Assembly: GCA_934202735.1 (NCBI GenBank)
Contig: CAKPYH010000002.1
Coordinates: 42,945-106,944 of the forward strand
Length of the DNA stretch: 64,000 nucleotides
Direction of reading: 5' to 3'
DNA from: an uncultured Alphaproteobacteria bacterium
Lineage (GTDB): Bacteria > Pseudomonadota > Alphaproteobacteria > CAAHEQ01 > UBA3637
Shown: piece by piece, positions 1 through 64,000 of the stretch
How positions within the stretch are numbered: position 1 is the stretch's first letter
Layout of the letters: each line of letters begins with the position of its first letter
Translations under genes and position numbers: made by a program
The notes under the pieces: model-generated
What the model saw: the letters and a program-made list of their open reading frames with translations, nothing else
What the model was told of the DNA's origin: nothing
The model's database searches: none

Positions 1-620
1 CGGCGTTTGGATTGACACATGATCGGCATGGCAAACAGGAAAAAAGATATCAATACGGTATAGTTCAATCCCATCACCCCTAACCAAGCCCCCAGGGCCG
101 TTATCATTTTAACATCGCCGGCCCCTAATTCCGGGCGTTCAAACAGGCCTAACAACAAAACCGATACCGTAGCAATCAAATAACCGAAGACGGCCCCGGT
201 TATACCGGCCATAGGTGTGGTTTCGTGGCATAAACAAGACATCATAAAGCCCGATAAAAGCAAGGGAACAGTAAAAAAATCCGGCAGTAAAAAATAACGT
301 TCATCAATAAAAATACAAAATCCGATTAAAACACAAAAGACGCACCCCCATACGGCTAATTCCCCTCCAATCAAGCGGTGTGAAAGAACAAATAAGACCG
401 CCATGGTTAAACCCCACAGAATGGAAATGAACCCCAGTTTTTTCCATTTGCTTATCAGACGGTGGCGTTGAGAGGCAAATATCACCCGCGGAAAATGCGG
501 ACGATGCCATAAACGCAGGAGAGCCAATCCCGGATCTGCCGGTAAAATCTTACCGAACCGTCCGGCCGTTATGGGTAATAACAGTCCTGTGATAAATCCG
601 ATACAGGCGAATAAAGACAT
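1..620 (-). CDS. Prepilin (leader) peptidase, A24 family; partial, its 3' end lies beyond the window start
   Basis: Minus-strand translation by hand (not in ORF track because it crosses the edge): MSLFACIGFITG...FIDERYFLLPDFFTVPLLL...ELGAGDVKMITALGAWLG. The LLPD and GxGDVK(L/M)xxAxGxWLG motifs are the two catalytic-Asp signatures of PilD/TadV-type aspartic peptidases. The N-terminal domain has no Cys. Confidence 0.6.
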   Translation of the reverse strand, partial: MSLFACIGFITGLLLPITAGRFGKILPADPGLALLRLWHRPHFPRVIFASQRHRLISKWKKLGFISILWGLTMAVLFVLSHRLIGGELAVWGCVFCVLIGFCIFIDERYFLLPDFFTVPLLLSGFMMSCLCHETTPMAGITGAVFGYLIATVSVLLLGLFERPELGAGDVKMITALGAWLGVMGLNYTVLISFFLFAMPIMCQSKR

Positions 621-738
621 TTTGCATTTTCCTTTCATTTGTGTTATAAATAAAAAACGGTTGTTATGCAAGATTTTTCTTTCAATTTTGCTAAAAAAAA
701 GGTATACTCGTCTTGGTTCAAACAAAAGGAGAACAAAA

Positions 739-1194
739 ATGATTCGGGAACAAATAAAAGCGAAGTTAATTGAATCTATGAAGGCCAAAGATGAACAGGC
801 TACCGGCACATTGCGTTTAATCAATGCTGCCATCAAAGATAAAGATATAGAAGCCCGTCCCAAAGGGAATCCGAACGGAATTGACGATTCGGCCGTGATG
901 AGTTTGTTGCAATCTATGATTAAACAACGCAAAGAAAGTATTGAAATGTACCGTCAAGGTCATCGGGATGATTTGGCAGCCAAAGAACAGGCCGAAGTAG
1001 ATATTATTCAGTCTTTCTTACCTCAACAAATGACAGAAGAAGAAATGAAGGTGGCGATTCGGGACGTGATTACACAAACGGGGGCGACCTCTGTCAAAGA
1101 TATGGGAAAAGTCATGGGAACCGTCAAAGCCAAGTATGCCGGCCGCATGGATATGGGCCGGGCATCGGGTTTGATTAAAGCCGCGTTGGCCTAG
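739..1194 (+). CDS. yqeY: GatB/YqeY domain protein
   Basis: The ORF 571..1194 contains an internal Met (MIREQIKAKLIESMKAKD...) preceded by AAGGAG-like RBS; sequence typical of YqeY family. Confidence 0.75.
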   Translation: MIREQIKAKLIESMKAKDEQATGTLRLINAAIKDKDIEARPKGNPNGIDDSAVMSLLQSMIKQRKESIEMYRQGHRDDLAAKEQAEVDIIQSFLPQQMTEEEMKVAIRDVITQTGATSVKDMGKVMGTVKAKYAGRMDMGRASGLIKAALA

Positions 1195-1209
1195 GGGTTT
1201 GTGATACCG

Positions 1210-2955
1210 ATGATGATACCGCCGCAATTTTTAGATGAACTGCGCGATAAAGTGTTGCTTTCTACCCTGATCGGGCGCAAGGTCAAATTGACTCGTCGGG
1301 GCAGGGAGTACACGGGCCTGTGCCCGTTTCATCATGAAAAAACACCGTCTTTTACCATCAATGATGACAAGGGGTTTTATCATTGTTTCGGGTGTGGGGC
1401 GCACGGTGATATTATTCGTTATTTGATGGAAGCCGAAAAAATGCCGTTTATGGAAGCGGTGGAACATTTGGCGGCTCTTGCCGGTATGAAAGTGCCTCAA
1501 CCGTCTCCGGAACAACGTCAAATGGAACAAATGCGCGGAAATTTGACGGCCGTGATGGAAGAAGCCTGTACATTTTTTCAGACACAATTATTCGGTATGG
1601 GTGGTACACGGGCTAAAAATTATTTGATCGGACGGGGTATATCCGGAACGGTGGCTAAACAGTTTCGCCTGGGGTACGCCCCCAGCGGATCGGCACTAAC
1701 GCAACATTTACAGGCCAAAGGATACGATATGTCCGTGTGCCAGAAACTAGGAATTGTGGCCAAAAATCAAAAAACCGGACAGTGGCACGATTATTTTTAT
1801 GATCGCGTCATGTTTCCGATTTTGGATCGTCGGCGGCGAGTGATCGGCTTTGGCGGTCGTATGATGGAAAAGGGGGAACCCAAATATCTGAACTCACCGG
1901 AAACGGCATTGTTTCACAAAGGGGAACAATTATATGCGTTGCCCAATGCTCTGGATACAATACGTCATGAAAATACGGCCGTTTTGGTGGAAGGTTATAT
2001 GGATGTGATTGCCTTGCACTCGGCGGGTTTTACGCAAGCGGTTGCGCCTTTGGGAACTGCCTTAACGGAAAGTCAAATAAAAATTTTATGGCAATCGTGT
2101 GATGAACCGATGATTTGTTTTGATGGTGATGCGGCCGGACAAAAAGCGGCGACACGGGCTTTATATCGGGCCTTACCGATTTTAACGGCGGGTAAATCGT
2201 TGCGTTTTGTGACGTTGCCGACACCGTATGACCCCGATGATATTATTCGGAAAAAATCGCCAGAGGCTTTTGCGGAGCTCTTGAAAGAATCCACCGGTTT
2301 TTCCGATTTTTTATGGGAACGTATTTTGGCGGCACATACATTAGACACCCCTGAAAAGATGGCTTTATTGGAAAAAGATATTCGGATAACATTGGATAAA
2401 ATTATGGATCCCGTTGTCAAAGGATATTATCAAAAGGATTTCAAAAATCGGCTGTGGAAGTTAACGCATACACCCCGAACCGGATCCAATCATCGGTCGG
2501 TGCGCACGGTGCCGATTCATACACCGACTCCGGGATTGGCCGATGCGCGGATGATGTTGGCGTACGTTTTAATGTACCCGTCAGTAGCGGAGCCGATGAT
2601 GGAGACGATTGCCGCAATTCGGTTGCCCGATCGCGTGCTGGGGGATATTTTGGGGCAAATTGCGCGTGTCTTTTTAGAAAACTCTGATGTATCACCTGAA
2701 GCATTACAGGACGCTTTAAGTGAAGAAAGTCGCCGGGTATTATCGGCCGAGTTGGAAATGATACGTAAGAAGAACTTGCCGGCCGGGGATATTCAAGGCG
2801 TTTTACAACAGATTATCCGCGATACGCATCGCCGTCTTTTGCAAAATGAGATAGACCAAAAAACGGATCAGTATTTTCAAAATCCCGATGCGGAAGTTTG
2901 GGAAAACATAAAAAGCCTGAAAAAAGAGATTGAAAACCTGACTGAAAGTGAATAA
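1210..2955 (+). CDS. dnaG: DNA primase
   Basis: CPFHHEKTPSFTINDDKGFYHCFGCGAHGD zinc-ribbon, TOPRIM region (EGYMDVIAL), directly upstream of rpoD; start ATG 1210 preferred over GTG 1201. Confidence 0.9.
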   Translation: MMIPPQFLDELRDKVLLSTLIGRKVKLTRRGREYTGLCPFHHEKTPSFTINDDKGFYHCFGCGAHGDIIRYLMEAEKMPFMEAVEHLAALAGMKVPQPSPEQRQMEQMRGNLTAVMEEACTFFQTQLFGMGGTRAKNYLIGRGISGTVAKQFRLGYAPSGSALTQHLQAKGYDMSVCQKLGIVAKNQKTGQWHDYFYDRVMFPILDRRRRVIGFGGRMMEKGEPKYLNSPETALFHKGEQLYALPNALDTIRHENTAVLVEGYMDVIALHSAGFTQAVAPLGTALTESQIKILWQSCDEPMICFDGDAAGQKAATRALYRALPILTAGKSLRFVTLPTPYDPDDIIRKKSPEAFAELLKESTGFSDFLWERILAAHTLDTPEKMALLEKDIRITLDKIMDPVVKGYYQKDFKNRLWKLTHTPRTGSNHRSVRTVPIHTPTPGLADARMMLAYVLMYPSVAEPMMETIAAIRLPDRVLGDILGQIARVFLENSDVSPEALQDALSEESRRVLSAELEMIRKKNLPAGDIQGVLQQIIRDTHRRLLQNEIDQKTDQYFQNPDAEVWENIKSLKKEIENLTESE

Positions 2956-3029
2956 AAAAGTTGACTTTTATTTGAAAATGAATATAATAAGTAAAATTTG
3001 TTTTATTCTGAAAAGAGAGCTGACCCACC

Positions 3030-5078
3030 ATGACTTCTATTTTATTGAATGAAGAAAATCAATCTGACACCTTTGATATGGATGTGACGGACCCGAAGTA
3101 TCAGGTTCAGGAACTCATTGAACAGGGAAAAGAACGTGGATTTATTTCCATGAGTGTTCTGAAAAAAGCTATTCCACCCGAATCGTTGAATGAAGAAGTC
3201 TTTGAAACGATTTTGGCTTCGTTTGCCGATATGGGAATCAATGTTGTGGATGGTAGTGAGGATATTACCGATCTGACCGAAGACAATTCGGGTCGTTCTT
3301 TAACCGCGGCCAGCGAGGCCTTGCCGGAAGATACCGGTGCCCGTATCAACGATCCGGTCCGTTTGTACTTGCGTGAAATGGGGGCGGTGGAGTTATTGTC
3401 GCGTGCCGGGGAAATTGCGATTGCCAAGCGCATTACGGCGGGAACTCGGGTGATGATGTGGGGATTGACGGAAAGTCCCTTGACCAAAAAATCACTCTTG
3501 TTATGGAAAGAAAGATTGGATAACGGTGAAATGCTGTTGCGGGATCTGATCGATCTGGAAACAACCATGGAAGCCAATCCCAATAAAGAACAGATGGAAA
3601 AGGCCGAAAAAATTCGGAAAGAAGCTAATGCCGATTTGGAACGTTTGGAACGTGCCGGACAAACTGCATCGGGTAAACTCTCAAAAGGACAAGCCATTGA
3701 ACCCAAAACCGAAAAACCGGATCCCGAATTGAATGATATTGATGAATTTGATGTGGAACCCGAACCGCGTGAAGAAGATGATGCCGATGATGACGATGAT
3801 AATGAAGGTATCCTGTCCATCGGTCAAATGGAAGAAAACCTGCGTCCGCAAATCGTTCAAATTCTGAATAAAATTCAATCTTTGTATGTCAAGTTTGATA
3901 AAGTACAACAGGATCGGGTGAATTGCTTGCGTAAAGGCAAGGCGATTTCGGCTGCACTGGGGGCATCCTATAAACAAATTGTGAACGATATTACAACCTG
4001 TATACAGGAGCTGCATCTCAATCCGGCTCGGATAGAAGAATTGATTGAACAAATCAATGAAACGAATCAAAAACTGATGATGTTGGAAGGCAAATTGCTG
4101 CGCTTGTCCATGGCATCTAAAATTGATCGGGATGATTTTTTGAACTTGTATCAAGAAAGCGAAACAAGTGATAAATGGATTGAAAAAGCGGCCAAAAAGG
4201 ATAAAAAGTGGAAAGCTTTTGTTGCATCTCATCAATCTGAAATCAATGACTTGTGGAACGCGATTAAAGATATTGTTGAAGAAAACAAAATGCCTGTTTC
4301 CGAATTTCGCAAGCTGGTGGTTACGGTTAAAAAAGGGCGGCGTGAAACCAATAAAGCCAAACAAGAAATGATTGAAGCCAACCTGCGTTTGGTCATCTCT
4401 ATCTCTAAGAAATATACGAATCGCGGTTTACAGTTTTTGGACTTGATTCAGGAAGGTAATATCGGCTTGATGAAAGCGGTGGATAAGTTTGAATATCAAC
4501 GTGGGTATAAATTTTCTACGTATGCAACCTGGTGGATACGTCAATCCATTACACGCGCGATTGCGGATCAGGCGCGCACCATTCGTATTCCGGTACACAT
4601 GATTGAAACCATCAATAAAATGTTGCGGACCAGTCGTCAAATGATGTTGGAAACAGGGCATGAGCCGACACCGGAAGAGTTAGCACCGCGGGTCAATATG
4701 CCGGTGGAAAAAATTAAAAAAGTCATGAAAATTGCCAAGGAGCCGATTTCTTTAGAAACGCCTGTCGGTGATGAAGAAGATAGTCATTTGGGCGATTTTA
4801 TTGAGGATAAAAACACGTTGCAACCGCTGGAAGCTACGATTCAAACAAACTTGCGACAATCGTGTACGGCGGTGTTGTCTACCCTATCGCCTCGGGAAGA
4901 ACGGGTTTTGCGTATGCGTTTCGGAATCGGTATGAATTCTGATCATACGTTGGAAGAAGTCGGGTTGCAATTTGCCGTGACGCGTGAACGAATACGCCAA
5001 ATTGAAGCCAAAGCGTTGCGTAAATTAAAGCACCCCAGCCGTTCCCGTCGGTTGCGTAGTTTCTTGGAAGACGGCTAG
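3030..5078 (+). CDS. rpoD: RNA polymerase sigma-70 factor RpoD
   Basis: 682 aa; conserved regions 2-4 ([19 protein letters not shown]..., [16 protein letters not shown]), acidic N-terminal insertion; dnaG-rpoD synteny. Confidence 0.95.
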
Positions 5079-5112
5079 TTTTTCCGTATAAGGTTTTCGT
5101 TGCAGCATACAG

Positions 5113-5146
5113 AAAACAGGTATCCCGGCGTACCTGTTTTCTTTAA
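5113..5146 (+). terminator. Rho-independent terminator after rpoD
   Basis: aaaacaggta-tcccggcg-tacctgt hairpin followed by TTTCTTT. Confidence 0.5.
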
Positions 5147-5302
5147 TCGGTTTTTATATTTAGCCATCGGGCATACGGTCGGAATCCGCTTCATTCTTGT
5201 TTGTCATATCATCATTGGTCATTTTTCAAAAAATAAGTCTATATAATTCAAAGGAATAGGTCCGATAGACAACCCTTACGGGTATTGTGTTGATATTTAG
5301 TA

Positions 5303-5331
5303 TTGCAAACAACATTAAAGTGTGATACAAT
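5303..5331 (+). promoter_or_regulatory. Sigma70-type promoter of RHH gene (TTGCAA-17-TACAAT)
   Basis: Near-consensus -35/-10 with 17-bp spacer 28 bp upstream of an AAAGGAGG RBS; duplicated with copy B. Confidence 0.45.
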
Positions 5332-5358
5332 CGCCTTATCCACCAAAGGAGGTTTCGG

Positions 5359-5637
5359 ATGTTTTTTTGTAAAACGGTTATGGTCAATGGTCGGCGCACC
5401 AGCGTGCGTTTGCTGCGACAAACATGGGTCTATATCAACGAAATTTGTATGAACGAGAACACAACCATTCATTATCTGTGTTCCCGGTTAGATCAGGAAC
5501 GGGGACGTATGGGGTTGTCTACGGCGGTACGCATGTTTGCGCTAACGTATTATCGTGATAAGTGTCAAGCCTACAAGCATCAACTGGATTGTTTGTCTTT
5601 GCGTCAAAAAAAGCCCCATCAAGCCTCTAACGGTTAG
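5359..5637 (+). CDS. Small ribbon-helix-helix DNA-binding protein (COG4321-like), copy 1
   Basis: 92 aa; GRRTSVRLLRQTWVYINEIC...LSTAVRMFALTYYR resembles RHH-domain proteins; strong RBS and promoter. Confidence 0.55.
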   Translation: MFFCKTVMVNGRRTSVRLLRQTWVYINEICMNENTTIHYLCSRLDQERGRMGLSTAVRMFALTYYRDKCQAYKHQLDCLSLRQKKPHQASNG

Positions 5638-5683
5638 TCAGGCCAAGGCCCCGTTCTTGGCTTATAATATATTGACGCTTCTC

Positions 5684-5738
5684 CCTGGATTCCCGATTTC
5701 TTATGAATGACAAGAGAGAAAAACCGGAAATGACAGGG
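5684..5738 (+). repeat. Degenerate right-end module of the MITE-like repeat family (see 47803..47998)
   Basis: cctggattcccgatttcttatgaatgacaag ~80% similar to cctggatttccgctttcgcgtgaatgacaaa at 47960..47998. Confidence 0.4.
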
Positions 5739-5794
5739 CATTACATAAATGATGATCAACACACATGGGTCGTTTGAACAGGTTTCTGTTTTTG

Positions 5795-6292
5795 TCAGGC
5801 GACTCGTGAACGTTTGGCCCATAATCGGCGTAAAGATATTTCTCTATCGGTTTTGGATTTTTGTGCATCAGAGTGCGAATGGGCCCGCAAAGTGTTTTTC
5901 ATCTTAGATTTTGAAACACTGTCTACATGTTTGTTTTCCTGTGCCAAGTGTTCGCTTTTGATATAAATAGCTTGTTTAGTCAGACGTTGCTGCATAGGGG
6001 CTAATTTATTAAAGTTGTCCGCGATCATTTCAGCCGTCTGTACGGGTAAACCATCGGCCTTTTGCTTGGCCTGTACATCCTGCACCAAAGCATTCAAGAG
6101 TTCTTGATGTTGCTTCTGCTGTAATTCATAGTGTTCTTTCCCGTAGGACATACCGTGCGTCCGGTATTCTTGGGCCGGGGCTACACGGGATTGGATCGTC
6201 CCTTGTGCCAGGGGGGTCAAGATGTTTTTTTCATAATAGGCTTCTATTTTTTTACGCTTGATTTTATTTGCCGGGGATGTTTGTTTGATCAT
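5795..6292 (-). CDS. Hypothetical protein (Gln/Lys-rich, no recognisable domain)
   Basis: 165-aa ORF with GGAGG RBS 6 nt upstream; lies between RHH copy A and 3' end of tRNA-Arg. Confidence 0.4.
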   Translation of the reverse strand: MIKQTSPANKIKRKKIEAYYEKNILTPLAQGTIQSRVAPAQEYRTHGMSYGKEHYELQQKQHQELLNALVQDVQAKQKADGLPVQTAEMIADNFNKLAPMQQRLTKQAIYIKSEHLAQENKHVDSVSKSKMKNTLRAHSHSDAQKSKTDREISLRRLWAKRSRVA

Positions 6293-6401
6293 GGTGCCTC
6301 CGTGAGTACATTCCTATTATATCACGCAAGTGAATGTTTGACAAGTTTTTTGCATTGAATCGTAAAAGCGGGGCTTTACATACCCTGTAAAACCCCGATA
6401 A

Positions 6402-6478
6402 TGGCGATCCCGGCAGGACTTGAACTTGCGACCCACAGCTTAGAAGGCTGTTGCTCTATCCAGCTGAGCTACGGGACC
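6402..6478 (-). tRNA. tRNA-Arg (anticodon TCT)
   Basis: Reverse complement GGTCCCGTAGCTCAGCTGGATAGAGCAACAGCCTTCTAAGCTGTGGGTCGCAAGTTCAAGTCCTGCCGGGATCGCCA folds as cloverleaf; anticodon loop CTTCTAA; 7-bp acceptor stem; T-loop GTTCAAGTC. Confidence 0.85.
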
Positions 6479-6513
6479 ATGCAGTGCATCATACACGAAA
6501 GCGGGGGGATTTG

Positions 6514-7287
6514 TCAAGTTGTTTTTAAGATTTCATCCAGTCCCATCCCGTTTCGCAACAGATGTTCTGCCACTTGTGTACGGGTGTTGGTTGCGGTATG
6601 CATCGTTAAAGGCGGGTACAGGCGTAAAGGGCGGTGGCTGTCCAGACGGCCCCGTACGATGATTCGTCCCGCAGATTCCTGTATATGTCCGTGAACGGGA
6701 ATGATGTCTATGGCCCCCAGTTTCCCGTTTAACAGGGATAACAAAGTCGGTAATTCTTGTGTGCGGTGGATGAGTGTCAGTGTTCCTTTGGCACGAATAT
6801 GGCGCAGGCAAAAAGCAATCCAGTCAGCCAGAGAGACTTTTTGGTGGTAAGCGGTGGCTGTTTGCGGACACGTCCGGTGTTTGGTTTCGGTATAAAAGGG
6901 AGGATTGCTGACCACATGGTGAAATTGACGACCGTGAATTGGCGAAGGTTTGTCCGCTACATTCCCTAAAACCGGGCGAAAGCAGATACCGTGCCTGTGT
7001 GCATTTTCTGTCGCGAGACGCAGCAGCTCATCTTGAATCTCAAAACCGGTTATATCTAAATGATCGGCGCGGGTGGATATGCAACAAGGAATAATACCAC
7101 CACCGCATCCGACATCCAAAACGGTATCACCGGTTTGAACAGGGACGGCCGCCGCCACCAAAACAGAATCCGATGTTGCCCGCAAGCCGTTCAGGGGTTG
7201 CATCAGGTGTATTTTACCGCCTAAAAAATCATCGGTTGTTATTTCTGTCATTCCTGCTATGTTAGCCGTATTTATGCGATTTGTCAA
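6514..7287 (-). CDS. SAM-dependent N6-adenine methyltransferase, TrmN6/YfiC-like
   Basis: VLDVGCGGGI SAM motif I and NPPF motif IV. Confidence 0.65.
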   Translation of the reverse strand: MTNRINTANIAGMTEITTDDFLGGKIHLMQPLNGLRATSDSVLVAAAVPVQTGDTVLDVGCGGGIIPCCISTRADHLDITGFEIQDELLRLATENAHRHGICFRPVLGNVADKPSPIHGRQFHHVVSNPPFYTETKHRTCPQTATAYHQKVSLADWIAFCLRHIRAKGTLTLIHRTQELPTLLSLLNGKLGAIDIIPVHGHIQESAGRIIVRGRLDSHRPLRLYPPLTMHTATNTRTQVAEHLLRNGMGLDEILKTT

Positions 7288-7387
7288 TGTTCATACATAG
7301 AAAAGAAGATATTTTGAAAAAAAGACTTGCATTTTATGTAAAAAAGGGTTAAAATCAAACCCGCAATTTTTTGATAAGGAGATTAAA

Positions 7388-7621
7388 ATGCCATCAGTAG
7401 TGAATGATTCTTGCGTTTTGTGCAAGTCTTGTGTAGAAGTTTGTCCTGTTGCCGCATTCCATGATGCGGGAACTCAGGTTGTTGTGGATCCGGATACCTG
7501 CATTGATTGCGGTGTCTGCATTTCCGAATGTCCGCAAGGGGCGATTCAACCGGCCGATGAAGCCGATGCCAAGTGGGTTGCCTTTAATGCGGAAAAAGCC
7601 GCCGAATGTCCGGCTGCTTAA
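7388..7621 (+). CDS. fdxA: 2x[4Fe-4S]-type ferredoxin
   Basis: Two CxxCxxCxxxCP motifs (CVLCKSCVEVCP, CIDCGVCISECP); AAGGAG RBS. Confidence 0.85.
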   Translation: MPSVVNDSCVLCKSCVEVCPVAAFHDAGTQVVVDPDTCIDCGVCISECPQGAIQPADEADAKWVAFNAEKAAECPAA

Positions 7622-7669
7622 AACCGAGAAACTAGGGAAAAGGCTCTGTTGACAGGGCCTTTTTTTATC

Positions 7670-8617
7670 ATGTCAGTATATTCCGTCACATCCGATAATA
7701 TGGAAAAAGCTGCCCGATTGATTCGGGACGGCGGTTTGGTGGCATTTCCAACAGAAACGGTCTATGGATTGGGGGCAAACGCGTATAATGCAACGGCCGT
7801 TGCCCATATTTTTCAGGCCAAGAACAGACCGACTTTCAATCCTTTGATTTCGCATATTGCTGATGCGGACGCGTTGAAGGGGTATGCTCAAACCGATTCG
7901 CGGGTGATGGCGTTGGTCAAACATTTTTGGCCGGGGCCTTTGACTTTTGTATTAAAACGCTTAGATATGTCGCCGTCTTTGGATTTGGCCTGTGCGGGAT
8001 TACCGACTGTAACGGTGCGTATGCCTAATCATCCGGTGGCGTTGGATTTGATCCGGCGGGCAGGGGTCCCGGTTGTAGCCCCATCGGCCAATCGGTCGCA
8101 ATCTATCAGTCCGACCACCGCCGGTCATGTATGGGACAGTTTGGGGAATCGGGTGGATATGATATTGGATGGCGGTCCTTGTGCGGTTGGTGTGGAATCT
8201 ACGATTATTGATTTAACCGGTCCGCAAGTTGTGATGTTGCGTCCCGGTGGCGTAGCACGCGAAGTGTTGCAGGATTTTTTAAATGAACCGGTTTTGTTAT
8301 CGCACGGAAATCCGGATTTACCCCGTTCACCGGGACAGATGTTGAAACATTATGCGCCGTTGCATGCCTTTCGGATCAATGTGGTGGAACCTGAATCGGA
8401 TGAATTCTTTATCGGTTTTGGGACCGTTGGGCTAAACGCGCCTTTGAATTTAAGTCCGTCCGGAAATTTATGTGAAGCGGCGGCGCATTTATTTGATTAT
8501 ATGCATCGGGCCGATGCACAGACGATGTATGATAAAATTGCCATGGCTCCTATTCCCGAAACGGGCTTGGGATTAGCCATCAATGACCGTATTCGGCGGG
8601 CATCGTACAAAAAATAA
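7670..8617 (+). CDS. tsaC: L-threonylcarbamoyladenylate synthase (Sua5/YciO/YrdC family)
   Basis: GGLVAFPTETVYGLGANA YrdC signature plus C-terminal Sua5 domain; start after ferredoxin terminator hairpin. Confidence 0.85.
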   Translation: MSVYSVTSDNMEKAARLIRDGGLVAFPTETVYGLGANAYNATAVAHIFQAKNRPTFNPLISHIADADALKGYAQTDSRVMALVKHFWPGPLTFVLKRLDMSPSLDLACAGLPTVTVRMPNHPVALDLIRRAGVPVVAPSANRSQSISPTTAGHVWDSLGNRVDMILDGGPCAVGVESTIIDLTGPQVVMLRPGGVAREVLQDFLNEPVLLSHGNPDLPRSPGQMLKHYAPLHAFRINVVEPESDEFFIGFGTVGLNAPLNLSPSGNLCEAAAHLFDYMHRADAQTMYDKIAMAPIPETGLGLAINDRIRRASYKK

Positions 8618-8740
8618 GTCACAAAGAAAATAGCCCTTTCGGGGTATCAACAAGTTTTTTTCATTTTTTTGCCTTTTTTTGTTGCAAAAAAACACAATTT
8701 TTTGTATTGATAACTATATTGTTCAAAAAGGAGTTTAGAA

Positions 8741-11212
8741 ATGGCATCTGGGACCAAAAAAACAAGCAAGCGTCAAATTACGGCTAAGCAATTACAGGAA
8801 CGTATTGAATGGCATATCAAGTATTCTCTGTCCAAACGAGTGTGTGAAGCCCATAAGGATCATCTGTTTTTGGCGCTGGCGATGGCGGTTAGAGACCTAT
8901 GTATAGATAACATGTTTGAAACGGCCCGCCGCCATCAGGAAAAAGATCCCAAGCGTGTTTATTATCTATCGTTGGAGTACCTGTTGGGACGGTTGTTGCC
9001 GAACAATTTGTATAATTTTGAAATCATGGATTTGTTGGATAAGATACACTTGGATAATCCGATTCCTTTGCGTGATGTATTGGATTGCGAATATGATCCG
9101 GCGTTGGGTAACGGGGGCTTGGGACGATTGGCGGCATGTATTTTGGATTCTATGGCGACACAAGATTTACCCGGATACGGATATGGTATCAATTATCAAT
9201 TCGGGTTGTTCAAACAATACTTTGAAAACGGATGGCAACGAGAACACGCCGATTCATGGCTGGAACATTCATCGCCGTGGCAGATTGAACGCGTGGATCG
9301 GTCGCAACTTGTGCAAGTAGGCGGGCGAGTCGTATTTGAAGAAAAAAACGGTCATCGGGAACCGCACTGGATTGATACCAAACAGATTTTAGGAATCCCT
9401 TTTGACATGCCGATTGTGGGGTATGGTGGCAAGACAGTAAATTATTTACGCTTGTTTTCGGCCCATTCTACGAATGTATTGGATATTGAAACGTTTAACA
9501 AAGGCGGTTATATTCAAGCGGTTGAACAGAATATTCGTGTGGAAACGATTTCTAAAGTTTTGTATCCTTCCGATGCCATTGAGCAAGGGAAATATCTGCG
9601 CCTGATGCAACAATACTTTTTTGTATCGTGTGTGATTGCGGATATTTTACGCCGCTTTTCGGAAGATCATGTGGATTTTGAACAATTACCTGAAAAAGTG
9701 GTTATTCACCTGAATGATACGCATCCGACACTGGCTATTGTGGAATTGATGCGATTATTGACGGATGTGTATCGGTTGGATTGGGATAAAGCATTCAGTA
9801 TTACCTGTCGCACGATGGCTTATACCAATCATACTCTTTTGCCGGAAGCGTTGGAAACGTGGCCGGTGGCAATGTTTGAAAAGTTATTGCCGCGTCATTT
9901 GTTGATTATTTACGAAATCAATGATTGGTTAATGCATCAGGTTATGGCCAGGTATCCTGGGGATACAGCTAAACTGACACGGATGTCGTTGATTGAAGAA
10001 GGTGCCGAAAAGAAAGTTCGTATGGCGAATCTGGCCATTGTCGGCAGTTTTTCCGTCAATGGAGTGGCGGCCATTCATACCGAATTGTTAAAGCATAACC
10101 TGGTACCGGATTTTTATGATATGTGGCCCGAACGGTTTAATAATAAAACAAACGGTGTGACACCGCGGCGGTGGTTGTTGGAATCCAATCAGGGGTTATC
10201 CCGTTTTATTACCCGGCACATCGGCGATAAATGGATTACGCATCTGCAAGACTTGAAACGATTGGTCCCTTTGGCACAAGACCCGAAAGTGTTGGATGAA
10301 ATCAACAGCATCAAGTTTGAAAATAAGAAAGCCCTGGCTGCTTTGATTGAACGAACAACGGGAATAGTGGTGGATCCGTCCGCCTTGTTTGATTGTCAGG
10401 TCAAGCGCATTCATGAATACAAACGTCAACTGTTGAATGCTTTACACATTATTCATCAGTATTTAAGCATTGTTCAAGACGGGCAGACTTTGACCGTACC
10501 GCGCGTCTATGTATTTGGCGGTAAGGCAGCCCCCAGTTATGAGATCGCTAAACTGATTATTAAATTGATCAACAATATCGCAAAAGTTATCAACAATGAT
10601 GCACGCGTGGGTACCCAATTAAAGGTCGCTTTTATTCCGGATTATAAAGTTTCGGTGGCCGAAGTTGTGTTTCCGGGGGCCGATGTCAGTGAACAAATTT
10701 CTACCGCCGGATTTGAAGCCTCCGGTACCAGTAATATGAAGTTTGCCATGAACGGTGCTTTAACATTGGGGACTTTGGATGGGGCCAATGTGGAAATTAT
10801 GCAGGAAGTAGGGCGTGAAAATTTCTATCTGTTTGGGTTGACGGCAGAAGAAGTTCATCATCGGCAAACCACCGGAACACACCGGCCATGGGATTACTAC
10901 AACAATAATCCGCAAATTAAACGAGTCATGGATTCTTTGACAAACGGGTTATTTACGCCGGATGAAAATAAAGACTTGTTTGTGCCGTTGTTCCAAAACA
11001 TTATGTTTAAAGATTATTATATGCTGTTGGCGGATTTTGATTCTTATGTGTTGGCACAAGAACAAATTGCACAGGATTACTTGAATAAACATTTGTGGGC
11101 GCGTAAGGCTTTGTTGAATATTGCGCACTCCGGCAAATTTTCTATTGACCGGACGGTGGCGGAATATGCACATGATATTTGGCATGTACACAGCAGTGTG
11201 AGTAAGAAATGA
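8741..11212 (+). CDS. glgP: Glycogen/alpha-glucan phosphorylase
   Basis: 823 aa; EASGTSNMKFAMNGALTLGTLDGANVE pyridoxal-phosphate site; GT35 family. Confidence 0.9.
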   Translation: MASGTKKTSKRQITAKQLQERIEWHIKYSLSKRVCEAHKDHLFLALAMAVRDLCIDNMFETARRHQEKDPKRVYYLSLEYLLGRLLPNNLYNFEIMDLLDKIHLDNPIPLRDVLDCEYDPALGNGGLGRLAACILDSMATQDLPGYGYGINYQFGLFKQYFENGWQREHADSWLEHSSPWQIERVDRSQLVQVGGRVVFEEKNGHREPHWIDTKQILGIPFDMPIVGYGGKTVNYLRLFSAHSTNVLDIETFNKGGYIQAVEQNIRVETISKVLYPSDAIEQGKYLRLMQQYFFVSCVIADILRRFSEDHVDFEQLPEKVVIHLNDTHPTLAIVELMRLLTDVYRLDWDKAFSITCRTMAYTNHTLLPEALETWPVAMFEKLLPRHLLIIYEINDWLMHQVMARYPGDTAKLTRMSLIEEGAEKKVRMANLAIVGSFSVNGVAAIHTELLKHNLVPDFYDMWPERFNNKTNGVTPRRWLLESNQGLSRFITRHIGDKWITHLQDLKRLVPLAQDPKVLDEINSIKFENKKALAALIERTTGIVVDPSALFDCQVKRIHEYKRQLLNALHIIHQYLSIVQDGQTLTVPRVYVFGGKAAPSYEIAKLIIKLINNIAKVINNDARVGTQLKVAFIPDYKVSVAEVVFPGADVSEQISTAGFEASGTSNMKFAMNGALTLGTLDGANVEIMQEVGRENFYLFGLTAEEVHHRQTTGTHRPWDYYNNNPQIKRVMDSLTNGLFTPDENKDLFVPLFQNIMFKDYYMLLADFDSYVLAQEQIAQDYLNKHLWARKALLNIAHSGKFSIDRTVAEYAHDIWHVHSSVSKK

Positions 11213-11952
11213 CAGACATCATTCAAGAAGATAAACGATTCTATGGTCGTCGGCGGGGCAAGCCGATTAAGAAATCGCGCCAAACATTGATTGCAGACTT
11301 GCTGCCACGGGTGGCGATCGGCCTGCCATCGGGCGGTGAACAAATAGACGTGCAACATATTTTTGGCATCACACCGCGGGAAGTGTGGCTGGAAGTCGGC
11401 TTTGGCGGTGGTGAACATGTGGCCGAATTGGCCAAAATATATTCTGATGTCGGTATGATTGGGGCTGAACCGTTTATGAACGGTGTTGCCTCTCTATTAG
11501 CGCATTTGAACGGCTCGCACGGGCGGCAGGCTGTTCATGCCGATTTAGAATCCGGTCGGACCGATAATGTTCGGATTTGGCCCGATGATATACGGATTTT
11601 ATTTCCGATGTTTCCGGACGGTTGTTTTGAACGTATTTTTATTTTATACCCGGATCCGTGGCCTAAAGCGCGCCATGCCGAACGACGGTTTATTAATCAT
11701 AAAAACATCCCGATTTTATCACGATTATTGTCGGATACGGGACGTATTTATGTGGCAACAGATGTGTCGGCCTACGCCGAATGGGCCCAAGAAAAAATGG
11801 ACGAATCGGGTCTGTTTGAACGGGAAAATACGGATATAACCGTCCCGCCCGCCGATTGGGTACCGACACGGTATGAAAAGAAAGGGCTTGCGGCCGGACG
11901 ACGACCGACATATTTGGTTTTTTGCAAAAAAATATCGGATAATGATAAATAA
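11209..11952 (+). CDS. trmB: tRNA (guanine46-N7)-methyltransferase
   Basis: LEVGFGGGEHV SAM motif, YPDPWPKARH motif; overlaps glgP stop by 4 nt. Confidence 0.85.
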   Translation: MTDIIQEDKRFYGRRRGKPIKKSRQTLIADLLPRVAIGLPSGGEQIDVQHIFGITPREVWLEVGFGGGEHVAELAKIYSDVGMIGAEPFMNGVASLLAHLNGSHGRQAVHADLESGRTDNVRIWPDDIRILFPMFPDGCFERIFILYPDPWPKARHAERRFINHKNIPILSRLLSDTGRIYVATDVSAYAEWAQEKMDESGLFERENTDITVPPADWVPTRYEKKGLAAGRRPTYLVFCKKISDNDK

Positions 11953-12007
11953 TGCTTGACGAATGATAAAAAATAGGTAAAGATAAAAGGAAAGGAGATC
12001 ATATATC

Positions 12008-12313
12008 ATGAATTATAAAACACTCAATATCAAGGACGGCAAGGAAATTGTTGTTTCCGGATCGTTTACCTTTCGGGATCACGACACATTTTTTGAAATT
12101 GTGTCTTTGATTAAAAGCGCACAAGACAAAAAGATTGTCTTTAACATGGGCGAATGTGATTTTATTGATTCGGCGGCTTTGGGGATGTTTGTGATTGCTC
12201 ATGATGAGGCTTCTTCTAAAGGCGTAGCGTTGTCTATCAAGGGTGTTAAAGGCAAGGTTAAAGATGTGATGTACGCCGCCCGGTTTGACAGTCTATATAA
12301 ATTTGAAGACTGA
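12008..12313 (+). CDS. STAS-domain protein (anti-sigma-factor-antagonist-like)
   Basis: 101 aa; FNMGECDFIDSAALGMFV pattern typical of STAS/SpoIIAA fold. Confidence 0.55.
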   Translation: MNYKTLNIKDGKEIVVSGSFTFRDHDTFFEIVSLIKSAQDKKIVFNMGECDFIDSAALGMFVIAHDEASSKGVALSIKGVKGKVKDVMYAARFDSLYKFED

Positions 12314-12389
12314 TACTTTGGCGATTTTTGTTATCCCCGTTTCAGTTTTATCTTGACATATAACTGAATCGGGGGTATTTTATATCCAA

Positions 12390-12836
12390 ATGAAATTAGT
12401 CATACAGCGTGTTTTGAAATCATCCGTGGCCGTGTCGGGACAAATTGTGGGACAAATCGGGCCGGGGTTATGCGTTTTGGCGGGTGTGGCCCCGACAGAT
12501 ACCGAAGCGGATATAGAGCAAATGGCCGCCAAGATGGTACACTTGCGTATTTTTGCCGATGAGGCAGGCAAAATGAATCGTTCTTTATTGGATGTGAACG
12601 GCGCGGCATTGATTGTGTCGCAATTTACATTATTGGCCGATTGCATACACGGGCGACGACCCTCATTTACCGGGGCCGGAGATCCGGTACGGGCCGAACG
12701 ATTGTATAACCTGTTTTTAGAAAAGGTGGCGGCTTTCGGTGTGTCGGTAGCGCATGGTGTTTTCGGTGCGGATATGGTGGTATCCCTTGATAATGACGGG
12801 CCGGCTACATTTATTTTGGAGATACCCGGAAAATGA
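12390..12836 (+). CDS. dtd: D-aminoacyl-tRNA deacylase
   Basis: MKLVIQRV..., SQFTL and NDGPxTF motifs. Confidence 0.85.
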   Translation: MKLVIQRVLKSSVAVSGQIVGQIGPGLCVLAGVAPTDTEADIEQMAAKMVHLRIFADEAGKMNRSLLDVNGAALIVSQFTLLADCIHGRRPSFTGAGDPVRAERLYNLFLEKVAAFGVSVAHGVFGADMVVSLDNDGPATFILEIPGK

Positions 12837-13006
12837 CGACAGAAAACGAAATGGCGGCTTTGGAACGGCAAGCCCGAGAAAACCTGACTTTATCACCCAA
12901 ACAACTGGTTTCATTTCTTAAACAAGCCATGGCATTACGGCGTAACCTGAAACTGCGGCGTAAACAACAACAGAAAAGGCAAGAACAATGTATGCATTCA
13001 AAATAA
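12833..13006 (+). CDS. Possible small basic protein (57 aa) overlapping dtd stop and murA start
   Basis: ATG overlaps dtd stop (ATGA); MTTENEMAALERQARENL...; below ORF-track size cutoff; speculative. Confidence 0.2.
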   Translation: MTTENEMAALERQARENLTLSPKQLVSFLKQAMALRRNLKLRRKQQQKRQEQCMHSK

Positions 13007-14244
13007 ACGGGGGACATTCCTTGAACGGAACGGTCCGTATTAAAGGGGCAAAAAATGCGATTTTGCCTTTAATGGCGGCGGCATTGTTGACCGATGAACC
13101 GATTACTTTACGAAATATATCTTATTTGTCAGATGTCAATACATTGGCGGACCTGTTGCAGAATATGGGGGTACGGGTAGAACGCGATTCCGATTCATTG
13201 ACCATACAATGTCAGGCGTTGACCAGTACAACGGCAGCCTATGAGTATGTATCTAAAATGCGTGCGGCTTTTTGGGTTTTGGGTCCGTTGGTGGGACGGT
13301 TCCGGACGGCGCACGTTTCTTTGCCCGGCGGGTGCGCCATCGGGGCACGTCCGGTGGATCTGTATATTCGGGCGTTGCAGGCCATGGGGGCGAATGTGGG
13401 CGTAGAAAACGGGTATGTTGTGGCTCGCGGGACTTTGCACGGGGCCGAGATATTTTTTCCCAAGATTTCTGTTGGGGCTACGCACAATACAATTATGGCT
13501 GCCGTTTTGACACCGGGTCAAACGGTCATACACAATCCCGCTTTAGAGCCTGAAGTCATGGATCTTATTGGTTTGTTGCAGTGCATGGGGGCGGATATTC
13601 AAGGTGTGGGGACACGCCGATTAGTCATCAACGGTGTTGCAAAATTACACGGTGCAGATTATACCGTTATCCCGGATCGGATTGAAACGGCGACTTTTGC
13701 GGTAGCGGCGGCCATGACCCACGGTCGTATCTTTATGGAAGGGGGGCGTTTGGATCTGATGCAGGCTGTGGCCGATACACTTATCCCCAGCGGGTTAGTG
13801 TTAACACAAAGTGAGACGGGTCTTTTGGCGGATGGAACGGCGGCGCACTTGATTGCCACTCAAATTACAACGGCCGAGTACCCTGCATTTCCGACTGATA
13901 CACAACCTTTGTTGACGACGATGTTGTCTCTGGCTCAAGGAGAATCTGTTGTTCGGGAACAGATTTACGAAAACCGTTTTATGCATGTTCCGGAATTGAA
14001 TCGTATGGGGGCCGATATTCAACAACTGGATAACAAAACCGTTTTAATTCACGGGGTTCCCGAGTTATCCGGGGCGATGATCACGTCATCGGACTTACGT
14101 GGGGGGGTGGCCTTGGTCTTGGCGGCATTATCGGCGCGCGGGGAGTCTACGGTACAACGTGTTTATCATATTGATCGCGGCTATGAACGGTTGGAAGAAA
14201 AACTGACGGCCTTGGGGGCCGATATTGTGCGATTTAAACAATAA
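12988..14244 (+). CDS. murA: UDP-N-acetylglucosamine 1-carboxyvinyltransferase
   Basis: 418 aa; KNAILPLMAAALL and active-site Cys region (LPGGCAIGARPVDL). Confidence 0.95.
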   Translation: MYAFKINGGHSLNGTVRIKGAKNAILPLMAAALLTDEPITLRNISYLSDVNTLADLLQNMGVRVERDSDSLTIQCQALTSTTAAYEYVSKMRAAFWVLGPLVGRFRTAHVSLPGGCAIGARPVDLYIRALQAMGANVGVENGYVVARGTLHGAEIFFPKISVGATHNTIMAAVLTPGQTVIHNPALEPEVMDLIGLLQCMGADIQGVGTRRLVINGVAKLHGADYTVIPDRIETATFAVAAAMTHGRIFMEGGRLDLMQAVADTLIPSGLVLTQSETGLLADGTAAHLIATQITTAEYPAFPTDTQPLLTTMLSLAQGESVVREQIYENRFMHVPELNRMGADIQQLDNKTVLIHGVPELSGAMITSSDLRGGVALVLAALSARGESTVQRVYHIDRGYERLEEKLTALGADIVRFKQ

Positions 14245-14463
14245 TATTCGGGTCGGCCGGAATGTCGTGCTTCGGTATCCTGTGCGTTCGGTCATTTTTA
14301 TGGATCCGAATCGGATAGAACGTGTCGTATTCATGTGCGTCATCGTATTGCCGCGGTATCTGTACCGTTTTTAGAGTTATTTTTGATCATGCCAACTGAT
14401 TTCAAGGTCCAATGCGAATGGCTTGATTGTCATGCTGAGATCGCAACAAGTGTTGAACCCCGC

Positions 14464-14493
14464 AAAAAAAGCCCCTGCTATACGAGCAGGGGC
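14464..14493 (-). terminator. Rho-independent terminator of fba
   Basis: gcccctgct-atacg-agcaggggc hairpin with A-run on plus strand (T-run for minus transcript). Confidence 0.5.
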
Positions 14494-14513
14494 CACAGAT
14501 AAATCTTTTCCGG

Positions 14514-15575
14514 TTATCGTACAATACGGGGATTGAGTTCACCTGATGCATACCGTTTGGCCATATCCGCCAAAGAAATCGGTTTAATTTTATCCGCATA
14601 ACCGGCGGCTCCGAATTCGTTATAACGGGCTTCACACACGGCCTGCATGGCATCCATAGCCGGTTTCAGGTACTTCCGCGGATCAAATTCTTCCGGTTTA
14701 GTTGCATAAACTTTCCGAATCGCCCCGGTCATAGCCATCCGTAAATCGGTGTCTACATTGACTTTACGCACCCCGTATTTAATTGCTTCTTGAATTTCTT
14801 CCACGGGTACGCCGTATGTTTGCGGCATTTTTCCACCATAAGTATTGATAATGTCTTGTAAATCTTGCGGTACCGAAGACGATCCGTGCATGACCAGGTG
14901 TGTATGGGGCAATTTAGCGTGAATCTTTTTGACCGTATCAATGGACAAAATTTCACCGTCCGGTTTACGTGTGAACTTATAAGCCCCATGGCTGGTTCCG
15001 ATGGCAACGGCTAATGCGTCTACTTGTGTTTCTTCCACAAAACGCACCGCATCGTCCGGATCGGTCAACAGTTTGGATTTATCAATAGCACCATCAAACC
15101 CGTGTCCGTCTTCTTTTTCGCCTTTACCGGTTTCCAAAGAACCGATACAGCCCAATTCACCTTCTACGGAAACACCGACCGCGTGGGCTACCGTTGTTAC
15201 TTGATGCGTAACATGTGCGTTATATTCATGTGTGGCAGGCTTGCCGTCCGGCATTAAAGAACCATCCATCATGACAGATGTAAAACCGTTTGTCATGGCC
15301 GAATAACAAACGCTGGGTGATGGGCCGTGATCTTGGTGAACACAGATGGGCAATTCAGGATACATTTCGGCTCCGGCCATCATCAAGTGTTTCAGGACGG
15401 CATCATTGGCATAGGCACGTGCGCCTTTACTGGCCTGAATAATCACGGGTGCATTGACCTTTTTGGCGGCGGCCAAAATAGCCAACACTTGTTCCATATT
15501 ATTGACATTAAAAGCCGGAATCCCATATCCGTGTTCGGCGGCATGGTCCAGTAATTGTCTTAAAGAAACTAACAT
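14514..15575 (-). CDS. fba: Class II fructose-bisphosphate aldolase
   Basis: 353 aa; FNVNNMEQ, HQDHG and zinc-binding His pattern typical of class II FBA. Confidence 0.9.
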   Translation of the reverse strand: MLVSLRQLLDHAAEHGYGIPAFNVNNMEQVLAILAAAKKVNAPVIIQASKGARAYANDAVLKHLMMAGAEMYPELPICVHQDHGPSPSVCYSAMTNGFTSVMMDGSLMPDGKPATHEYNAHVTHQVTTVAHAVGVSVEGELGCIGSLETGKGEKEDGHGFDGAIDKSKLLTDPDDAVRFVEETQVDALAVAIGTSHGAYKFTRKPDGEILSIDTVKKIHAKLPHTHLVMHGSSSVPQDLQDIINTYGGKMPQTYGVPVEEIQEAIKYGVRKVNVDTDLRMAMTGAIRKVYATKPEEFDPRKYLKPAMDAMQAVCEARYNEFGAAGYADKIKPISLADMAKRYASGELNPRIVR

Positions 15576-15651
15576 TTTATAATCCTTTCTGTTATGATGT
15601 TAAAGACTACCCATGGATATAGCACAGGTGTCTTGTAAAATCAAGAAAAAT

Positions 15652-16284
15652 TTACACGCGTGTCAATTCGTTCAGGTGAACCAACAAGGGCTTTTGCCGA
15701 TTGACCAATCGTGTTTTCAGGCCAAACTTGGCGGCACGGTCCAAAATTTCCGGGGTGTCGTCCAACATGACACTTCGCGCCGGTTCCAGGTCCCGCATAG
15801 CACAAAATCGTCTGAAACCGTCAGGGGCATTTTTGGGGTGAAACCAATGTCCGTCATAGGTGGTTTCAACCGTAAAAGTGGGTATATACGGTTTTTCCTT
15901 GGGAAACAGGCGATTCCATACTCGTTGAACATGTGAACGACAGTTGTTGGTCCACAGACACGTCGTCCCCTTCATTTGACGCAGTCGCGCCCCCAGGGCC
16001 AGATTGGGCTGAATAAAAGTATAATCAATCCGATTAAAACAATCATCGGTGAATTGATAAAATCGCAACATATTGCCGCCGCACAAAGCCAAGACCGTGT
16101 TCATAATGCCCGGGTGTTTATGACGTAGAGATTCGTGTGTTTGCGTAAAACTTTCGGGTGTCATATTCCAGGCTGTCATCGTATCCTGAAGGCTGCGTTG
16201 CCAAATCTGCCGAAAATTGGAGGGAAGGGGATAGCAGGTGCCATCGCAATCCAAAATCAAAGTTTGATTCGCTGTGTTTATCAT
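15652..16284 (-). CDS. HAD-superfamily hydrolase (nucleotidase/phosphatase-like)
   Basis: N-terminal LILDCDGT (DxDxT) motif. Confidence 0.55.
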   Translation of the reverse strand: MINTANQTLILDCDGTCYPLPSNFRQIWQRSLQDTMTAWNMTPESFTQTHESLRHKHPGIMNTVLALCGGNMLRFYQFTDDCFNRIDYTFIQPNLALGARLRQMKGTTCLWTNNCRSHVQRVWNRLFPKEKPYIPTFTVETTYDGHWFHPKNAPDGFRRFCAMRDLEPARSVMLDDTPEILDRAAKFGLKTRLVNRQKPLLVHLNELTRV

Positions 16285-16434
16285 GTTATGAATGTATCAT
16301 AAAAAGGTATTTTTGTCAACAAAAATAGAAAAATGTTTTGTTTTTAATGGGTTATTTTACATCTAAAAAGGGCTTGTATCTGACACGATTTTATGCTATA
16401 AAGGCGTATGTTTTACATTCGCAAAGGAGTTTTT

Positions 16435-19400
16435 ATGTTAAAACAAGCAATTTTCAAACCATCGTTTATGCCATTGTGGCTCTCACACTTTTTGTCCGTG
16501 ATGAATGATGGTTTCATCCGGATGGTCTTTTTGTATTTTGCTACCTATCAGATGACTCAGGCCGGTACCGTTTTTTTAATTCCGGCCGTGATTTCGTATG
16601 CGTTGTGCTTTTGTGTGGCCAGTTTATACGCCGGTCCTATTGCCGATAAATTTTCACGCGTGCGTTTTTTGCGCTGGATTCGGATGGCCGAGGTCGGTTT
16701 AATGTTGATGGCGTTGGGCTCTGTGTTTTGGGAATCGCGTTTTGTTTTGACCTTGATACTGGCTTTGTTGGGTTTGACAGGGGCCAGTTTACGGGTAGTC
16801 AATAATGCTTTATTGATGACAGTGGTGGGGAAAACACACCTGAACTTTGGGAATCTGTGGATGAAAACCCTGTCGGTTGTAGGGGCAGGATGCAGTACAT
16901 TGTTGCTGATGTCTGTTTTGAAGTTTGATGTAGCCGCCGGTTTGGTGTGCGGTTTGGCGGTTTTGTTCGCTTGTATCAGTTTGGGGACAACTTACCTGTT
17001 GGATATGGATGCACCGGCAGATGAAACTTGCCCGTTGACTTCACATCCGTGGGTGGCTTTTGAACCTGTGTTAGCCTCATTGAAACATCAATTTGACAAG
17101 TGGGCCTACCTGGTCGGGATTGCTTGGTTTTGGATATTGGGCAGCTTGATTTTCTTCTTTTCGGCCGAATACGGACATACTGTTTTGAATGCGCGTTGGT
17201 CCGTTGTAACCTTTTTAAGCTCGGGTATTTTTACGGCCGGATATTTGGTCGGGGCCGTCATATATGCTCGTTTGACACGTCGGGGAAATTTGTTCTCATG
17301 GACGGTTTGGACCGGGTTGAGTATCTCTGTCTTTTTGATGGATTTAGTTTTCGCCGGCGGGGCCGTCATGTCGGATCCGAATGTTAAAGGTATTACGGTC
17401 CATGATATGTTGTTCGGCGGTGTCAATTATTGGCGTGTGATCTTGGATACATTCTTTTTGGGCGGATGTACGGCTATTTATATTGTCCCTTTTTATACCA
17501 TGCTGCAAAAGACATGTGCTAATGCTTTGCTGGGTCGGACCATGGCGTTTGGAAGTGTTATCAATGCTATCGGTATTATGGCGGCCTTTTTGATCGTTTT
17601 GTGCTTCCGCTTGTTGGGGATAGATTTGCAAACGATTATCTTATTGTTTGCCATAGCAAATATTTTTGTGGCGATTTATATGGTTCGTTTGTTGCCGGTA
17701 GAAACACGGCGGCGGGTGTTCCAAATTGTCCTGAAAAAATTGTTTAAGGCCCGAATTGAAGGGTTGGAAAACCTGAAAAAAGCAGGGCCGCGTGCTTTGA
17801 TTGTCACCAATCATACGTCTTATTTAGATGTTTTGTTGATTTCGGCGTTTGTAGAACGCAAGATTGTCTTTGCGATTAATGATCAACTGATTGACAAAAG
17901 TTTTGTGAAGTTTTTGACAAACTTGGTGGATGTCCGTCCGATGGATCCGGTGAGTCCTTTTGCCGTCAAGGATATGGTGGAAGAATTGAATAAGGATCAG
18001 TTGTGTATGATCTTTACGGAAGGCATTATTGAAGGCGGTAATACGCGGATGAAAATTTACGAAGGACCGGCCATGATGGCGGCCAAAGGTGATGCGCCGA
18101 TTGTACCGATACGGATTGACGGGGCCAATCATGCGATTTTCTCCCGTGTCTTGGGGAAAAAAGCGGATTTTCGGTTGTTGCCAAAAATTACGCTAACGGT
18201 TTTGCCGCCGGTATATTTTAACGATTTTCCCGATGATATGCCGACTCGCGAAGTGCGTGAACGGTCCAGTCTTCGGCTGTATCATGTGATGTCCGATATG
18301 ACTTTTGACAGTTATGAAAAGGATAAAACCGTGTTTGAAAGTTTAACATATTCCATGGATATGGTCGGGCGTTTCAAACCGGTCTTGGAAGATACCTCTC
18401 GCAAGCCGGTCAAGTTTATCGGGGTATTCTTAAAGGCCTTTGTTTTGGGTAAATTGATTCATCGGGTGGCTCCGGAAGATAAATATGTCGGCGTGATGAT
18501 TCCTACTTCTAATGTCTGTGCCTTAACGGTGTTTGGGCTGCATGCTTATGGTAAAGTACCCGCTATGCTGAATTTTACCAGTGGCCCGCAGCAAGTTATT
18601 GCGACCTGTCAAACGGTTGGATTAAAAACGGTTATTACAGCCAAAAAAGTTGTAGCGTTGGCCAAGTTGGAAAATATGATTACAGCGTTGACGGAAGCCG
18701 GGATACGCGTGGTGTATTTGGAAGATTTGGCACCGTCTTTGACATTACGGGATAAATTGGCCGGTGTTTTGGCAGCGGTCTTCCCGCGGCGGGCGTACCG
18801 TAAAACCAGCGGCGGTCAAGTTAAACCTGATGATCCGGCGGTGATTTTATTTACATCCGGGTCTGAAGGTTTCCCTAAAGCTGTCTTTTTAACGCATCGG
18901 AATTTAATTTCCAATGCATATCAGGTCCCGTCTCGGTTTGATATTTTACCGACCGATGTATTTTTGAATGTGCTGCCCATGTTCCATTCATTCGGTTTGG
19001 GGGCCGGGACAATCTTGCCTTTGTTGATTGGTGTTAAAGCGGTTTTGTACCCGACACCGCTGCATTATCGGATTATTCCGCAACTGTGTGCATCTGCCCG
19101 GGCGACAATTTTCTTTGCCACGGATACGTTTTTGGCCGGTTATGCCAAATGTGCCAATCCGTACGATTTTAACAGTCTGCGGTTGGTGGCTGCCGGTGCC
19201 GAAAAAGTCAAGGATGATACACGGAAAATTTGGTCTGAAAAATTCGGAGTGCGTGTTTTGGAAGGATATGGGGCAACGGAATGTTCCCCTTTTATCTCCT
19301 GTAATTCATTCTTGGAACAACGGTTGGGATCGGTGGGGCGGTTTTTACCGCGCATGGAATATCGGTTAAAGCCGGTGGAAGGTATTACCGAAGGGGGTGA

Positions 19401-19857
19401 ATTATGGGTGAAAGGTCCGAATATCATGATGGGCTATATGCGACATGATCAACCTTTGGTGTTGGATCCGCCAAAAGACGGGTGGTATGATACGGGGGAT
19501 ATCGTTGAAGTTGATTCGGACGGTTATATTTTCATCAAAGGGCGTTGTAAACGTTTTGCCAAAATCGGGGGGGAAATGGTATCCTTGATGGCGGTAGAAA
19601 GTGTTATCAATAAAAAATGGCCCGATTATATTTCCGGGGCGGTCAATATTCCCGATCCGCGTAAAGGCGAACAAATTGTTTTGGTTACAACGTGTAAAGA
19701 CATTACCAAAGAGGCATTGATCGCGGTATTTCGGGCGGCCGGAGTGACAGAATTGGGTTTGCCGAGCCGTATTATTATAACGGATACCCCCCCTTTATTA
19801 GGAACCGGCAAGTTTAACTATGTCTTGGCCAAAGAAATGGCTTTAAAAGACGCGTAA
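16435..19857 (+). CDS. aas: Fused lysophospholipid transporter (MFS, LplT) / 1-acyl-glycerol-3-phosphate acyltransferase / acyl-ACP synthetase (Aas)
   Basis: ~1140 aa; N-terminal 12-TM MFS; VTNHTSYLDVLL (HX4D acyltransferase motif); C-terminal AMP-binding (FTSGSEGFPKAV, EGYGATE); ATG 16435 with AAGGAG RBS. Confidence 0.85.
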   Translation: MLKQAIFKPSFMPLWLSHFLSVMNDGFIRMVFLYFATYQMTQAGTVFLIPAVISYALCFCVASLYAGPIADKFSRVRFLRWIRMAEVGLMLMALGSVFWESRFVLTLILALLGLTGASLRVVNNALLMTVVGKTHLNFGNLWMKTLSVVGAGCSTLLLMSVLKFDVAAGLVCGLAVLFACISLGTTYLLDMDAPADETCPLTSHPWVAFEPVLASLKHQFDKWAYLVGIAWFWILGSLIFFFSAEYGHTVLNARWSVVTFLSSGIFTAGYLVGAVIYARLTRRGNLFSWTVWTGLSISVFLMDLVFAGGAVMSDPNVKGITVHDMLFGGVNYWRVILDTFFLGGCTAIYIVPFYTMLQKTCANALLGRTMAFGSVINAIGIMAAFLIVLCFRLLGIDLQTIILLFAIANIFVAIYMVRLLPVETRRRVFQIVLKKLFKARIEGLENLKKAGPRALIVTNHTSYLDVLLISAFVERKIVFAINDQLIDKSFVKFLTNLVDVRPMDPVSPFAVKDMVEELNKDQLCMIFTEGIIEGGNTRMKIYEGPAMMAAKGDAPIVPIRIDGANHAIFSRVLGKKADFRLLPKITLTVLPPVYFNDFPDDMPTREVRERSSLRLYHVMSDMTFDSYEKDKTVFESLTYSMDMVGRFKPVLEDTSRKPVKFIGVFLKAFVLGKLIHRVAPEDKYVGVMIPTSNVCALTVFGLHAYGKVPAMLNFTSGPQQVIATCQTVGLKTVITAKKVVALAKLENMITALTEAGIRVVYLEDLAPSLTLRDKLAGVLAAVFPRRAYRKTSGGQVKPDDPAVILFTSGSEGFPKAVFLTHRNLISNAYQVPSRFDILPTDVFLNVLPMFHSFGLGAGTILPLLIGVKAVLYPTPLHYRIIPQLCASARATIFFATDTFLAGYAKCANPYDFNSLRLVAAGAEKVKDDTRKIWSEKFGVRVLEGYGATECSPFISCNSFLEQRLGSVGRFLPRMEYRLKPVEGITEGGELWVKGPNIMMGYMRHDQPLVLDPPKDGWYDTGDIVEVDSDGYIFIKGRCKRFAKIGGEMVSLMAVESVINKKWPDYISGAVNIPDPRKGEQIVLVTTCKDITKEALIAVFRAAGVTELGLPSRIIITDTPPLLGTGKFNYVLAKEMALKDA

Positions 19858-20011
19858 AAACAGGACGGTACCGGTGATTTCCCCGTAGGTTTTTGACAAG
19901 CCTGCGGGGAAAAATCATTTTATTAAAAATAAGGCTTGCAATTTTTATAAAAATGGATTATACTAACACCACTTTGAAACTTTTAGACCGTTGGAAAGGG
20001 GTGAAAAAAAT

Positions 20012-20212
20012 ATGGTAACTATTGTTGTTCATGACAATAATGTGGAACAGGCTTTGCGTGTTTTGAAAAAGAAAATGCAACGTGAAGGTAGTTTGCGTGA
20101 AATGAAATTGCGGCGGTATTACGAAAAACCGTCCGAAAAGAAATTGCGCAAGGCAACCGAATGTCTGCGCCGATCCCGGAAAATGCAACGGAAACGTTAT
20201 AACGAAGGCTAG
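20012..20212 (+). CDS. rpsU: 30S ribosomal protein S21
   Basis: Basic 66-aa protein, ...[26 protein letters not shown]; RBS GGAAAGGGG. Confidence 0.85.
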
Positions 20213-20230
20213 AACCTTTTGGACCGTTTT

Positions 20231-20262
20231 GGCACCGCCTTTTGGGGCGGTGCTTTTTTTTG
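20231..20262 (+). terminator. Rho-independent terminator after rpsU
   Basis: gcaccgcc-ttttgg-ggcggtgc followed by TTTTTTTT. Confidence 0.65.
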
Positions 20263-20396
20263 GGGGCATAATAGGAAACCGATCCGTAAGGAAAAAATGA
20301 AAATCATGTAAAAAAATCTCTTGGGGGGCTGGACAAAATCAAAAAAAAAGTGTATAAGGTCCCCATCCATTTTTAATTTAACGAAAGGATATTTAA

Positions 20397-23300
20397 ATGG
20401 CTAAAACAAAAATGCTGGACGGTAATGAAGCGGCCGCTCTGGTGGCACATAAATTAAATGAAGTTTCAATTATCTATCCGATTACGCCTTCTTCACCGAT
20501 GGGTGAATGGTCTGATCAATGGGCGGCTGCGGGGATAACCAATATCTGGGGTAAAGTGCCGGAAGTTTTGGAAATGCAATCCGAAGCCGGGGCCATCGGT
20601 GCCGTTCACGGTTCGTTGCAGGCCGGATCCATTACCACAACTTACACGGCCTCTCAAGGGTTGTTGTTGATGATTCCGAACATGTATAAAATTGCAGGTG
20701 AATTGACACCATTCGTGATGCATGTGGCGGCGCGGACAATTGCCGGACATGCCCTGTCTATTTTCGGTGATCATTCGGACGTGATGGCTTGCCGTCAGAC
20801 GGGCTTTGCCATGTTGGCCAGTAATTCGGTACAGGAAGCCCATGATTTGGCTGCGATTGCACAGATGAGCACATTCTTGTCCCGTATTCCGTTCCTGCAC
20901 TTTTTTGACGGTTTCCGGACTTCTCATGAAATCAATAAAATCAATCTGATGAGTGATGACGACCTGCGTACTTTGATGGACGGGATTCCGATGGACTTTA
21001 CGGTCAAACATGCTTTAACACCGGAAAATCCGACCATTCGCGGTACGGCACAAAATCCGGATATTTTCTTCCAAACCAAGGAAGCCGCCAACAAATACTA
21101 CAATGCGGTACCGGGTATCGTGGAAGAATGTATGCGCAAGTTTGAAAAAATCGTTGGGCGCAGTTATCACATTGTTGACTATGTGGGCCCGGCTGATGCG
21201 GAACACGTAGTGGTTGCTATGGGATCCGGTGTGGAAGTGTTGGAAGAGACGGCTCATGCCTTAAATGCCAAAGGTGCTAAGTACGGTGTGATTTCCGTGC
21301 ACTTATATCGTCCGTTCCCCAAAGAAGCATTCCTGAAAGCTTTACCGGCGACAACCAAGTATATTACGGTTTTGGATCGGACAAAGGAATCCGGTTCGGT
21401 GGGTGAACCGTTGTATTTGGATGTGGTATCCACTTTGGCCGAAGGGGTTAAAGGGGCTATGCCCAAAGTGTTGGGTGGTCGCTATGGGTTATCCTCAAAA
21501 GAATTCAACCCGGCAATGGCTAAGGCGGTCTTTGAAAACACGACCAAAAACCATTTCACGGTGGGGATTGATGATGATGTAACGCACTTATCATTGGATT
21601 ACGATCCGCACTTTGATATTGAAGGTGATGACGTATCTCGTTGTGTCTTTGTGGGCCTGGGGGCTGATGGTACAGTGGGTGCGAACAAAAACTCCATTAA
21701 AATTATTGCCGATGGTGAAGACTATTATGGTCAAGCCTATTTTGTTTATGATTCCAAAAAGTCCGGTGGTATGACCACATCACACTTGCGCTTTTCCAAA
21801 AAGCCGATTCGGGCGCCGTATCAGATTCAAACGGCCGGTTTTGTGGCGTGCCATCACATGCCGTTCTTGTTCAAGACCGATATTTTGACTTTTGCAGCTC
21901 CGGGGGCCGTTTTCTTGATTAACACGCAAGAACCGCCTGAAAAAGTTTGGGAAACTCTGCCGCGTGAAGTGCAACAGGAAATCGTGGACAAGCATATCCG
22001 TCTGTACGCGATTGATGCTGTATCCGTTGCGGAAAAGACGGGGATGGGTCGCCGAATTAACACGATTATGCAAACGTGTTTCTTTGCCATTTCCGGTGTG
22101 TTGCCCAAAGATGAAGCTATTGCTAAGATTAAAGCATCTATTACCAAAACTTACATGAAAAAAGGTCAGGAAATTGTAGATGCGAATATCAAAGCGGTTG
22201 ATGCGTCTTTGGCGCATTTGCATGAAATTCCGGTGGGGCCTGTCAATTCAAAATTGATGCGTCAACCGGGTATTCCGGCCGGTGCCCCCGAATTGCTGGA
22301 AAAAGTGACCAGTCCCATTATTGAAGGGCGGGGCGATCGTTTGCCGGTGAGTGCTTTTGAAACGACGGCGGACGGTGTATGGCCCACAGATACGGCTAAA
22401 TATGAAAAACGCCGGATTGCAACCGAAATCCCGGAATGGGATCCGGAAATTTGTATCCAGTGCGGTAAGTGTATATCCGTATGTCCCCATGCGGCTTTGC
22501 GTGCCAAAGTATTTGATCCGGCTAAATTGGCAACGGCTCCGGCGGGTTTCCGTTCGGCCGATTATAAAGCCAAAGATTTTGCGGGTCAAAAATGGGTGGT
22601 ACAAGTGGCACCGGAAGATTGTACCGGTTGCTCGTTGTGTACACAGGTTTGTCCGGCCAAGTCCAAGACCGAACCGGTCAAAAAGGCTTTGGTGATGGAA
22701 CCGATTGAAAAGAATTTGGACGCTGAAATTGCTAACTTCAAATTCTTTATGGAACTGCCTGATGCCGACAGAAGCAAATTGAACCCCAAGATGATTAAAT
22801 CTGTCGCTTTAATGCGGCCGCTGTTTGAATTTTCGGGTGCTTGTGCGGGTTGCGGTGAAACGCCGTATGTCAAGATGATGACGCAGTTGTTCGGTGATCG
22901 GTTGGTGATTGCGAATGCAACGGGTTGTTCATCCATTTACGGCGGGAACTTGCCGACTACACCGTATGCCAAAGATGCCAAAGGGCATGGACCGGCTTGG
23001 GCGAACAGTTTGTTTGAAGACAATGCCGAATTCGGCTTGGGTATGCGGACTTCCATTGATTCCAAAACGGCTTTTGCAACACAACTGTTGACGGAAATGC
23101 GTGCCGAAGTCGGAGAAGAATTGGCGAAATCCTTATTAGAAGCCGATCAATCCACCGAACAAGGCATTACCGAACAACGGATGCGTGTGGAAATGCTGAA
23201 ACAAAAATTGGCGACCATGCAAACGCCGAAAGCCAAATTATTGGCGGATAATGCCGATTATCTGGTCAAGAAATCCGTATGGATTTTGGGCGGTGACGGT

Positions 23301-23915
23301 TGGGCCTATGATATTGGTTACGGCGGATTGGATCATGTCCTGTATTCCGGCAAGAACGTGAATATTCTGGTTTTGGATACGGAAGTGTATTCCAACACCG
23401 GCGGACAACGGTCCAAAGCGACTCCGATTGGGGCCAGTGCCAAGTTTGCTACATCGGGCAGTGCGTTGCCGCGCAAGGATTTGGCGATGATTGCAGCGTC
23501 TTCGGGCGGTGTGTATGTCGGGACCATTTCTTTGGGGGCCAAGGATTCCCATGCCTTGCAGGTAATGAACGAAGCCGAATCCTTTAACGGACCGTCTTTG
23601 ATTATTGCTTACAGCCATTGTATCTCTCATGGATACGATATTGGCAAGAAAGGCTTGGAACACCAAAAGATGGCGGTTGAAACGGGTTTGTGGAATTTGT
23701 TCCGTTATGACCCGCGGCGCAAAGCGCAAGGCTTAAATCCGTTCCAGTTGGACAGCAAGCCGACACGTCCGGTGGCCGAATTCATGGCAACCGAAACACG
23801 GTTCAAATTTGTGCGGCAACAAAATCCTGAACACTATGAAAAGTTAGTTCAGATGAATCAAGCACAAATTGATGAACGCGTGGCGTTCTACACCAAGATG
23901 GCTAAAGACGATTAA
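20397..23915 (+). CDS. nifJ: Pyruvate:ferredoxin (flavodoxin) oxidoreductase
   Basis: 1172 aa; two CxxCxxCxxxCP ferredoxin motifs (CIQCGKCISVCP, CTGCSLCTQVCP), TPP-binding GGDGWAYDIG. Confidence 0.9.
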   Translation: MAKTKMLDGNEAAALVAHKLNEVSIIYPITPSSPMGEWSDQWAAAGITNIWGKVPEVLEMQSEAGAIGAVHGSLQAGSITTTYTASQGLLLMIPNMYKIAGELTPFVMHVAARTIAGHALSIFGDHSDVMACRQTGFAMLASNSVQEAHDLAAIAQMSTFLSRIPFLHFFDGFRTSHEINKINLMSDDDLRTLMDGIPMDFTVKHALTPENPTIRGTAQNPDIFFQTKEAANKYYNAVPGIVEECMRKFEKIVGRSYHIVDYVGPADAEHVVVAMGSGVEVLEETAHALNAKGAKYGVISVHLYRPFPKEAFLKALPATTKYITVLDRTKESGSVGEPLYLDVVSTLAEGVKGAMPKVLGGRYGLSSKEFNPAMAKAVFENTTKNHFTVGIDDDVTHLSLDYDPHFDIEGDDVSRCVFVGLGADGTVGANKNSIKIIADGEDYYGQAYFVYDSKKSGGMTTSHLRFSKKPIRAPYQIQTAGFVACHHMPFLFKTDILTFAAPGAVFLINTQEPPEKVWETLPREVQQEIVDKHIRLYAIDAVSVAEKTGMGRRINTIMQTCFFAISGVLPKDEAIAKIKASITKTYMKKGQEIVDANIKAVDASLAHLHEIPVGPVNSKLMRQPGIPAGAPELLEKVTSPIIEGRGDRLPVSAFETTADGVWPTDTAKYEKRRIATEIPEWDPEICIQCGKCISVCPHAALRAKVFDPAKLATAPAGFRSADYKAKDFAGQKWVVQVAPEDCTGCSLCTQVCPAKSKTEPVKKALVMEPIEKNLDAEIANFKFFMELPDADRSKLNPKMIKSVALMRPLFEFSGACAGCGETPYVKMMTQLFGDRLVIANATGCSSIYGGNLPTTPYAKDAKGHGPAWANSLFEDNAEFGLGMRTSIDSKTAFATQLLTEMRAEVGEELAKSLLEADQSTEQGITEQRMRVEMLKQKLATMQTPKAKLLADNADYLVKKSVWILGGDGWAYDIGYGGLDHVLYSGKNVNILVLDTEVYSNTGGQRSKATPIGASAKFATSGSALPRKDLAMIAASSGGVYVGTISLGAKDSHALQVMNEAESFNGPSLIIAYSHCISHGYDIGKKGLEHQKMAVETGLWNLFRYDPRRKAQGLNPFQLDSKPTRPVAEFMATETRFKFVRQQNPEHYEKLVQMNQAQIDERVAFYTKMAKDD

Positions 23916-24022
23916 AACGTCCGATAACCTGACACCCCGACCGATTGGCCGGGGTGTTATTGTATAGAAAACTACCGGCTAGTCCGGTAGTTCCGGAGAG
24001 CTTATAGCTATGCAAGAAAAAA

Positions 24023-24082
24023 ATCCTTTGTTATAACGAGAGAGATGATTTGCGAAAGTCAATCAAGAAATAACAAAGGATT
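24023..24082 (+). promoter_or_regulatory. Inverted repeat (atcctttgttat / ataacaaaggat) occluding the RBS of the tnpA remnant
   Basis: 12-bp perfect inverted repeat ~37 bp apart; 3' arm overlaps AAGGA RBS; resembles known IS200 RBS-sequestering 5'UTR stem-loop. Confidence 0.4.
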
Positions 24083-24086
24083 TTAA

Positions 24087-24236
24087 AATGGACAATAGAC
24101 CATTATCGCACACGCCATGGAATTGCAAGTACCATGTTGTATTCGCACCCAAATATTGCAGATATGCCTTTTACGAATGGCGACGAATGGAAATAGGTCA
24201 AATATTCGCGGTACCACCGGCTCATGGGACTGCGTA
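24087..24236 (+). pseudogene. tnpA: IS200/IS605-family Y1 transposase (TnpA) N-terminal remnant
   Basis: MDNRPLSHTPWNCKYHVVFAPKYCRYAFY... matches conserved TnpA start (SLAHTRWNCKYHIVFAPKYRR); reading frame decays after ~40 aa with early stop. Confidence 0.55.
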
Positions 24237-24355
24237 AATAAAAAGTTGCCGGTGGCAAGTTTTTATGCTTCGCCATTCACCTTATTGAAAACAAGGACAA
24301 CCCTTTGTCCACCGTTTGAAATCTAGGTGGAATTGAACAAGGATAGGAGTAGGCC

Positions 24356-24415
24356 TGTCATCTTCGGGCTTGACCCGGGTACCCCCCCGTCATCTTCGGG
24401 CCCTGTCGGAGAACC
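24356..24415 (+). repeat. Two tandem left-end modules of the MITE-like repeat family
   Basis: tgtcatcttcgggcttgacccgggt and cgtcatcttcgggccctgtcggag; same motif as 47803 and 47916. Confidence 0.5.
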
Positions 24416-24439
24416 GGTGGAAAACGTCAATAAGTTCTG

Positions 24440-24880
24440 AACCCAGAACGAGGCGTTGACCTGACTAAACGTTAGAGGCTTTATGAGTCTTTTTTTGACG
24501 CAAAGACAGACAATCCAGTTGATGCTTGTACGCTTGACACTTATCACGATAATACGTTAACGCAAACATGCGTACCGCCGTAGACAACCCCATACGCCCC
24601 CGTTCCTGATCTAACCGGGAACACAGATAATGAATGGTTGTGTTCTCGTTCATACAAATTTCGTTGATATAGACCCATGTTTGTCGCAGCAAACGCACGC
24701 TGGTGCGCCGACCATTGACCATAACCGTTTTACAAAAAAACATCCGAAACCTCCTTTGGTGGATAAGGCGATTGTATCACATTTTAATGTTGTTTGCAAT
24801 ACTAAATATCAACACAATACCCGTAAGGGTTGTCTATCGGTCCTATTCCTTTGAATTATATAGACTTATTTTTTGAAAAA
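24440..24880. repeat. Copy B of ~440-bp inverted duplication (partner 5224..5660)
   Basis: Reverse complement near-identical to copy A including promoter, RBS and CDS. Confidence 0.8.
24465..24743 (-). CDS. Small ribbon-helix-helix DNA-binding protein, copy 2
   Basis: 92 aa, identical to copy 1 except C-terminal ...KKTHKASNV. Confidence 0.55.
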   Translation of the reverse strand: MFFCKTVMVNGRRTSVRLLRQTWVYINEICMNENTTIHYLCSRLDQERGRMGLSTAVRMFALTYYRDKCQAYKHQLDCLSLRQKKTHKASNV

Positions 24881-25154
24881 AATTGTGTCGTGTGTGATAA
24901 AAAATGCTTGTCCTTTATATTGGTCTTTTTATGCGATTATTTTTTCTCTGATCATCGGTGAACGCTGAAATAGACAGTGAGTGAGAGTGTTTATCAATAT
25001 TTCTGTCTCTATTTTAACGATATAGCCCCAGGAAAAAGATTTAAATATCATCCTTCAAGTTTTGTGACAATTCAAAAAACTTGAACGGGATACAATGAAC
25101 GGGGGATGATACACATCCCCCGATGCTTTTATGTATGTTATTTATCAGGATTCG

Positions 25155-26411
25155 CTATTGTAAAGCATCCTTGAAAATCTCAATAAATCGTCCATAACCG
25201 GCCCGTGTTAGTTGTTCTTTTTGAAACTTGGCGTTACTGTTACGGCGGACAACTAACGCACGCACACCCATTTGGCGGAGTGTTTTGGCTTGCTTCATGA
25301 CATCACGAATTTTATTTTGCGGAACTTTTTTATCAATTAAAAAGGCGGTGTTTTCCGCACCCCCCGGTATACGAAACCCTTTATCCTTCAAGACGGCCAA
25401 AATACGTTCTAACCCGATGGAAAAACCACAAGCCGGAACCGGATGCCCCATGTATTTGCCAATCATTTCATCGTATCGGCCACCGCCGGCGACAGATAGG
25501 CGAAAAGCCGCTAATTCCACTTCAAAAATCGGACCGGTATAGTACCCCATACCGCGCACTAATGTAGGATCAAAAATAATCTTACCTTTATCCCCCAGTG
25601 TAGATGCAACCGTTTCCATAATTGTGTCCAAATTTGCGGTTATTTCTCCATCGGCAAACGGTAAGCCGCGTGCGGTTAAATAGGCACGACTGGATTGAAA
25701 CGGTATTTCCAAACCCTGATACAGAGCGGTATATTTTTCTATGGCCGCCGAATCAATGCCTTCGGCCACCAACATATCGCGTACCCCGTCCAGGCCCACT
25801 TTATCCATCTTGTCCAAAATGATAAAGACGGTGTCTAGTTTGTCCGCCGGCATACCGCAAAAGACAGCCATTTCTTTTAATAAACGGCGATCATTGACCC
25901 GAATCGTAAAGCAACCCAGATCCAGCCGACTCAACATATCGGCGGTGGCAGCCATTAATTCAATTTCGGCCAAGTTTGAAGAATCTCCCAAAATATCTAT
26001 GTCGCATTGGGTAAATTGACGAAAACGTCCTTTTTGAGGGCGGTCGGCACGAAAAGACGGCCCGATTTGACAAGCCTTGAACGGAACTGGTAATTTGTCT
26101 GCATTATTTGCATAAAAACGCGCCAAGGGAACCGTTAAATCGTATCTGAGCCCCGAATCGCACATATCATCAGGGCCGGTAGCGGTGGCCAGTTTTTCGC
26201 CCCGTTTCATGATTTTGAAAATCAGTTGTTCGTTTTCACCGCCTTCTTTGCTGGTCAGGTTTTCAATGTGTTCAATGATGGGTGTTTCAATGAGATCAAA
26301 ACCGTAGGTACGATAGGCATCTTTAATTTGACGTATCACATATTCACGGATGACCATGTCCTCGGGTAATTGTTCAGGCATCCCTTTAACAGGGGTCTTG
26401 ATAAAAGGCAT
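25155..26411 (-). CDS. hisS: Histidine--tRNA ligase
   Basis: 418 aa class II aaRS; motif 2 (FRLSVAGGGRYD-like), GGGRYD signature. Confidence 0.9.
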   Translation of the reverse strand: MPFIKTPVKGMPEQLPEDMVIREYVIRQIKDAYRTYGFDLIETPIIEHIENLTSKEGGENEQLIFKIMKRGEKLATATGPDDMCDSGLRYDLTVPLARFYANNADKLPVPFKACQIGPSFRADRPQKGRFRQFTQCDIDILGDSSNLAEIELMAATADMLSRLDLGCFTIRVNDRRLLKEMAVFCGMPADKLDTVFIILDKMDKVGLDGVRDMLVAEGIDSAAIEKYTALYQGLEIPFQSSRAYLTARGLPFADGEITANLDTIMETVASTLGDKGKIIFDPTLVRGMGYYTGPIFEVELAAFRLSVAGGGRYDEMIGKYMGHPVPACGFSIGLERILAVLKDKGFRIPGGAENTAFLIDKKVPQNKIRDVMKQAKTLRQMGVRALVVRRNSNAKFQKEQLTRAGYGRFIEIFKDALQ

Positions 26412-26423
26412 CTTTGTTCCTTT

Positions 26424-26651
26424 CTAACCGTTAGTATCACGCACAAACAGGTTGCAATGGCAATGCCCCATTTCAGCAATTTCTTTTTCATGTTCGCCGC
26501 ACGGGCAGTATCCGCGTGATACATCGCACGGACAGTGTCCACCGCACGCCGTCAGACACCGATTGATAATTTTATCGGCAAACGGAGACAGTTTATATCC
26601 CTTTGCGGCTGCATACAATTCTACAACATGCTTAAAGTGTTCATTATCCAT
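26424..26651 (-). CDS. Ferredoxin-thioredoxin-reductase catalytic-subunit-like protein
   Basis: 75 aa with CPC...CPC...CHCNLF cysteine pattern like FtrC; spacing shorter than plant/cyanobacterial FtrC. Confidence 0.45.
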   Translation of the reverse strand: MDNEHFKHVVELYAAAKGYKLSPFADKIINRCLTACGGHCPCDVSRGYCPCGEHEKEIAEMGHCHCNLFVRDTNG

Positions 26652-26665
26652 TTTTTTGTCCTTTC

Positions 26666-27139
26666 TTATAAAAATAAAGTTAAACCATACAAAATAACAC
26701 CGGCATATAATCCGGCAATGACATCGTCCATCATGACACCCAAGGCCGTATGAACGCGCCGATCAAAAAATGAGGCCGGCCAAACCTTGGTAATGTCAAA
26801 TAAACGAAACAATAAAAATCCGGCGATCAAGACAGTCAGCGAACATGGCCCCCCGACCACCAAGGCAAAAGTCAAGCTTTGTCCGATCGTTTCATCAATC
26901 ACAACAAAACCGGGATCGGATTGTTTTTGCGTTCTTAAAACGATTCGTGTGGCCCACCAACCGATCAAAAATAGGGCGCATATTGTGAAGAAAAAAGCCG
27001 TTGTACCGAAATAAAATCCGATAAAGGCTAGCGGCACCGAACACAAGGATCCCACCGTACCCGGTGCTTTGGGGGATAGGCCCGAACCAAACCAAGTGGC
27101 CATAATCCAGGCCAGTTTTTCTTGCATTTTTTTTGTCAT
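26666..27139 (-). CDS. pgpA: Phosphatidylglycerophosphatase A
   Basis: WFGSGLSPKAPGTVGS signature, four TM helices. Confidence 0.8.
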   Translation of the reverse strand: MTKKMQEKLAWIMATWFGSGLSPKAPGTVGSLCSVPLAFIGFYFGTTAFFFTICALFLIGWWATRIVLRTQKQSDPGFVVIDETIGQSLTFALVVGGPCSLTVLIAGFLLFRLFDITKVWPASFFDRRVHTALGVMMDDVIAGLYAGVILYGLTLFL

Positions 27140-28224
27140 GATAGTGTTTCCTTAGGTAAATCAGAAATAGGCATGTCAACGGGTTCTTCCGTTGTTTCAT
27201 GGGTGTCAGGTGCAACCACGGCGGCGGGTGCTATTTCCGGGGTCGGCGGTTGTTCAAGTGTGGCAGCCTGTGAACCCGTATTAAAAAATTCATTCAAAAA
27301 GTCCGTGAACAAGGGGACATCATCGGCTTCGGCCGTATCCAGCCGCAACAACATGACACCGGCATTTCGCATATAGTTCATGGTTTCGGCTGTGTTTAGC
27401 AAGGTCCCCGACATAAGCAATAAAACCGGTACAGCAACCGAACCGTCTTCGTTAGCGGTTAAGCCTTGAGCGATGGGGATAATGTCTTTTGCGGGAGCCG
27501 GCATAATACCTGTTTCGTAAAACCAGTCGCTGGCCGTAATATCGGCATCCAAATCAACGGCCCAGGTAGAGTCCGGGCGGTTGATGACTTGAACCACAAT
27601 GGCCCGATTATCGTTAGAAATCGCAAAAGAAGCGTAGTGTTCGTCAATGTTGATATGCGGATAGAAATCGGCTGAAATACCGCTGGTATTGAACAAAGCC
27701 ATCATCTGCTGTACTTCTGCAGCATCGGCCGGACCGCCGACAGTCGGCATATTCGGATCGGGTACGATAGGATCCGAAGGAGAAAGATTGACCGCTGCGG
27801 GAGAAACCTGAGTGGGCTGTGTTGCTTGGGGAGCCACGCCTAAAATAGCGGACGATTGTACCCGCAAACGCGCCGGCTCAAAAGCTTTCTTCATAGAACT
27901 GATTTTTAACGCATGGTGTATGGCTTTTTTTTCTAAAAAGCGGCGTGGAATTAAATGCCGCCACTGACAACGATACCACCACCGCCAGCCGATGAGATAG
28001 AACGGTATGAATAAAATCATGCCCAGCATCAATCCGACATCACGACCGGTATGAATCACCCAATCATTTCTTAAAAATGCAGTTGTATAGCGGTGCCAGT
28101 CCTTAGCGGACAACAAGTTAAAATCATAGGCATAATAAAAAACCAATGGTACGATTTCCATGTAAATGATCGTCCATAAACAGCCGGTGATGATCAAGCG
28201 TCCCCAACGCATTTTTTTACTCAT
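27136..28224 (-). CDS. Hypothetical membrane-anchored protein (2 N-terminal TM helices, Pro/Ala-rich linker)
   Basis: 362 aa; overlaps pgpA start by 4 nt (operon: this gene, pgpA, ftrC-like, hisS). Confidence 0.5.
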   Translation of the reverse strand: MSKKMRWGRLIITGCLWTIIYMEIVPLVFYYAYDFNLLSAKDWHRYTTAFLRNDWVIHTGRDVGLMLGMILFIPFYLIGWRWWYRCQWRHLIPRRFLEKKAIHHALKISSMKKAFEPARLRVQSSAILGVAPQATQPTQVSPAAVNLSPSDPIVPDPNMPTVGGPADAAEVQQMMALFNTSGISADFYPHINIDEHYASFAISNDNRAIVVQVINRPDSTWAVDLDADITASDWFYETGIMPAPAKDIIPIAQGLTANEDGSVAVPVLLLMSGTLLNTAETMNYMRNAGVMLLRLDTAEADDVPLFTDFLNEFFNTGSQAATLEQPPTPEIAPAAVVAPDTHETTEEPVDMPISDLPKETLS

Positions 28225-28291
28225 TTAATAACTCCTTGTCCCTTTATACACCGAAAAAATGGGAAAATCCAGTAAAAAACATCATCGCGGT

Positions 28292-39295: not shown

Positions 39296-39367
39296 GAGTC
39301 TGCCGCATTCGACCACTCTGCCACCTTTCCATATACACTCTCAATCTGTTATTCGGTCTTGCCGTTG
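39296..39367. repeat. Direct repeat unit 2: pseudo-tRNA-Ser 5' half plus promoter region
   Basis: Identity begins exactly at the CTC|GAAA position of the anticodon loop; separated from unit 1 by 78-bp GC-rich spacer. Confidence 0.75.
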
Positions 39368-39476
39368 AGAGAAATTCCTAACAGGACTTCCTATCTTATA
39401 ACCTAATTTTGAAAAAAAAGCAACATGAAAGCGATTTTTTTGTGTCTTTTTTTTTATTTTTGGAGTATTCTTATTT

Positions 39477-41543
39477 ATGGAAAGGAAAAATATGATGCAC
39501 ATACCGGTTCTTTATTATTTGAAAAGATACAAAAATTGGGTCGCAGCCGCCTGTATTTTCACGATTGCCTTCTTTACGGCTATGATGATCAGTTATGAAT
39601 GGTGCTTGCGTGTGTCGTTCAAGGATACACCGTTGATCGCGTTTATTTACGAATCAATATACCATTCTTTATTCTTGTACGGCACGATTATTACCCTGTC
39701 AATTTTATTGATTTGTATGGTACGATTACTTGGGTTCTTTCGTAAAAGAGATATTGAAATCCTGCTGGAAAAAACGACACGGGATTTACGTCAGGAAAAT
39801 ACCGCATTATCACATCAAATTCAAGGGACATACGCCGTCTTGAATAAAATTCCGAACGGTATTGTGATTACTCAAGGGGGAAAAGTACGTTTGTGTAATA
39901 TGGCGATGAATGCTTTTTTCAAAGGAAAACCGCAGAATGCTATCGGGCAAGATCCGGCCGCCTTATTCCCTGTTCCGGAAGAATTAAAGAAGATATTTGA
40001 AAAGGGGCGCGGCTACTTTGAGAAACGTTCTAATTTTTCCTTGCAATGTCCTTTAACTCGCCGAGATGGTGAACGTGTTTTATATCAGATTTCAGCGTTT
40101 CCTCTCACACAAAAAGAATCCCGTCCCGAGATTGTGTGGTTTTTTCAGGATTTTTCGGCCGAAGCATGGAATATAGAACTGGAAAAATACTATCAGACCG
40201 TTTTTCGGGTTTTAAGTGTACTGCACCATTTTAATGACGGCGAGGATGAATATACTTTGTTGCGTCAAATGTTGAATGAAATTATCGGGATTTATGGCTT
40301 GAAAACTGGGTTTTTCCTGACATATCAGGATAAACATCTGCATATCAATTTTGCTGTCGGTGATGATTTAGATTTCCCGAATGTGGTACACGATATTGAT
40401 TTGGAGGATAAACGATACCAAAACATCGCGATTGTACGGGCCTTTATGACGCAACGTGCCGTAGGGTTCAGCAATATTCAGGATATATCTTATTACAAAA
40501 CGTCTTTCGGACGTAAAGGGAAAAAGATGGTTTTATCTACCTACGCTTTTCCGATTATCATAGAAGGCAAAGTAGAAGGTGTTGTGAGCCTGTATGGCTA
40601 TAAAATCGGCTTTTTCTCGGACAGCTTGATTTTCCGGTTGCAACAGTTGTTATCCGAAATATGTGAAAATATCGGTGCGATACGGTTGCGGAGACGGACG
40701 CAATTGGCCATTCATCAGTATGAAGAACGCTTACGCTTGCAAATACATGAATTGGAAGACAATAAAAAGACCATGCAGGAACAGGCTATCGTTTTAACCG
40801 AAGCACGGGCGGCGGCGGAAAATGCTAATAAGACAAAATCGGAGTTTATTGCAAATATGAGCCATGAATTACGTACACCGTTGAATGCGATTTTGGGTTT
40901 TTCCGAAGCCATGTCCTGTGAAACATTTGGCCCGATACCGGAACAATACAAGGAATATGTACAATATGTACATTCCAGCGGACAGTATTTGTTATCTCTG
41001 ATCAATGATATTTTGGATTTATCCAGTATTGAGGGCGGACATCCCAAGTTGCACGATTCGGATATTGATGTGAAGCCCTTGACAGATAATGTTATGGAAG
41101 TGGTACGACATTATCCGGGTGGTTCGGAACGACAGATTACCTGTACCGTTCGTCCCGTGGGATTGCATTTATTTATGGATGAACGATCCTTGAAACAAAT
41201 CCTGTTAAACATCTTGTCTAACGCTATCAAGTTCACGAATGATAAGGGGAAAATTGATATGGATATTCGCTTGACTCGGAACGGGCAAGTTCAAATCCGT
41301 GTTAAAGATGATGGTATCGGTATTCCCAAAGATAAAATGCAGTCTTTATTTCAACCGTTCAGTCAGATTGAAAACGTGATGACACGTCGTCACCAAGGAA
41401 CCGGTTTGGGGTTAGTGTTGATTAAACGGTTGACCGAACTGCAACAAGGAACCATTACCCTGGATAGTCAGTACGGTAAAGGCACAACCATCACTTTGCT
41501 TTTCCCGAAAGAACGTGTTTTAGCCCCGATAAAGGAGAAATAA
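39477..41543 (+). CDS. Membrane sensor histidine kinase (PAS/GAF-like sensor + HisKA + HATPase_c)
   Basis: H-box NMSHELRTPLNAILGF, N/G boxes (GTGLGLVLIKRL); 2 N-terminal TM helices. Confidence 0.8.
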   Translation: MERKNMMHIPVLYYLKRYKNWVAAACIFTIAFFTAMMISYEWCLRVSFKDTPLIAFIYESIYHSLFLYGTIITLSILLICMVRLLGFFRKRDIEILLEKTTRDLRQENTALSHQIQGTYAVLNKIPNGIVITQGGKVRLCNMAMNAFFKGKPQNAIGQDPAALFPVPEELKKIFEKGRGYFEKRSNFSLQCPLTRRDGERVLYQISAFPLTQKESRPEIVWFFQDFSAEAWNIELEKYYQTVFRVLSVLHHFNDGEDEYTLLRQMLNEIIGIYGLKTGFFLTYQDKHLHINFAVGDDLDFPNVVHDIDLEDKRYQNIAIVRAFMTQRAVGFSNIQDISYYKTSFGRKGKKMVLSTYAFPIIIEGKVEGVVSLYGYKIGFFSDSLIFRLQQLLSEICENIGAIRLRRRTQLAIHQYEERLRLQIHELEDNKKTMQEQAIVLTEARAAAENANKTKSEFIANMSHELRTPLNAILGFSEAMSCETFGPIPEQYKEYVQYVHSSGQYLLSLINDILDLSSIEGGHPKLHDSDIDVKPLTDNVMEVVRHYPGGSERQITCTVRPVGLHLFMDERSLKQILLNILSNAIKFTNDKGKIDMDIRLTRNGQVQIRVKDDGIGIPKDKMQSLFQPFSQIENVMTRRHQGTGLGLVLIKRLTELQQGTITLDSQYGKGTTITLLFPKERVLAPIKEK

Positions 41544-41546
41544 AAA

Positions 41547-42527
41547 ATGAAAATATCCTTGAAAATCATCTGTATGTGTTTGATGGGAATCATGATGACT
41601 TACGGCGTTCATGCTCAATCCAGTCGGTATATTGAACAACAAAAAAGAGAAGTCAAACACGTTGCGGAAAAAAGGAAGATTTGTAATATTACATATCCCA
41701 TTAGGATTGCGACATCGGCCACAAATCCGCCATTCGGTTGGACGGAAGCCGAGTGGGATAAAATGAAGCAAAAAGATAAATATCTTGCCAAAGGATATAA
41801 CATTGATTTGTTGTCTGATTTATTTAAGTCGTTAGATGTGTGGGCATCTCCCGTTGCTTTTACCAATGATACGGATGCATTGAATGGTTTGGAAAACGGG
41901 CGTGTAGATGTATTTATCGGGGCGTATTACGATCCTCGGTATCGGAAAATGGGATATACATATATTATTCCGTCCTATTTTCAAAATGTGGCTGCGCTTA
42001 TTTTTCTGAAAGGTAAAGAAAAAGAGTTCACGTCATTTCAGGATCTGAAAGGATTAAAAGGCGTAGTCCGTTCTGATGAACTGTTTTATACTTATGTCCG
42101 TCCTTCTTTACCCTCGGATGTATACATTGAGGAAGTTCCGTCTTCCCGGGAAGCCTTTACACGCCTGATCAACGGTCGGGCAGATTATATATTAGGGTCG
42201 CCTTACTCGGCTGAAGCGGAAGCCAGGCGATTTAAATTGAATACAAAGATTACAATGGTCAAAACGCCTTTGCCGGCCCAAGAAATGTTTATCGTGTTCG
42301 GTAAAAATGCACCATGCCGGGCGGCTATCCCCGAACTGGTCAAAAAAATGAAAGAACATCAGAAGCATAAAGTGGAAGAAACACAAAAGTTGATTTCTTA
42401 TATCAATACCTGGGGGCAGCGTTTCAAAAACGAACCGGGCTTGGAAATCCCGAATACTCCGGCCGATAATCCCGATACGCAACACAATATACCCGAACAG
42501 AAAGAAGAAACAAAGATAACGAAATGA
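41547..42527 (+). CDS. Periplasmic solute-binding protein (family 3, amino-acid-type)
   Basis: Signal peptide; SBP_bac_3-like pattern; 3 bp after kinase gene; 3' end overlaps queA. Confidence 0.6.
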   Translation: MKISLKIICMCLMGIMMTYGVHAQSSRYIEQQKREVKHVAEKRKICNITYPIRIATSATNPPFGWTEAEWDKMKQKDKYLAKGYNIDLLSDLFKSLDVWASPVAFTNDTDALNGLENGRVDVFIGAYYDPRYRKMGYTYIIPSYFQNVAALIFLKGKEKEFTSFQDLKGLKGVVRSDELFYTYVRPSLPSDVYIEEVPSSREAFTRLINGRADYILGSPYSAEAEARRFKLNTKITMVKTPLPAQEMFIVFGKNAPCRAAIPELVKKMKEHQKHKVEETQKLISYINTWGQRFKNEPGLEIPNTPADNPDTQHNIPEQKEETKITK

Positions 42528-43567
42528 AAACAGATATTTTTAAGTTTGACCTACCCGAAGAACTGATTGCAAACTATCCCGCAGAACCGCGTGATTCGGC
42601 CCGGTTGCTGCATATTTTATCCGATGGGACAACAACAGATCACATTGTGGCGGATTTGCCGGATTTGTTGCGTCCCGATGATGTCTTGATTTTCAATGAT
42701 ACCAAAGTCATACCGGCGCGCCTGTACGGTACACGCGGTCAGGCCCGTATAGAATTAACGTTGTTCAAGCAAGAAAATTTGACCGATTGGGTGGTCTTGG
42801 CTAAAAATGCTCGTCGCTTAAAACCGAATGACATATTGACTTTTACACCTGATTTTTCAGCCACCGTATTGGGCAAAAATCCTGATGGATCAGTTGTGAT
42901 CCGTTTCAATGTCGGGGGCGGGCGATTGATGGAAATGTTGCATACGGTAGGGACCATGCCCTTGCCGCCGTACATTAAACGCTTACGGGGCGGATTGGAT
43001 TCGGACAAAGCCGATTATCAGACCATTTATGCGCGGCATGAAGGGGCCGTGGCTGCTCCGACGGCAGGTTTGCATTTTACGGATAACCTGTTTCGTGATT
43101 TGGATGCACGGGGTATTGAACGTTTGTTTTTAACCTTGCATGTCGGAGGCGGGACCTTTTTACCGGTCAAAGTGGATGACACGGATCAGCATAAAATGCA
43201 TGCTGAATTTGGTGTTTTAACGCCTGAGGTTGCCGATAGAATCAATACAGCCAAACGGGCAGGGCGGCGAATCGTAACCGTTGGTACCACATCTTTGCGG
43301 CTATTGGAATCGGCCACGGATGAAAACGGTGTTGTTCACCCGTTTGAAGGAGAAACGCGTATTTTTATTACGCCGGGATATCGCTTTCGGGCAACGGATG
43401 TCATGTTTACCAACTTTCATTTGTCGGAATCTACTTTGTTTATGTTGGTGTGTGCTTTTGCCGGTATTGATGTGATGAAACAAGCCTATATACAGGCCAT
43501 AAACAAGCAGTATCGTTTTTTTTCATACGGTGATGCGTGCCTGATTGAAAAGCCGGTTTTACGTTGA
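42524..43567 (+). CDS. queA: S-adenosylmethionine:tRNA ribosyltransferase-isomerase
   Basis: MKTDIFKFDLPEELIANYPAEPRDSARLL N-terminus; MPLPPYIKR. Confidence 0.9.
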   Translation: MKTDIFKFDLPEELIANYPAEPRDSARLLHILSDGTTTDHIVADLPDLLRPDDVLIFNDTKVIPARLYGTRGQARIELTLFKQENLTDWVVLAKNARRLKPNDILTFTPDFSATVLGKNPDGSVVIRFNVGGGRLMEMLHTVGTMPLPPYIKRLRGGLDSDKADYQTIYARHEGAVAAPTAGLHFTDNLFRDLDARGIERLFLTLHVGGGTFLPVKVDDTDQHKMHAEFGVLTPEVADRINTAKRAGRRIVTVGTTSLRLLESATDENGVVHPFEGETRIFITPGYRFRATDVMFTNFHLSESTLFMLVCAFAGIDVMKQAYIQAINKQYRFFSYGDACLIEKPVLR

Positions 43568-43655
43568 CTTGCTTTTTACGATGTTATAACCGATTTTTAC
43601 TTGACTTTTATATGAAAATCAGTCATGCTGTACCGCATAAGCAAAAGGAGAAAGT

Positions 43656-43943
43656 ATGAGTTTTAACGCACAAACCATTAAAACGATCGCCAACTTGGCA
43701 CGTTTGCGTTTTCCAAAAGAAGACGAAGAAAAATTCATGAAAGATATTGACAGTATCTTGGCATGGGTAGAAGAATTAAAAGAAGTGGATGTTTCGGGGG
43801 TTGAACCTTTGGTATCCGTGACACCCCGGACGGATGCCGTCAGGACCGATGAAGTGTCCGATGGAAATTTGCAAACCGAGTTGATGGCCAATGCCCCTGA
43901 ATCGGTACAAGGTTTTTATGAAGTCCCGCGTATGGTGGAGTAA
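43656..43943 (+). CDS. gatC: Glu/Asp-tRNA amidotransferase subunit C
   Basis: 95 aa; IKTIANLARLRFPKEDEEKF. Confidence 0.85.
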   Translation: MSFNAQTIKTIANLARLRFPKEDEEKFMKDIDSILAWVEELKEVDVSGVEPLVSVTPRTDAVRTDEVSDGNLQTELMANAPESVQGFYEVPRMVE

Positions 43944-43946
43944 AAC

Positions 43947-45428
43947 ATGACTGACTTATTGAATTTGCATATTTCTGAAGCATTAAATTTGTTAAACAAG
44001 AAAGAAATTTCTTCCGTTGAATTAACGCAGGCTCACTTGGCCGAGATGGAACGGGCTCGTTTCCTGAATGCTTATATTACCGAAACACCGGAACGGGCTT
44101 TGGCGGATGCGGCTGCCTCGGATAAACGCCGGGCAAACGGTGAAACGATGGGGGCTTTGGACGGTATTCCTATTGCTAACAAAGATTTGTATTGTACGCG
44201 GGGAATTAAAACAACGGCGGCCTCTAAAATCTTGTCCCGATTTGTACCTCCTTATGAATCGACCGTCTCACAGAAACTGAAAGATGCCGGGACCGTGATG
44301 TTGGGTAAAGTCAATACGGATCAATTTGCCATGGGTGGGTCTACGGTGACCAGTTATTTCGGTGTTACCAAAAACCCCTGGACCGATGAAAACGGCGAAT
44401 ACAGTTTGATTCCCGGGGGATCATCCGGCGGGTCTGCGGCCGCGGTGGCGGCGGGCCTGTGTATGGGGGCAACGGGTTCGGATACGGGCGGTTCTATTCG
44501 TCAGCCGGCTTCATTTTGCGGAATTACGGGAATTAAACCAACGTATGGACGATGCTCACGCTATGGTATTGTGGCTTTTGCGTCATCGCTGGATCAGGCG
44601 GGGCCAATGGCACGTTCCGTTAAAGATTGTGCATTGTTATTGGGTCAAATGGCCGGTTCCGATGCATACGATTCCACTGTTGCGGAATTGCCTGTTCCGG
44701 ATTATACGATCGGGTTGACCGGTGATATTCGGGGTAAGAAAATCGGTATTCCCAAAGAATATCGCCCCGGGGGATTAAATGCAGAAGTGGCAGCCGTTTG
44801 GGATAAAGGCATTCAGTACTTGAAAGATGCCGGTGCAGAAGTTGTGGAAATTTCCTTACCGCATACAAAGTACGCTTTGCCGGTGTATTACATTATTGCC
44901 TGTGCCGAAGCCAGTTCTAATTTGTCGCGCTATGACGGTGTGCGTTATACGACACGGGTGGATGGTAAGACTTTGGACGAAATGTACGAAAACACCCGGA
45001 CGGACGGTTTCGGTTCGGAAGTTATCCGGCGTATTTTGTTGGGTACTTTTGTATTATCGGCCGGTTTCTATGATGCGTATTATACGCGGGCACAACGGGT
45101 TCGTCGTTTGATTTACAATGACTTCATTAATGCTTTTAACTCCGTTGATGCCATTGTGGTTCCGGCGGCACCGACACCGGCTTTGTCTTATCAGGCATTT
45201 AAGAATATGAGTCCTGTTGATACTTACTTGGGTGATGTCTTTACAACGCCGGCTTCTTTGGCGGGTGTTCCGGGATTGTCCCTGCCGATCGGATTGTCGG
45301 ATAAAGGTCTGCCGATTGGATTGCAAGTAATTGGCAAACATTTTGATGAACCGACTGTGTTTCAGGTTGCAACGGCTTTGGAACAAGCGGCCGGGTTTGA
45401 TTTAATACCGCATCGGGTGAAAGGATAA
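43947..45428 (+). CDS. gatA: Glu/Asp-tRNA amidotransferase subunit A
   Basis: Amidase signature [14 protein letters not shown]. Confidence 0.9.
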
Positions 45429-45430
45429 AT

Positions 45431-46885
45431 ATGTATACTATTCAAGGAAAAACAGGGGCTTGGGAACTGGTTATCGGATTGGAAGTCCATTGTGAGATTT
45501 TATCTCAATCCAAGGTCTTTTCAGGGGCATCGGCCAAGTTCGGTGCCGAACAAAATACACAAGTTTCCTTTATTGATGCCGGGTTTCCGGGTATGTTGCC
45601 CAAGGTAAACGCCAAGTGTATTGAACAGTGTGTCAAGACGGGTTTCGGCCTGAATGCCAAAATCAACAAATTTTCACGCTTTGATCGTAAAAATTACTTT
45701 TATGCCGATTTACCCCAGGGGTATCAGATTTCACAACTGTATTACCCGATTGTCGGTGAAGGGTTTATTGAAGTAACCACCGATGAAGGGACCCGAAAAA
45801 TCGGTGTGGAACGGTTGCATTTGGAACAAGATGCCGGCAAGTCCATTCATGATATGGTGCCGGGCAAAAGTTTGATTGACTTGAATCGCAGTGGTGTAGG
45901 CCTGATGGAAATTGTGTCCAAGCCGGATATGCATTCACCGGCGGAAGCGGGGGAATATCTGCGCAATTTGCGTGCGATTGTACGGGCTCTCGGAACGTGT
46001 GACGGCAACATGGACGAAGGCTCTATGCGGTGTGATGTGAACGTATCGGTACGTCCGGTGGGTGAAACGGGACTGCGTCCGCGGGCAGAAGTTAAAAATG
46101 TGAACTCGGTGCGTTTTGTCATGCAAGCCATTGAAATTGAAGCACAACGTCAGATTGATATTTATGAAAACGGTGGCCAATGTCGTCAGGAAACCCGTTT
46201 GTTTGATTCGGTGAACCTGGAAACACGCCCGATGCGTAGTAAAGAAAATGCAAATGATTATCGCTATTTCCCCGATCCGGACTTATTACCGGTGATTTTA
46301 ACGGACGACTACATTGAAAATATCCGCAAAAATCTGCCTGAATTACCGGACGCCAAAAAGAAACGGTATGTGGAACAACTGGGGTTGACACCCTATGACG
46401 CGTCTGTTTTGACGGCCGATGTGGAAACGGCGGCCTATTTTGAAACCGCTATTCAAGGACAAGATGCCAAAAAAGTTGCTAACTGGGTGATGGGTGATTT
46501 GTTTGCTTACCTGAACAAATCGGCCAAAACCATTACGGACAGTCCGATTAAGGCTCAGGATTTAGGGGCTTTGGTCGGATTGATTGCCGATGGGACCATT
46601 TCCGGGAAAATTGCCAAAGAAGTTTTTGAACTGATGACGCAAACGGGTAAGGCTCCCGCCGTGATTGTGGAAGAAAAAGGGCTGAAACAAACCACGGATA
46701 CCGGTGCGATTGAAGCCATTATTGCCGATGTTTTGGCGGCCAATATGGACAAAGTGGCCGAAATTAAAGCCGGTAAAGATAAACTGAAAGGCTGGTTTGT
46801 GGGGCAGATTATGAAGGCCAGTCATGGCAAAGTCAATCCGGCATTGGCCAATCAGTTGTTGGATAAAAAATTGAGTGAAGTGTGA
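45431..46885 (+). CDS. gatB: Glu/Asp-tRNA amidotransferase subunit B
   Basis: 484 aa; GatB N-terminal catalytic and C-terminal YqeY-like domain. Confidence 0.9.
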
Positions 46886-47688
46886 TGTATCAAAGCAATC
46901 ATTCGGATCGGATACGGGCATATACAACCCTTGCCGGAGTGTGTCCCCGTGCCGATTTGGTTCCGCCTAAGCGTCGGGCTGAGTTTCAACAACGTGTTCA
47001 ACGTATTTTGAATCATTCTCATACATTGCCCGACTCTTTGAAACATCGCCTGGCAATAGAAAGTTTTTCTCGTGTTTTGTTGAGCTTGCAGGGATGTGTT
47101 TCTTTGGTAGCGTCCTGTTTGGGAATACGTCTGGGGTCGGATATCGCAAATATAATGTTGCCACATGCAGCGGCATTGGGACGCAAAACGATGGTTGCTC
47201 ATTTGATCAAAGTCTGGAATGCTGATGTCAATTACCAAAACAGCAACGGTGATACGGCTCTGCATTTGGCCATTAAACGGAAACGGTTTGCGGTGGCCGA
47301 TATGCTTTTACGGTCCGGGGCTAAGTTATACCCGAATAAGGCAGGGGTAAGCCCACTGGGGCTGGCATGTATGCGTGATATGGCTTTGGCTGTTCCGGTC
47401 TTCAAAAATAACGGAGTTGATCTGAATCGACCCGAAAAAATACGCTACTGGAATCGTTTTTACTTGGGGTGGCATACCAATTATATTTATCCGATTTCGT
47501 ATGCACTGTGTAAAGATAAACCCAAGGTCCTACGGGCATTATTGAAAGCCGGTGCCAAGATAGATGTGCCTTTGGTTAGAAAGAAGACGCTGACCTGGCG
47601 TGAGGTGGTGAAGCAGCGACCTGACGCCATTGGGCCGCGATGTTTGCCCATTATGATACGTGCAATCCGGACGCATACACATGCTTAG
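46885..47688 (+). CDS. Ankyrin-repeat-containing protein, translationally coupled to gatB
   Basis: ATG overlaps gatB TGA (TGATG); NGDTALHLAIKRKRFAVADMLLRSGAKL ankyrin repeats. Confidence 0.6.
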   Translation: MYQSNHSDRIRAYTTLAGVCPRADLVPPKRRAEFQQRVQRILNHSHTLPDSLKHRLAIESFSRVLLSLQGCVSLVASCLGIRLGSDIANIMLPHAAALGRKTMVAHLIKVWNADVNYQNSNGDTALHLAIKRKRFAVADMLLRSGAKLYPNKAGVSPLGLACMRDMALAVPVFKNNGVDLNRPEKIRYWNRFYLGWHTNYIYPISYALCKDKPKVLRALLKAGAKIDVPLVRKKTLTWREVVKQRPDAIGPRCLPIMIRAIRTHTHA

Positions 47689-47802
47689 GACCTGGCGGTA
47701 TCTCATACAAAGTCGCCCGCAAATTGGATAGTTCTCGGGCGGTTTGTGTGTAGAAACTATTTTTTTTCTATATCCTGTCATTGGCGGGCATTTTTTTATA
47801 TT

Positions 47803-47900
47803 GTCATCTTCGGGCTTGACCCGGAGATCCAGGGGAGAGAAGTCAATATATTATAAGGATTTCAGTGCCCAATGGATTCCCATTTTCATGGGAATGACAG
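47803..47900. repeat. MITE/PATE-like palindromic element A (TGTCAT...ATGACA ends)
   Basis: tgtcatcttcgggcttgacccggagatccagg...ggattcccattttcatgggaatgacagg; internal hairpins. Confidence 0.55.
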
Positions 47901-47915
47901 GACAGGGGTAAAACT

Positions 47916-47998
47916 TGTCATCTTCGGGCTTGACCCGGAGATCCAGGAAACATAAGGACTTCATTTATCCTGGATTTCCGCTTTCGCGTGAATGACAA
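47916..47998. repeat. MITE/PATE-like palindromic element B, tandem to A
   Basis: Same 5' 32 bp as element A; 3' end cctggatttccgctttcgcgtgaatgacaaa. Confidence 0.55.
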
Positions 47999-48223
47999 AA
48001 TATAGATGTTTCCAACATTTTGAATTATGCGCTGCGCTTACCCGCTCACTGCGTTCTGGCCGGTTGTTTTTGATATAATATATTGAAATAAATGATTTTA
48101 TTTGTTCTTTTACTCGGTTTTCTGGTCCTTTGAAAATACCTGAATTTGGGTATTGCAAAAAACCATGGTTTATGGTACACTCCGGGCCAAAGAAGAAATA
48201 CGTTCAAGAAAGGGACAGCCAAA

Positions 48224-49708
48224 ATGAAACAACCGAAAAAAATGACTCATCTGCCGGCTGAACAAACCGAATCTGGTCGTAGTATGGTAGAAATGTTAGG
48301 GGTTTTGGCCATTATGGGCATCTTGTCCATTGGAGGGATCGCCGGCTATACATACGCCATGAACAAACTGCGGGCCAATAATACGATCACGTATGTGAAC
48401 ATGTTGGCAATTGCGGGTAGCCAACAGGCCGCTTTGGGACGGGACGAGTTGACATTGGAGGAGTTCCCCGCCAAAACCACCGATGGCTATGACGCAGATA
48501 TTTATCGCTTGACCGATGAACCACGCTATTTTGATATTGATATTGCAGGCGTTCCCCGGGCTGTGTGTACAAATATCTTGGCCTTGACGACACATTGGCG
48601 GGGGTTGGATAGTGTTTGGGTCAATGATAACCAAACGACCTGTGAACAAGATGAGAACTTGATGAGTTTTATTTTTTCGGAGACGCTGGGATCAGATGAG
48701 AACGGCGGGTCGCGGTGTACGCAAGATTCGGAATGTTCGGGATGTCAGACGTGTGTACGCGGATTTTGTACCGATACCGATGCTGCATGTTCGGGGAATA
48801 CGCCCTATTGTGTCAACGGTACCTGTCAAGGTTGTCATGCCGGTGAATTTCAAGACACCAAAGGAAAATGTTATCCTTGTAGTGGGGATACGATTATAGG
48901 ATCCGTGGATCCATCCGAATGCGATAAATGCAAAGGACAACGCTTTAGTACACTTTCTTATCAACGCTGTGTCCCATGTACTTATCCAGGTTCTTTATAT
49001 CTCAACAAAAATGATATTGACAAAGCCCGGTGTAATTCCTGTGCAAAACGGTATTGGATGCGTTATGGCAGCAGTGAGATTACATGTAATTATTGCGATG
49101 GTATGATCACCAGTGAAAATGATGAGCAAGTTTGTCAAGGTCATTGTCCGGCCGGTCAAGTGTGGAGTGGTAACAAGTGTGTGTCTTGTGATAGTACGGA
49201 TACTATTTTGTTTGGTGTTTCCCGGGAATCGTGTCGGACAATATGCGCGGGAGTTCGCTTCCCGGAAATCACCTTTGCTCAATGTACCCGATGTGATGCG
49301 CCTCTGGCACGTCAGTCCACACAAGCCGATTGTGCTGCTTGCCCCAATAACTATTGGCGCAATGATTTCTGCTATTATTGTAACGGCACTGTCATCCATG
49401 AAAATAACGCACAAATTTGTCAAGGTCATTGTCCGGCCGGTCAAGTATGGAACGGTTCAAAATGCGTTGCTTGTGATAGTAGCGATACTGTATTCTATAC
49501 GGTTTATGGACCGGATTGTGCCCGTCAGTGTAAAGGTGTCAGATTTTCACGTTCAGAGTATTCGGCATGCTTCAGATGCGATAAAGCAGGCGATCAAATC
49601 ACTAATGATAAAGAATCGTGTTTGGCGTGCGGGAACCGGACATGGAAGAACGGGACATGCAGTTTCTGTGCCGGAACCGTTAGCGCCGATGGGACAACGT
49701 GTGAATAA
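48224..49708 (+). CDS. Type IV pilin-like protein with very large cysteine-rich tandem-repeat C-terminal domain
   Basis: Leader MKQPKKMTHLPAEQTESG then RSMVEMLGVLAIMGILSIGGIAG (class III signal, Glu at +5); ~50 Cys; two ~80-aa internal repeats (CQGHCPAGQVW(S/N)G(N/S)KCV(S/A)CDS). Confidence 0.6.
   Translation: MKQPKKMTHLPAEQTESGRSMVEMLGVLAIMGILSIGGIAGYTYAMNKLRANNTITYVNMLAIAGSQQAALGRDELTLEEFPAKTTDGYDADIYRLTDEPRYFDIDIAGVPRAVCTNILALTTHWRGLDSVWVNDNQTTCEQDENLMSFIFSETLGSDENGGSRCTQDSECSGCQTCVRGFCTDTDAACSGNTPYCVNGTCQGCHAGEFQDTKGKCYPCSGDTIIGSVDPSECDKCKGQRFSTLSYQRCVPCTYPGSLYLNKNDIDKARCNSCAKRYWMRYGSSEITCNYCDGMITSENDEQVCQGHCPAGQVWSGNKCVSCDSTDTILFGVSRESCRTICAGVRFPEITFAQCTRCDAPLARQSTQADCAACPNNYWRNDFCYYCNGTVIHENNAQICQGHCPAGQVWNGSKCVACDSSDTVFYTVYGPDCARQCKGVRFSRSEYSACFRCDKAGDQITNDKESCLACGNRTWKNGTCSFCAGTVSADGTTCE
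49075..49600. repeat. Intragenic tandem DNA repeat (~2 x 290 bp, ~80% identical) within the pilin-like gene
   Basis: ttgtcaaggtcattgtccggccggtcaagt(g/a)tgga... occurs twice. Confidence 0.5.
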
Positions 49709-49886
49709 CAAAAAAAGTGGCCGCCGAATTGTTGGCAGCCACTTTTCCCATTTTTTAGTCTTCCTATACATATAATAGGGTATATATTTTCAAATTGCAA
49801 CAAAAAAGTGAAATTTTTTTACAGAAATGTGTATTTTTAGTTATCACTATGATATTCAATTATTTTTATCATATCATAAATGTCGG

Positions 49887-50447
49887 TTATGTGTTGCACT
49901 TTTTCTGCGAAAGTGTATGCGGTTTGCAACCACAATATGTTTGGCGGTATAATCCTTGCTCACGGGCCAGTCGTTCAGCGTATTCCAGGCCCCCCTTTTT
50001 ACGCCAGTTCGTCAGATCATAGGGAATACCAATCTGATTGGCGGCTTGTATTCCGGCACGACAGACTTGGTCAAAATCCTTGAAACGCGAGATACCCAAA
50101 ACAGATGAAAAGCGGCTAAATCCGTTATCTCGTGCATATTCCGCCGCCCGTTGTAATCGCAGAAAAAAACATTTATCACACCGTTTTCCCCGTTCGGGTT
50201 CATTTTCCAACCCTTGGGTTACGGCCGACCAGTCTTCGGGACGATAGGGCAATTCTACAAACGGGACACCCACGACTTGACAGATTCGTTTATTTTCATC
50301 TCGGCGGCGTATATATTCTGATTCAGGACGAATATTCGGGTTGTAGAATAAAACCGTCAAGTCTGTATCGGCTTGCTTTAACCGGTGAATAACCCCAATA
50401 GAACAGGGGGCGCAACAAGATAATAATAATACTTTTTCTTTTTTCAT
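49887..50447 (-). CDS. queH: Epoxyqueuosine reductase QueH (DUF208)
   Basis: MKKEKVLLLSCCAPCS N-terminus and CGC / CxxC motifs characteristic of QueH. Confidence 0.75.
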   Translation of the reverse strand: MKKEKVLLLSCCAPCSIGVIHRLKQADTDLTVLFYNPNIRPESEYIRRRDENKRICQVVGVPFVELPYRPEDWSAVTQGLENEPERGKRCDKCFFLRLQRAAEYARDNGFSRFSSVLGISRFKDFDQVCRAGIQAANQIGIPYDLTNWRKKGGLEYAERLAREQGLYRQTYCGCKPHTLSQKKCNT

Positions 50448-50525
50448 ACTGTCATTATAGCAAAAAAACAACCAAAGTGCAATCAAGTATTGACATTATT
50501 TTTTCTTTCTGCTAGTTTGACAGGC

Positions 50526-50951
50526 ATGATGAAAATAATAGCACTATATCAAACCGTTTTTCAATTTTGGATGAGATTTCCTGAAAAAATCAGGTACTTG
50601 TTGGTGGGGGGGTATAATACGGTTATTTCGTATGCTTTGTATGCACTCTTTCTGTATTTGATGCAGGGATCCTATCCGCAAGCGGCTCTTCTTTTATCAA
50701 ACCTGGTGGCTTCGGTTAACAGTTATTGGACGCAAAAAATATACGTTTTCGGTACAAAAGGAAATTATTGGAACGAATATGTGCGCTGCTTGTTCAGTTG
50801 GGGGTGCAGTTATGTTTTGAATGCCGGTCTTTTAGCCTTGTTTTTGATGAAATTAAATCCGTATACGGCGCAAGTTTTAGCCTTGGCTTTGGTAACGATA
50901 AACAGTTATTTAATGCTGAAATACATTGCCTTTCGTAAGGGGGTCTCATGA
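50526..50951 (+). CDS. GtrA-family membrane protein
   Basis: Four TM helices, YLLVGGYNTVISYALY GtrA pattern; overlaps downstream GT2 gene. Confidence 0.7.
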   Translation: MMKIIALYQTVFQFWMRFPEKIRYLLVGGYNTVISYALYALFLYLMQGSYPQAALLLSNLVASVNSYWTQKIYVFGTKGNYWNEYVRCLFSWGCSYVLNAGLLALFLMKLNPYTAQVLALALVTINSYLMLKYIAFRKGVS

Positions 50952-51883
50952 AAGTTGCGATTTTAATACCCTGTTATAATGAAGCCGCTTCGGTCGCACG
51001 TGTGGTACAAGATTGTCATAAGCATTTACCCCATGCGGATATCTATGTCTATGATAACAATTCAACGGATAATACGGCGGCTTTGGCTCGGGCGGCCGGG
51101 GCCTATGTCTTTGCCGAAAGAAATCAAGGAAAGGGTAATGTTATCAGGCGGATGTTTGCCGATATTCAAGCGGATATTTATGTGATGATTGATGGCGATT
51201 GTACCTATGATACGGCCAGTATTCCGAAAATGATTGAGCGTTTGGTCTCCGAACGTTTGGATATGGTGACGGCAGTGCGGGAAACATCATCGGATTCGGC
51301 TTATCGTCCCGGTCATCGTTTGGGAAATACCCTGATGACACGCATTGTCCACCTGTTTTTTGGGAACAAGACGGCCGATATGCTATCAGGATTACGGGTG
51401 TTTTCTCGGCGCTTTGTCAAATCATTTCCGGCCAATTCGCAAGGGTTTGAAGTGGAAACTGAATTGACGGTTTTTGCGTCATCTATGCGGGTTCCCATGG
51501 CCGATATGACGACACCGTATTACGAAAGGCCTAAAAATTCTTGCAGTAAATTGTCAACCGTTCGTGATGGGTATAGGATTTTGAAAATGATAGCGGTTCT
51601 TATCAAGGAAGAACGGCCGCTGCTCTTTTTCGGTATGGGGGCTATTTTTTCTTTTGTTTTGTCTTTGTTGTGTGCCATACCCGTTGTGCTTCACTATTTG
51701 GAAACAGGATTAGTTCCCCGCATACCTACCACGATTTTGTCGGTCGGGTTGATGATATGCGGTGGGGTGAGTTTAGCCATGGCTTTGATTTTGGATACAG
51801 TGGCAAAAACACGGGCCGAAGTGCGCCGTATGCAATACTTGTCCGTTCCTGTGCCGGATCCTGACAGTTTGAATTTAAAATAA
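50948..51883 (+). CDS. Family 2 glycosyltransferase (GtrB/dolichol-phosphate-sugar-transferase-like)
   Basis: ILIPCYNEA, YDNNSTDNT, DGDCTYD (DxD) and C-terminal TM helices. Confidence 0.8.
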   Translation: MKVAILIPCYNEAASVARVVQDCHKHLPHADIYVYDNNSTDNTAALARAAGAYVFAERNQGKGNVIRRMFADIQADIYVMIDGDCTYDTASIPKMIERLVSERLDMVTAVRETSSDSAYRPGHRLGNTLMTRIVHLFFGNKTADMLSGLRVFSRRFVKSFPANSQGFEVETELTVFASSMRVPMADMTTPYYERPKNSCSKLSTVRDGYRILKMIAVLIKEERPLLFFGMGAIFSFVLSLLCAIPVVLHYLETGLVPRIPTTILSVGLMICGGVSLAMALILDTVAKTRAEVRRMQYLSVPVPDPDSLNLK

Positions 51884-52552
51884 TTGGCTGCGAACAGGGG
51901 GCAGGGGGTGCTTTAGGGCATAGGTTTGCAAAAAATATCCCGTCAAGTTCAACCCTGTACGAATGTCCGCCTCTGTTGCCGGAACGGATTGCCATAAAAA
52001 GCGGGGCAGGGGCAAGAGTTTTGTCTTATACGGTTCCCCTTTTTCGCGACTGACGGCCCGACCGGTTTTAGGTGAAATATAGGCTAAATCATGCGGGTTT
52101 CCGCCGCCGGCACAGGCAGTTGTATCCAATCCGAAACCGATTTCCGTCAGTATTTTTTGTTCCAGCAAGACATAGTACTTCAAAAAATCCGTTTCATCCA
52201 AATGATCTAAAAAATCAAAAACGGCTTGATACAGTTCGGGAAAGGATTGTCGTTCGGGCAACAAATCATCTAACAGTCGGCACAGGCAGGTAATGCAGGC
52301 CAATCGTTTTTTATCGTCCAAGTATGCCACTGAAAAAGGACGGACTTCTTCCAAGTAAAACTGTCCCATTTGCTCGGCTAAACGTGCTCGCCAACGCACC
52401 GAAACCCATGCACCTGTTTCCGGCGGGTGTCGTTTTTGAAACACACCCATATGTCGGCCGTGATCCGGGGTCAGCAAGGATATAATATATGACCGTTCCC
52501 CCAATGGTCGGGCCGATAAAACCAGAGCCTGATTCGTCCGAAATTCAGGCAT
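51875..52552 (-). CDS. recO: DNA repair protein RecO
   Basis: 225 aa; N-terminal OB-fold pattern; era-recO synteny. Confidence 0.85.
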   Translation of the reverse strand: MPEFRTNQALVLSARPLGERSYIISLLTPDHGRHMGVFQKRHPPETGAWVSVRWRARLAEQMGQFYLEEVRPFSVAYLDDKKRLACITCLCRLLDDLLPERQSFPELYQAVFDFLDHLDETDFLKYYVLLEQKILTEIGFGLDTTACAGGGNPHDLAYISPKTGRAVSREKGEPYKTKLLPLPRFLWQSVPATEADIRTGLNLTGYFLQTYALKHPLPPVRSQLF

Positions 52553-53444
52553 TAAAATCCAACCCCCAATTTGTGTATTGAGAAGGATCTTCTTGCCAAT
52601 TTTCTTTCACTTTAACAAATAAAAACAAGTGAACGGGACGTTCAAACAGGTGTGCCAATTCGGTACGTGCGGCCGCACCGATTTTTTTAATCATGGATCC
52701 GTTTTTGCCCAAAACAATGGACCGTTGTCCCACACGTTCCACATATATGGTTTGTTCAATACGGATGGCCTTTTTCTGTTCTTGAAATGATGTCGTTTCA
52801 ACGGCTATGGTATAAGGTAATTCCTGTTGTAGATTCATAAACAGTTTTTCACGCGTTACTTCGGCCGCAAACAAACGATTAGGCAGGTCGCTGAGTTGAT
52901 CCGGCGGAAACATCCAAAACCCGCGGGGGGCCCGATTGATTAAATACTGCTTTAAGTCTGTGGTATTTTCACCGGTGGCTGCCGAAATCATAAATGTTTC
53001 AGTAAAGATCGGATATTGATTGAGTTGCGCAATCAACGGAAGTAATTTATCCTTGGCCATCAAATCAATTTTGTTCAAGACTAAAATAGCCTTTTGTTTG
53101 TTTTGTTGCAGGATCTGAATAATGCTCGCTGTGTTTTTATCAATACCCTTCGTGGCATCAATCAACAGCAAGCGTATATCCGATTCTTCGGCTTCGGTCC
53201 AAGCGGAAGCAACCATAGCCCGATCTAAACGCCGGCCAGGCTTGAAAATGCCCGGTGTGTCCGTTAAAACCAACTGCGTGTCTCCCGATACTAAAATTCC
53301 ACGAATACGGGAACGTGTGGTTTGAACTTTGGGGGAAACTATGGAAACCTTGGATCCGACCAACTGATTCACCAAAGTAGATTTCCCGGCATTCGGAGCC
53401 CCCAATACCGCCACAAATGCAAAATGTTGATTTTGATTATCCAT
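52545..53444 (-). CDS. era: GTPase Era
   Basis: GAPNAGKST P-loop, DTPG, NKID, C-terminal KH domain. Confidence 0.9.
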   Translation of the reverse strand: MDNQNQHFAFVAVLGAPNAGKSTLVNQLVGSKVSIVSPKVQTTRSRIRGILVSGDTQLVLTDTPGIFKPGRRLDRAMVASAWTEAEESDIRLLLIDATKGIDKNTASIIQILQQNKQKAILVLNKIDLMAKDKLLPLIAQLNQYPIFTETFMISAATGENTTDLKQYLINRAPRGFWMFPPDQLSDLPNRLFAAEVTREKLFMNLQQELPYTIAVETTSFQEQKKAIRIEQTIYVERVGQRSIVLGKNGSMIKKIGAAARTELAHLFERPVHLFLFVKVKENWQEDPSQYTNWGLDFNA

Positions 53445-54069
53445 GTTGAATTTCTTTCAAAAAAGTATCGGCGGCAGCTTGTTCGGCACTTCGTTTGTTG
53501 GTCCCTTGTCCGATAACGGTGTGCCCGGCCACCGAGACGGAAACGGTAAATATCGGTTGATGATCCGGCCCCTTTCTATCCAACATTTTATAAACCGGCA
53601 GTTCTTTATATCGTTTTTGTGCCCATTCCTGCAAAGCGGATTTCGGATCCTGCGGCACTTGTATTTCGGATAAAATCAACGGTGTCCAAATCGGTTTCAT
53701 AAACTCGCGGACCACGTCTATGCCACGGTCCAGATACAAGGCCCCCAAGATGGCTTCGCATACATCGGAAAGAATGGATGCATTTTGACGCAACATATCT
53801 TCGTGAGTGATGAGCATGGGGGGCAAGCCGATTTGTTTGGCCACCAAGGTCAAAGTTTCTTCACGGACCAAAGAGACAAAACGTTTAGCCATCGGCCCTT
53901 CCGGCTCACGCGGAAAGAGGGTGTATAGCATTTCTGCCACCACCAATCCGACGACACGATCCCCTAAAAACTCTAACCGTTCATAACCCGCACGCTTGCC
54001 ATGAGAAGAAAGTTGCAAAGCCTTGTTTAACAAGGTCTTATCATGAAATAAAGATACAATATCCGTCAT
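53437..54069 (-). CDS. rnc: Ribonuclease III
   Basis: ERLEFLGDRVVG signature, C-terminal dsRBD. Confidence 0.9.
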   Translation of the reverse strand: MTDIVSLFHDKTLLNKALQLSSHGKRAGYERLEFLGDRVVGLVVAEMLYTLFPREPEGPMAKRFVSLVREETLTLVAKQIGLPPMLITHEDMLRQNASILSDVCEAILGALYLDRGIDVVREFMKPIWTPLILSEIQVPQDPKSALQEWAQKRYKELPVYKMLDRKGPDHQPIFTVSVSVAGHTVIGQGTNKRSAEQAAADTFLKEIQHG

Positions 54070-54806
54070 TTGTATAGCCCTTCAAAAAATCGTTCCAGGC
54101 GCAGTGAATCGCCCCATTTCCAAAATTGCCACAGATCACCGGTTCCGTTATTTGAATAAAAGATAAAACGCGCTTTACCTTCCAGATTTTCGGCCGGTAC
54201 AAATCCGAAAAAGCGGCTATCCATAGAATTGTCGCGATTATCCCCCATCATAAAATAATGGCCGTCCGGTACCACAAAGGGGTCTGTATTATCTTGTTCT
54301 TTTGTATCAGATTGTTCATAAATCAAGTGCTTGACCCCATTGGGTAATGTTTCACGATATTTTGTATAATGAACCAAGCCTGCCTGTTCCACTTCCCAAT
54401 CTTCTTCACCGATTTTACGGCGATCCATCATTTGGCCGTTGATCAGTAAACGCCCGTTGACCATTTGAATGGTGTCACCGGGCAGGCCGATCACTCGTTT
54501 AATATAATCGGTACGATTATCTGTCGGTACTTTGAAAATGACAATATCTCCACGGTCCGGGGCAGATTCAAAAATACGTCCCGTTGGGATCAGGGGTAAA
54601 GAAAACGGAAAGGAATGACGTGAATAACCGTAATCGTATTTTGTAACCACGATATAATCACCAACCAACAAAGTAGGTACCATGGAACTGGACGGGATAT
54701 TATAGGGCTCAATCGCCACCGATCGGATAATCAAAGCCACGATAACAGCCCACATTAATCCTTTTAATTCACCCCACCAACTTTCCTTTTTTTCTGATTT
54801 TGTCAT
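54066..54806 (-). CDS. lepB: Signal peptidase I
   Basis: SSSMVPTL (catalytic Ser), GDNRDNSMDSR. Confidence 0.9.
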   Translation of the reverse strand: MTKSEKKESWWGELKGLMWAVIVALIIRSVAIEPYNIPSSSMVPTLLVGDYIVVTKYDYGYSRHSFPFSLPLIPTGRIFESAPDRGDIVIFKVPTDNRTDYIKRVIGLPGDTIQMVNGRLLINGQMMDRRKIGEEDWEVEQAGLVHYTKYRETLPNGVKHLIYEQSDTKEQDNTDPFVVPDGHYFMMGDNRDNSMDSRFFGFVPAENLEGKARFIFYSNNGTGDLWQFWKWGDSLRLERFFEGLYK

Positions 54807-54873
54807 TGAATTTTTTTCCTTTATCTGTTATAATCCGTCCAAGATGGGTCATTTATAGCACAGAAAGAGAGTT

Positions 54874-55995
54874 TTGTCTATGTTAAAATTTAATAAATTG
54901 TCATTTGACGGTCAGGCGCGTCTGGGGGAAGTTGAAACGGCGCACGGAAAAGTGCGAACACCGGCTTTTATGCCGGTTGGGACGGTTGGAACGGTCAAGG
55001 CCATGAAGCCCGAAACAGTACGGGCGGCCGGGGCCGACATCATTTTGGGAAATACATATCATTTGATGCTGCGTCCGACAGCCGAACGGGTGGCGGCTTT
55101 TGGGGGATTACATCGCTTCATGAATTGGCCGCATCCGATTCTGACCGATTCGGGTGGATTCCAGGTCATGAGTTTGTCCGGTCTGCGTAAAATTACGGAA
55201 GAAGGCGTTGCTTTTAACTCTCATTTAAGCGGTGAACGCTTTTTGCTAACACCGGAAAGATCCATGGACATACAATATTTGTTGGATTCGGATATTACAA
55301 TGGCTTTTGATGAGTGTGTGAAATATCCCGCTGAACGTAAAACGGTTGAAAAGTCCATGGAACGATCTATGCGTTGGGCCAAAAGATCGCGTACGGCGTT
55401 TCGTGATCGCCCGGGGTATGGCTTATTCGGTATTGTGCAAGGCGGTATGTATCGTGATTTGCGCTTGCGTTCTGTGCAGGCGTTAACGGATATCGGTTTT
55501 GACGGTTATGCCATCGGCGGTTTGGCGGTGGGCGAAGGACAAGAGATAATGTTCTCGGTTTTAGATTATACAGCCCCCGCGTTGCCGGATGATAAGCCTC
55601 GCTATTTAATGGGGGTAGGGCGGCCCAGTGATATTGTCGGGGCCGTTTATCGCGGGGTGGATATGTTTGATTGCGTAATGCCTTCCCGGTCGGGGCGGAC
55701 GGCTCAGGCGTTTACCAGCCAGGGTGTCTTAAATCTCAGAAATGCCTGTCATCAAGATGACCATGGACCGTTAGATACAGAATGTACCTGTCCGACATGC
55801 CAAACTTATACGCGTGGATATCTGCATCACCTGTTTCGGGCCGGTGAAATTTTGGGGAGCATGTTATTGACCGAGCATAATATCTGGTTTTATGAAAATT
55901 TAATGAAACAAATTCGTCAGGCGATTGCCGAGAATCGGTTTCAAGCATTTCACGATTCTTTCCGGGAACGCTATGCCCATGACCGAAAAATGTGA
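54874..55995 (+). CDS. tgt: Queuine tRNA-ribosyltransferase
   Basis: 373 aa; [10 protein letters not shown], zinc site CTCPTC...H. Confidence 0.9.
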
Positions 55996-56488
55996 TAAAG
56001 ATGATCGGGGATATCCTCGTCGTGCCTATGAAGGCTTGTTCCCTCTAACCAAAGAAGTACGGCGTATTGTGTCGCCCGTGTTAGGTACACGCGGCTTCGC
56101 CCAGGCGGATATCTTGGAAAGTTGGAATGATATTGTCGGATCGGATTTAGCCCAGGGCATTATTCCCGAAAAATTGAGTTTTGACAAAGATAAACGTACG
56201 AACGGTACATTGTACGTTAAAAGTGCCGGCGGTGCCTTTGCCATGTTGTTTGAACATCAAAAACAGCGCGTCTTGGAACGTATCAATGCATTTTTTGGGT
56301 ACCCGGCGGTGGGAAGGATTAAGATACAACAAGGGGCTTTGAAATTGACCGTGAAACCTGTCATTCCGGAGCGGCCTTTAACCATTGTTGAAGAGCAAAA
56401 TTTGATGGCTCGTGTGGCGGAAATTGATGATGACGATCTGCGCCGTAAGGCGTATGAAATCGGCAAAGCCATTTTGCAGAAGAAATGA
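55979..56488 (+). CDS. DUF721-family protein (DciA-like fold)
   Basis: ~170 aa overlapping tgt 3' end; [10 protein letters not shown]...GTLYV...AFAMLFEH...ERINAFFGY pattern typical of DUF721; start uncertain (55973-55979). Confidence 0.45.
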
Positions 56489-56550
56489 GACCCTTGACAC
56501 AATAATAAAAACGCGGCCCGGTGAAGGACCGCGTTCTTTGTCGTGATGGT

Positions 56551-57651
<1,101 letters not shown>

Positions 57652-57722
57652 TTAAAAAAAGCGTGTGATTTATTTACGCACATTTTTCTTTGAAAAGCAA
57701 GTAAAATCTGCAAAAAAATATC

Positions 57723-60356
57723 TTATAATTGGCGAGCCAGTGTCATGATTTCATCTTCTGCCTGACGCAGTCGTTGTACCAGTGTCTGATGTCGCTTGTA
57801 AAAGGCATCTCCCCGGGCATAAACGGCCAAGGCTATGGCATCAAACGGATTATATGCCCGGCCTTGTGCCAAGTTTTTGAAATACAGAGATTCAAAATCA
57901 GCGACACATCTCAAATGCCATTTATCGGGTGTGCCGGGACGATTATATTGACCGATTTGTCCCGTCCAACTGGTAAAAAAAGCCTGGACTCGTTCGGCCG
58001 GGCAGGCTAACAGAGCCCCCCATTGCATGCGAATCAGTTGTTCTACACGCCGCAAATCATCTGTATAATTAAAACGTAAATCAGATGCCAGCATATATGC
58101 GAATTGTGTTTTTTTGTCTTCCGGTAAATTGTTAAAAAACATTTGAACAGATGGTGAATCGTGTGTATCCAGTACGGCCACATCATTCGGCCGGGCATTT
58201 TTCAGATGATATATATGGGTCCAGTCGGTCGGTTCGGCAAACTGAGCAATCAACAAACGTCCCAATCCGCAACGATCCAGAACATTATCCAGTTGTGGCG
58301 GTCGGGCCCCCACATCTTCAGCGTAAATATCACGTACACTTAAACCGTGTTTGCGGACACAGGCTAAAATAATTTTTTCGGTCATTTCGGCGAATTGTTC
58401 AGGCGTTTTCTTGGCAAAACGCCCCAAGACAGGATGATTCGGAGAACTGAACAGGCGACCGCAATCATCGGGATTCGTGTCAGAGATGACAAACGGATTG
58501 ACAAAACCGATATAATGGTCAATACGTAACCCGCCCGGAGCATGATCTAACGCAGTATCAATTAAATGATACCAAACGCGTCCGGCCGGTCCCAAACTAC
58601 CGTCTTGATTAAACAGTAAGTCCGGATTAAAAACCGGAAAATGCCAATTGCGAGCCACCGGCGAATACATATCTGCCGGGGAACCTAAGGAATATCCGGA
58701 CAAAAACAGATCCGATGTCTCTTTCGCCACATCGGACGGAATGCGCACTTGTAAATCGGCAATATAACATGCCGGTGGATTCTGGGCATACTCGGCCGTC
58801 TTACGGATGATGAAAGCCTGTTCTGTTTCATGACCTTTGTCTTTTTGCCAGGCCTTATGCAACAGGTGGCGATATGTTTGCTCCACTTGTTCAAAATCAA
58901 TTTGCCCGTCTTGTTTCGGTATATCATACGCGGTATTCAAATCGGTTGCCGAGATCAGACCTTGCCGAACAAGCCGTTCCAAGGGGATAAAAAACGGATT
59001 AGGGGTTGTATCAGATACATAAGGGGAATAATTGGCTTGCGCATGTGTACGCCCCATGGGACCCAACTGAACTTTGTCAAAGATGCCACCGAAAAAGTCG
59101 GCTATCCGTTTGGCACCGTCTCCCCAGGGAGACCCAATCCCGGTGTCGCGGTAGGCTCCGGTTGGGGGCATACACGGGGCCGGCAGTCCCAGCGTCATTT
59201 CTTTGTTGAGTGTCCGATATCCTTCTTGCACCAAGGGTTTATATTGTTGCCATAGGGTGATTAATTCTTGTACCAAAGCGCGCTTGCGGCTACCCAAAAA
59301 GGATGTATGACTGTCTGTGCCGCCTGTTTTAATCATCTGATGAGAATCGGCAAACTCCAGAACGGATTTCACCCAACGTTCAGTGTCTGAAGTCGGGACA
59401 TCACCGGCCATCATCTTGTCCAAGGCATGATTCAAGTCCGGAATTAAATTAGCATAAAATACTTCCAATCCGGCCACGCCTTTATTCTTCAAGACCGTGA
59501 ACAAATGAGTGAGAAATGCCGGACCGTTTCCATTGATTTTGCCTTCCAAGTGGATACGATACGGATGTGCTACACTCAGAAAGCCGAAACCATGCTGCTG
59601 AATGCGGGCCATAACTTCATCAACCGTATGCCAAAATAACACAGGATTTTCGGAAAGCGGACTACCCAATCGGCGAAAATAATCCCAGACAAATTCTGTT
59701 TCAGTCGGATCATTTATTTTTTCCAATATATATCGGGGGGTAATATAAGCCAAATAGCATCCGAACCCACGCTTCATTTGGGGATACCGGCCTAAAAATT
59801 CGTTAAGAGAAATAGAAGCCGCAGGATACCGTTTTGTGAAAAATTCAAAAATACCGGGCAGGGCTTTTTGTCTTTGGGAACGCAAATCGTCAAACCATTT
59901 CCGATAAGACACATCAAAAGGATTGATACCGTAATGCAGCATTTCAAAATCCATGGGACGGCGCATGCTGTCATCAAAGTACATGACGCTGAGTTCGCAC
60001 CCAAGTACGAAACGAATATGCTTATATTTATCATGATGTTGTACGATACTTGTTAAAGCAATACTTAAACCATTCAATGTATCATGATCCGTCAATGCCA
60101 CAATTAAATCGCGATACCCGTATTTTTGACGATAACGTTCGGCATTGTCCAAATAATCCGCCGGCTCTATGCGTCCGTCTGAGGCCGTAGAATGTGTATG
60201 CAAGGTAATTAAACGCCGCCCGTCATCAAAATCATGCATGTTGAGACCGTTCAAAGTGTGCTTTAATTCCTCGGGGCCCATCACACAGAATAACGGTTTG
60301 ATTGATTTTAATCCCAACCCTTTGGCTAAGGCCTGTAAATAGGCTTTATCACTCAT
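57723..60356 (-). CDS. malQ: Fusion protein: N-terminal PHP-domain phosphoesterase (TrpH/YciV-like) + C-terminal 4-alpha-glucanotransferase (GH77, MalQ)
   Basis: 877 aa; ITLHTHSTASDG...TDHDT PHP motifs; C-terminal LRIDHYIGF, AEDVG, THDSP GH77 catalytic motifs. Confidence 0.75.
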   Translation of the reverse strand: MSDKAYLQALAKGLGLKSIKPLFCVMGPEELKHTLNGLNMHDFDDGRRLITLHTHSTASDGRIEPADYLDNAERYRQKYGYRDLIVALTDHDTLNGLSIALTSIVQHHDKYKHIRFVLGCELSVMYFDDSMRRPMDFEMLHYGINPFDVSYRKWFDDLRSQRQKALPGIFEFFTKRYPAASISLNEFLGRYPQMKRGFGCYLAYITPRYILEKINDPTETEFVWDYFRRLGSPLSENPVLFWHTVDEVMARIQQHGFGFLSVAHPYRIHLEGKINGNGPAFLTHLFTVLKNKGVAGLEVFYANLIPDLNHALDKMMAGDVPTSDTERWVKSVLEFADSHQMIKTGGTDSHTSFLGSRKRALVQELITLWQQYKPLVQEGYRTLNKEMTLGLPAPCMPPTGAYRDTGIGSPWGDGAKRIADFFGGIFDKVQLGPMGRTHAQANYSPYVSDTTPNPFFIPLERLVRQGLISATDLNTAYDIPKQDGQIDFEQVEQTYRHLLHKAWQKDKGHETEQAFIIRKTAEYAQNPPACYIADLQVRIPSDVAKETSDLFLSGYSLGSPADMYSPVARNWHFPVFNPDLLFNQDGSLGPAGRVWYHLIDTALDHAPGGLRIDHYIGFVNPFVISDTNPDDCGRLFSSPNHPVLGRFAKKTPEQFAEMTEKIILACVRKHGLSVRDIYAEDVGARPPQLDNVLDRCGLGRLLIAQFAEPTDWTHIYHLKNARPNDVAVLDTHDSPSVQMFFNNLPEDKKTQFAYMLASDLRFNYTDDLRRVEQLIRMQWGALLACPAERVQAFFTSWTGQIGQYNRPGTPDKWHLRCVADFESLYFKNLAQGRAYNPFDAIALAVYARGDAFYKRHQTLVQRLRQAEDEIMTLARQL

Positions 60357-61521
60357 ACGTCCTCCATTTCCAAAACACCATCACAGGATATATAGTCTCT
60401 GCCACACAAATTGCCAAGGGTGAAGGTCATACCCGGAATTCCCGGTGTCATGGGATTGCAGTAAGAGGCATGTCCGATGTCAATAATCTTCACTTGATGA
60501 TCGGTATCGGATACCAGGAAATTATCACGATGTATGTCATTGACATAGATGCCTAAACGGGTAGCGTCCGGAATGACGCGGGTGTTAAAGGAATAAAAAT
60601 CCAGATATTTGTTTTGATTGATACCGGTATGAAAAGGTTTTCCCGTTTCCAACCGATATAAAGCGGCTTCCCGATTAAAATGATAGTATAAAATATCCGG
60701 TGCATTGGGGCAGTTATTCAACTTTAAATAAAATTCCAGCAGAGCATCTGAATAAGTTGAATCGGCCCGAATAGCCATATTTTCATGCTCTTTTCTGACA
60801 CGATCATTATGTACACTCAAAAATTGATAAGGGGCCGTTTTCAAAATATAATTTTCATTTTCGGCCTTGATTTGAAACACCATTTTACTGGAAAAAGGAT
60901 TGCACAAAAAACGCACTTGAAATTTATGATCGCCCACCCGAACCGTAAAAGCACGTCCGCACTTTGCCGTGATTAACTCTTTCAAAAAAGCTGAACGGGC
61001 CCCAAAGTCAAACCAGTCAATTTTTTTAACGGCCGGAAAAGCCGTTTGAAAATCCGGTAAATGACATTCCAGTTTTTTAATTTGTTTGAATGTTTTGACA
61101 ACTTTGGATACATTGATTTGTTTTAACAGGCTTTCAAAGCCGGCTGTATCTGCGAATATGGTCGGTACCGTTCCGATGCGAATGGTTCCAAAGCGTTGTT
61201 CTAATGTCCACGGTGTCAGGTTCGGAAATACACGCACAATATCTTCAATCTTGGTTATATGAGTAAAGTAAGCATTCATATAGTCCGTATAACTCGCCCG
61301 ATAGGATTCAATCCAAGCCCGTTTTTTAGCTACTGTCGGAAAAGATTGAGTAATGGCCCGCCATGCCGGTTTATTATCACGCGGATTTGTAATCACGAGA
61401 TCCAACCATGCTTTCATTTTTGTCGGATTGTGAACGATACGCGTCAGTGTGTCCGCCATGGTTTCGGTATTTTGCTGCTCATCACTGATCCATTTCAAAA
61501 TAATGTTTTTGGATTTCCCCA
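60353..61521 (-). CDS. Atypical protein-kinase-like protein (unknown N-terminal domain)
   Basis: ~389 aa from ATG 61521 (GGAGAC RBS); the ORF-track start at 61753 overlaps pyk and is rejected. C-terminal YILKTAPYQ (Lys), IHRDNFLV catalytic loop, IIDIGHA (DFG-like); overlaps malQ start by 4 nt. Confidence 0.5.
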
Positions 61522-61569
61522 TTTTATTGTCTCCCCGCATGGATACTGAATTGTTGTGTTTATACGGTT

Positions 61570-62985
61570 TCATTCCACAACGGTAATGTGCAGGATATTG
61601 GTTTTTCCCGTTTTTGCAAAGGGAATGCCGGCCGTGATAATGATTTCCTGTCCTTTTTGTGCCAGTTTCAAATCCTTTGCGATTTCTACGGCAATCGGAG
61701 ATACCCCGATCATGTCTTTTAACTGACGTGTTTTTACCGGTACAACCCCCCATACTAAGGCTAACTTATCGGCTATTTTATTGTCGGGTGTTAAACCCAA
61801 AATAGGTACCGGTACCCGTTCACGAGCCGCCCGCAATGTGGTTTTTCCCGATATGGAATAAGTAGCAATACAGGCCGGATTATCCAAGACACGCAGTATA
61901 TTTTTCATGCCGGCCGTAATGGCACTGGCGACCGTTTTATCCGGAGGAAGGGATTGTGCCTCCATGGCATGAGCATAGTAGGTATCCGCCTGAATGGTAT
62001 CAATAATTTTACGCATGGTTGCAACGGCCTGTACCGGATATTTCCCGGCGGCTGTTTCGGCAGATAGCATGACGCAATCCGCCCCTTCATACACGGCGGT
62101 TGCTACATCTGATACTTCCGCACGTGTCGGAACAGGGGTTTGAATCATACTTTCCAACATTTGAGTGGCTACAATGACGGGTTTACCGAACCGACGGCAG
62201 GTATCTACGATTTTGCGTTGCATAGCCGGTACTGTTTCAATGGGGCATTCTACGCCTAAATCACCGCGAGCCACCATAATGCCATCGGCTAAAGATACAA
62301 TTTCTTCCAAGTGTGTCATGGCAGACGGTTTTTCAACCTTGACAATAATGCCGGCTCTTTTGCCGATCAGACGGCGGGCCAAGCGTACATCATCAGGTTG
62401 CTGAACAAAGGATAATCCAATCCAATCTACACCTAATTTCAGGGCAAATTTTAAATCTTTTTTGTCTTTATCCGTTAAGGCTGAAATCGGTAAAAGAACA
62501 TCAGGTAAATTGACACCTTTGTGATCGGAAAGGACGCCGCCTACCAAAACTTTTGTTTGAATAGAATCCTTGTCAACCTTTGTAATTTTAAGCCGAATTT
62601 GGCCGTCATTGAGCAAAAGCGACATGCCGTTTTTGGCAACCTTGTATATCTCGGGGTGGGGCAGGTTGACACGTTTGTTATCTCCGACAGCCGGATTCAT
62701 GTCCAAACAAAAAGATTGCCCGACCTTTAAGACGACCGATCCGGATTGAAAATGTCCCACACGTAATTTCGGCCCTTGTAAATCTGCCAAGATACTAAAA
62801 TGCCTGCCTTGTTTTTGAGCCAGTTTTCGGATTATCTGAAATCGTGCTTGATGCTCGGCATAGGTTCCGTGGCTGAAATTGATACGAAAGACATCTACCC
62901 CTGCTTTCATTAAAGAGCCGATTGTTTTGGCATCGCCCGAAGAAGGTCCTAAGGTCGCGACAATTTTCGTAAAAACCGGTTTCAT
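61570..62985 (-). CDS. pyk: Pyruvate kinase
   Basis: 471 aa; TKIVATLGP, MVARGDLG. Confidence 0.9.
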   Translation of the reverse strand: MKPVFTKIVATLGPSSGDAKTIGSLMKAGVDVFRINFSHGTYAEHQARFQIIRKLAQKQGRHFSILADLQGPKLRVGHFQSGSVVLKVGQSFCLDMNPAVGDNKRVNLPHPEIYKVAKNGMSLLLNDGQIRLKITKVDKDSIQTKVLVGGVLSDHKGVNLPDVLLPISALTDKDKKDLKFALKLGVDWIGLSFVQQPDDVRLARRLIGKRAGIIVKVEKPSAMTHLEEIVSLADGIMVARGDLGVECPIETVPAMQRKIVDTCRRFGKPVIVATQMLESMIQTPVPTRAEVSDVATAVYEGADCVMLSAETAAGKYPVQAVATMRKIIDTIQADTYYAHAMEAQSLPPDKTVASAITAGMKNILRVLDNPACIATYSISGKTTLRAARERVPVPILGLTPDNKIADKLALVWGVVPVKTRQLKDMIGVSPIAVEIAKDLKLAQKGQEIIITAGIPFAKTGKTNILHITVVE

Positions 62986-62990
62986 TTTCT

Positions 62991-63884
62991 TTACCCCTGT
63001 ATTTTAAAAGTAATATGTCCGTTGAGTTTTTGCAAGGGACCGATACTGCGTATGCCGGTACCGATAACACCATCGGCCGCCAAATTGAACGCATTTGAAG
63101 CATGGGTTGTCGGTTCCAGACAAAAGAAATTTTTGCCCTTGGGAGAAAATAAAACAACATGGTGAAATAAATCATTTGTCGTCATGTCAATACTGATATC
63201 CTTAGAGGGATACACGATTCGGGCTTGTTCTTCAAAGCCACCGAAACATGTATCAAAAACGGCATTTTTAAGTGCCCGTCCCCCGTTAAAGTTCCATGCC
63301 GCGGGGGTTGTGTATGGTTCGTCAAAAATCGGGTCGGTTTCATTACTCCACACGACTTGCGACTTAAAGTTTAATTCAACATCTTTGTCTTTTACAAAAA
63401 ACGGATGTATCCCTAAACCGCATGGCATGGGTAAGGGGGCCGGATTCATGACCGACAGGTCAATGTCTAAATTACTCCCTTTCAGGCGGTATGTAATGTC
63501 GGCCGAATATGAAAACGGAAAACCGTGTTCTTTTTTGTCATGTTGCATACTCATCTTGATATGAGTATCGCTTTTGTCTGTGACGGACCAAGTGCTTTTC
63601 CATCCGTCTCCGTGAATAGGATCTTGGAAACCTGTATGATTTTTCGGTACTTTGCGTAAAATACCCCAGTAAGTAAAACTACCCCCGCGGATTCGGCCGC
63701 AATAGGGCAACATGGGAAACAAGGCCGTATTGTTCACATCGGCTTTACCCGTTTGCGTGTTATAAGGACGTAAAATATCATGAATGTTTCCATCTTTTTG
63801 ATATCTTAAAAAAGATAAAGAAGCCCCCATTTCAGGTAAAACACCGATACTTATCCGATCGTTAGACAATATGATTTCTTGCAT
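62991..63884 (-). CDS. Aldose 1-epimerase family protein
   Basis: ~297 aa; galactose-mutarotase-like pattern; start MQEIIL (63884) with AAGGAAAG RBS preferred over 63905. Confidence 0.65.
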   Translation of the reverse strand: MQEIILSNDRISIGVLPEMGASLSFLRYQKDGNIHDILRPYNTQTGKADVNNTALFPMLPYCGRIRGGSFTYWGILRKVPKNHTGFQDPIHGDGWKSTWSVTDKSDTHIKMSMQHDKKEHGFPFSYSADITYRLKGSNLDIDLSVMNPAPLPMPCGLGIHPFFVKDKDVELNFKSQVVWSNETDPIFDEPYTTPAAWNFNGGRALKNAVFDTCFGGFEEQARIVYPSKDISIDMTTNDLFHHVVLFSPKGKNFFCLEPTTHASNAFNLAADGVIGTGIRSIGPLQKLNGHITFKIQG

Positions 63885-63885
63885 T

Positions 63886-64000
63886 TTACTTTCCTTTTTT
63901 GACATACTTTTTGGTGTGAAGTGTATCTTCTTTCGTTTCCGAATCGTTCAATGCCGATAACATCAAGCCGTCAATTGTATCCTTCTCGGATTTCTTTTCC
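63886..64000 (-). CDS. Hypothetical protein, 3' end only (gene continues beyond window end)
   Basis: Open frame on minus strand ending TAA at 63886..63888 (...DTLHTKKYVKKGK*). Confidence 0.3.
   Translation of the reverse strand, partial: EKKSEKDTIDGLMLSALNDSETKEDTLHTKKYVKKGK

Follow-up and report, generated by a model that had tools for sequence, protein, structure and literature searches.

Dispersed repeats such as rrn operons, IS copies, REP/BIME sequences and MITE families mediate rearrangements. In the sap locus of Campylobacter fetus, RecA-dependent inversion between long conserved 5' regions switches the surface-protein gene that is expressed. The tufA and tufB genes of Salmonella and E. 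coli are inverted, near-identical paralogues that undergo RecA-dependent gene conversion and can yield chromosomal inversions (PMC5485169, PMC6735719). The window analysed here, a 64-kb stretch of DNA, carries a pair that resembles tufA/tufB in being near-identical paralogues with sequence exchange (95.6% identity over 459 bp, and reticulate SNPs). It is probable that its two arms, A and B, are members of a dispersed, exchange-homogenised family of ~460-bp cassettes, and that the 19-kb bracket which they form is a minority strain variant.

By BLAST and exact counting, the two copies share an ungapped core of 459 bp (5222-5680 versus 24880-24422) with 20 mismatches and 95.64% identity. A repeat search of positions 4000-26000 returned one inverted pair only (5222-5696 versus 24406-24880; 475 nt, 94% complementary), and in a self-comparison of the 64 kb this was the sole long repeat, which rules out chance as its origin. 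The promoter and 5' untranslated region hold 2 mismatches in 137 positions (98.5% identity), the ORF holds 8 in 279, leading to three amino-acid changes that are all in the C-terminal tail, and the final 43 bp of the core hold 10; the longest stretch without a mismatch is 184 bp. The two arms contain the following features:

5222-5680, plus strand: RHH cassette copy A, the core common to all family copies; rpoD ends 144 bp upstream
5303-5331, plus strand: promoter of copy A, sigma-70 type (TTGCAA-17-TACAAT; the extended -10 has a TG)
5345-5352, plus strand: AAAGGAGG ribosome-binding site, 6 nt ahead of the ATG, read directly
5359-5637, plus strand: 92-aa RHH_4 (PF13467) gene of copy A, by Pfam match
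24422-24880, minus strand: RHH cassette copy B; hisS is 274 bp upstream and the promoter is at 24799-24771
24465-24743, minus strand: 92-aa RHH_4 gene of copy B, three tail residues different from copy A
24881-24917, minus strand: extra upstream homology of ~36 bases, common only to hisS-site and dnaKJ-site copies

The reverse-complement copies, the AAAGGAGG ribosome-binding site and the 92-aa ribbon-helix-helix-like protein described in an earlier note on this DNA were all recovered in both arms, the protein as a match to Pfam RHH_4 over residues 5-65 (E 4e-14; 52.8 bits against a gathering cut-off of 25). The sigma70 promoter of that description is likewise present in both copies as TTGCAA-17-TACAAT, but "near-consensus" was too strong a term for it, as 9/12 with a TG extended -10 makes a good promoter. 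The terminator hairpin that had been placed within the shared repeat did not stand: the scan found none 3' of copy A, and the terminator-like hairpins 3' of copy B (24310-24295 and 24258-24246) fall outside the A/B repeat. No operator-like repeat was convincingly identified.

The RHH_4 ORF is a genuine protein-coding gene on which purifying selection acts: across copies, residues 1-66 have 10 synonymous changes versus 1 non-synonymous change, and pN/pS in the domain is 0.03. The AF2 model of the 92-aa protein has a mean pLDDT of 90.6 and consists of E2-9, E12-19, H20-32, H37-47 and a long C-terminal helix. Its nearest solved structure is 3kk4 (TM 0.65, probability 1.0; profile match E 2e-7), which is BP1543 of Bordetella pertussis, an RHH_4 protein without characterisation; single-chain Arc is also among the matches. 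From family and fold, the most likely role of the protein is that of a small, dimeric regulator that binds DNA, and a literature search found no published function for any RHH_4 member. A toxin-antitoxin module with an RHH antitoxin was considered and rejected, since the repeat unit is the RHH ORF alone and the downstream genes vary from site to site. A PADLOC scan for defence systems gave zero hits.

Further copies were sought beyond the window and found in metagenome contigs of the same species (flanks 97.9-100% identical), in hisS, dnaKJ, MBOAT and rpoD contexts; the comparative data are short-read metagenome assemblies throughout. With an identical 5' edge, the cassette occurs in four unrelated upstream contexts: after rpoD (site A), after hisS (site B), after dnaK-dnaJ-orf294, and after an ALGX/AMP-ligase/MBOAT operon. 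The core common to all copies spans 0-459, and the number of copies per genome, as inferred from co-sampled contigs, is four or more. In a related lineage (rpoD 71% identical), RHH_4 cassettes lie directly 3' of rpoD as a 441-bp inverted pair, and the TTGCAA...TGTGATAC promoter layout is found again. Since the rpoD site is filled even there, it is an old location of the cassette.

Between strains, cassette copies at the same site diverge about three times more than the flanking DNA, and polymorphism of the cassette exceeds that of the housekeeping DNA beside it several times over. Orthologous copies (different samples, same site) have a mean identity of 96.71%, paralogous copies (same sample, different sites) 96.67%, and the flanks of the cassettes 98-99.4%. 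Cassette SNPs recur at several sites in a reticulate manner, and the copies do not cluster by site. For instance, the 'actat' haplotype occurs in the hisS-site and MBOAT-site copies, both from sample ERZ4561630, and in sample ERZ4568013 the hisS-site copy is identical to the dnaKJ-site copy. SNPs are thus shuffled among sites and strains, so that a copy is no closer to its orthologue than to its paralogues. As copies within a genome are also not clearly closer than copies in different genomes, homogenisation is not strong. The reticulate SNPs and the excess divergence between strains are consistent with gene conversion among cassette copies. The near-identity of the arms had earlier been ascribed to recent duplication or gene conversion; ongoing exchange between copies is supported, while a simple two-copy duplication is not, given a cassette at four or more sites.

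We propose that a single uncultured alphaproteobacterial species of the human gut is the host and would have the cassette at no fewer than four fixed chromosomal sites, every copy being self-contained, with a promoter of its own, the 92-aa RHH_4 gene and a strong ribosome-binding site. RecA-type homologous recombination (gene conversion) among the copies would hold them 94-100% alike. The 3' side of every cassette would be a plastic zone in which short repeats and strain-specific ORFans lie together with a ~130-bp element and an IS200-like relic, and the bracket may have arisen when a hisS-cassette block was joined to the nifJ end at the IS200-like relic, an event that would not be an exchange within the RHH repeat.

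Gene order and synteny break between strains in the zones 3' of cassettes, where strain-variable ORFans are found (Sel1-like, MORN-like and pilin-like proteins, and unknowns of 432-1169 aa). In the window, these zones contain:

5681-5794, no strand: site A-specific tail that includes a degenerate short-repeat copy (…CCGGAAATGACAGGG)
5795-6292, minus strand: 165-aa ORFan without a family match, which opens the conserved D1 side
23966-23975, no strand: nifJ-side breakpoint, where collinearity with majority strains stops (~23970), just past the nifJ terminator
24017-24237, plus strand: IS200-like relic, an inverted repeat and then a truncated tnpA N-terminus
24226-24360, minus strand: repeated element X of ~130 bp, which includes two terminator-like hairpins
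24340-24421, minus strand: short repeats of the GGGTCAAGCCCGAAGATGACA type, 3' of copy B

The repeat debris reported on the inner flanks is accordingly present as short repeats 3' of both copies. Elsewhere in the window the GGGTCAAGCCCGAAGATGACA-type family occurs at 47760-48060 only, besides the degenerate copy 3' of copy A. Element X also lies 3' of cassettes at other sites, in either orientation, and other strains have a 432-aa or 950-aa ORFan inserted between the site A tail and the 165-aa gene. The IS200 tnpA remnant noted beside copy B survives as an N-terminal relic at 24088-24237, but a weak one: its 49 aa span positions 3-32 of the 121 in the Y1_Tnp profile (PF01797) and score under the Pfam cut-off (17.7 bits versus 23, E 0.004). 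A 14-bp perfect inverted repeat (24021-24034 / 24070-24083) lies 4 nt ahead of the tnpA ATG as a subterminal hairpin. An intact IS200/IS605 transposase, with HUH and catalytic Tyr, beside copy B was rejected, as there is an N-terminal, sub-threshold fragment only, and the adjoining sequence is at best an IS200-like relic.

The genes listed earlier between the arms (tRNA-Arg, fdxA, tsaC, glgP, trmB, dtd, murA, fba, aas, rpsU and nifJ) were confirmed. In an unbiased look-up of 21 long contigs, 18 have pilin-like genes and a serine recombinase after nifJ, and 3 have cassette-hisS there, which is the 19-kb bracket arrangement. The nifJ-side breakpoint at ~23970 sits at the IS200-like relic, not within the RHH repeat. 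In the site A look-up, contigs read rpoD-cassette-D1 (165-aa/fdx side) throughout. Site B is occupied in every contig reaching it and has three different downstream blocks: hisS-cassette joins rplI six times, nifJ three times and NfeD on two or three occasions, the samples being independent and the assemblers different.

Several other explanations bear on these observations. The cassette could be a present or recent mobile element, non-autonomous and moved in trans, with an IS200/RAYT-type Y1 transposase and the neighbouring short repeats as one possible means, so that the two arms would be two insertions. Its 5' boundary (…CA, followed by TTTTTCAAAAAATAAGTC) is identical at the four unrelated sites, and the IS200-like relic and hairpin-rich small repeats in either orientation adjoin it. 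However, the cassette unit has no transposase, terminal inverted repeats and target duplications were not seen at its boundaries, the IS200 match is under threshold, and phage, viral-contig and typical plasmid collections gave zero matches. Additionally, insertion polymorphism is absent, as all contigs that reach site A or site B have the cassette there, and the rpoD site is filled in the lineage with 71%-identical rpoD as well. A transposable element or MITE was rejected, the same 5' edge at four sites being the sole feature in its favour. The mobility suggested by the earlier note has that edge behind it, but the cassette lacks a transposase, terminal inverted repeats and target duplications, an empty site was not seen either, and we regard mobility as unlikely.

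Other explanations concern the neighbouring genes. The window has genes for ankyrin-repeat proteins and for a type IV secretion coupling protein, and same-species contigs encode Sel1-like and MORN-like ORFans. Expression-site-like diversification of a host-associated bacterium, with the cassette as conserved head of a few variable-gene sites, RHH_4 as regulator of strain-specific surface- or effector-like ORFans downstream, and cassette homology and short repeats as the means of shuffling these genes and whole chromosome arms between sites and strains, appears quite unlikely. The cassette might also be the regulatory head of variable-gene expression sites, with the RHH protein controlling ORFans and cassette homology letting them swap between sites and strains. 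A same-strand, lineage-specific ORFan (432 or 950 aa; 337 aa; 272-388 aa, pilin-like; 476 aa, Sel1-like; 248 aa; 583-1169 aa) does lie 3' of each cassette except the window copies and those of a few other strains, and short repeats cluster in cassette 3' zones only. Yet copies A and B have no such ORFan downstream, a comparable zone at 47.7-49.7 kb of the window, which includes a pilin-like gene, is without a cassette, and the genes that follow cassettes have a separate promoter-like region at a distance of 0.4-1 kb, terminator-like hairpins lying in between. No operator common to the cassette promoter and the downstream-gene promoters was found, and such a role is very unlikely.

Alternatively, the junction diversity and SNP sharing could be assembly artefacts, with a stable gene order and copies that evolve independently. 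The 184-bp identical stretch is longer than the k-mers and reads of most assemblies and can be mis-joined or blended in short-read assembly, so that singleton junctions and some of the SNP sharing could be artefacts. Many contigs break within the cassette, including ~40% of hisS contigs, as expected of a multi-copy repeat. Some odd junctions are singletons or lie on very short contigs (L009, L010, L014); among these, the MBOAT-cassette-165aa junction (a singleton on the 837-bp contig L009) and the rpoD-cassette-NfeD junction (a singleton in L014) are possibly artefacts. Reciprocal-looking junction sets that could bear on inversion between other cassette copies (dnaKJ/MBOAT x D3/D5 in L003, L016, L017 and L018) were observed, in short-read assemblies only. 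However, the hisS-cassette junctions to rplI, nifJ and NfeD recur across independent samples and assemblers, the nifJ-side difference (18 versus 3 contigs) lies in unique sequence beyond the repeat, and the distinct SNPs of the window copies are reproduced in three independent assemblies. Artefact as the general explanation is very improbable.

A reversible inversion of the 19 kb had also been proposed. Oppositely oriented arms that are identical over 184 bp suffice for RecA-dependent exchange, and in the related lineage either end of a 0.69-kb segment between the 441-bp inverted RHH pair is assembled next to rpoD (L125 versus L115, L123 and L126-128), although that case comes from one MEGAHIT contig, or could be explained by a duplication of one segment end. 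Among ~60 contigs of the species, no rpoD-cassette-nifJ or hisS-cassette-fdx (inverted) junction was found. GC skew, suggested earlier as a check, is positive over the whole segment and the left flank and gives no sign of inversion, the segment holds co-oriented housekeeping genes (rpsU, nifJ, murA), and the bracket is confined to a minority of strains. No recombinase, invertase or integrase, was found in the window by Pfam searches of neighbouring ORFs or by a tblastn search that used the 208-aa serine recombinase of the species as query; a site-specific invertible switch of the Hin/Gin/Fim type was rejected on this ground, and because the 459-bp arms are not short and all assemblies have a single orientation. 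An invertible 19-kb housekeeping segment is not supported, and a programmed or frequent flip-flop switch is extremely unlikely.

Read as a dispersed cassette family, what looked like a two-copy curiosity becomes a species-wide feature, a selected multi-copy putative regulator gene that marks plastic spots of the chromosome. At the cassette, assemblies and MAGs of this lineage break off or may be joined wrongly, and claims on gene order therefore require long reads. The cassette can serve to follow strain-level structural variation in gut metagenomes, those of the Hadza included, and is a natural case for gene conversion among four or more small paralogues. Its setting may also offer a first biological lead on the uncharacterised RHH_4 family, with putative high-dosage expression beside variable host-interaction genes.

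Among known systems, BP1543 (3kk4) and the RHH_4 family give both the sequence-profile match and the best fold match to the 92-aa protein. RHH_4 members are small stand-alone proteins, several per replicon being common in Alphaproteobacteria (e.g. Azospirillum), but the copies here are near-identical and have a common promoter, unlike ordinary diverged paralogues. Similar to rrn, IS, REP and MITE repeats, the cassette is multi-copy, lies at strain synteny breakpoints where assemblies break, and adjoins hairpin repeats and an IS relic; in contrast to them, it is a selected protein-coding gene at fixed sites, without insertion polymorphism or transposase. With C. fetus sap it shares conserved 5' units of ~0.5 kb ahead of variable surface or host-interaction genes and homology of RecA length. 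However, what is conserved in sap belongs to the variable gene, as its 5' part, and a single promoter moves, whereas each cassette has its own promoter and a complete ORF, and any switching here would be hypothetical. Unlike in tufA/tufB, the repeated unit here is a cassette of 460 bp that brings its own promoter and encodes a small putative regulator, and it occurs in four or more copies rather than two; A/B inversion was not observed, and the breakpoints lie mostly in repeat-rich DNA adjoining the cassette. As in tufA/tufB, near-identical inverted paralogues lie tens of kb apart, their identity would be held by exchange, and they are potential substrates for inversion. The cassette pair is a further case of a known phenomenon, recombining dispersed paralogues.

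Comparison of the window with itself by BLAST recovered the two RHH cassettes as its sole long repeat, and a repeat search over positions 4000-26000 found one inverted pair only (5222-5696 versus 24406-24880, 475 nt, 94%). By exact count, the ungapped core shared by copy A and copy B (5222-5680 versus 24880-24422) is 459 bp with 20 mismatches (95.64% identity) and a longest identical run of 184 bp, as expected from the near-identical inverted arms described in the earlier note. Half of the mismatches (10) are crowded into the final 43 bp; the 279-bp ORF has 8 and the 137 bp 5' of the ATG have 2. In both arms, a TTGCAA-17-TACAAT promoter, which agrees with the consensus at 9 of 12 positions and has a TG extended -10, precedes AAAGGAGG (6 bases 5' of the ATG) and a 92-aa ORF, whose product scores 52.8 bits with Pfam RHH_4 (cut-off 25). 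The promoter, ribosome-binding site, and ORF originally assigned to the cassette are therefore retained, but its terminator is not: copy A is followed by no detected terminator, and copy B by two terminator-like hairpins that both lie outside the sequence shared by the arms. On the outside, the arms are flanked by rpoD (with dnaG before it) and by hisS. Between them lie the intervening genes listed in the earlier note (tRNA-Arg, fdx, tsaC/sua5, glgP, trmB, dtd, murA, fba, aas, rpsU, and nifJ) as well as a STAS protein gene, and an Rfam search of the window returned two tRNAs and nothing else.

The unit is a dispersed, selected gene cassette at four or more sites, and its neighbourhoods are plastic parts of the chromosome. 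Exact-protein look-ups placed the window in human-gut metagenomes (Hadza and other cohorts), where four unrelated gene sets precede the cassette: rpoD (U1), hisS (U2), dnaK-dnaJ-orf294 (U3), and an ALGX/AMP-ligase/MBOAT operon (U4). The flanking genes of these contigs have 97.9-100% nucleotide identity to the window, and thus all of the contigs belong to one species. Since U1, U2, U3, and U4 copies occur together in single samples (in ERZ4568013, on NODE_763, NODE_1092, and NODE_1071), there are at least four cassette copies per genome; looking for more copies therefore ruled against the simple two-copy duplication first proposed. The core common to all copies is exactly that of the window (positions 0-459), and the 5' edge (…CA immediately before TTTTTCAAAAAATAAGTC) is identical at U1-U4, with ~36 bp more upstream homology common to the U2 and U3 copies. 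A scan of contigs of representative genomes with the RHH protein gave no match, and the nearest rpoD among those genomes, from an Alphaproteobacteria MAG, has 59% identity; the collection of representative genomes thus lacks the species. An RHH_4 gene lies within 10 kb of rpoD at only one of 80 alphaproteobacterial rpoD loci, and the association of the two is thus specific to the lineage studied.

The encoded protein is a member of the RHH_4 family. A library-wide phmmer search returned 1130 cluster representatives at E<=1e-3, with the nearest non-self relative at 52% identity, and an AlphaFold model built from a 36-sequence alignment (mean pLDDT 90.6) folds into a beta-hairpin followed by two helices, with a long helix at the C-terminus. 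The best match, both by structure and by profile, is the uncharacterised RHH_4 protein BP1543 (3kk4), which was reached by profile only, as phmmer of the single sequence against the PDB gave no match. Going by fold class only, the protein would bind DNA as a dimer and regulate transcription. NCBIfam, PADLOC, and PHROGs have no match for the RHH protein or for the 165-aa ORFan found between copy A and fdx, phage and viral-contig collections yielded no RHH relatives, and nothing relevant was found in a literature search on PF13467/RHH_4. Azospirillum chromids have 2-4 stand-alone RHH_4 loci each, which may mean that Rhodospirillales often carry RHH_4 genes in pairs or in several copies. On the Azospirillum lipoferum 4B plasmid AZO_p4 (L158, 1258-5315), two divergent RHH-domain genes lie either side of a YcaO-TfuA-Crp cluster.

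The zone 3' of the cassette is a mosaic of dispersed short repeats. The copies diverge past position ~459-500 into short hairpin repeats (GTCATTCCCGCGAAAGCGGRAATCC and GGGTCAAGCCCGAAGATGACA) and a ~130-bp element, X, and in most strains a strain-specific ORFan on the cassette strand comes next. These features are as follows.

24226-24360, both orientations occur: element X, with two terminator-like hairpins
24021-24034 and 24070-24083: 14-bp perfect inverted repeat, with a 49-aa ORF, forming an IS200-like relic beside copy B
Downstream of U1, cassette strand: ORFan of 432 or 950 aa
Downstream of U2, cassette strand: ORFan of 337 aa, or a 272-388-aa pilin-like Cys-rich protein
Downstream of U3 and U4, cassette strand: 476-aa Sel1-like or 248-aa protein
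Downstream of U4, cassette strand: proteins of 583-1169 aa

Within the window, the short repeats are found after copy B, at 47.76-48.06 kb 5' of a pilin-like gene, and as one degenerate copy after copy A, which agrees with the repeat debris noted earlier on the inner flanks. Tandem Repeats Finder detected no arrays 3' of the cassette. The suggested IS200 tnpA remnant has both the inverted repeat and a 49-aa ORF; the N-terminus of the latter is similar to Y1 transposases (E 0.004), but the match, at 17.7 bits, is under the Pfam cut-off of 23. None of the downstream ORFans at U1-U4 has a Pfam match, and the downstream-gene promoters with AACCATGGTT were searched for an operator also present at the cassette promoter, and none was found. 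A cassette-free 'variable zone' (47689-49708) has the same repeats as those after copy B (47760-48060), then a TTGCAA-17-TACACT promoter (48155-48181) with the AACCATGGTT palindrome in its spacer, and a 520-aa ORF whose N-terminus is type-IV-pilin-like and whose interior has Cys-rich repeats (49114-49204 = 49399-49489). In other strains, paralogues of it come after cassettes.

Conserved small-protein queries (fdx, rpsU, and a 75-aa gene by hisS) provided samples independent of the RHH sequence. Site A is stable, as every contig from the fdx query that reaches upstream has the order rpoD-cassette-(optional ORFan)-165aa-MTase-fdx. The 19-kb bracket is a minority structural variant: the window-type nifJ-cassette-hisS order is present in only 3 of the 21 long contigs from the rpsU query. 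The other 18 have, after nifJ, a 60-aa gene, then a 190-aa pilin-like gene, repeats, the gene of a 208-aa serine recombinase, OmpH, and a YadA-like gene. The window and the majority stop being collinear at 23970, right after the nifJ terminator and right before the IS200-like relic. With the 75-aa gene query, the cassette is always beside hisS, where it joins rplI-rpsR-rpsF (six times), nifJ (three times), or NfeD-Band7-hemerythrin-YchF (two or three times); ~9 contigs stop inside the cassette. In a majority-type contig (NODE_268 of ERZ4561630), the hisS-site cassette lies ~51 kb away from the end of nifJ, an interval that includes ATP-synthase and ribosomal-protein genes. The end of collinearity and the junction counts therefore indicate that the window arrangement arose by a rearrangement with one end at the boundary of the relic and element X, and not by crossing-over inside the RHH repeat.

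Cassettes elsewhere coincide with alternative junctions between upstream gene sets and downstream blocks (D-numbers). Four of these, U3-D3 (L003), U4-D5 (L017), U3-D5 (L018), and U4-D3 (L016), resemble reciprocal exchange between two cassettes, and metaSPAdes was the source of three of the four contigs. The singleton junctions U1-D4, to the NfeD side (L014), and U4-D1, to the fdx side (L009, 837 bp), may be chimeras. Inversion of the 19 kb between the arms, as envisaged in the earlier note, is unsupported: neither a rpoD-cassette-nifJ nor a hisS-cassette-165-aa/fdx junction is present in any contig of the species examined, no invertase or integrase genes are encoded in the window, and GC skew is positive over the segment (+0.08 to +0.21, dropping to about 0 at fba, on the minus strand), as it is in the left flank, turning negative only where genes change strand. 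Mobility of the cassette itself is unproven. The pilin and serine-recombinase region of majority strains (L131, 12123-14639; also L132-L134 and L137), which the window lacks, is possibly a pilin shufflon or an invertible system; its recombinase has Resolvase and HTH_7 domains and is invertase-sized.

Contigs of a related lineage have the same dnaG-rpoD neighbourhood, with 71% identity in rpoD and 42% in RHH. There, rpoD is followed by a leftward RHH gene, a 0.69-kb segment with a 73-aa ORF, a rightward RHH gene, and an autotransporter gene; paired as a 441-bp inverted repeat, the RHH units are 97.3-99.8% identical to each other, and the TTGCAA…TGTGATAC promoter layout is kept. Therefore, both the position by rpoD and the inverted pairing of RHH cassettes are old in the family. 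The middle segment is flipped in L125, and in six other contigs the ORF73 end adjoins the distal flank. A clear two-orientation inversion was downgraded after an arm-by-arm table of SNPs and flanks, in which one haplotype accounts for all six 'inverted' contigs and a duplicated end is possible; the data of this lineage thus suggest inversion but do not prove it. No ORF73 homologue was found in the window's species. In L115 (7093-7779), the segment has a conserved 73-aa Cys-rich ORF without a family match and, at ~7470-7690, a GC-rich stretch that appears structured and has a hairpin and T-run at its end; Rfam gave no match for the inter-repeat segment.

The cassette may stand at the head of variable-gene sites of a host-associated bacterium, a reading with weak support. 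Host-association hallmarks at 31070-38973 and 46882-47688 include two ankyrin-repeat proteins, a pentapeptide-repeat protein and, at 32062-34260, a type IV secretion coupling protein. PFOR is found in the window and in other contigs of the species, and [FeFe]-hydrogenase in other contigs. Together, these genes suggest an anaerobic, possibly cell-associated gut alphaproteobacterium, a species without a close cultured or representative genome (best rpoD 59%). tRNA-Ser(CGA) (39090-39180, minus strand) has its 3' part in two copies (39145-39217 = 39295-39367, 98.6% over 73 bp). The duplication adjoins an ankyrin-repeat gene (37717-38973) and resembles the att-type scar that an integrated element leaves.

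By its pattern of substitutions, the RHH gene is evidently real and under selection. Across 21 distinct intact ORF sequences, residues 1-66 (the RHH domain) have 10 synonymous changes versus 1 non-synonymous change (pN/pS 0.03), and the C-terminal tail is looser (pN/pS 0.25). At the MBOAT site, the ORF is frameshifted after codon 27 in several samples (L106-L110; 65-aa product P0009), with a 7-bp duplication (GTTCTGG) 3' of the ORF; this family member is decaying and the others are intact. The variable-site table of cassette copies is reticulate. For instance, the D1-specific 3' tail is combined with differing upstream haplotypes, a five-SNP 'actat' haplotype is common to the U2 and U4 copies of ERZ4561630 and absent from U2/U4 of other strains, and in ERZ4568013 the U2 copy does not differ from the U3 copy across 445 bp. 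Mean cassette identity is 96.67% within samples between sites, 96.71% between samples at the same site, and 96.09% between samples and sites, versus 98-99.4% in the flanking housekeeping DNA; thus, there is no site signature, and cassettes are ~3x more polymorphic than their surroundings, figures to be read with the caveat that short-read assemblers may blend reads of different copies, the 184-bp identical core being longer than usual k-mer/read lengths. Repeated non-reciprocal exchange among old paralogues would yield the reticulate SNPs, the lack of a site signature, and the excess polymorphism, and gene conversion, as raised in the earlier note, was the right idea. In its behaviour, the closest analogue of the cassette is the tufA/tufB pair (PMC5485169, PMC6735719).

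Follow-up and report, generated by a model that had tools for sequence, protein, structure and literature searches.

The reading frame at 48224–49708 of the window (the whole 64-kb stretch of DNA analysed) raises the question of what kind of protein joins a prepilin-like N-terminus to a long cysteine-rich C-terminus, and what role such a protein could have. The initial annotation described a giant pilin-like protein with about 50 cysteines and tandem repeats of about 80 aa that are about 80% identical in DNA. The reading frame and its prepilin-type N-terminus (Gly at −1, Glu at +5) are as it described, and the product is 494 aa long. Its richness in cysteine also stands, with the count corrected to 46, and 43 of these lie within residues 166–494, where they make up 13.1% of the sequence. 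An identical protein is present in public assemblies and is nameless there. The N-terminus reads MKQPKKMTHLPAEQTESG and, beyond the cleavage point, RSMVEMLGVLAIMGILSIGGIAGY, so that an 18-aa leader is followed by RSMVEMLGVLAIMGILS; Met7 is a possible alternative start. The layout of the gene is as follows.

48224–49708, plus strand: whole gene, 1485 nt, encoding the 494-aa modular pilin-like protein with 46 Cys
48224–48277, plus strand: leader peptide, aa 1–18, ending ESG (family leaders end in Gly)
48278–48433, plus strand: mature helix alpha1, aa 19–70, with R at +1, S at +2, E at +5 and a hydrophobic alpha1N (from the alignment, the register with PDB pilins and the model)
48434–48703, plus strand: globular pilin domain, aa 71–160, four strands and a helix, with Cys115 and Cys140 (from the alignment, the model and Foldseek)
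48704–48982, plus strand: conserved proximal Cys-rich segment, aa 161–253, 80–85% identical in an allele and paralogues
48983–49606, plus strand: hypervariable cassette, aa 254–461, for which blastn finds nothing similar in the same-locus allele of another strain (flanks 98.7% identical)
49085–49369, plus strand: internal repeat unit 1, aa 288–382, 12 Cys
49370–49654, plus strand: internal repeat unit 2, aa 383–477, 12 Cys
49607–49708, plus strand: conserved C-terminal tail, aa 462–494, and stop codon, 97% identical in P0002 and P0003 (see below)

The tandem repeat is real, but the figures first given for it need correction, because its period is 95 aa (285 nt) and the DNA similarity of the two units is confined to a core, 132 nt at 74% or, more narrowly, 91 nt at 81%. 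At the protein level the units are 47% identical. Tandem Repeats Finder did not report this repeat.

Is the N-terminus a class III prepilin signal at all? The standard signatures would not say so. The only domain match in the whole protein is to the N_methyl model PF07963, which scores 11.5 bits in a Pfam scan against a cut-off of 21.2, and TIGR02532 has no match in an NCBIfam scan, which also failed to pick up the prepilin peptidase and the short pilins described below. The N_methyl model matched weakly in only 9 of 50 family members sampled. Moreover, Arg is invariant at +1, where pilins are expected to have a hydrophobic, N-methylated residue (Phe, Met, Leu and similar); Arg at this position departs from the PROSITE-type consensus of the prepilin signal and is not known to us from characterised pilins. 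These observations would suit an ordinary Sec-secreted or signal-anchored Cys-rich protein whose likeness to a prepilin is fortuitous.

Four lines of evidence, however, make that explanation very improbable. First, the signal is invariant among the aligned members of a family of thousands. In an alignment of 120 homologues G18, R19, S20, E23, L25, L28, A29, G32, L34, C115 and C140 are invariant, the mean column identity of the remaining protein being 10%, and the invariant E23 is followed by the hydrophobic alpha1N stretch MLGVLAIMGILSIGGIAG. Family leaders are mostly 6–20 aa long, and each has Gly as its last residue, usually in the form ES-G. Since the leader-GRS..E motif is kept at the protein level, the true start lies upstream of the hydrophobic segment, which contradicts the idea that translation begins downstream of the helix. 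Second, a profile search of the PDB with the N-terminal 146 positions of the family alignment returned type IV pilins as all of its top matches (8tob, E 0.006; TcpA, 0.012; PAK pilin, 0.044), aligned in register with R19 at +1 and E23 at +5. Third, AlphaFold2 run on the homologue alignment (pLDDT 88.5) predicts a pilin fold, with a 51-residue helix at 20–70 and a four-strand sheet (strands at 90–152); the pilin module ends near aa 152 and is followed by a low-confidence linker at 157–160 and a stalk rich in beta-hairpins. Type IVb pilins resemble this fold most closely, the top Foldseek matches being TcpA 8uhf (E 5.6e-3, probability 1.0), CofA 9iuf and PilS 3fhu, with probabilities of 0.94–1.0 and target-normalised TM-scores of just 0.44–0.49. 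Fourth, the motif is common to short pilins, and a prepilin peptidase is present.

The sub-threshold scores thus look like a failure of the models, given the invariance across the family, the Gly-ended leaders, the in-register PDB pilins and the predicted fold. Sequence conservation and modelling together support a genuine class III prepilin signal, and the same evidence suggests that the standard pilin signatures overlook a whole class of such signals, those with Arg at +1. From their conservation, Cys115 and Cys140 may form a disulfide within the pilin domain, in the manner of a D-region pair.

The protein is far from alone. A word-indexed homologue search gave 576 relatives and an exhaustive profile search 6,309 cluster representatives at E ≤ 1e-3 (5,198 at E ≤ 1e-10), and at least 574 family loci were confirmed in species-representative genomes. 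The best 80 of these loci come from about 30 assemblies, nearly all of uncultured Alphaproteobacteria from ruminant, rabbit and human guts, with up to eight or more family copies per assembly. Where the sources name family members at all they use "hypothetical protein", and our literature searches found no description of this family. Beyond the N-terminal pilin module that they share (about 145 aa), members are completely divergent, with several kinds of Cys-rich array, lectin-like ends and, in one case, a pretoxin-HINT domain, and paralogues reach 1,100 aa or more. Judged by these relatives, the 494-aa protein is no singular giant pilin but belongs with a very large set of paralogous modular pilins; the kind of protein is therefore known, and the family is new. 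As far as the genomes compared indicate, only uncultured gut Alphaproteobacteria have the family, and they have several copies of it in each genome.

The same N-terminus also occurs on pilins of ordinary size. Among relatives, four short pilin genes are found in L030 (114–125 aa after the motif) and four in tandem in L089 (123–149 aa), and a short-pilin query returned 6,874 homologues, the top 120 of which are all short forms of 99–190 aa. No short major pilin was seen within the 64-kb window. By analogy, the coexistence of short and modular forms is the arrangement expected if major and minor pilins and modular pilins share one assembly interface. In our view the structural reading is well supported by the comparisons and the model: the signal is of class III, the fold is that of a pilin, and the protein is a modular pilin whose new, variable head is predicted to be rich in disulfides, within a huge unannotated family.

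Whether these proteins enter a true pilus depends on the machinery around them. The prepilin peptidase that the initial annotation placed at 1–620 is indeed encoded at the window's edge.

3–620, minus strand: A24 prepilin peptidase, truncated at the edge of the window (Pfam Peptidase_A24, E 5e-15)

The two catalytic Asp motifs can be read as IDERYFLLPD and GAGDVKM, and on a longer contig of the same species the full-length enzyme has 228 aa and stands alone among housekeeping genes. A24 is its sole recorded domain, and N-methylation of the new N-terminus is unlikely because no methyltransferase domain was detected in the enzyme.

Otherwise the window has the look of housekeeping DNA from an anaerobic alphaproteobacterium, and among its genes are PFOR, glycolysis genes, gatCAB, era, rnc, lepB and a VirD4-like coupling protein. 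Three 418-aa ORFs were considered as insertion-sequence copies, an assignment dropped for two of them, which are an EPSP-synthase-family gene and a HisRS-like gene; the third lies at 37717–38973. The pilin gene itself has gatCAB, an ankyrin-repeat gene, queH, gtrA, a GT2 gene and recO as neighbours and is not within a pilus operon. Assembly genes of the type IV pilus, type II secretion or Tad kinds had been proposed as something to look for, and within the 64-kb window there is no assembly ATPase, platform protein or secretin. Within 10 kb of about 90 family loci the only gene of these kinds is an ATPase at L029. When 3,563 ORFs from 1.33 Mb of family loci were searched by phmmer, the E. coli GspD/E/F/G/L/O seeds recovered only peptidases and this one ATPase, and no T2SSE, T2SSF or secretin genes were found in the neighbourhoods of nine proteins. 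A Walker-A regular expression found no ATPase and missed the one at L029, whose motif is GMGKT. The L029 protein, from one family-bearing MAG, has 627 aa and belongs to the T2SSE family (Pfam E 2.7e-28), and its closest solved relatives are DotB, PilT, GspE and PilB. The lineage thus has a motor of the appropriate class, but one that cannot be tied securely to pili; it might instead serve a type IVB secretion system, because it scores marginally best against DotB.

These observations bear on the main rival to a pilus-borne role, namely that the pilin-like N-terminus is only a handle for export and anchoring. The protein would then be cleaved by the A24 peptidase and either remain anchored in the inner membrane or enter a short periplasmic pseudopilus, and the Cys-rich module would be shown at the envelope, as in archaeal class III substrate-binding proteins or a T2SS-like pseudopilus, with no long pilus. 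The setting of the genes speaks for such a role: at the loci examined, each family gene stands alone among housekeeping genes, never beside assembly genes, and the window holds no assembly machinery. The number and size of the paralogues also seem excessive for the tip pilins of one filament. Related reduced genomes have in addition been reported without type IV pili; a survey of the reduced-genome gut order Rs-D84 found them only in another lineage (PMC12306168), and the host of the window may lie outside that order. Display at the envelope without a true pilus is nonetheless somewhat unlikely in our judgement. Ordinary-size pilins with an identical alpha1N stand in tandem arrays in relatives, the residues that pack a filament (E at +5 and the whole of alpha1N) are invariant where the remainder diverges freely, and one family-bearing MAG encodes the PilT/GspE-class ATPase at L029.

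What, then, is the Cys-rich module (aa 161–494)? Pfam and NCBIfam find no domain in it, and the PDB offers neither a sequence nor a fold match beyond a weak one to the zinc-binding chain of RNF123 (E 0.029). It resembles the Cys-rich proteins and repeats of eukaryotes (Giardia VSP CxxC, EGF, furin-like and TNFR) in its high Cys content, frequent CxxC, modular beta-hairpin units and predicted extracellular, variable role. The comparison with EGF and TNFR repeats that had been suggested for it, extended to furin-like and Giardia VSP repeats, gave no match to the family profile or the fold. The module had also been thought either disulfide-knotted or metal-binding. The CxxC pairs are regularly spaced, 10–18 residues apart, which together with the RNF123 match would be consistent with zinc-ribbon-like sites in a metal-binding protein. 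Several features argue otherwise. First, the mature proteins have an even number of cysteines in 106 of 120 homologues; once the pilin pair is set aside the number is a multiple of four in just 53 of the 120, as by chance. Second, DsbA-like CPHC genes adjoin the pilin genes in L089 and L090 (two related genomes). Third, the Cys-rich domain is predicted to be extracytoplasmic, because it lies beyond the class III signal. On the first two grounds disulfides rather than metal sites are favoured, and we give zinc sites a very small probability. The repertoire of modular pilins would thus gain a new module, predicted to be rich in disulfides.

The module also differs sharply between strains. P0002 is the allele at the same gatB–queH locus in a strain whose flanking genes are 98.6–98.8% identical, and its protein matches that of the window at 96.5% in the pilin domain, 84% over aa 161–253, 36.5% over aa 254–461 and 97% over the last 33 aa. 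Two paralogues lie at other loci. P0003 is flanked by hisS and nfeD, and its strain matches the window at 97.5% identity over 5.3 kb; P0004 precedes a response-regulator gene and sucCD. The two have 95–99% nucleotide identity to the gene over its first 600–750 nt, and over 165–240 nt upstream as well, and in both the similarity stops at the same point, about 48979–48983. P0003 is short by exactly one 95-aa repeat unit, so that the copy number of the repeat, which the initial annotation had proposed comparing across strains, does vary. The cassette (aa 254–461) is replaced between strains of the same species. Silent cassettes were searched for in the window and none was found, and a homologue search with the cassette only returned two proteins; as it missed the protein's own cluster, its negative outcome is unreliable. 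The arrangement of a constant 5′ half, variable cassette and constant tail makes the locus suited to tracking cassette exchange between strains in metagenomes.

Upstream of the gene, the two MITE-like repeats first noted are present, next to the region that is duplicated with the gene.

47802–47901, plus strand: MITE-like palindromic element 1, TGTCAT...ATGACA (absent from strain L001)
47916–47998, plus strand: MITE-like palindromic element 2 (the same 32-mer is upstream of P0003 in L086)
47985–48223, plus strand: upstream region duplicated with the gene's 5′ half in paralogues

Identical 32-mers at 47802 and 47916, where none is expected by chance, each open an imperfect palindrome of about 85–100 nt (fold z about −3.6), and the number of these elements varies between strains. 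The duplication, which includes the 5′ half of the gene, extends from 48059 at 87.5% identity in L086 and from 47985 at 92.4% in L091. An Rfam search of the intergenic region gave no match near threshold. The elements are simply polymorphic neighbours of the gene. Of the earlier suggestion that the gene could be mobile or variable, the second part holds, through the cassette and the repeat number, and the first is not supported, no transposase or integrase being seen.

A constant N-terminus with a variable C-terminus also recalls polymorphic toxins, and one family member (P0014) has a pretoxin-HINT domain after its pilin module (E 2.9e-6). The pilin module might accordingly traffic a payload, the variable C-terminus being released or delivered to neighbouring cells as an effector or toxin. 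Such a payload is improbable here: the 494-aa protein has no Hint, toxin or protease domain, no small immunity-like gene follows it (the next gene, queH, is on the opposite strand), and the pretoxin-HINT domain occurs in just one of 50 members sampled.

On balance, we think it somewhat more likely than not that the gene product is a modular type IV pilin, from a type IVb-like family specific to its lineage, and that it acts as a variable adhesin or antigen displayed on a pilus, as conservation, the model and analogy with known pilins suggest. It is probably an exchangeable adhesin or surface antigen on pili, and both the adhesin function and the surface location are what we infer for it. In such a scheme the preprotein would enter the inner membrane through its hydrophobic alpha1N helix, as is established for pilins, and the A24 peptidase would cleave after Gly18 to leave Arg19 as the new N-terminus; should trypsin then remove Arg19, a semi-tryptic peptide starting SMVEMLGVLAIMGILSIGGIAGYTYAMNK is predicted. 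Oxidation in the periplasm could form one disulfide in the pilin domain (C115–C140) and as many as 22 in the stalk of 330 aa. If CofB/TcpB and S. sanguinis PilB/PilC are a guide, the pilin module may dock into a filament of short pilins that have the same GRSMVEMLGVLAI helix, most likely at the tip or sparsely because of the bulk of the protein, and the Cys-rich module would project outward as the ligand-binding or antigenic part. The central cassette (aa 254–461) would be exchanged by recombination between alleles or paralogues, the partners sharing a near-identical 5′ half and sometimes the 3′ tail.

A broader reading, to be taken as a whole, is tentative. One invariant handle (Gly, then RSMVEMLGVLAI, with an unmethylated Arg at +1) could be a universal display scaffold, and the thousands of modular pilins a recombining repertoire for surface variation and adhesion. 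They might then be a bacterial counterpart of VSP/VSG-type systems, letting bacteria that depend on a host or partner both attach to it and evade it, with Cys-rich heads that are new folds. The uncultured gut Alphaproteobacteria are widespread in humans and livestock, and their surface biology is without characterisation; this family, with its more than 6,000 sequence clusters, would be the main candidate for their interface with hosts or partner cells.

The closest precedent in overall design is found in Streptococcus sanguinis, whose PilB (with a vWA module) and PilC (with a lectin module) are modular type IV pilins (Raynaud et al. 2021, PMC8179133). The concept of modular pilins was established on these two proteins and has been extended by inference to more than 1,200, reported to fall into 264 architectures, and their extra module is thought to be shown at the pilus tip for adhesion (PMC8179133). 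The protein described here shares with PilB and PilC a small class III pilin module, a short linker and a bulky C-terminal module (330 aa here). There are four differences. First, its signal escapes the IPR012902/N_methyl signature and has an invariant Arg at +1. Second, its module is a Cys-rich array without a known domain or fold. Third, its gene is an orphan and not part of a pilus operon. Finally, its family is present in several copies per genome, with replacement of the cassette at the strain level.

In structure, the pilin domain is best matched by the type IVb pilins TcpA and CofA, and the likeness to TcpA extends to the sequence of alpha1N (VLAIMGILSIG here, VLGIMGVVSAG in TcpA). The minor pilins TcpB of V. 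cholerae and CofB of ETEC likewise have extra C-terminal domains together with the N-terminus of the major pilin, and act at the tip. The type IVb systems are, however, encoded in compact operons, whereas the genes here are scattered, and the proteins here have shorter leaders, a smaller pilin domain (about 140 aa) and Arg at +1.

Variation on a constant pilin frame is known from two other systems. In the thin-pilus adhesin PilV of plasmid R64, a shufflon at one locus switches C-termini by site-specific inversion. Both systems combine an unchanging N-terminal pilin part with interchangeable C-terminal segments, which determine binding specificity in PilV, but here neither a shufflon nor a recombinase nor a silent cassette was found, and the variation lies between paralogues and alleles. 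In the PilE/pilS antigenic variation of Neisseria the donors are promoterless silent copies, whereas the donors here would be full-length expressed paralogues, no silent copy being present in the window. The two are nonetheless alike in that a conserved 5′ pilin region and a conserved 3′ end surround a hypervariable part, and the mosaic at this locus is compatible with gene conversion.

Further features were noted beside the pilin gene (window 48224-49708, +), elsewhere in the window and in related contigs.

46882-47688 (+), ankyrin-repeat gene immediately 5′ of the pilin gene
47802-47998, with a further match at 5684-5712 (-), palindromic MITE-like elements, TGTCAT...ATCCAGG / CCTGGAT...ATGACA
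5222-5680 and 24422-24880, inverted duplicate of 459 nt, copies 95.6% identical
32062-34260 (-), coupling protein of type IV secretion, VirD4/TraG type, Pfam E 1e-39
34270-35268 (-), pentapeptide-repeat protein beside the coupling protein
L029 (a family-bearing MAG) 16434-18317 (+), divergent T2SSE-family ATPase of 627 aa, Walker A GMGKT

The same-species strain L087 lacks the part of the ankyrin-repeat gene equivalent to window ~46958-47495. The number of MITE-like elements differs among strains: the window has two, whereas L001 and L087 have a single one. The contig of L002 starts ~110 nt 5′ of the pilin-gene start codon, downstream of these elements. Some homologues are annotated with leaders that are too long, such as HCERPFWTRGNPSG in the family proteins P0007, P0010 and P0011, and read-through translation of similar elements seems to account for this.

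Synteny between the window and L086 stops at window ~24226, where one copy of the 459-nt inverted duplicate is located; in related contigs a small gene of the RHH_4 (ribbon-helix-helix) type is found within the duplicated segment. It is at this synteny end that L086 has P0003, a paralogue of the pilin gene, which is absent from that position in the window.

Two further loci were noted. Between dciA and gap, L001 and L002 carry an inserted gene for a 425-aa MORN-like repeat protein with YKNG..DG.WK.Y units (L001 18323-19600, -), which the window lacks (compare window 56489-56550). Separately, a 73-nt direct repeat (window 39145-39217 and 39295-39367, 98.6%) overlaps the tRNA-Ser(CGA) gene (39090-39180, -), as expected of the signature of an integration site.

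The coupling protein is the only type IV secretion gene seen in the window. The L029 ATPase, whose N-terminus contains a proline-rich repeat of ~33 aa (RFAPPPVAPQVVDEPIVSETVIQPEPEFVAEDDS) in five copies, is encoded by a solitary gene adjoining rimP-nusA-infB, with a family member 5 kb away.

A word-indexed homologue search with residues 254-494 of the pilin protein missed its own 99%-identical cluster, and negatives from this search method with Cys-rich queries should not be trusted. Other architectures occur within the family: a 601-aa member in L090 (1322-3127, +), with 44 Cys in ACGCP...VCC repeats, occupies the equivalent gatB-adjacent position, and in P0014 the pilin is fused to a pretoxin-HINT domain.
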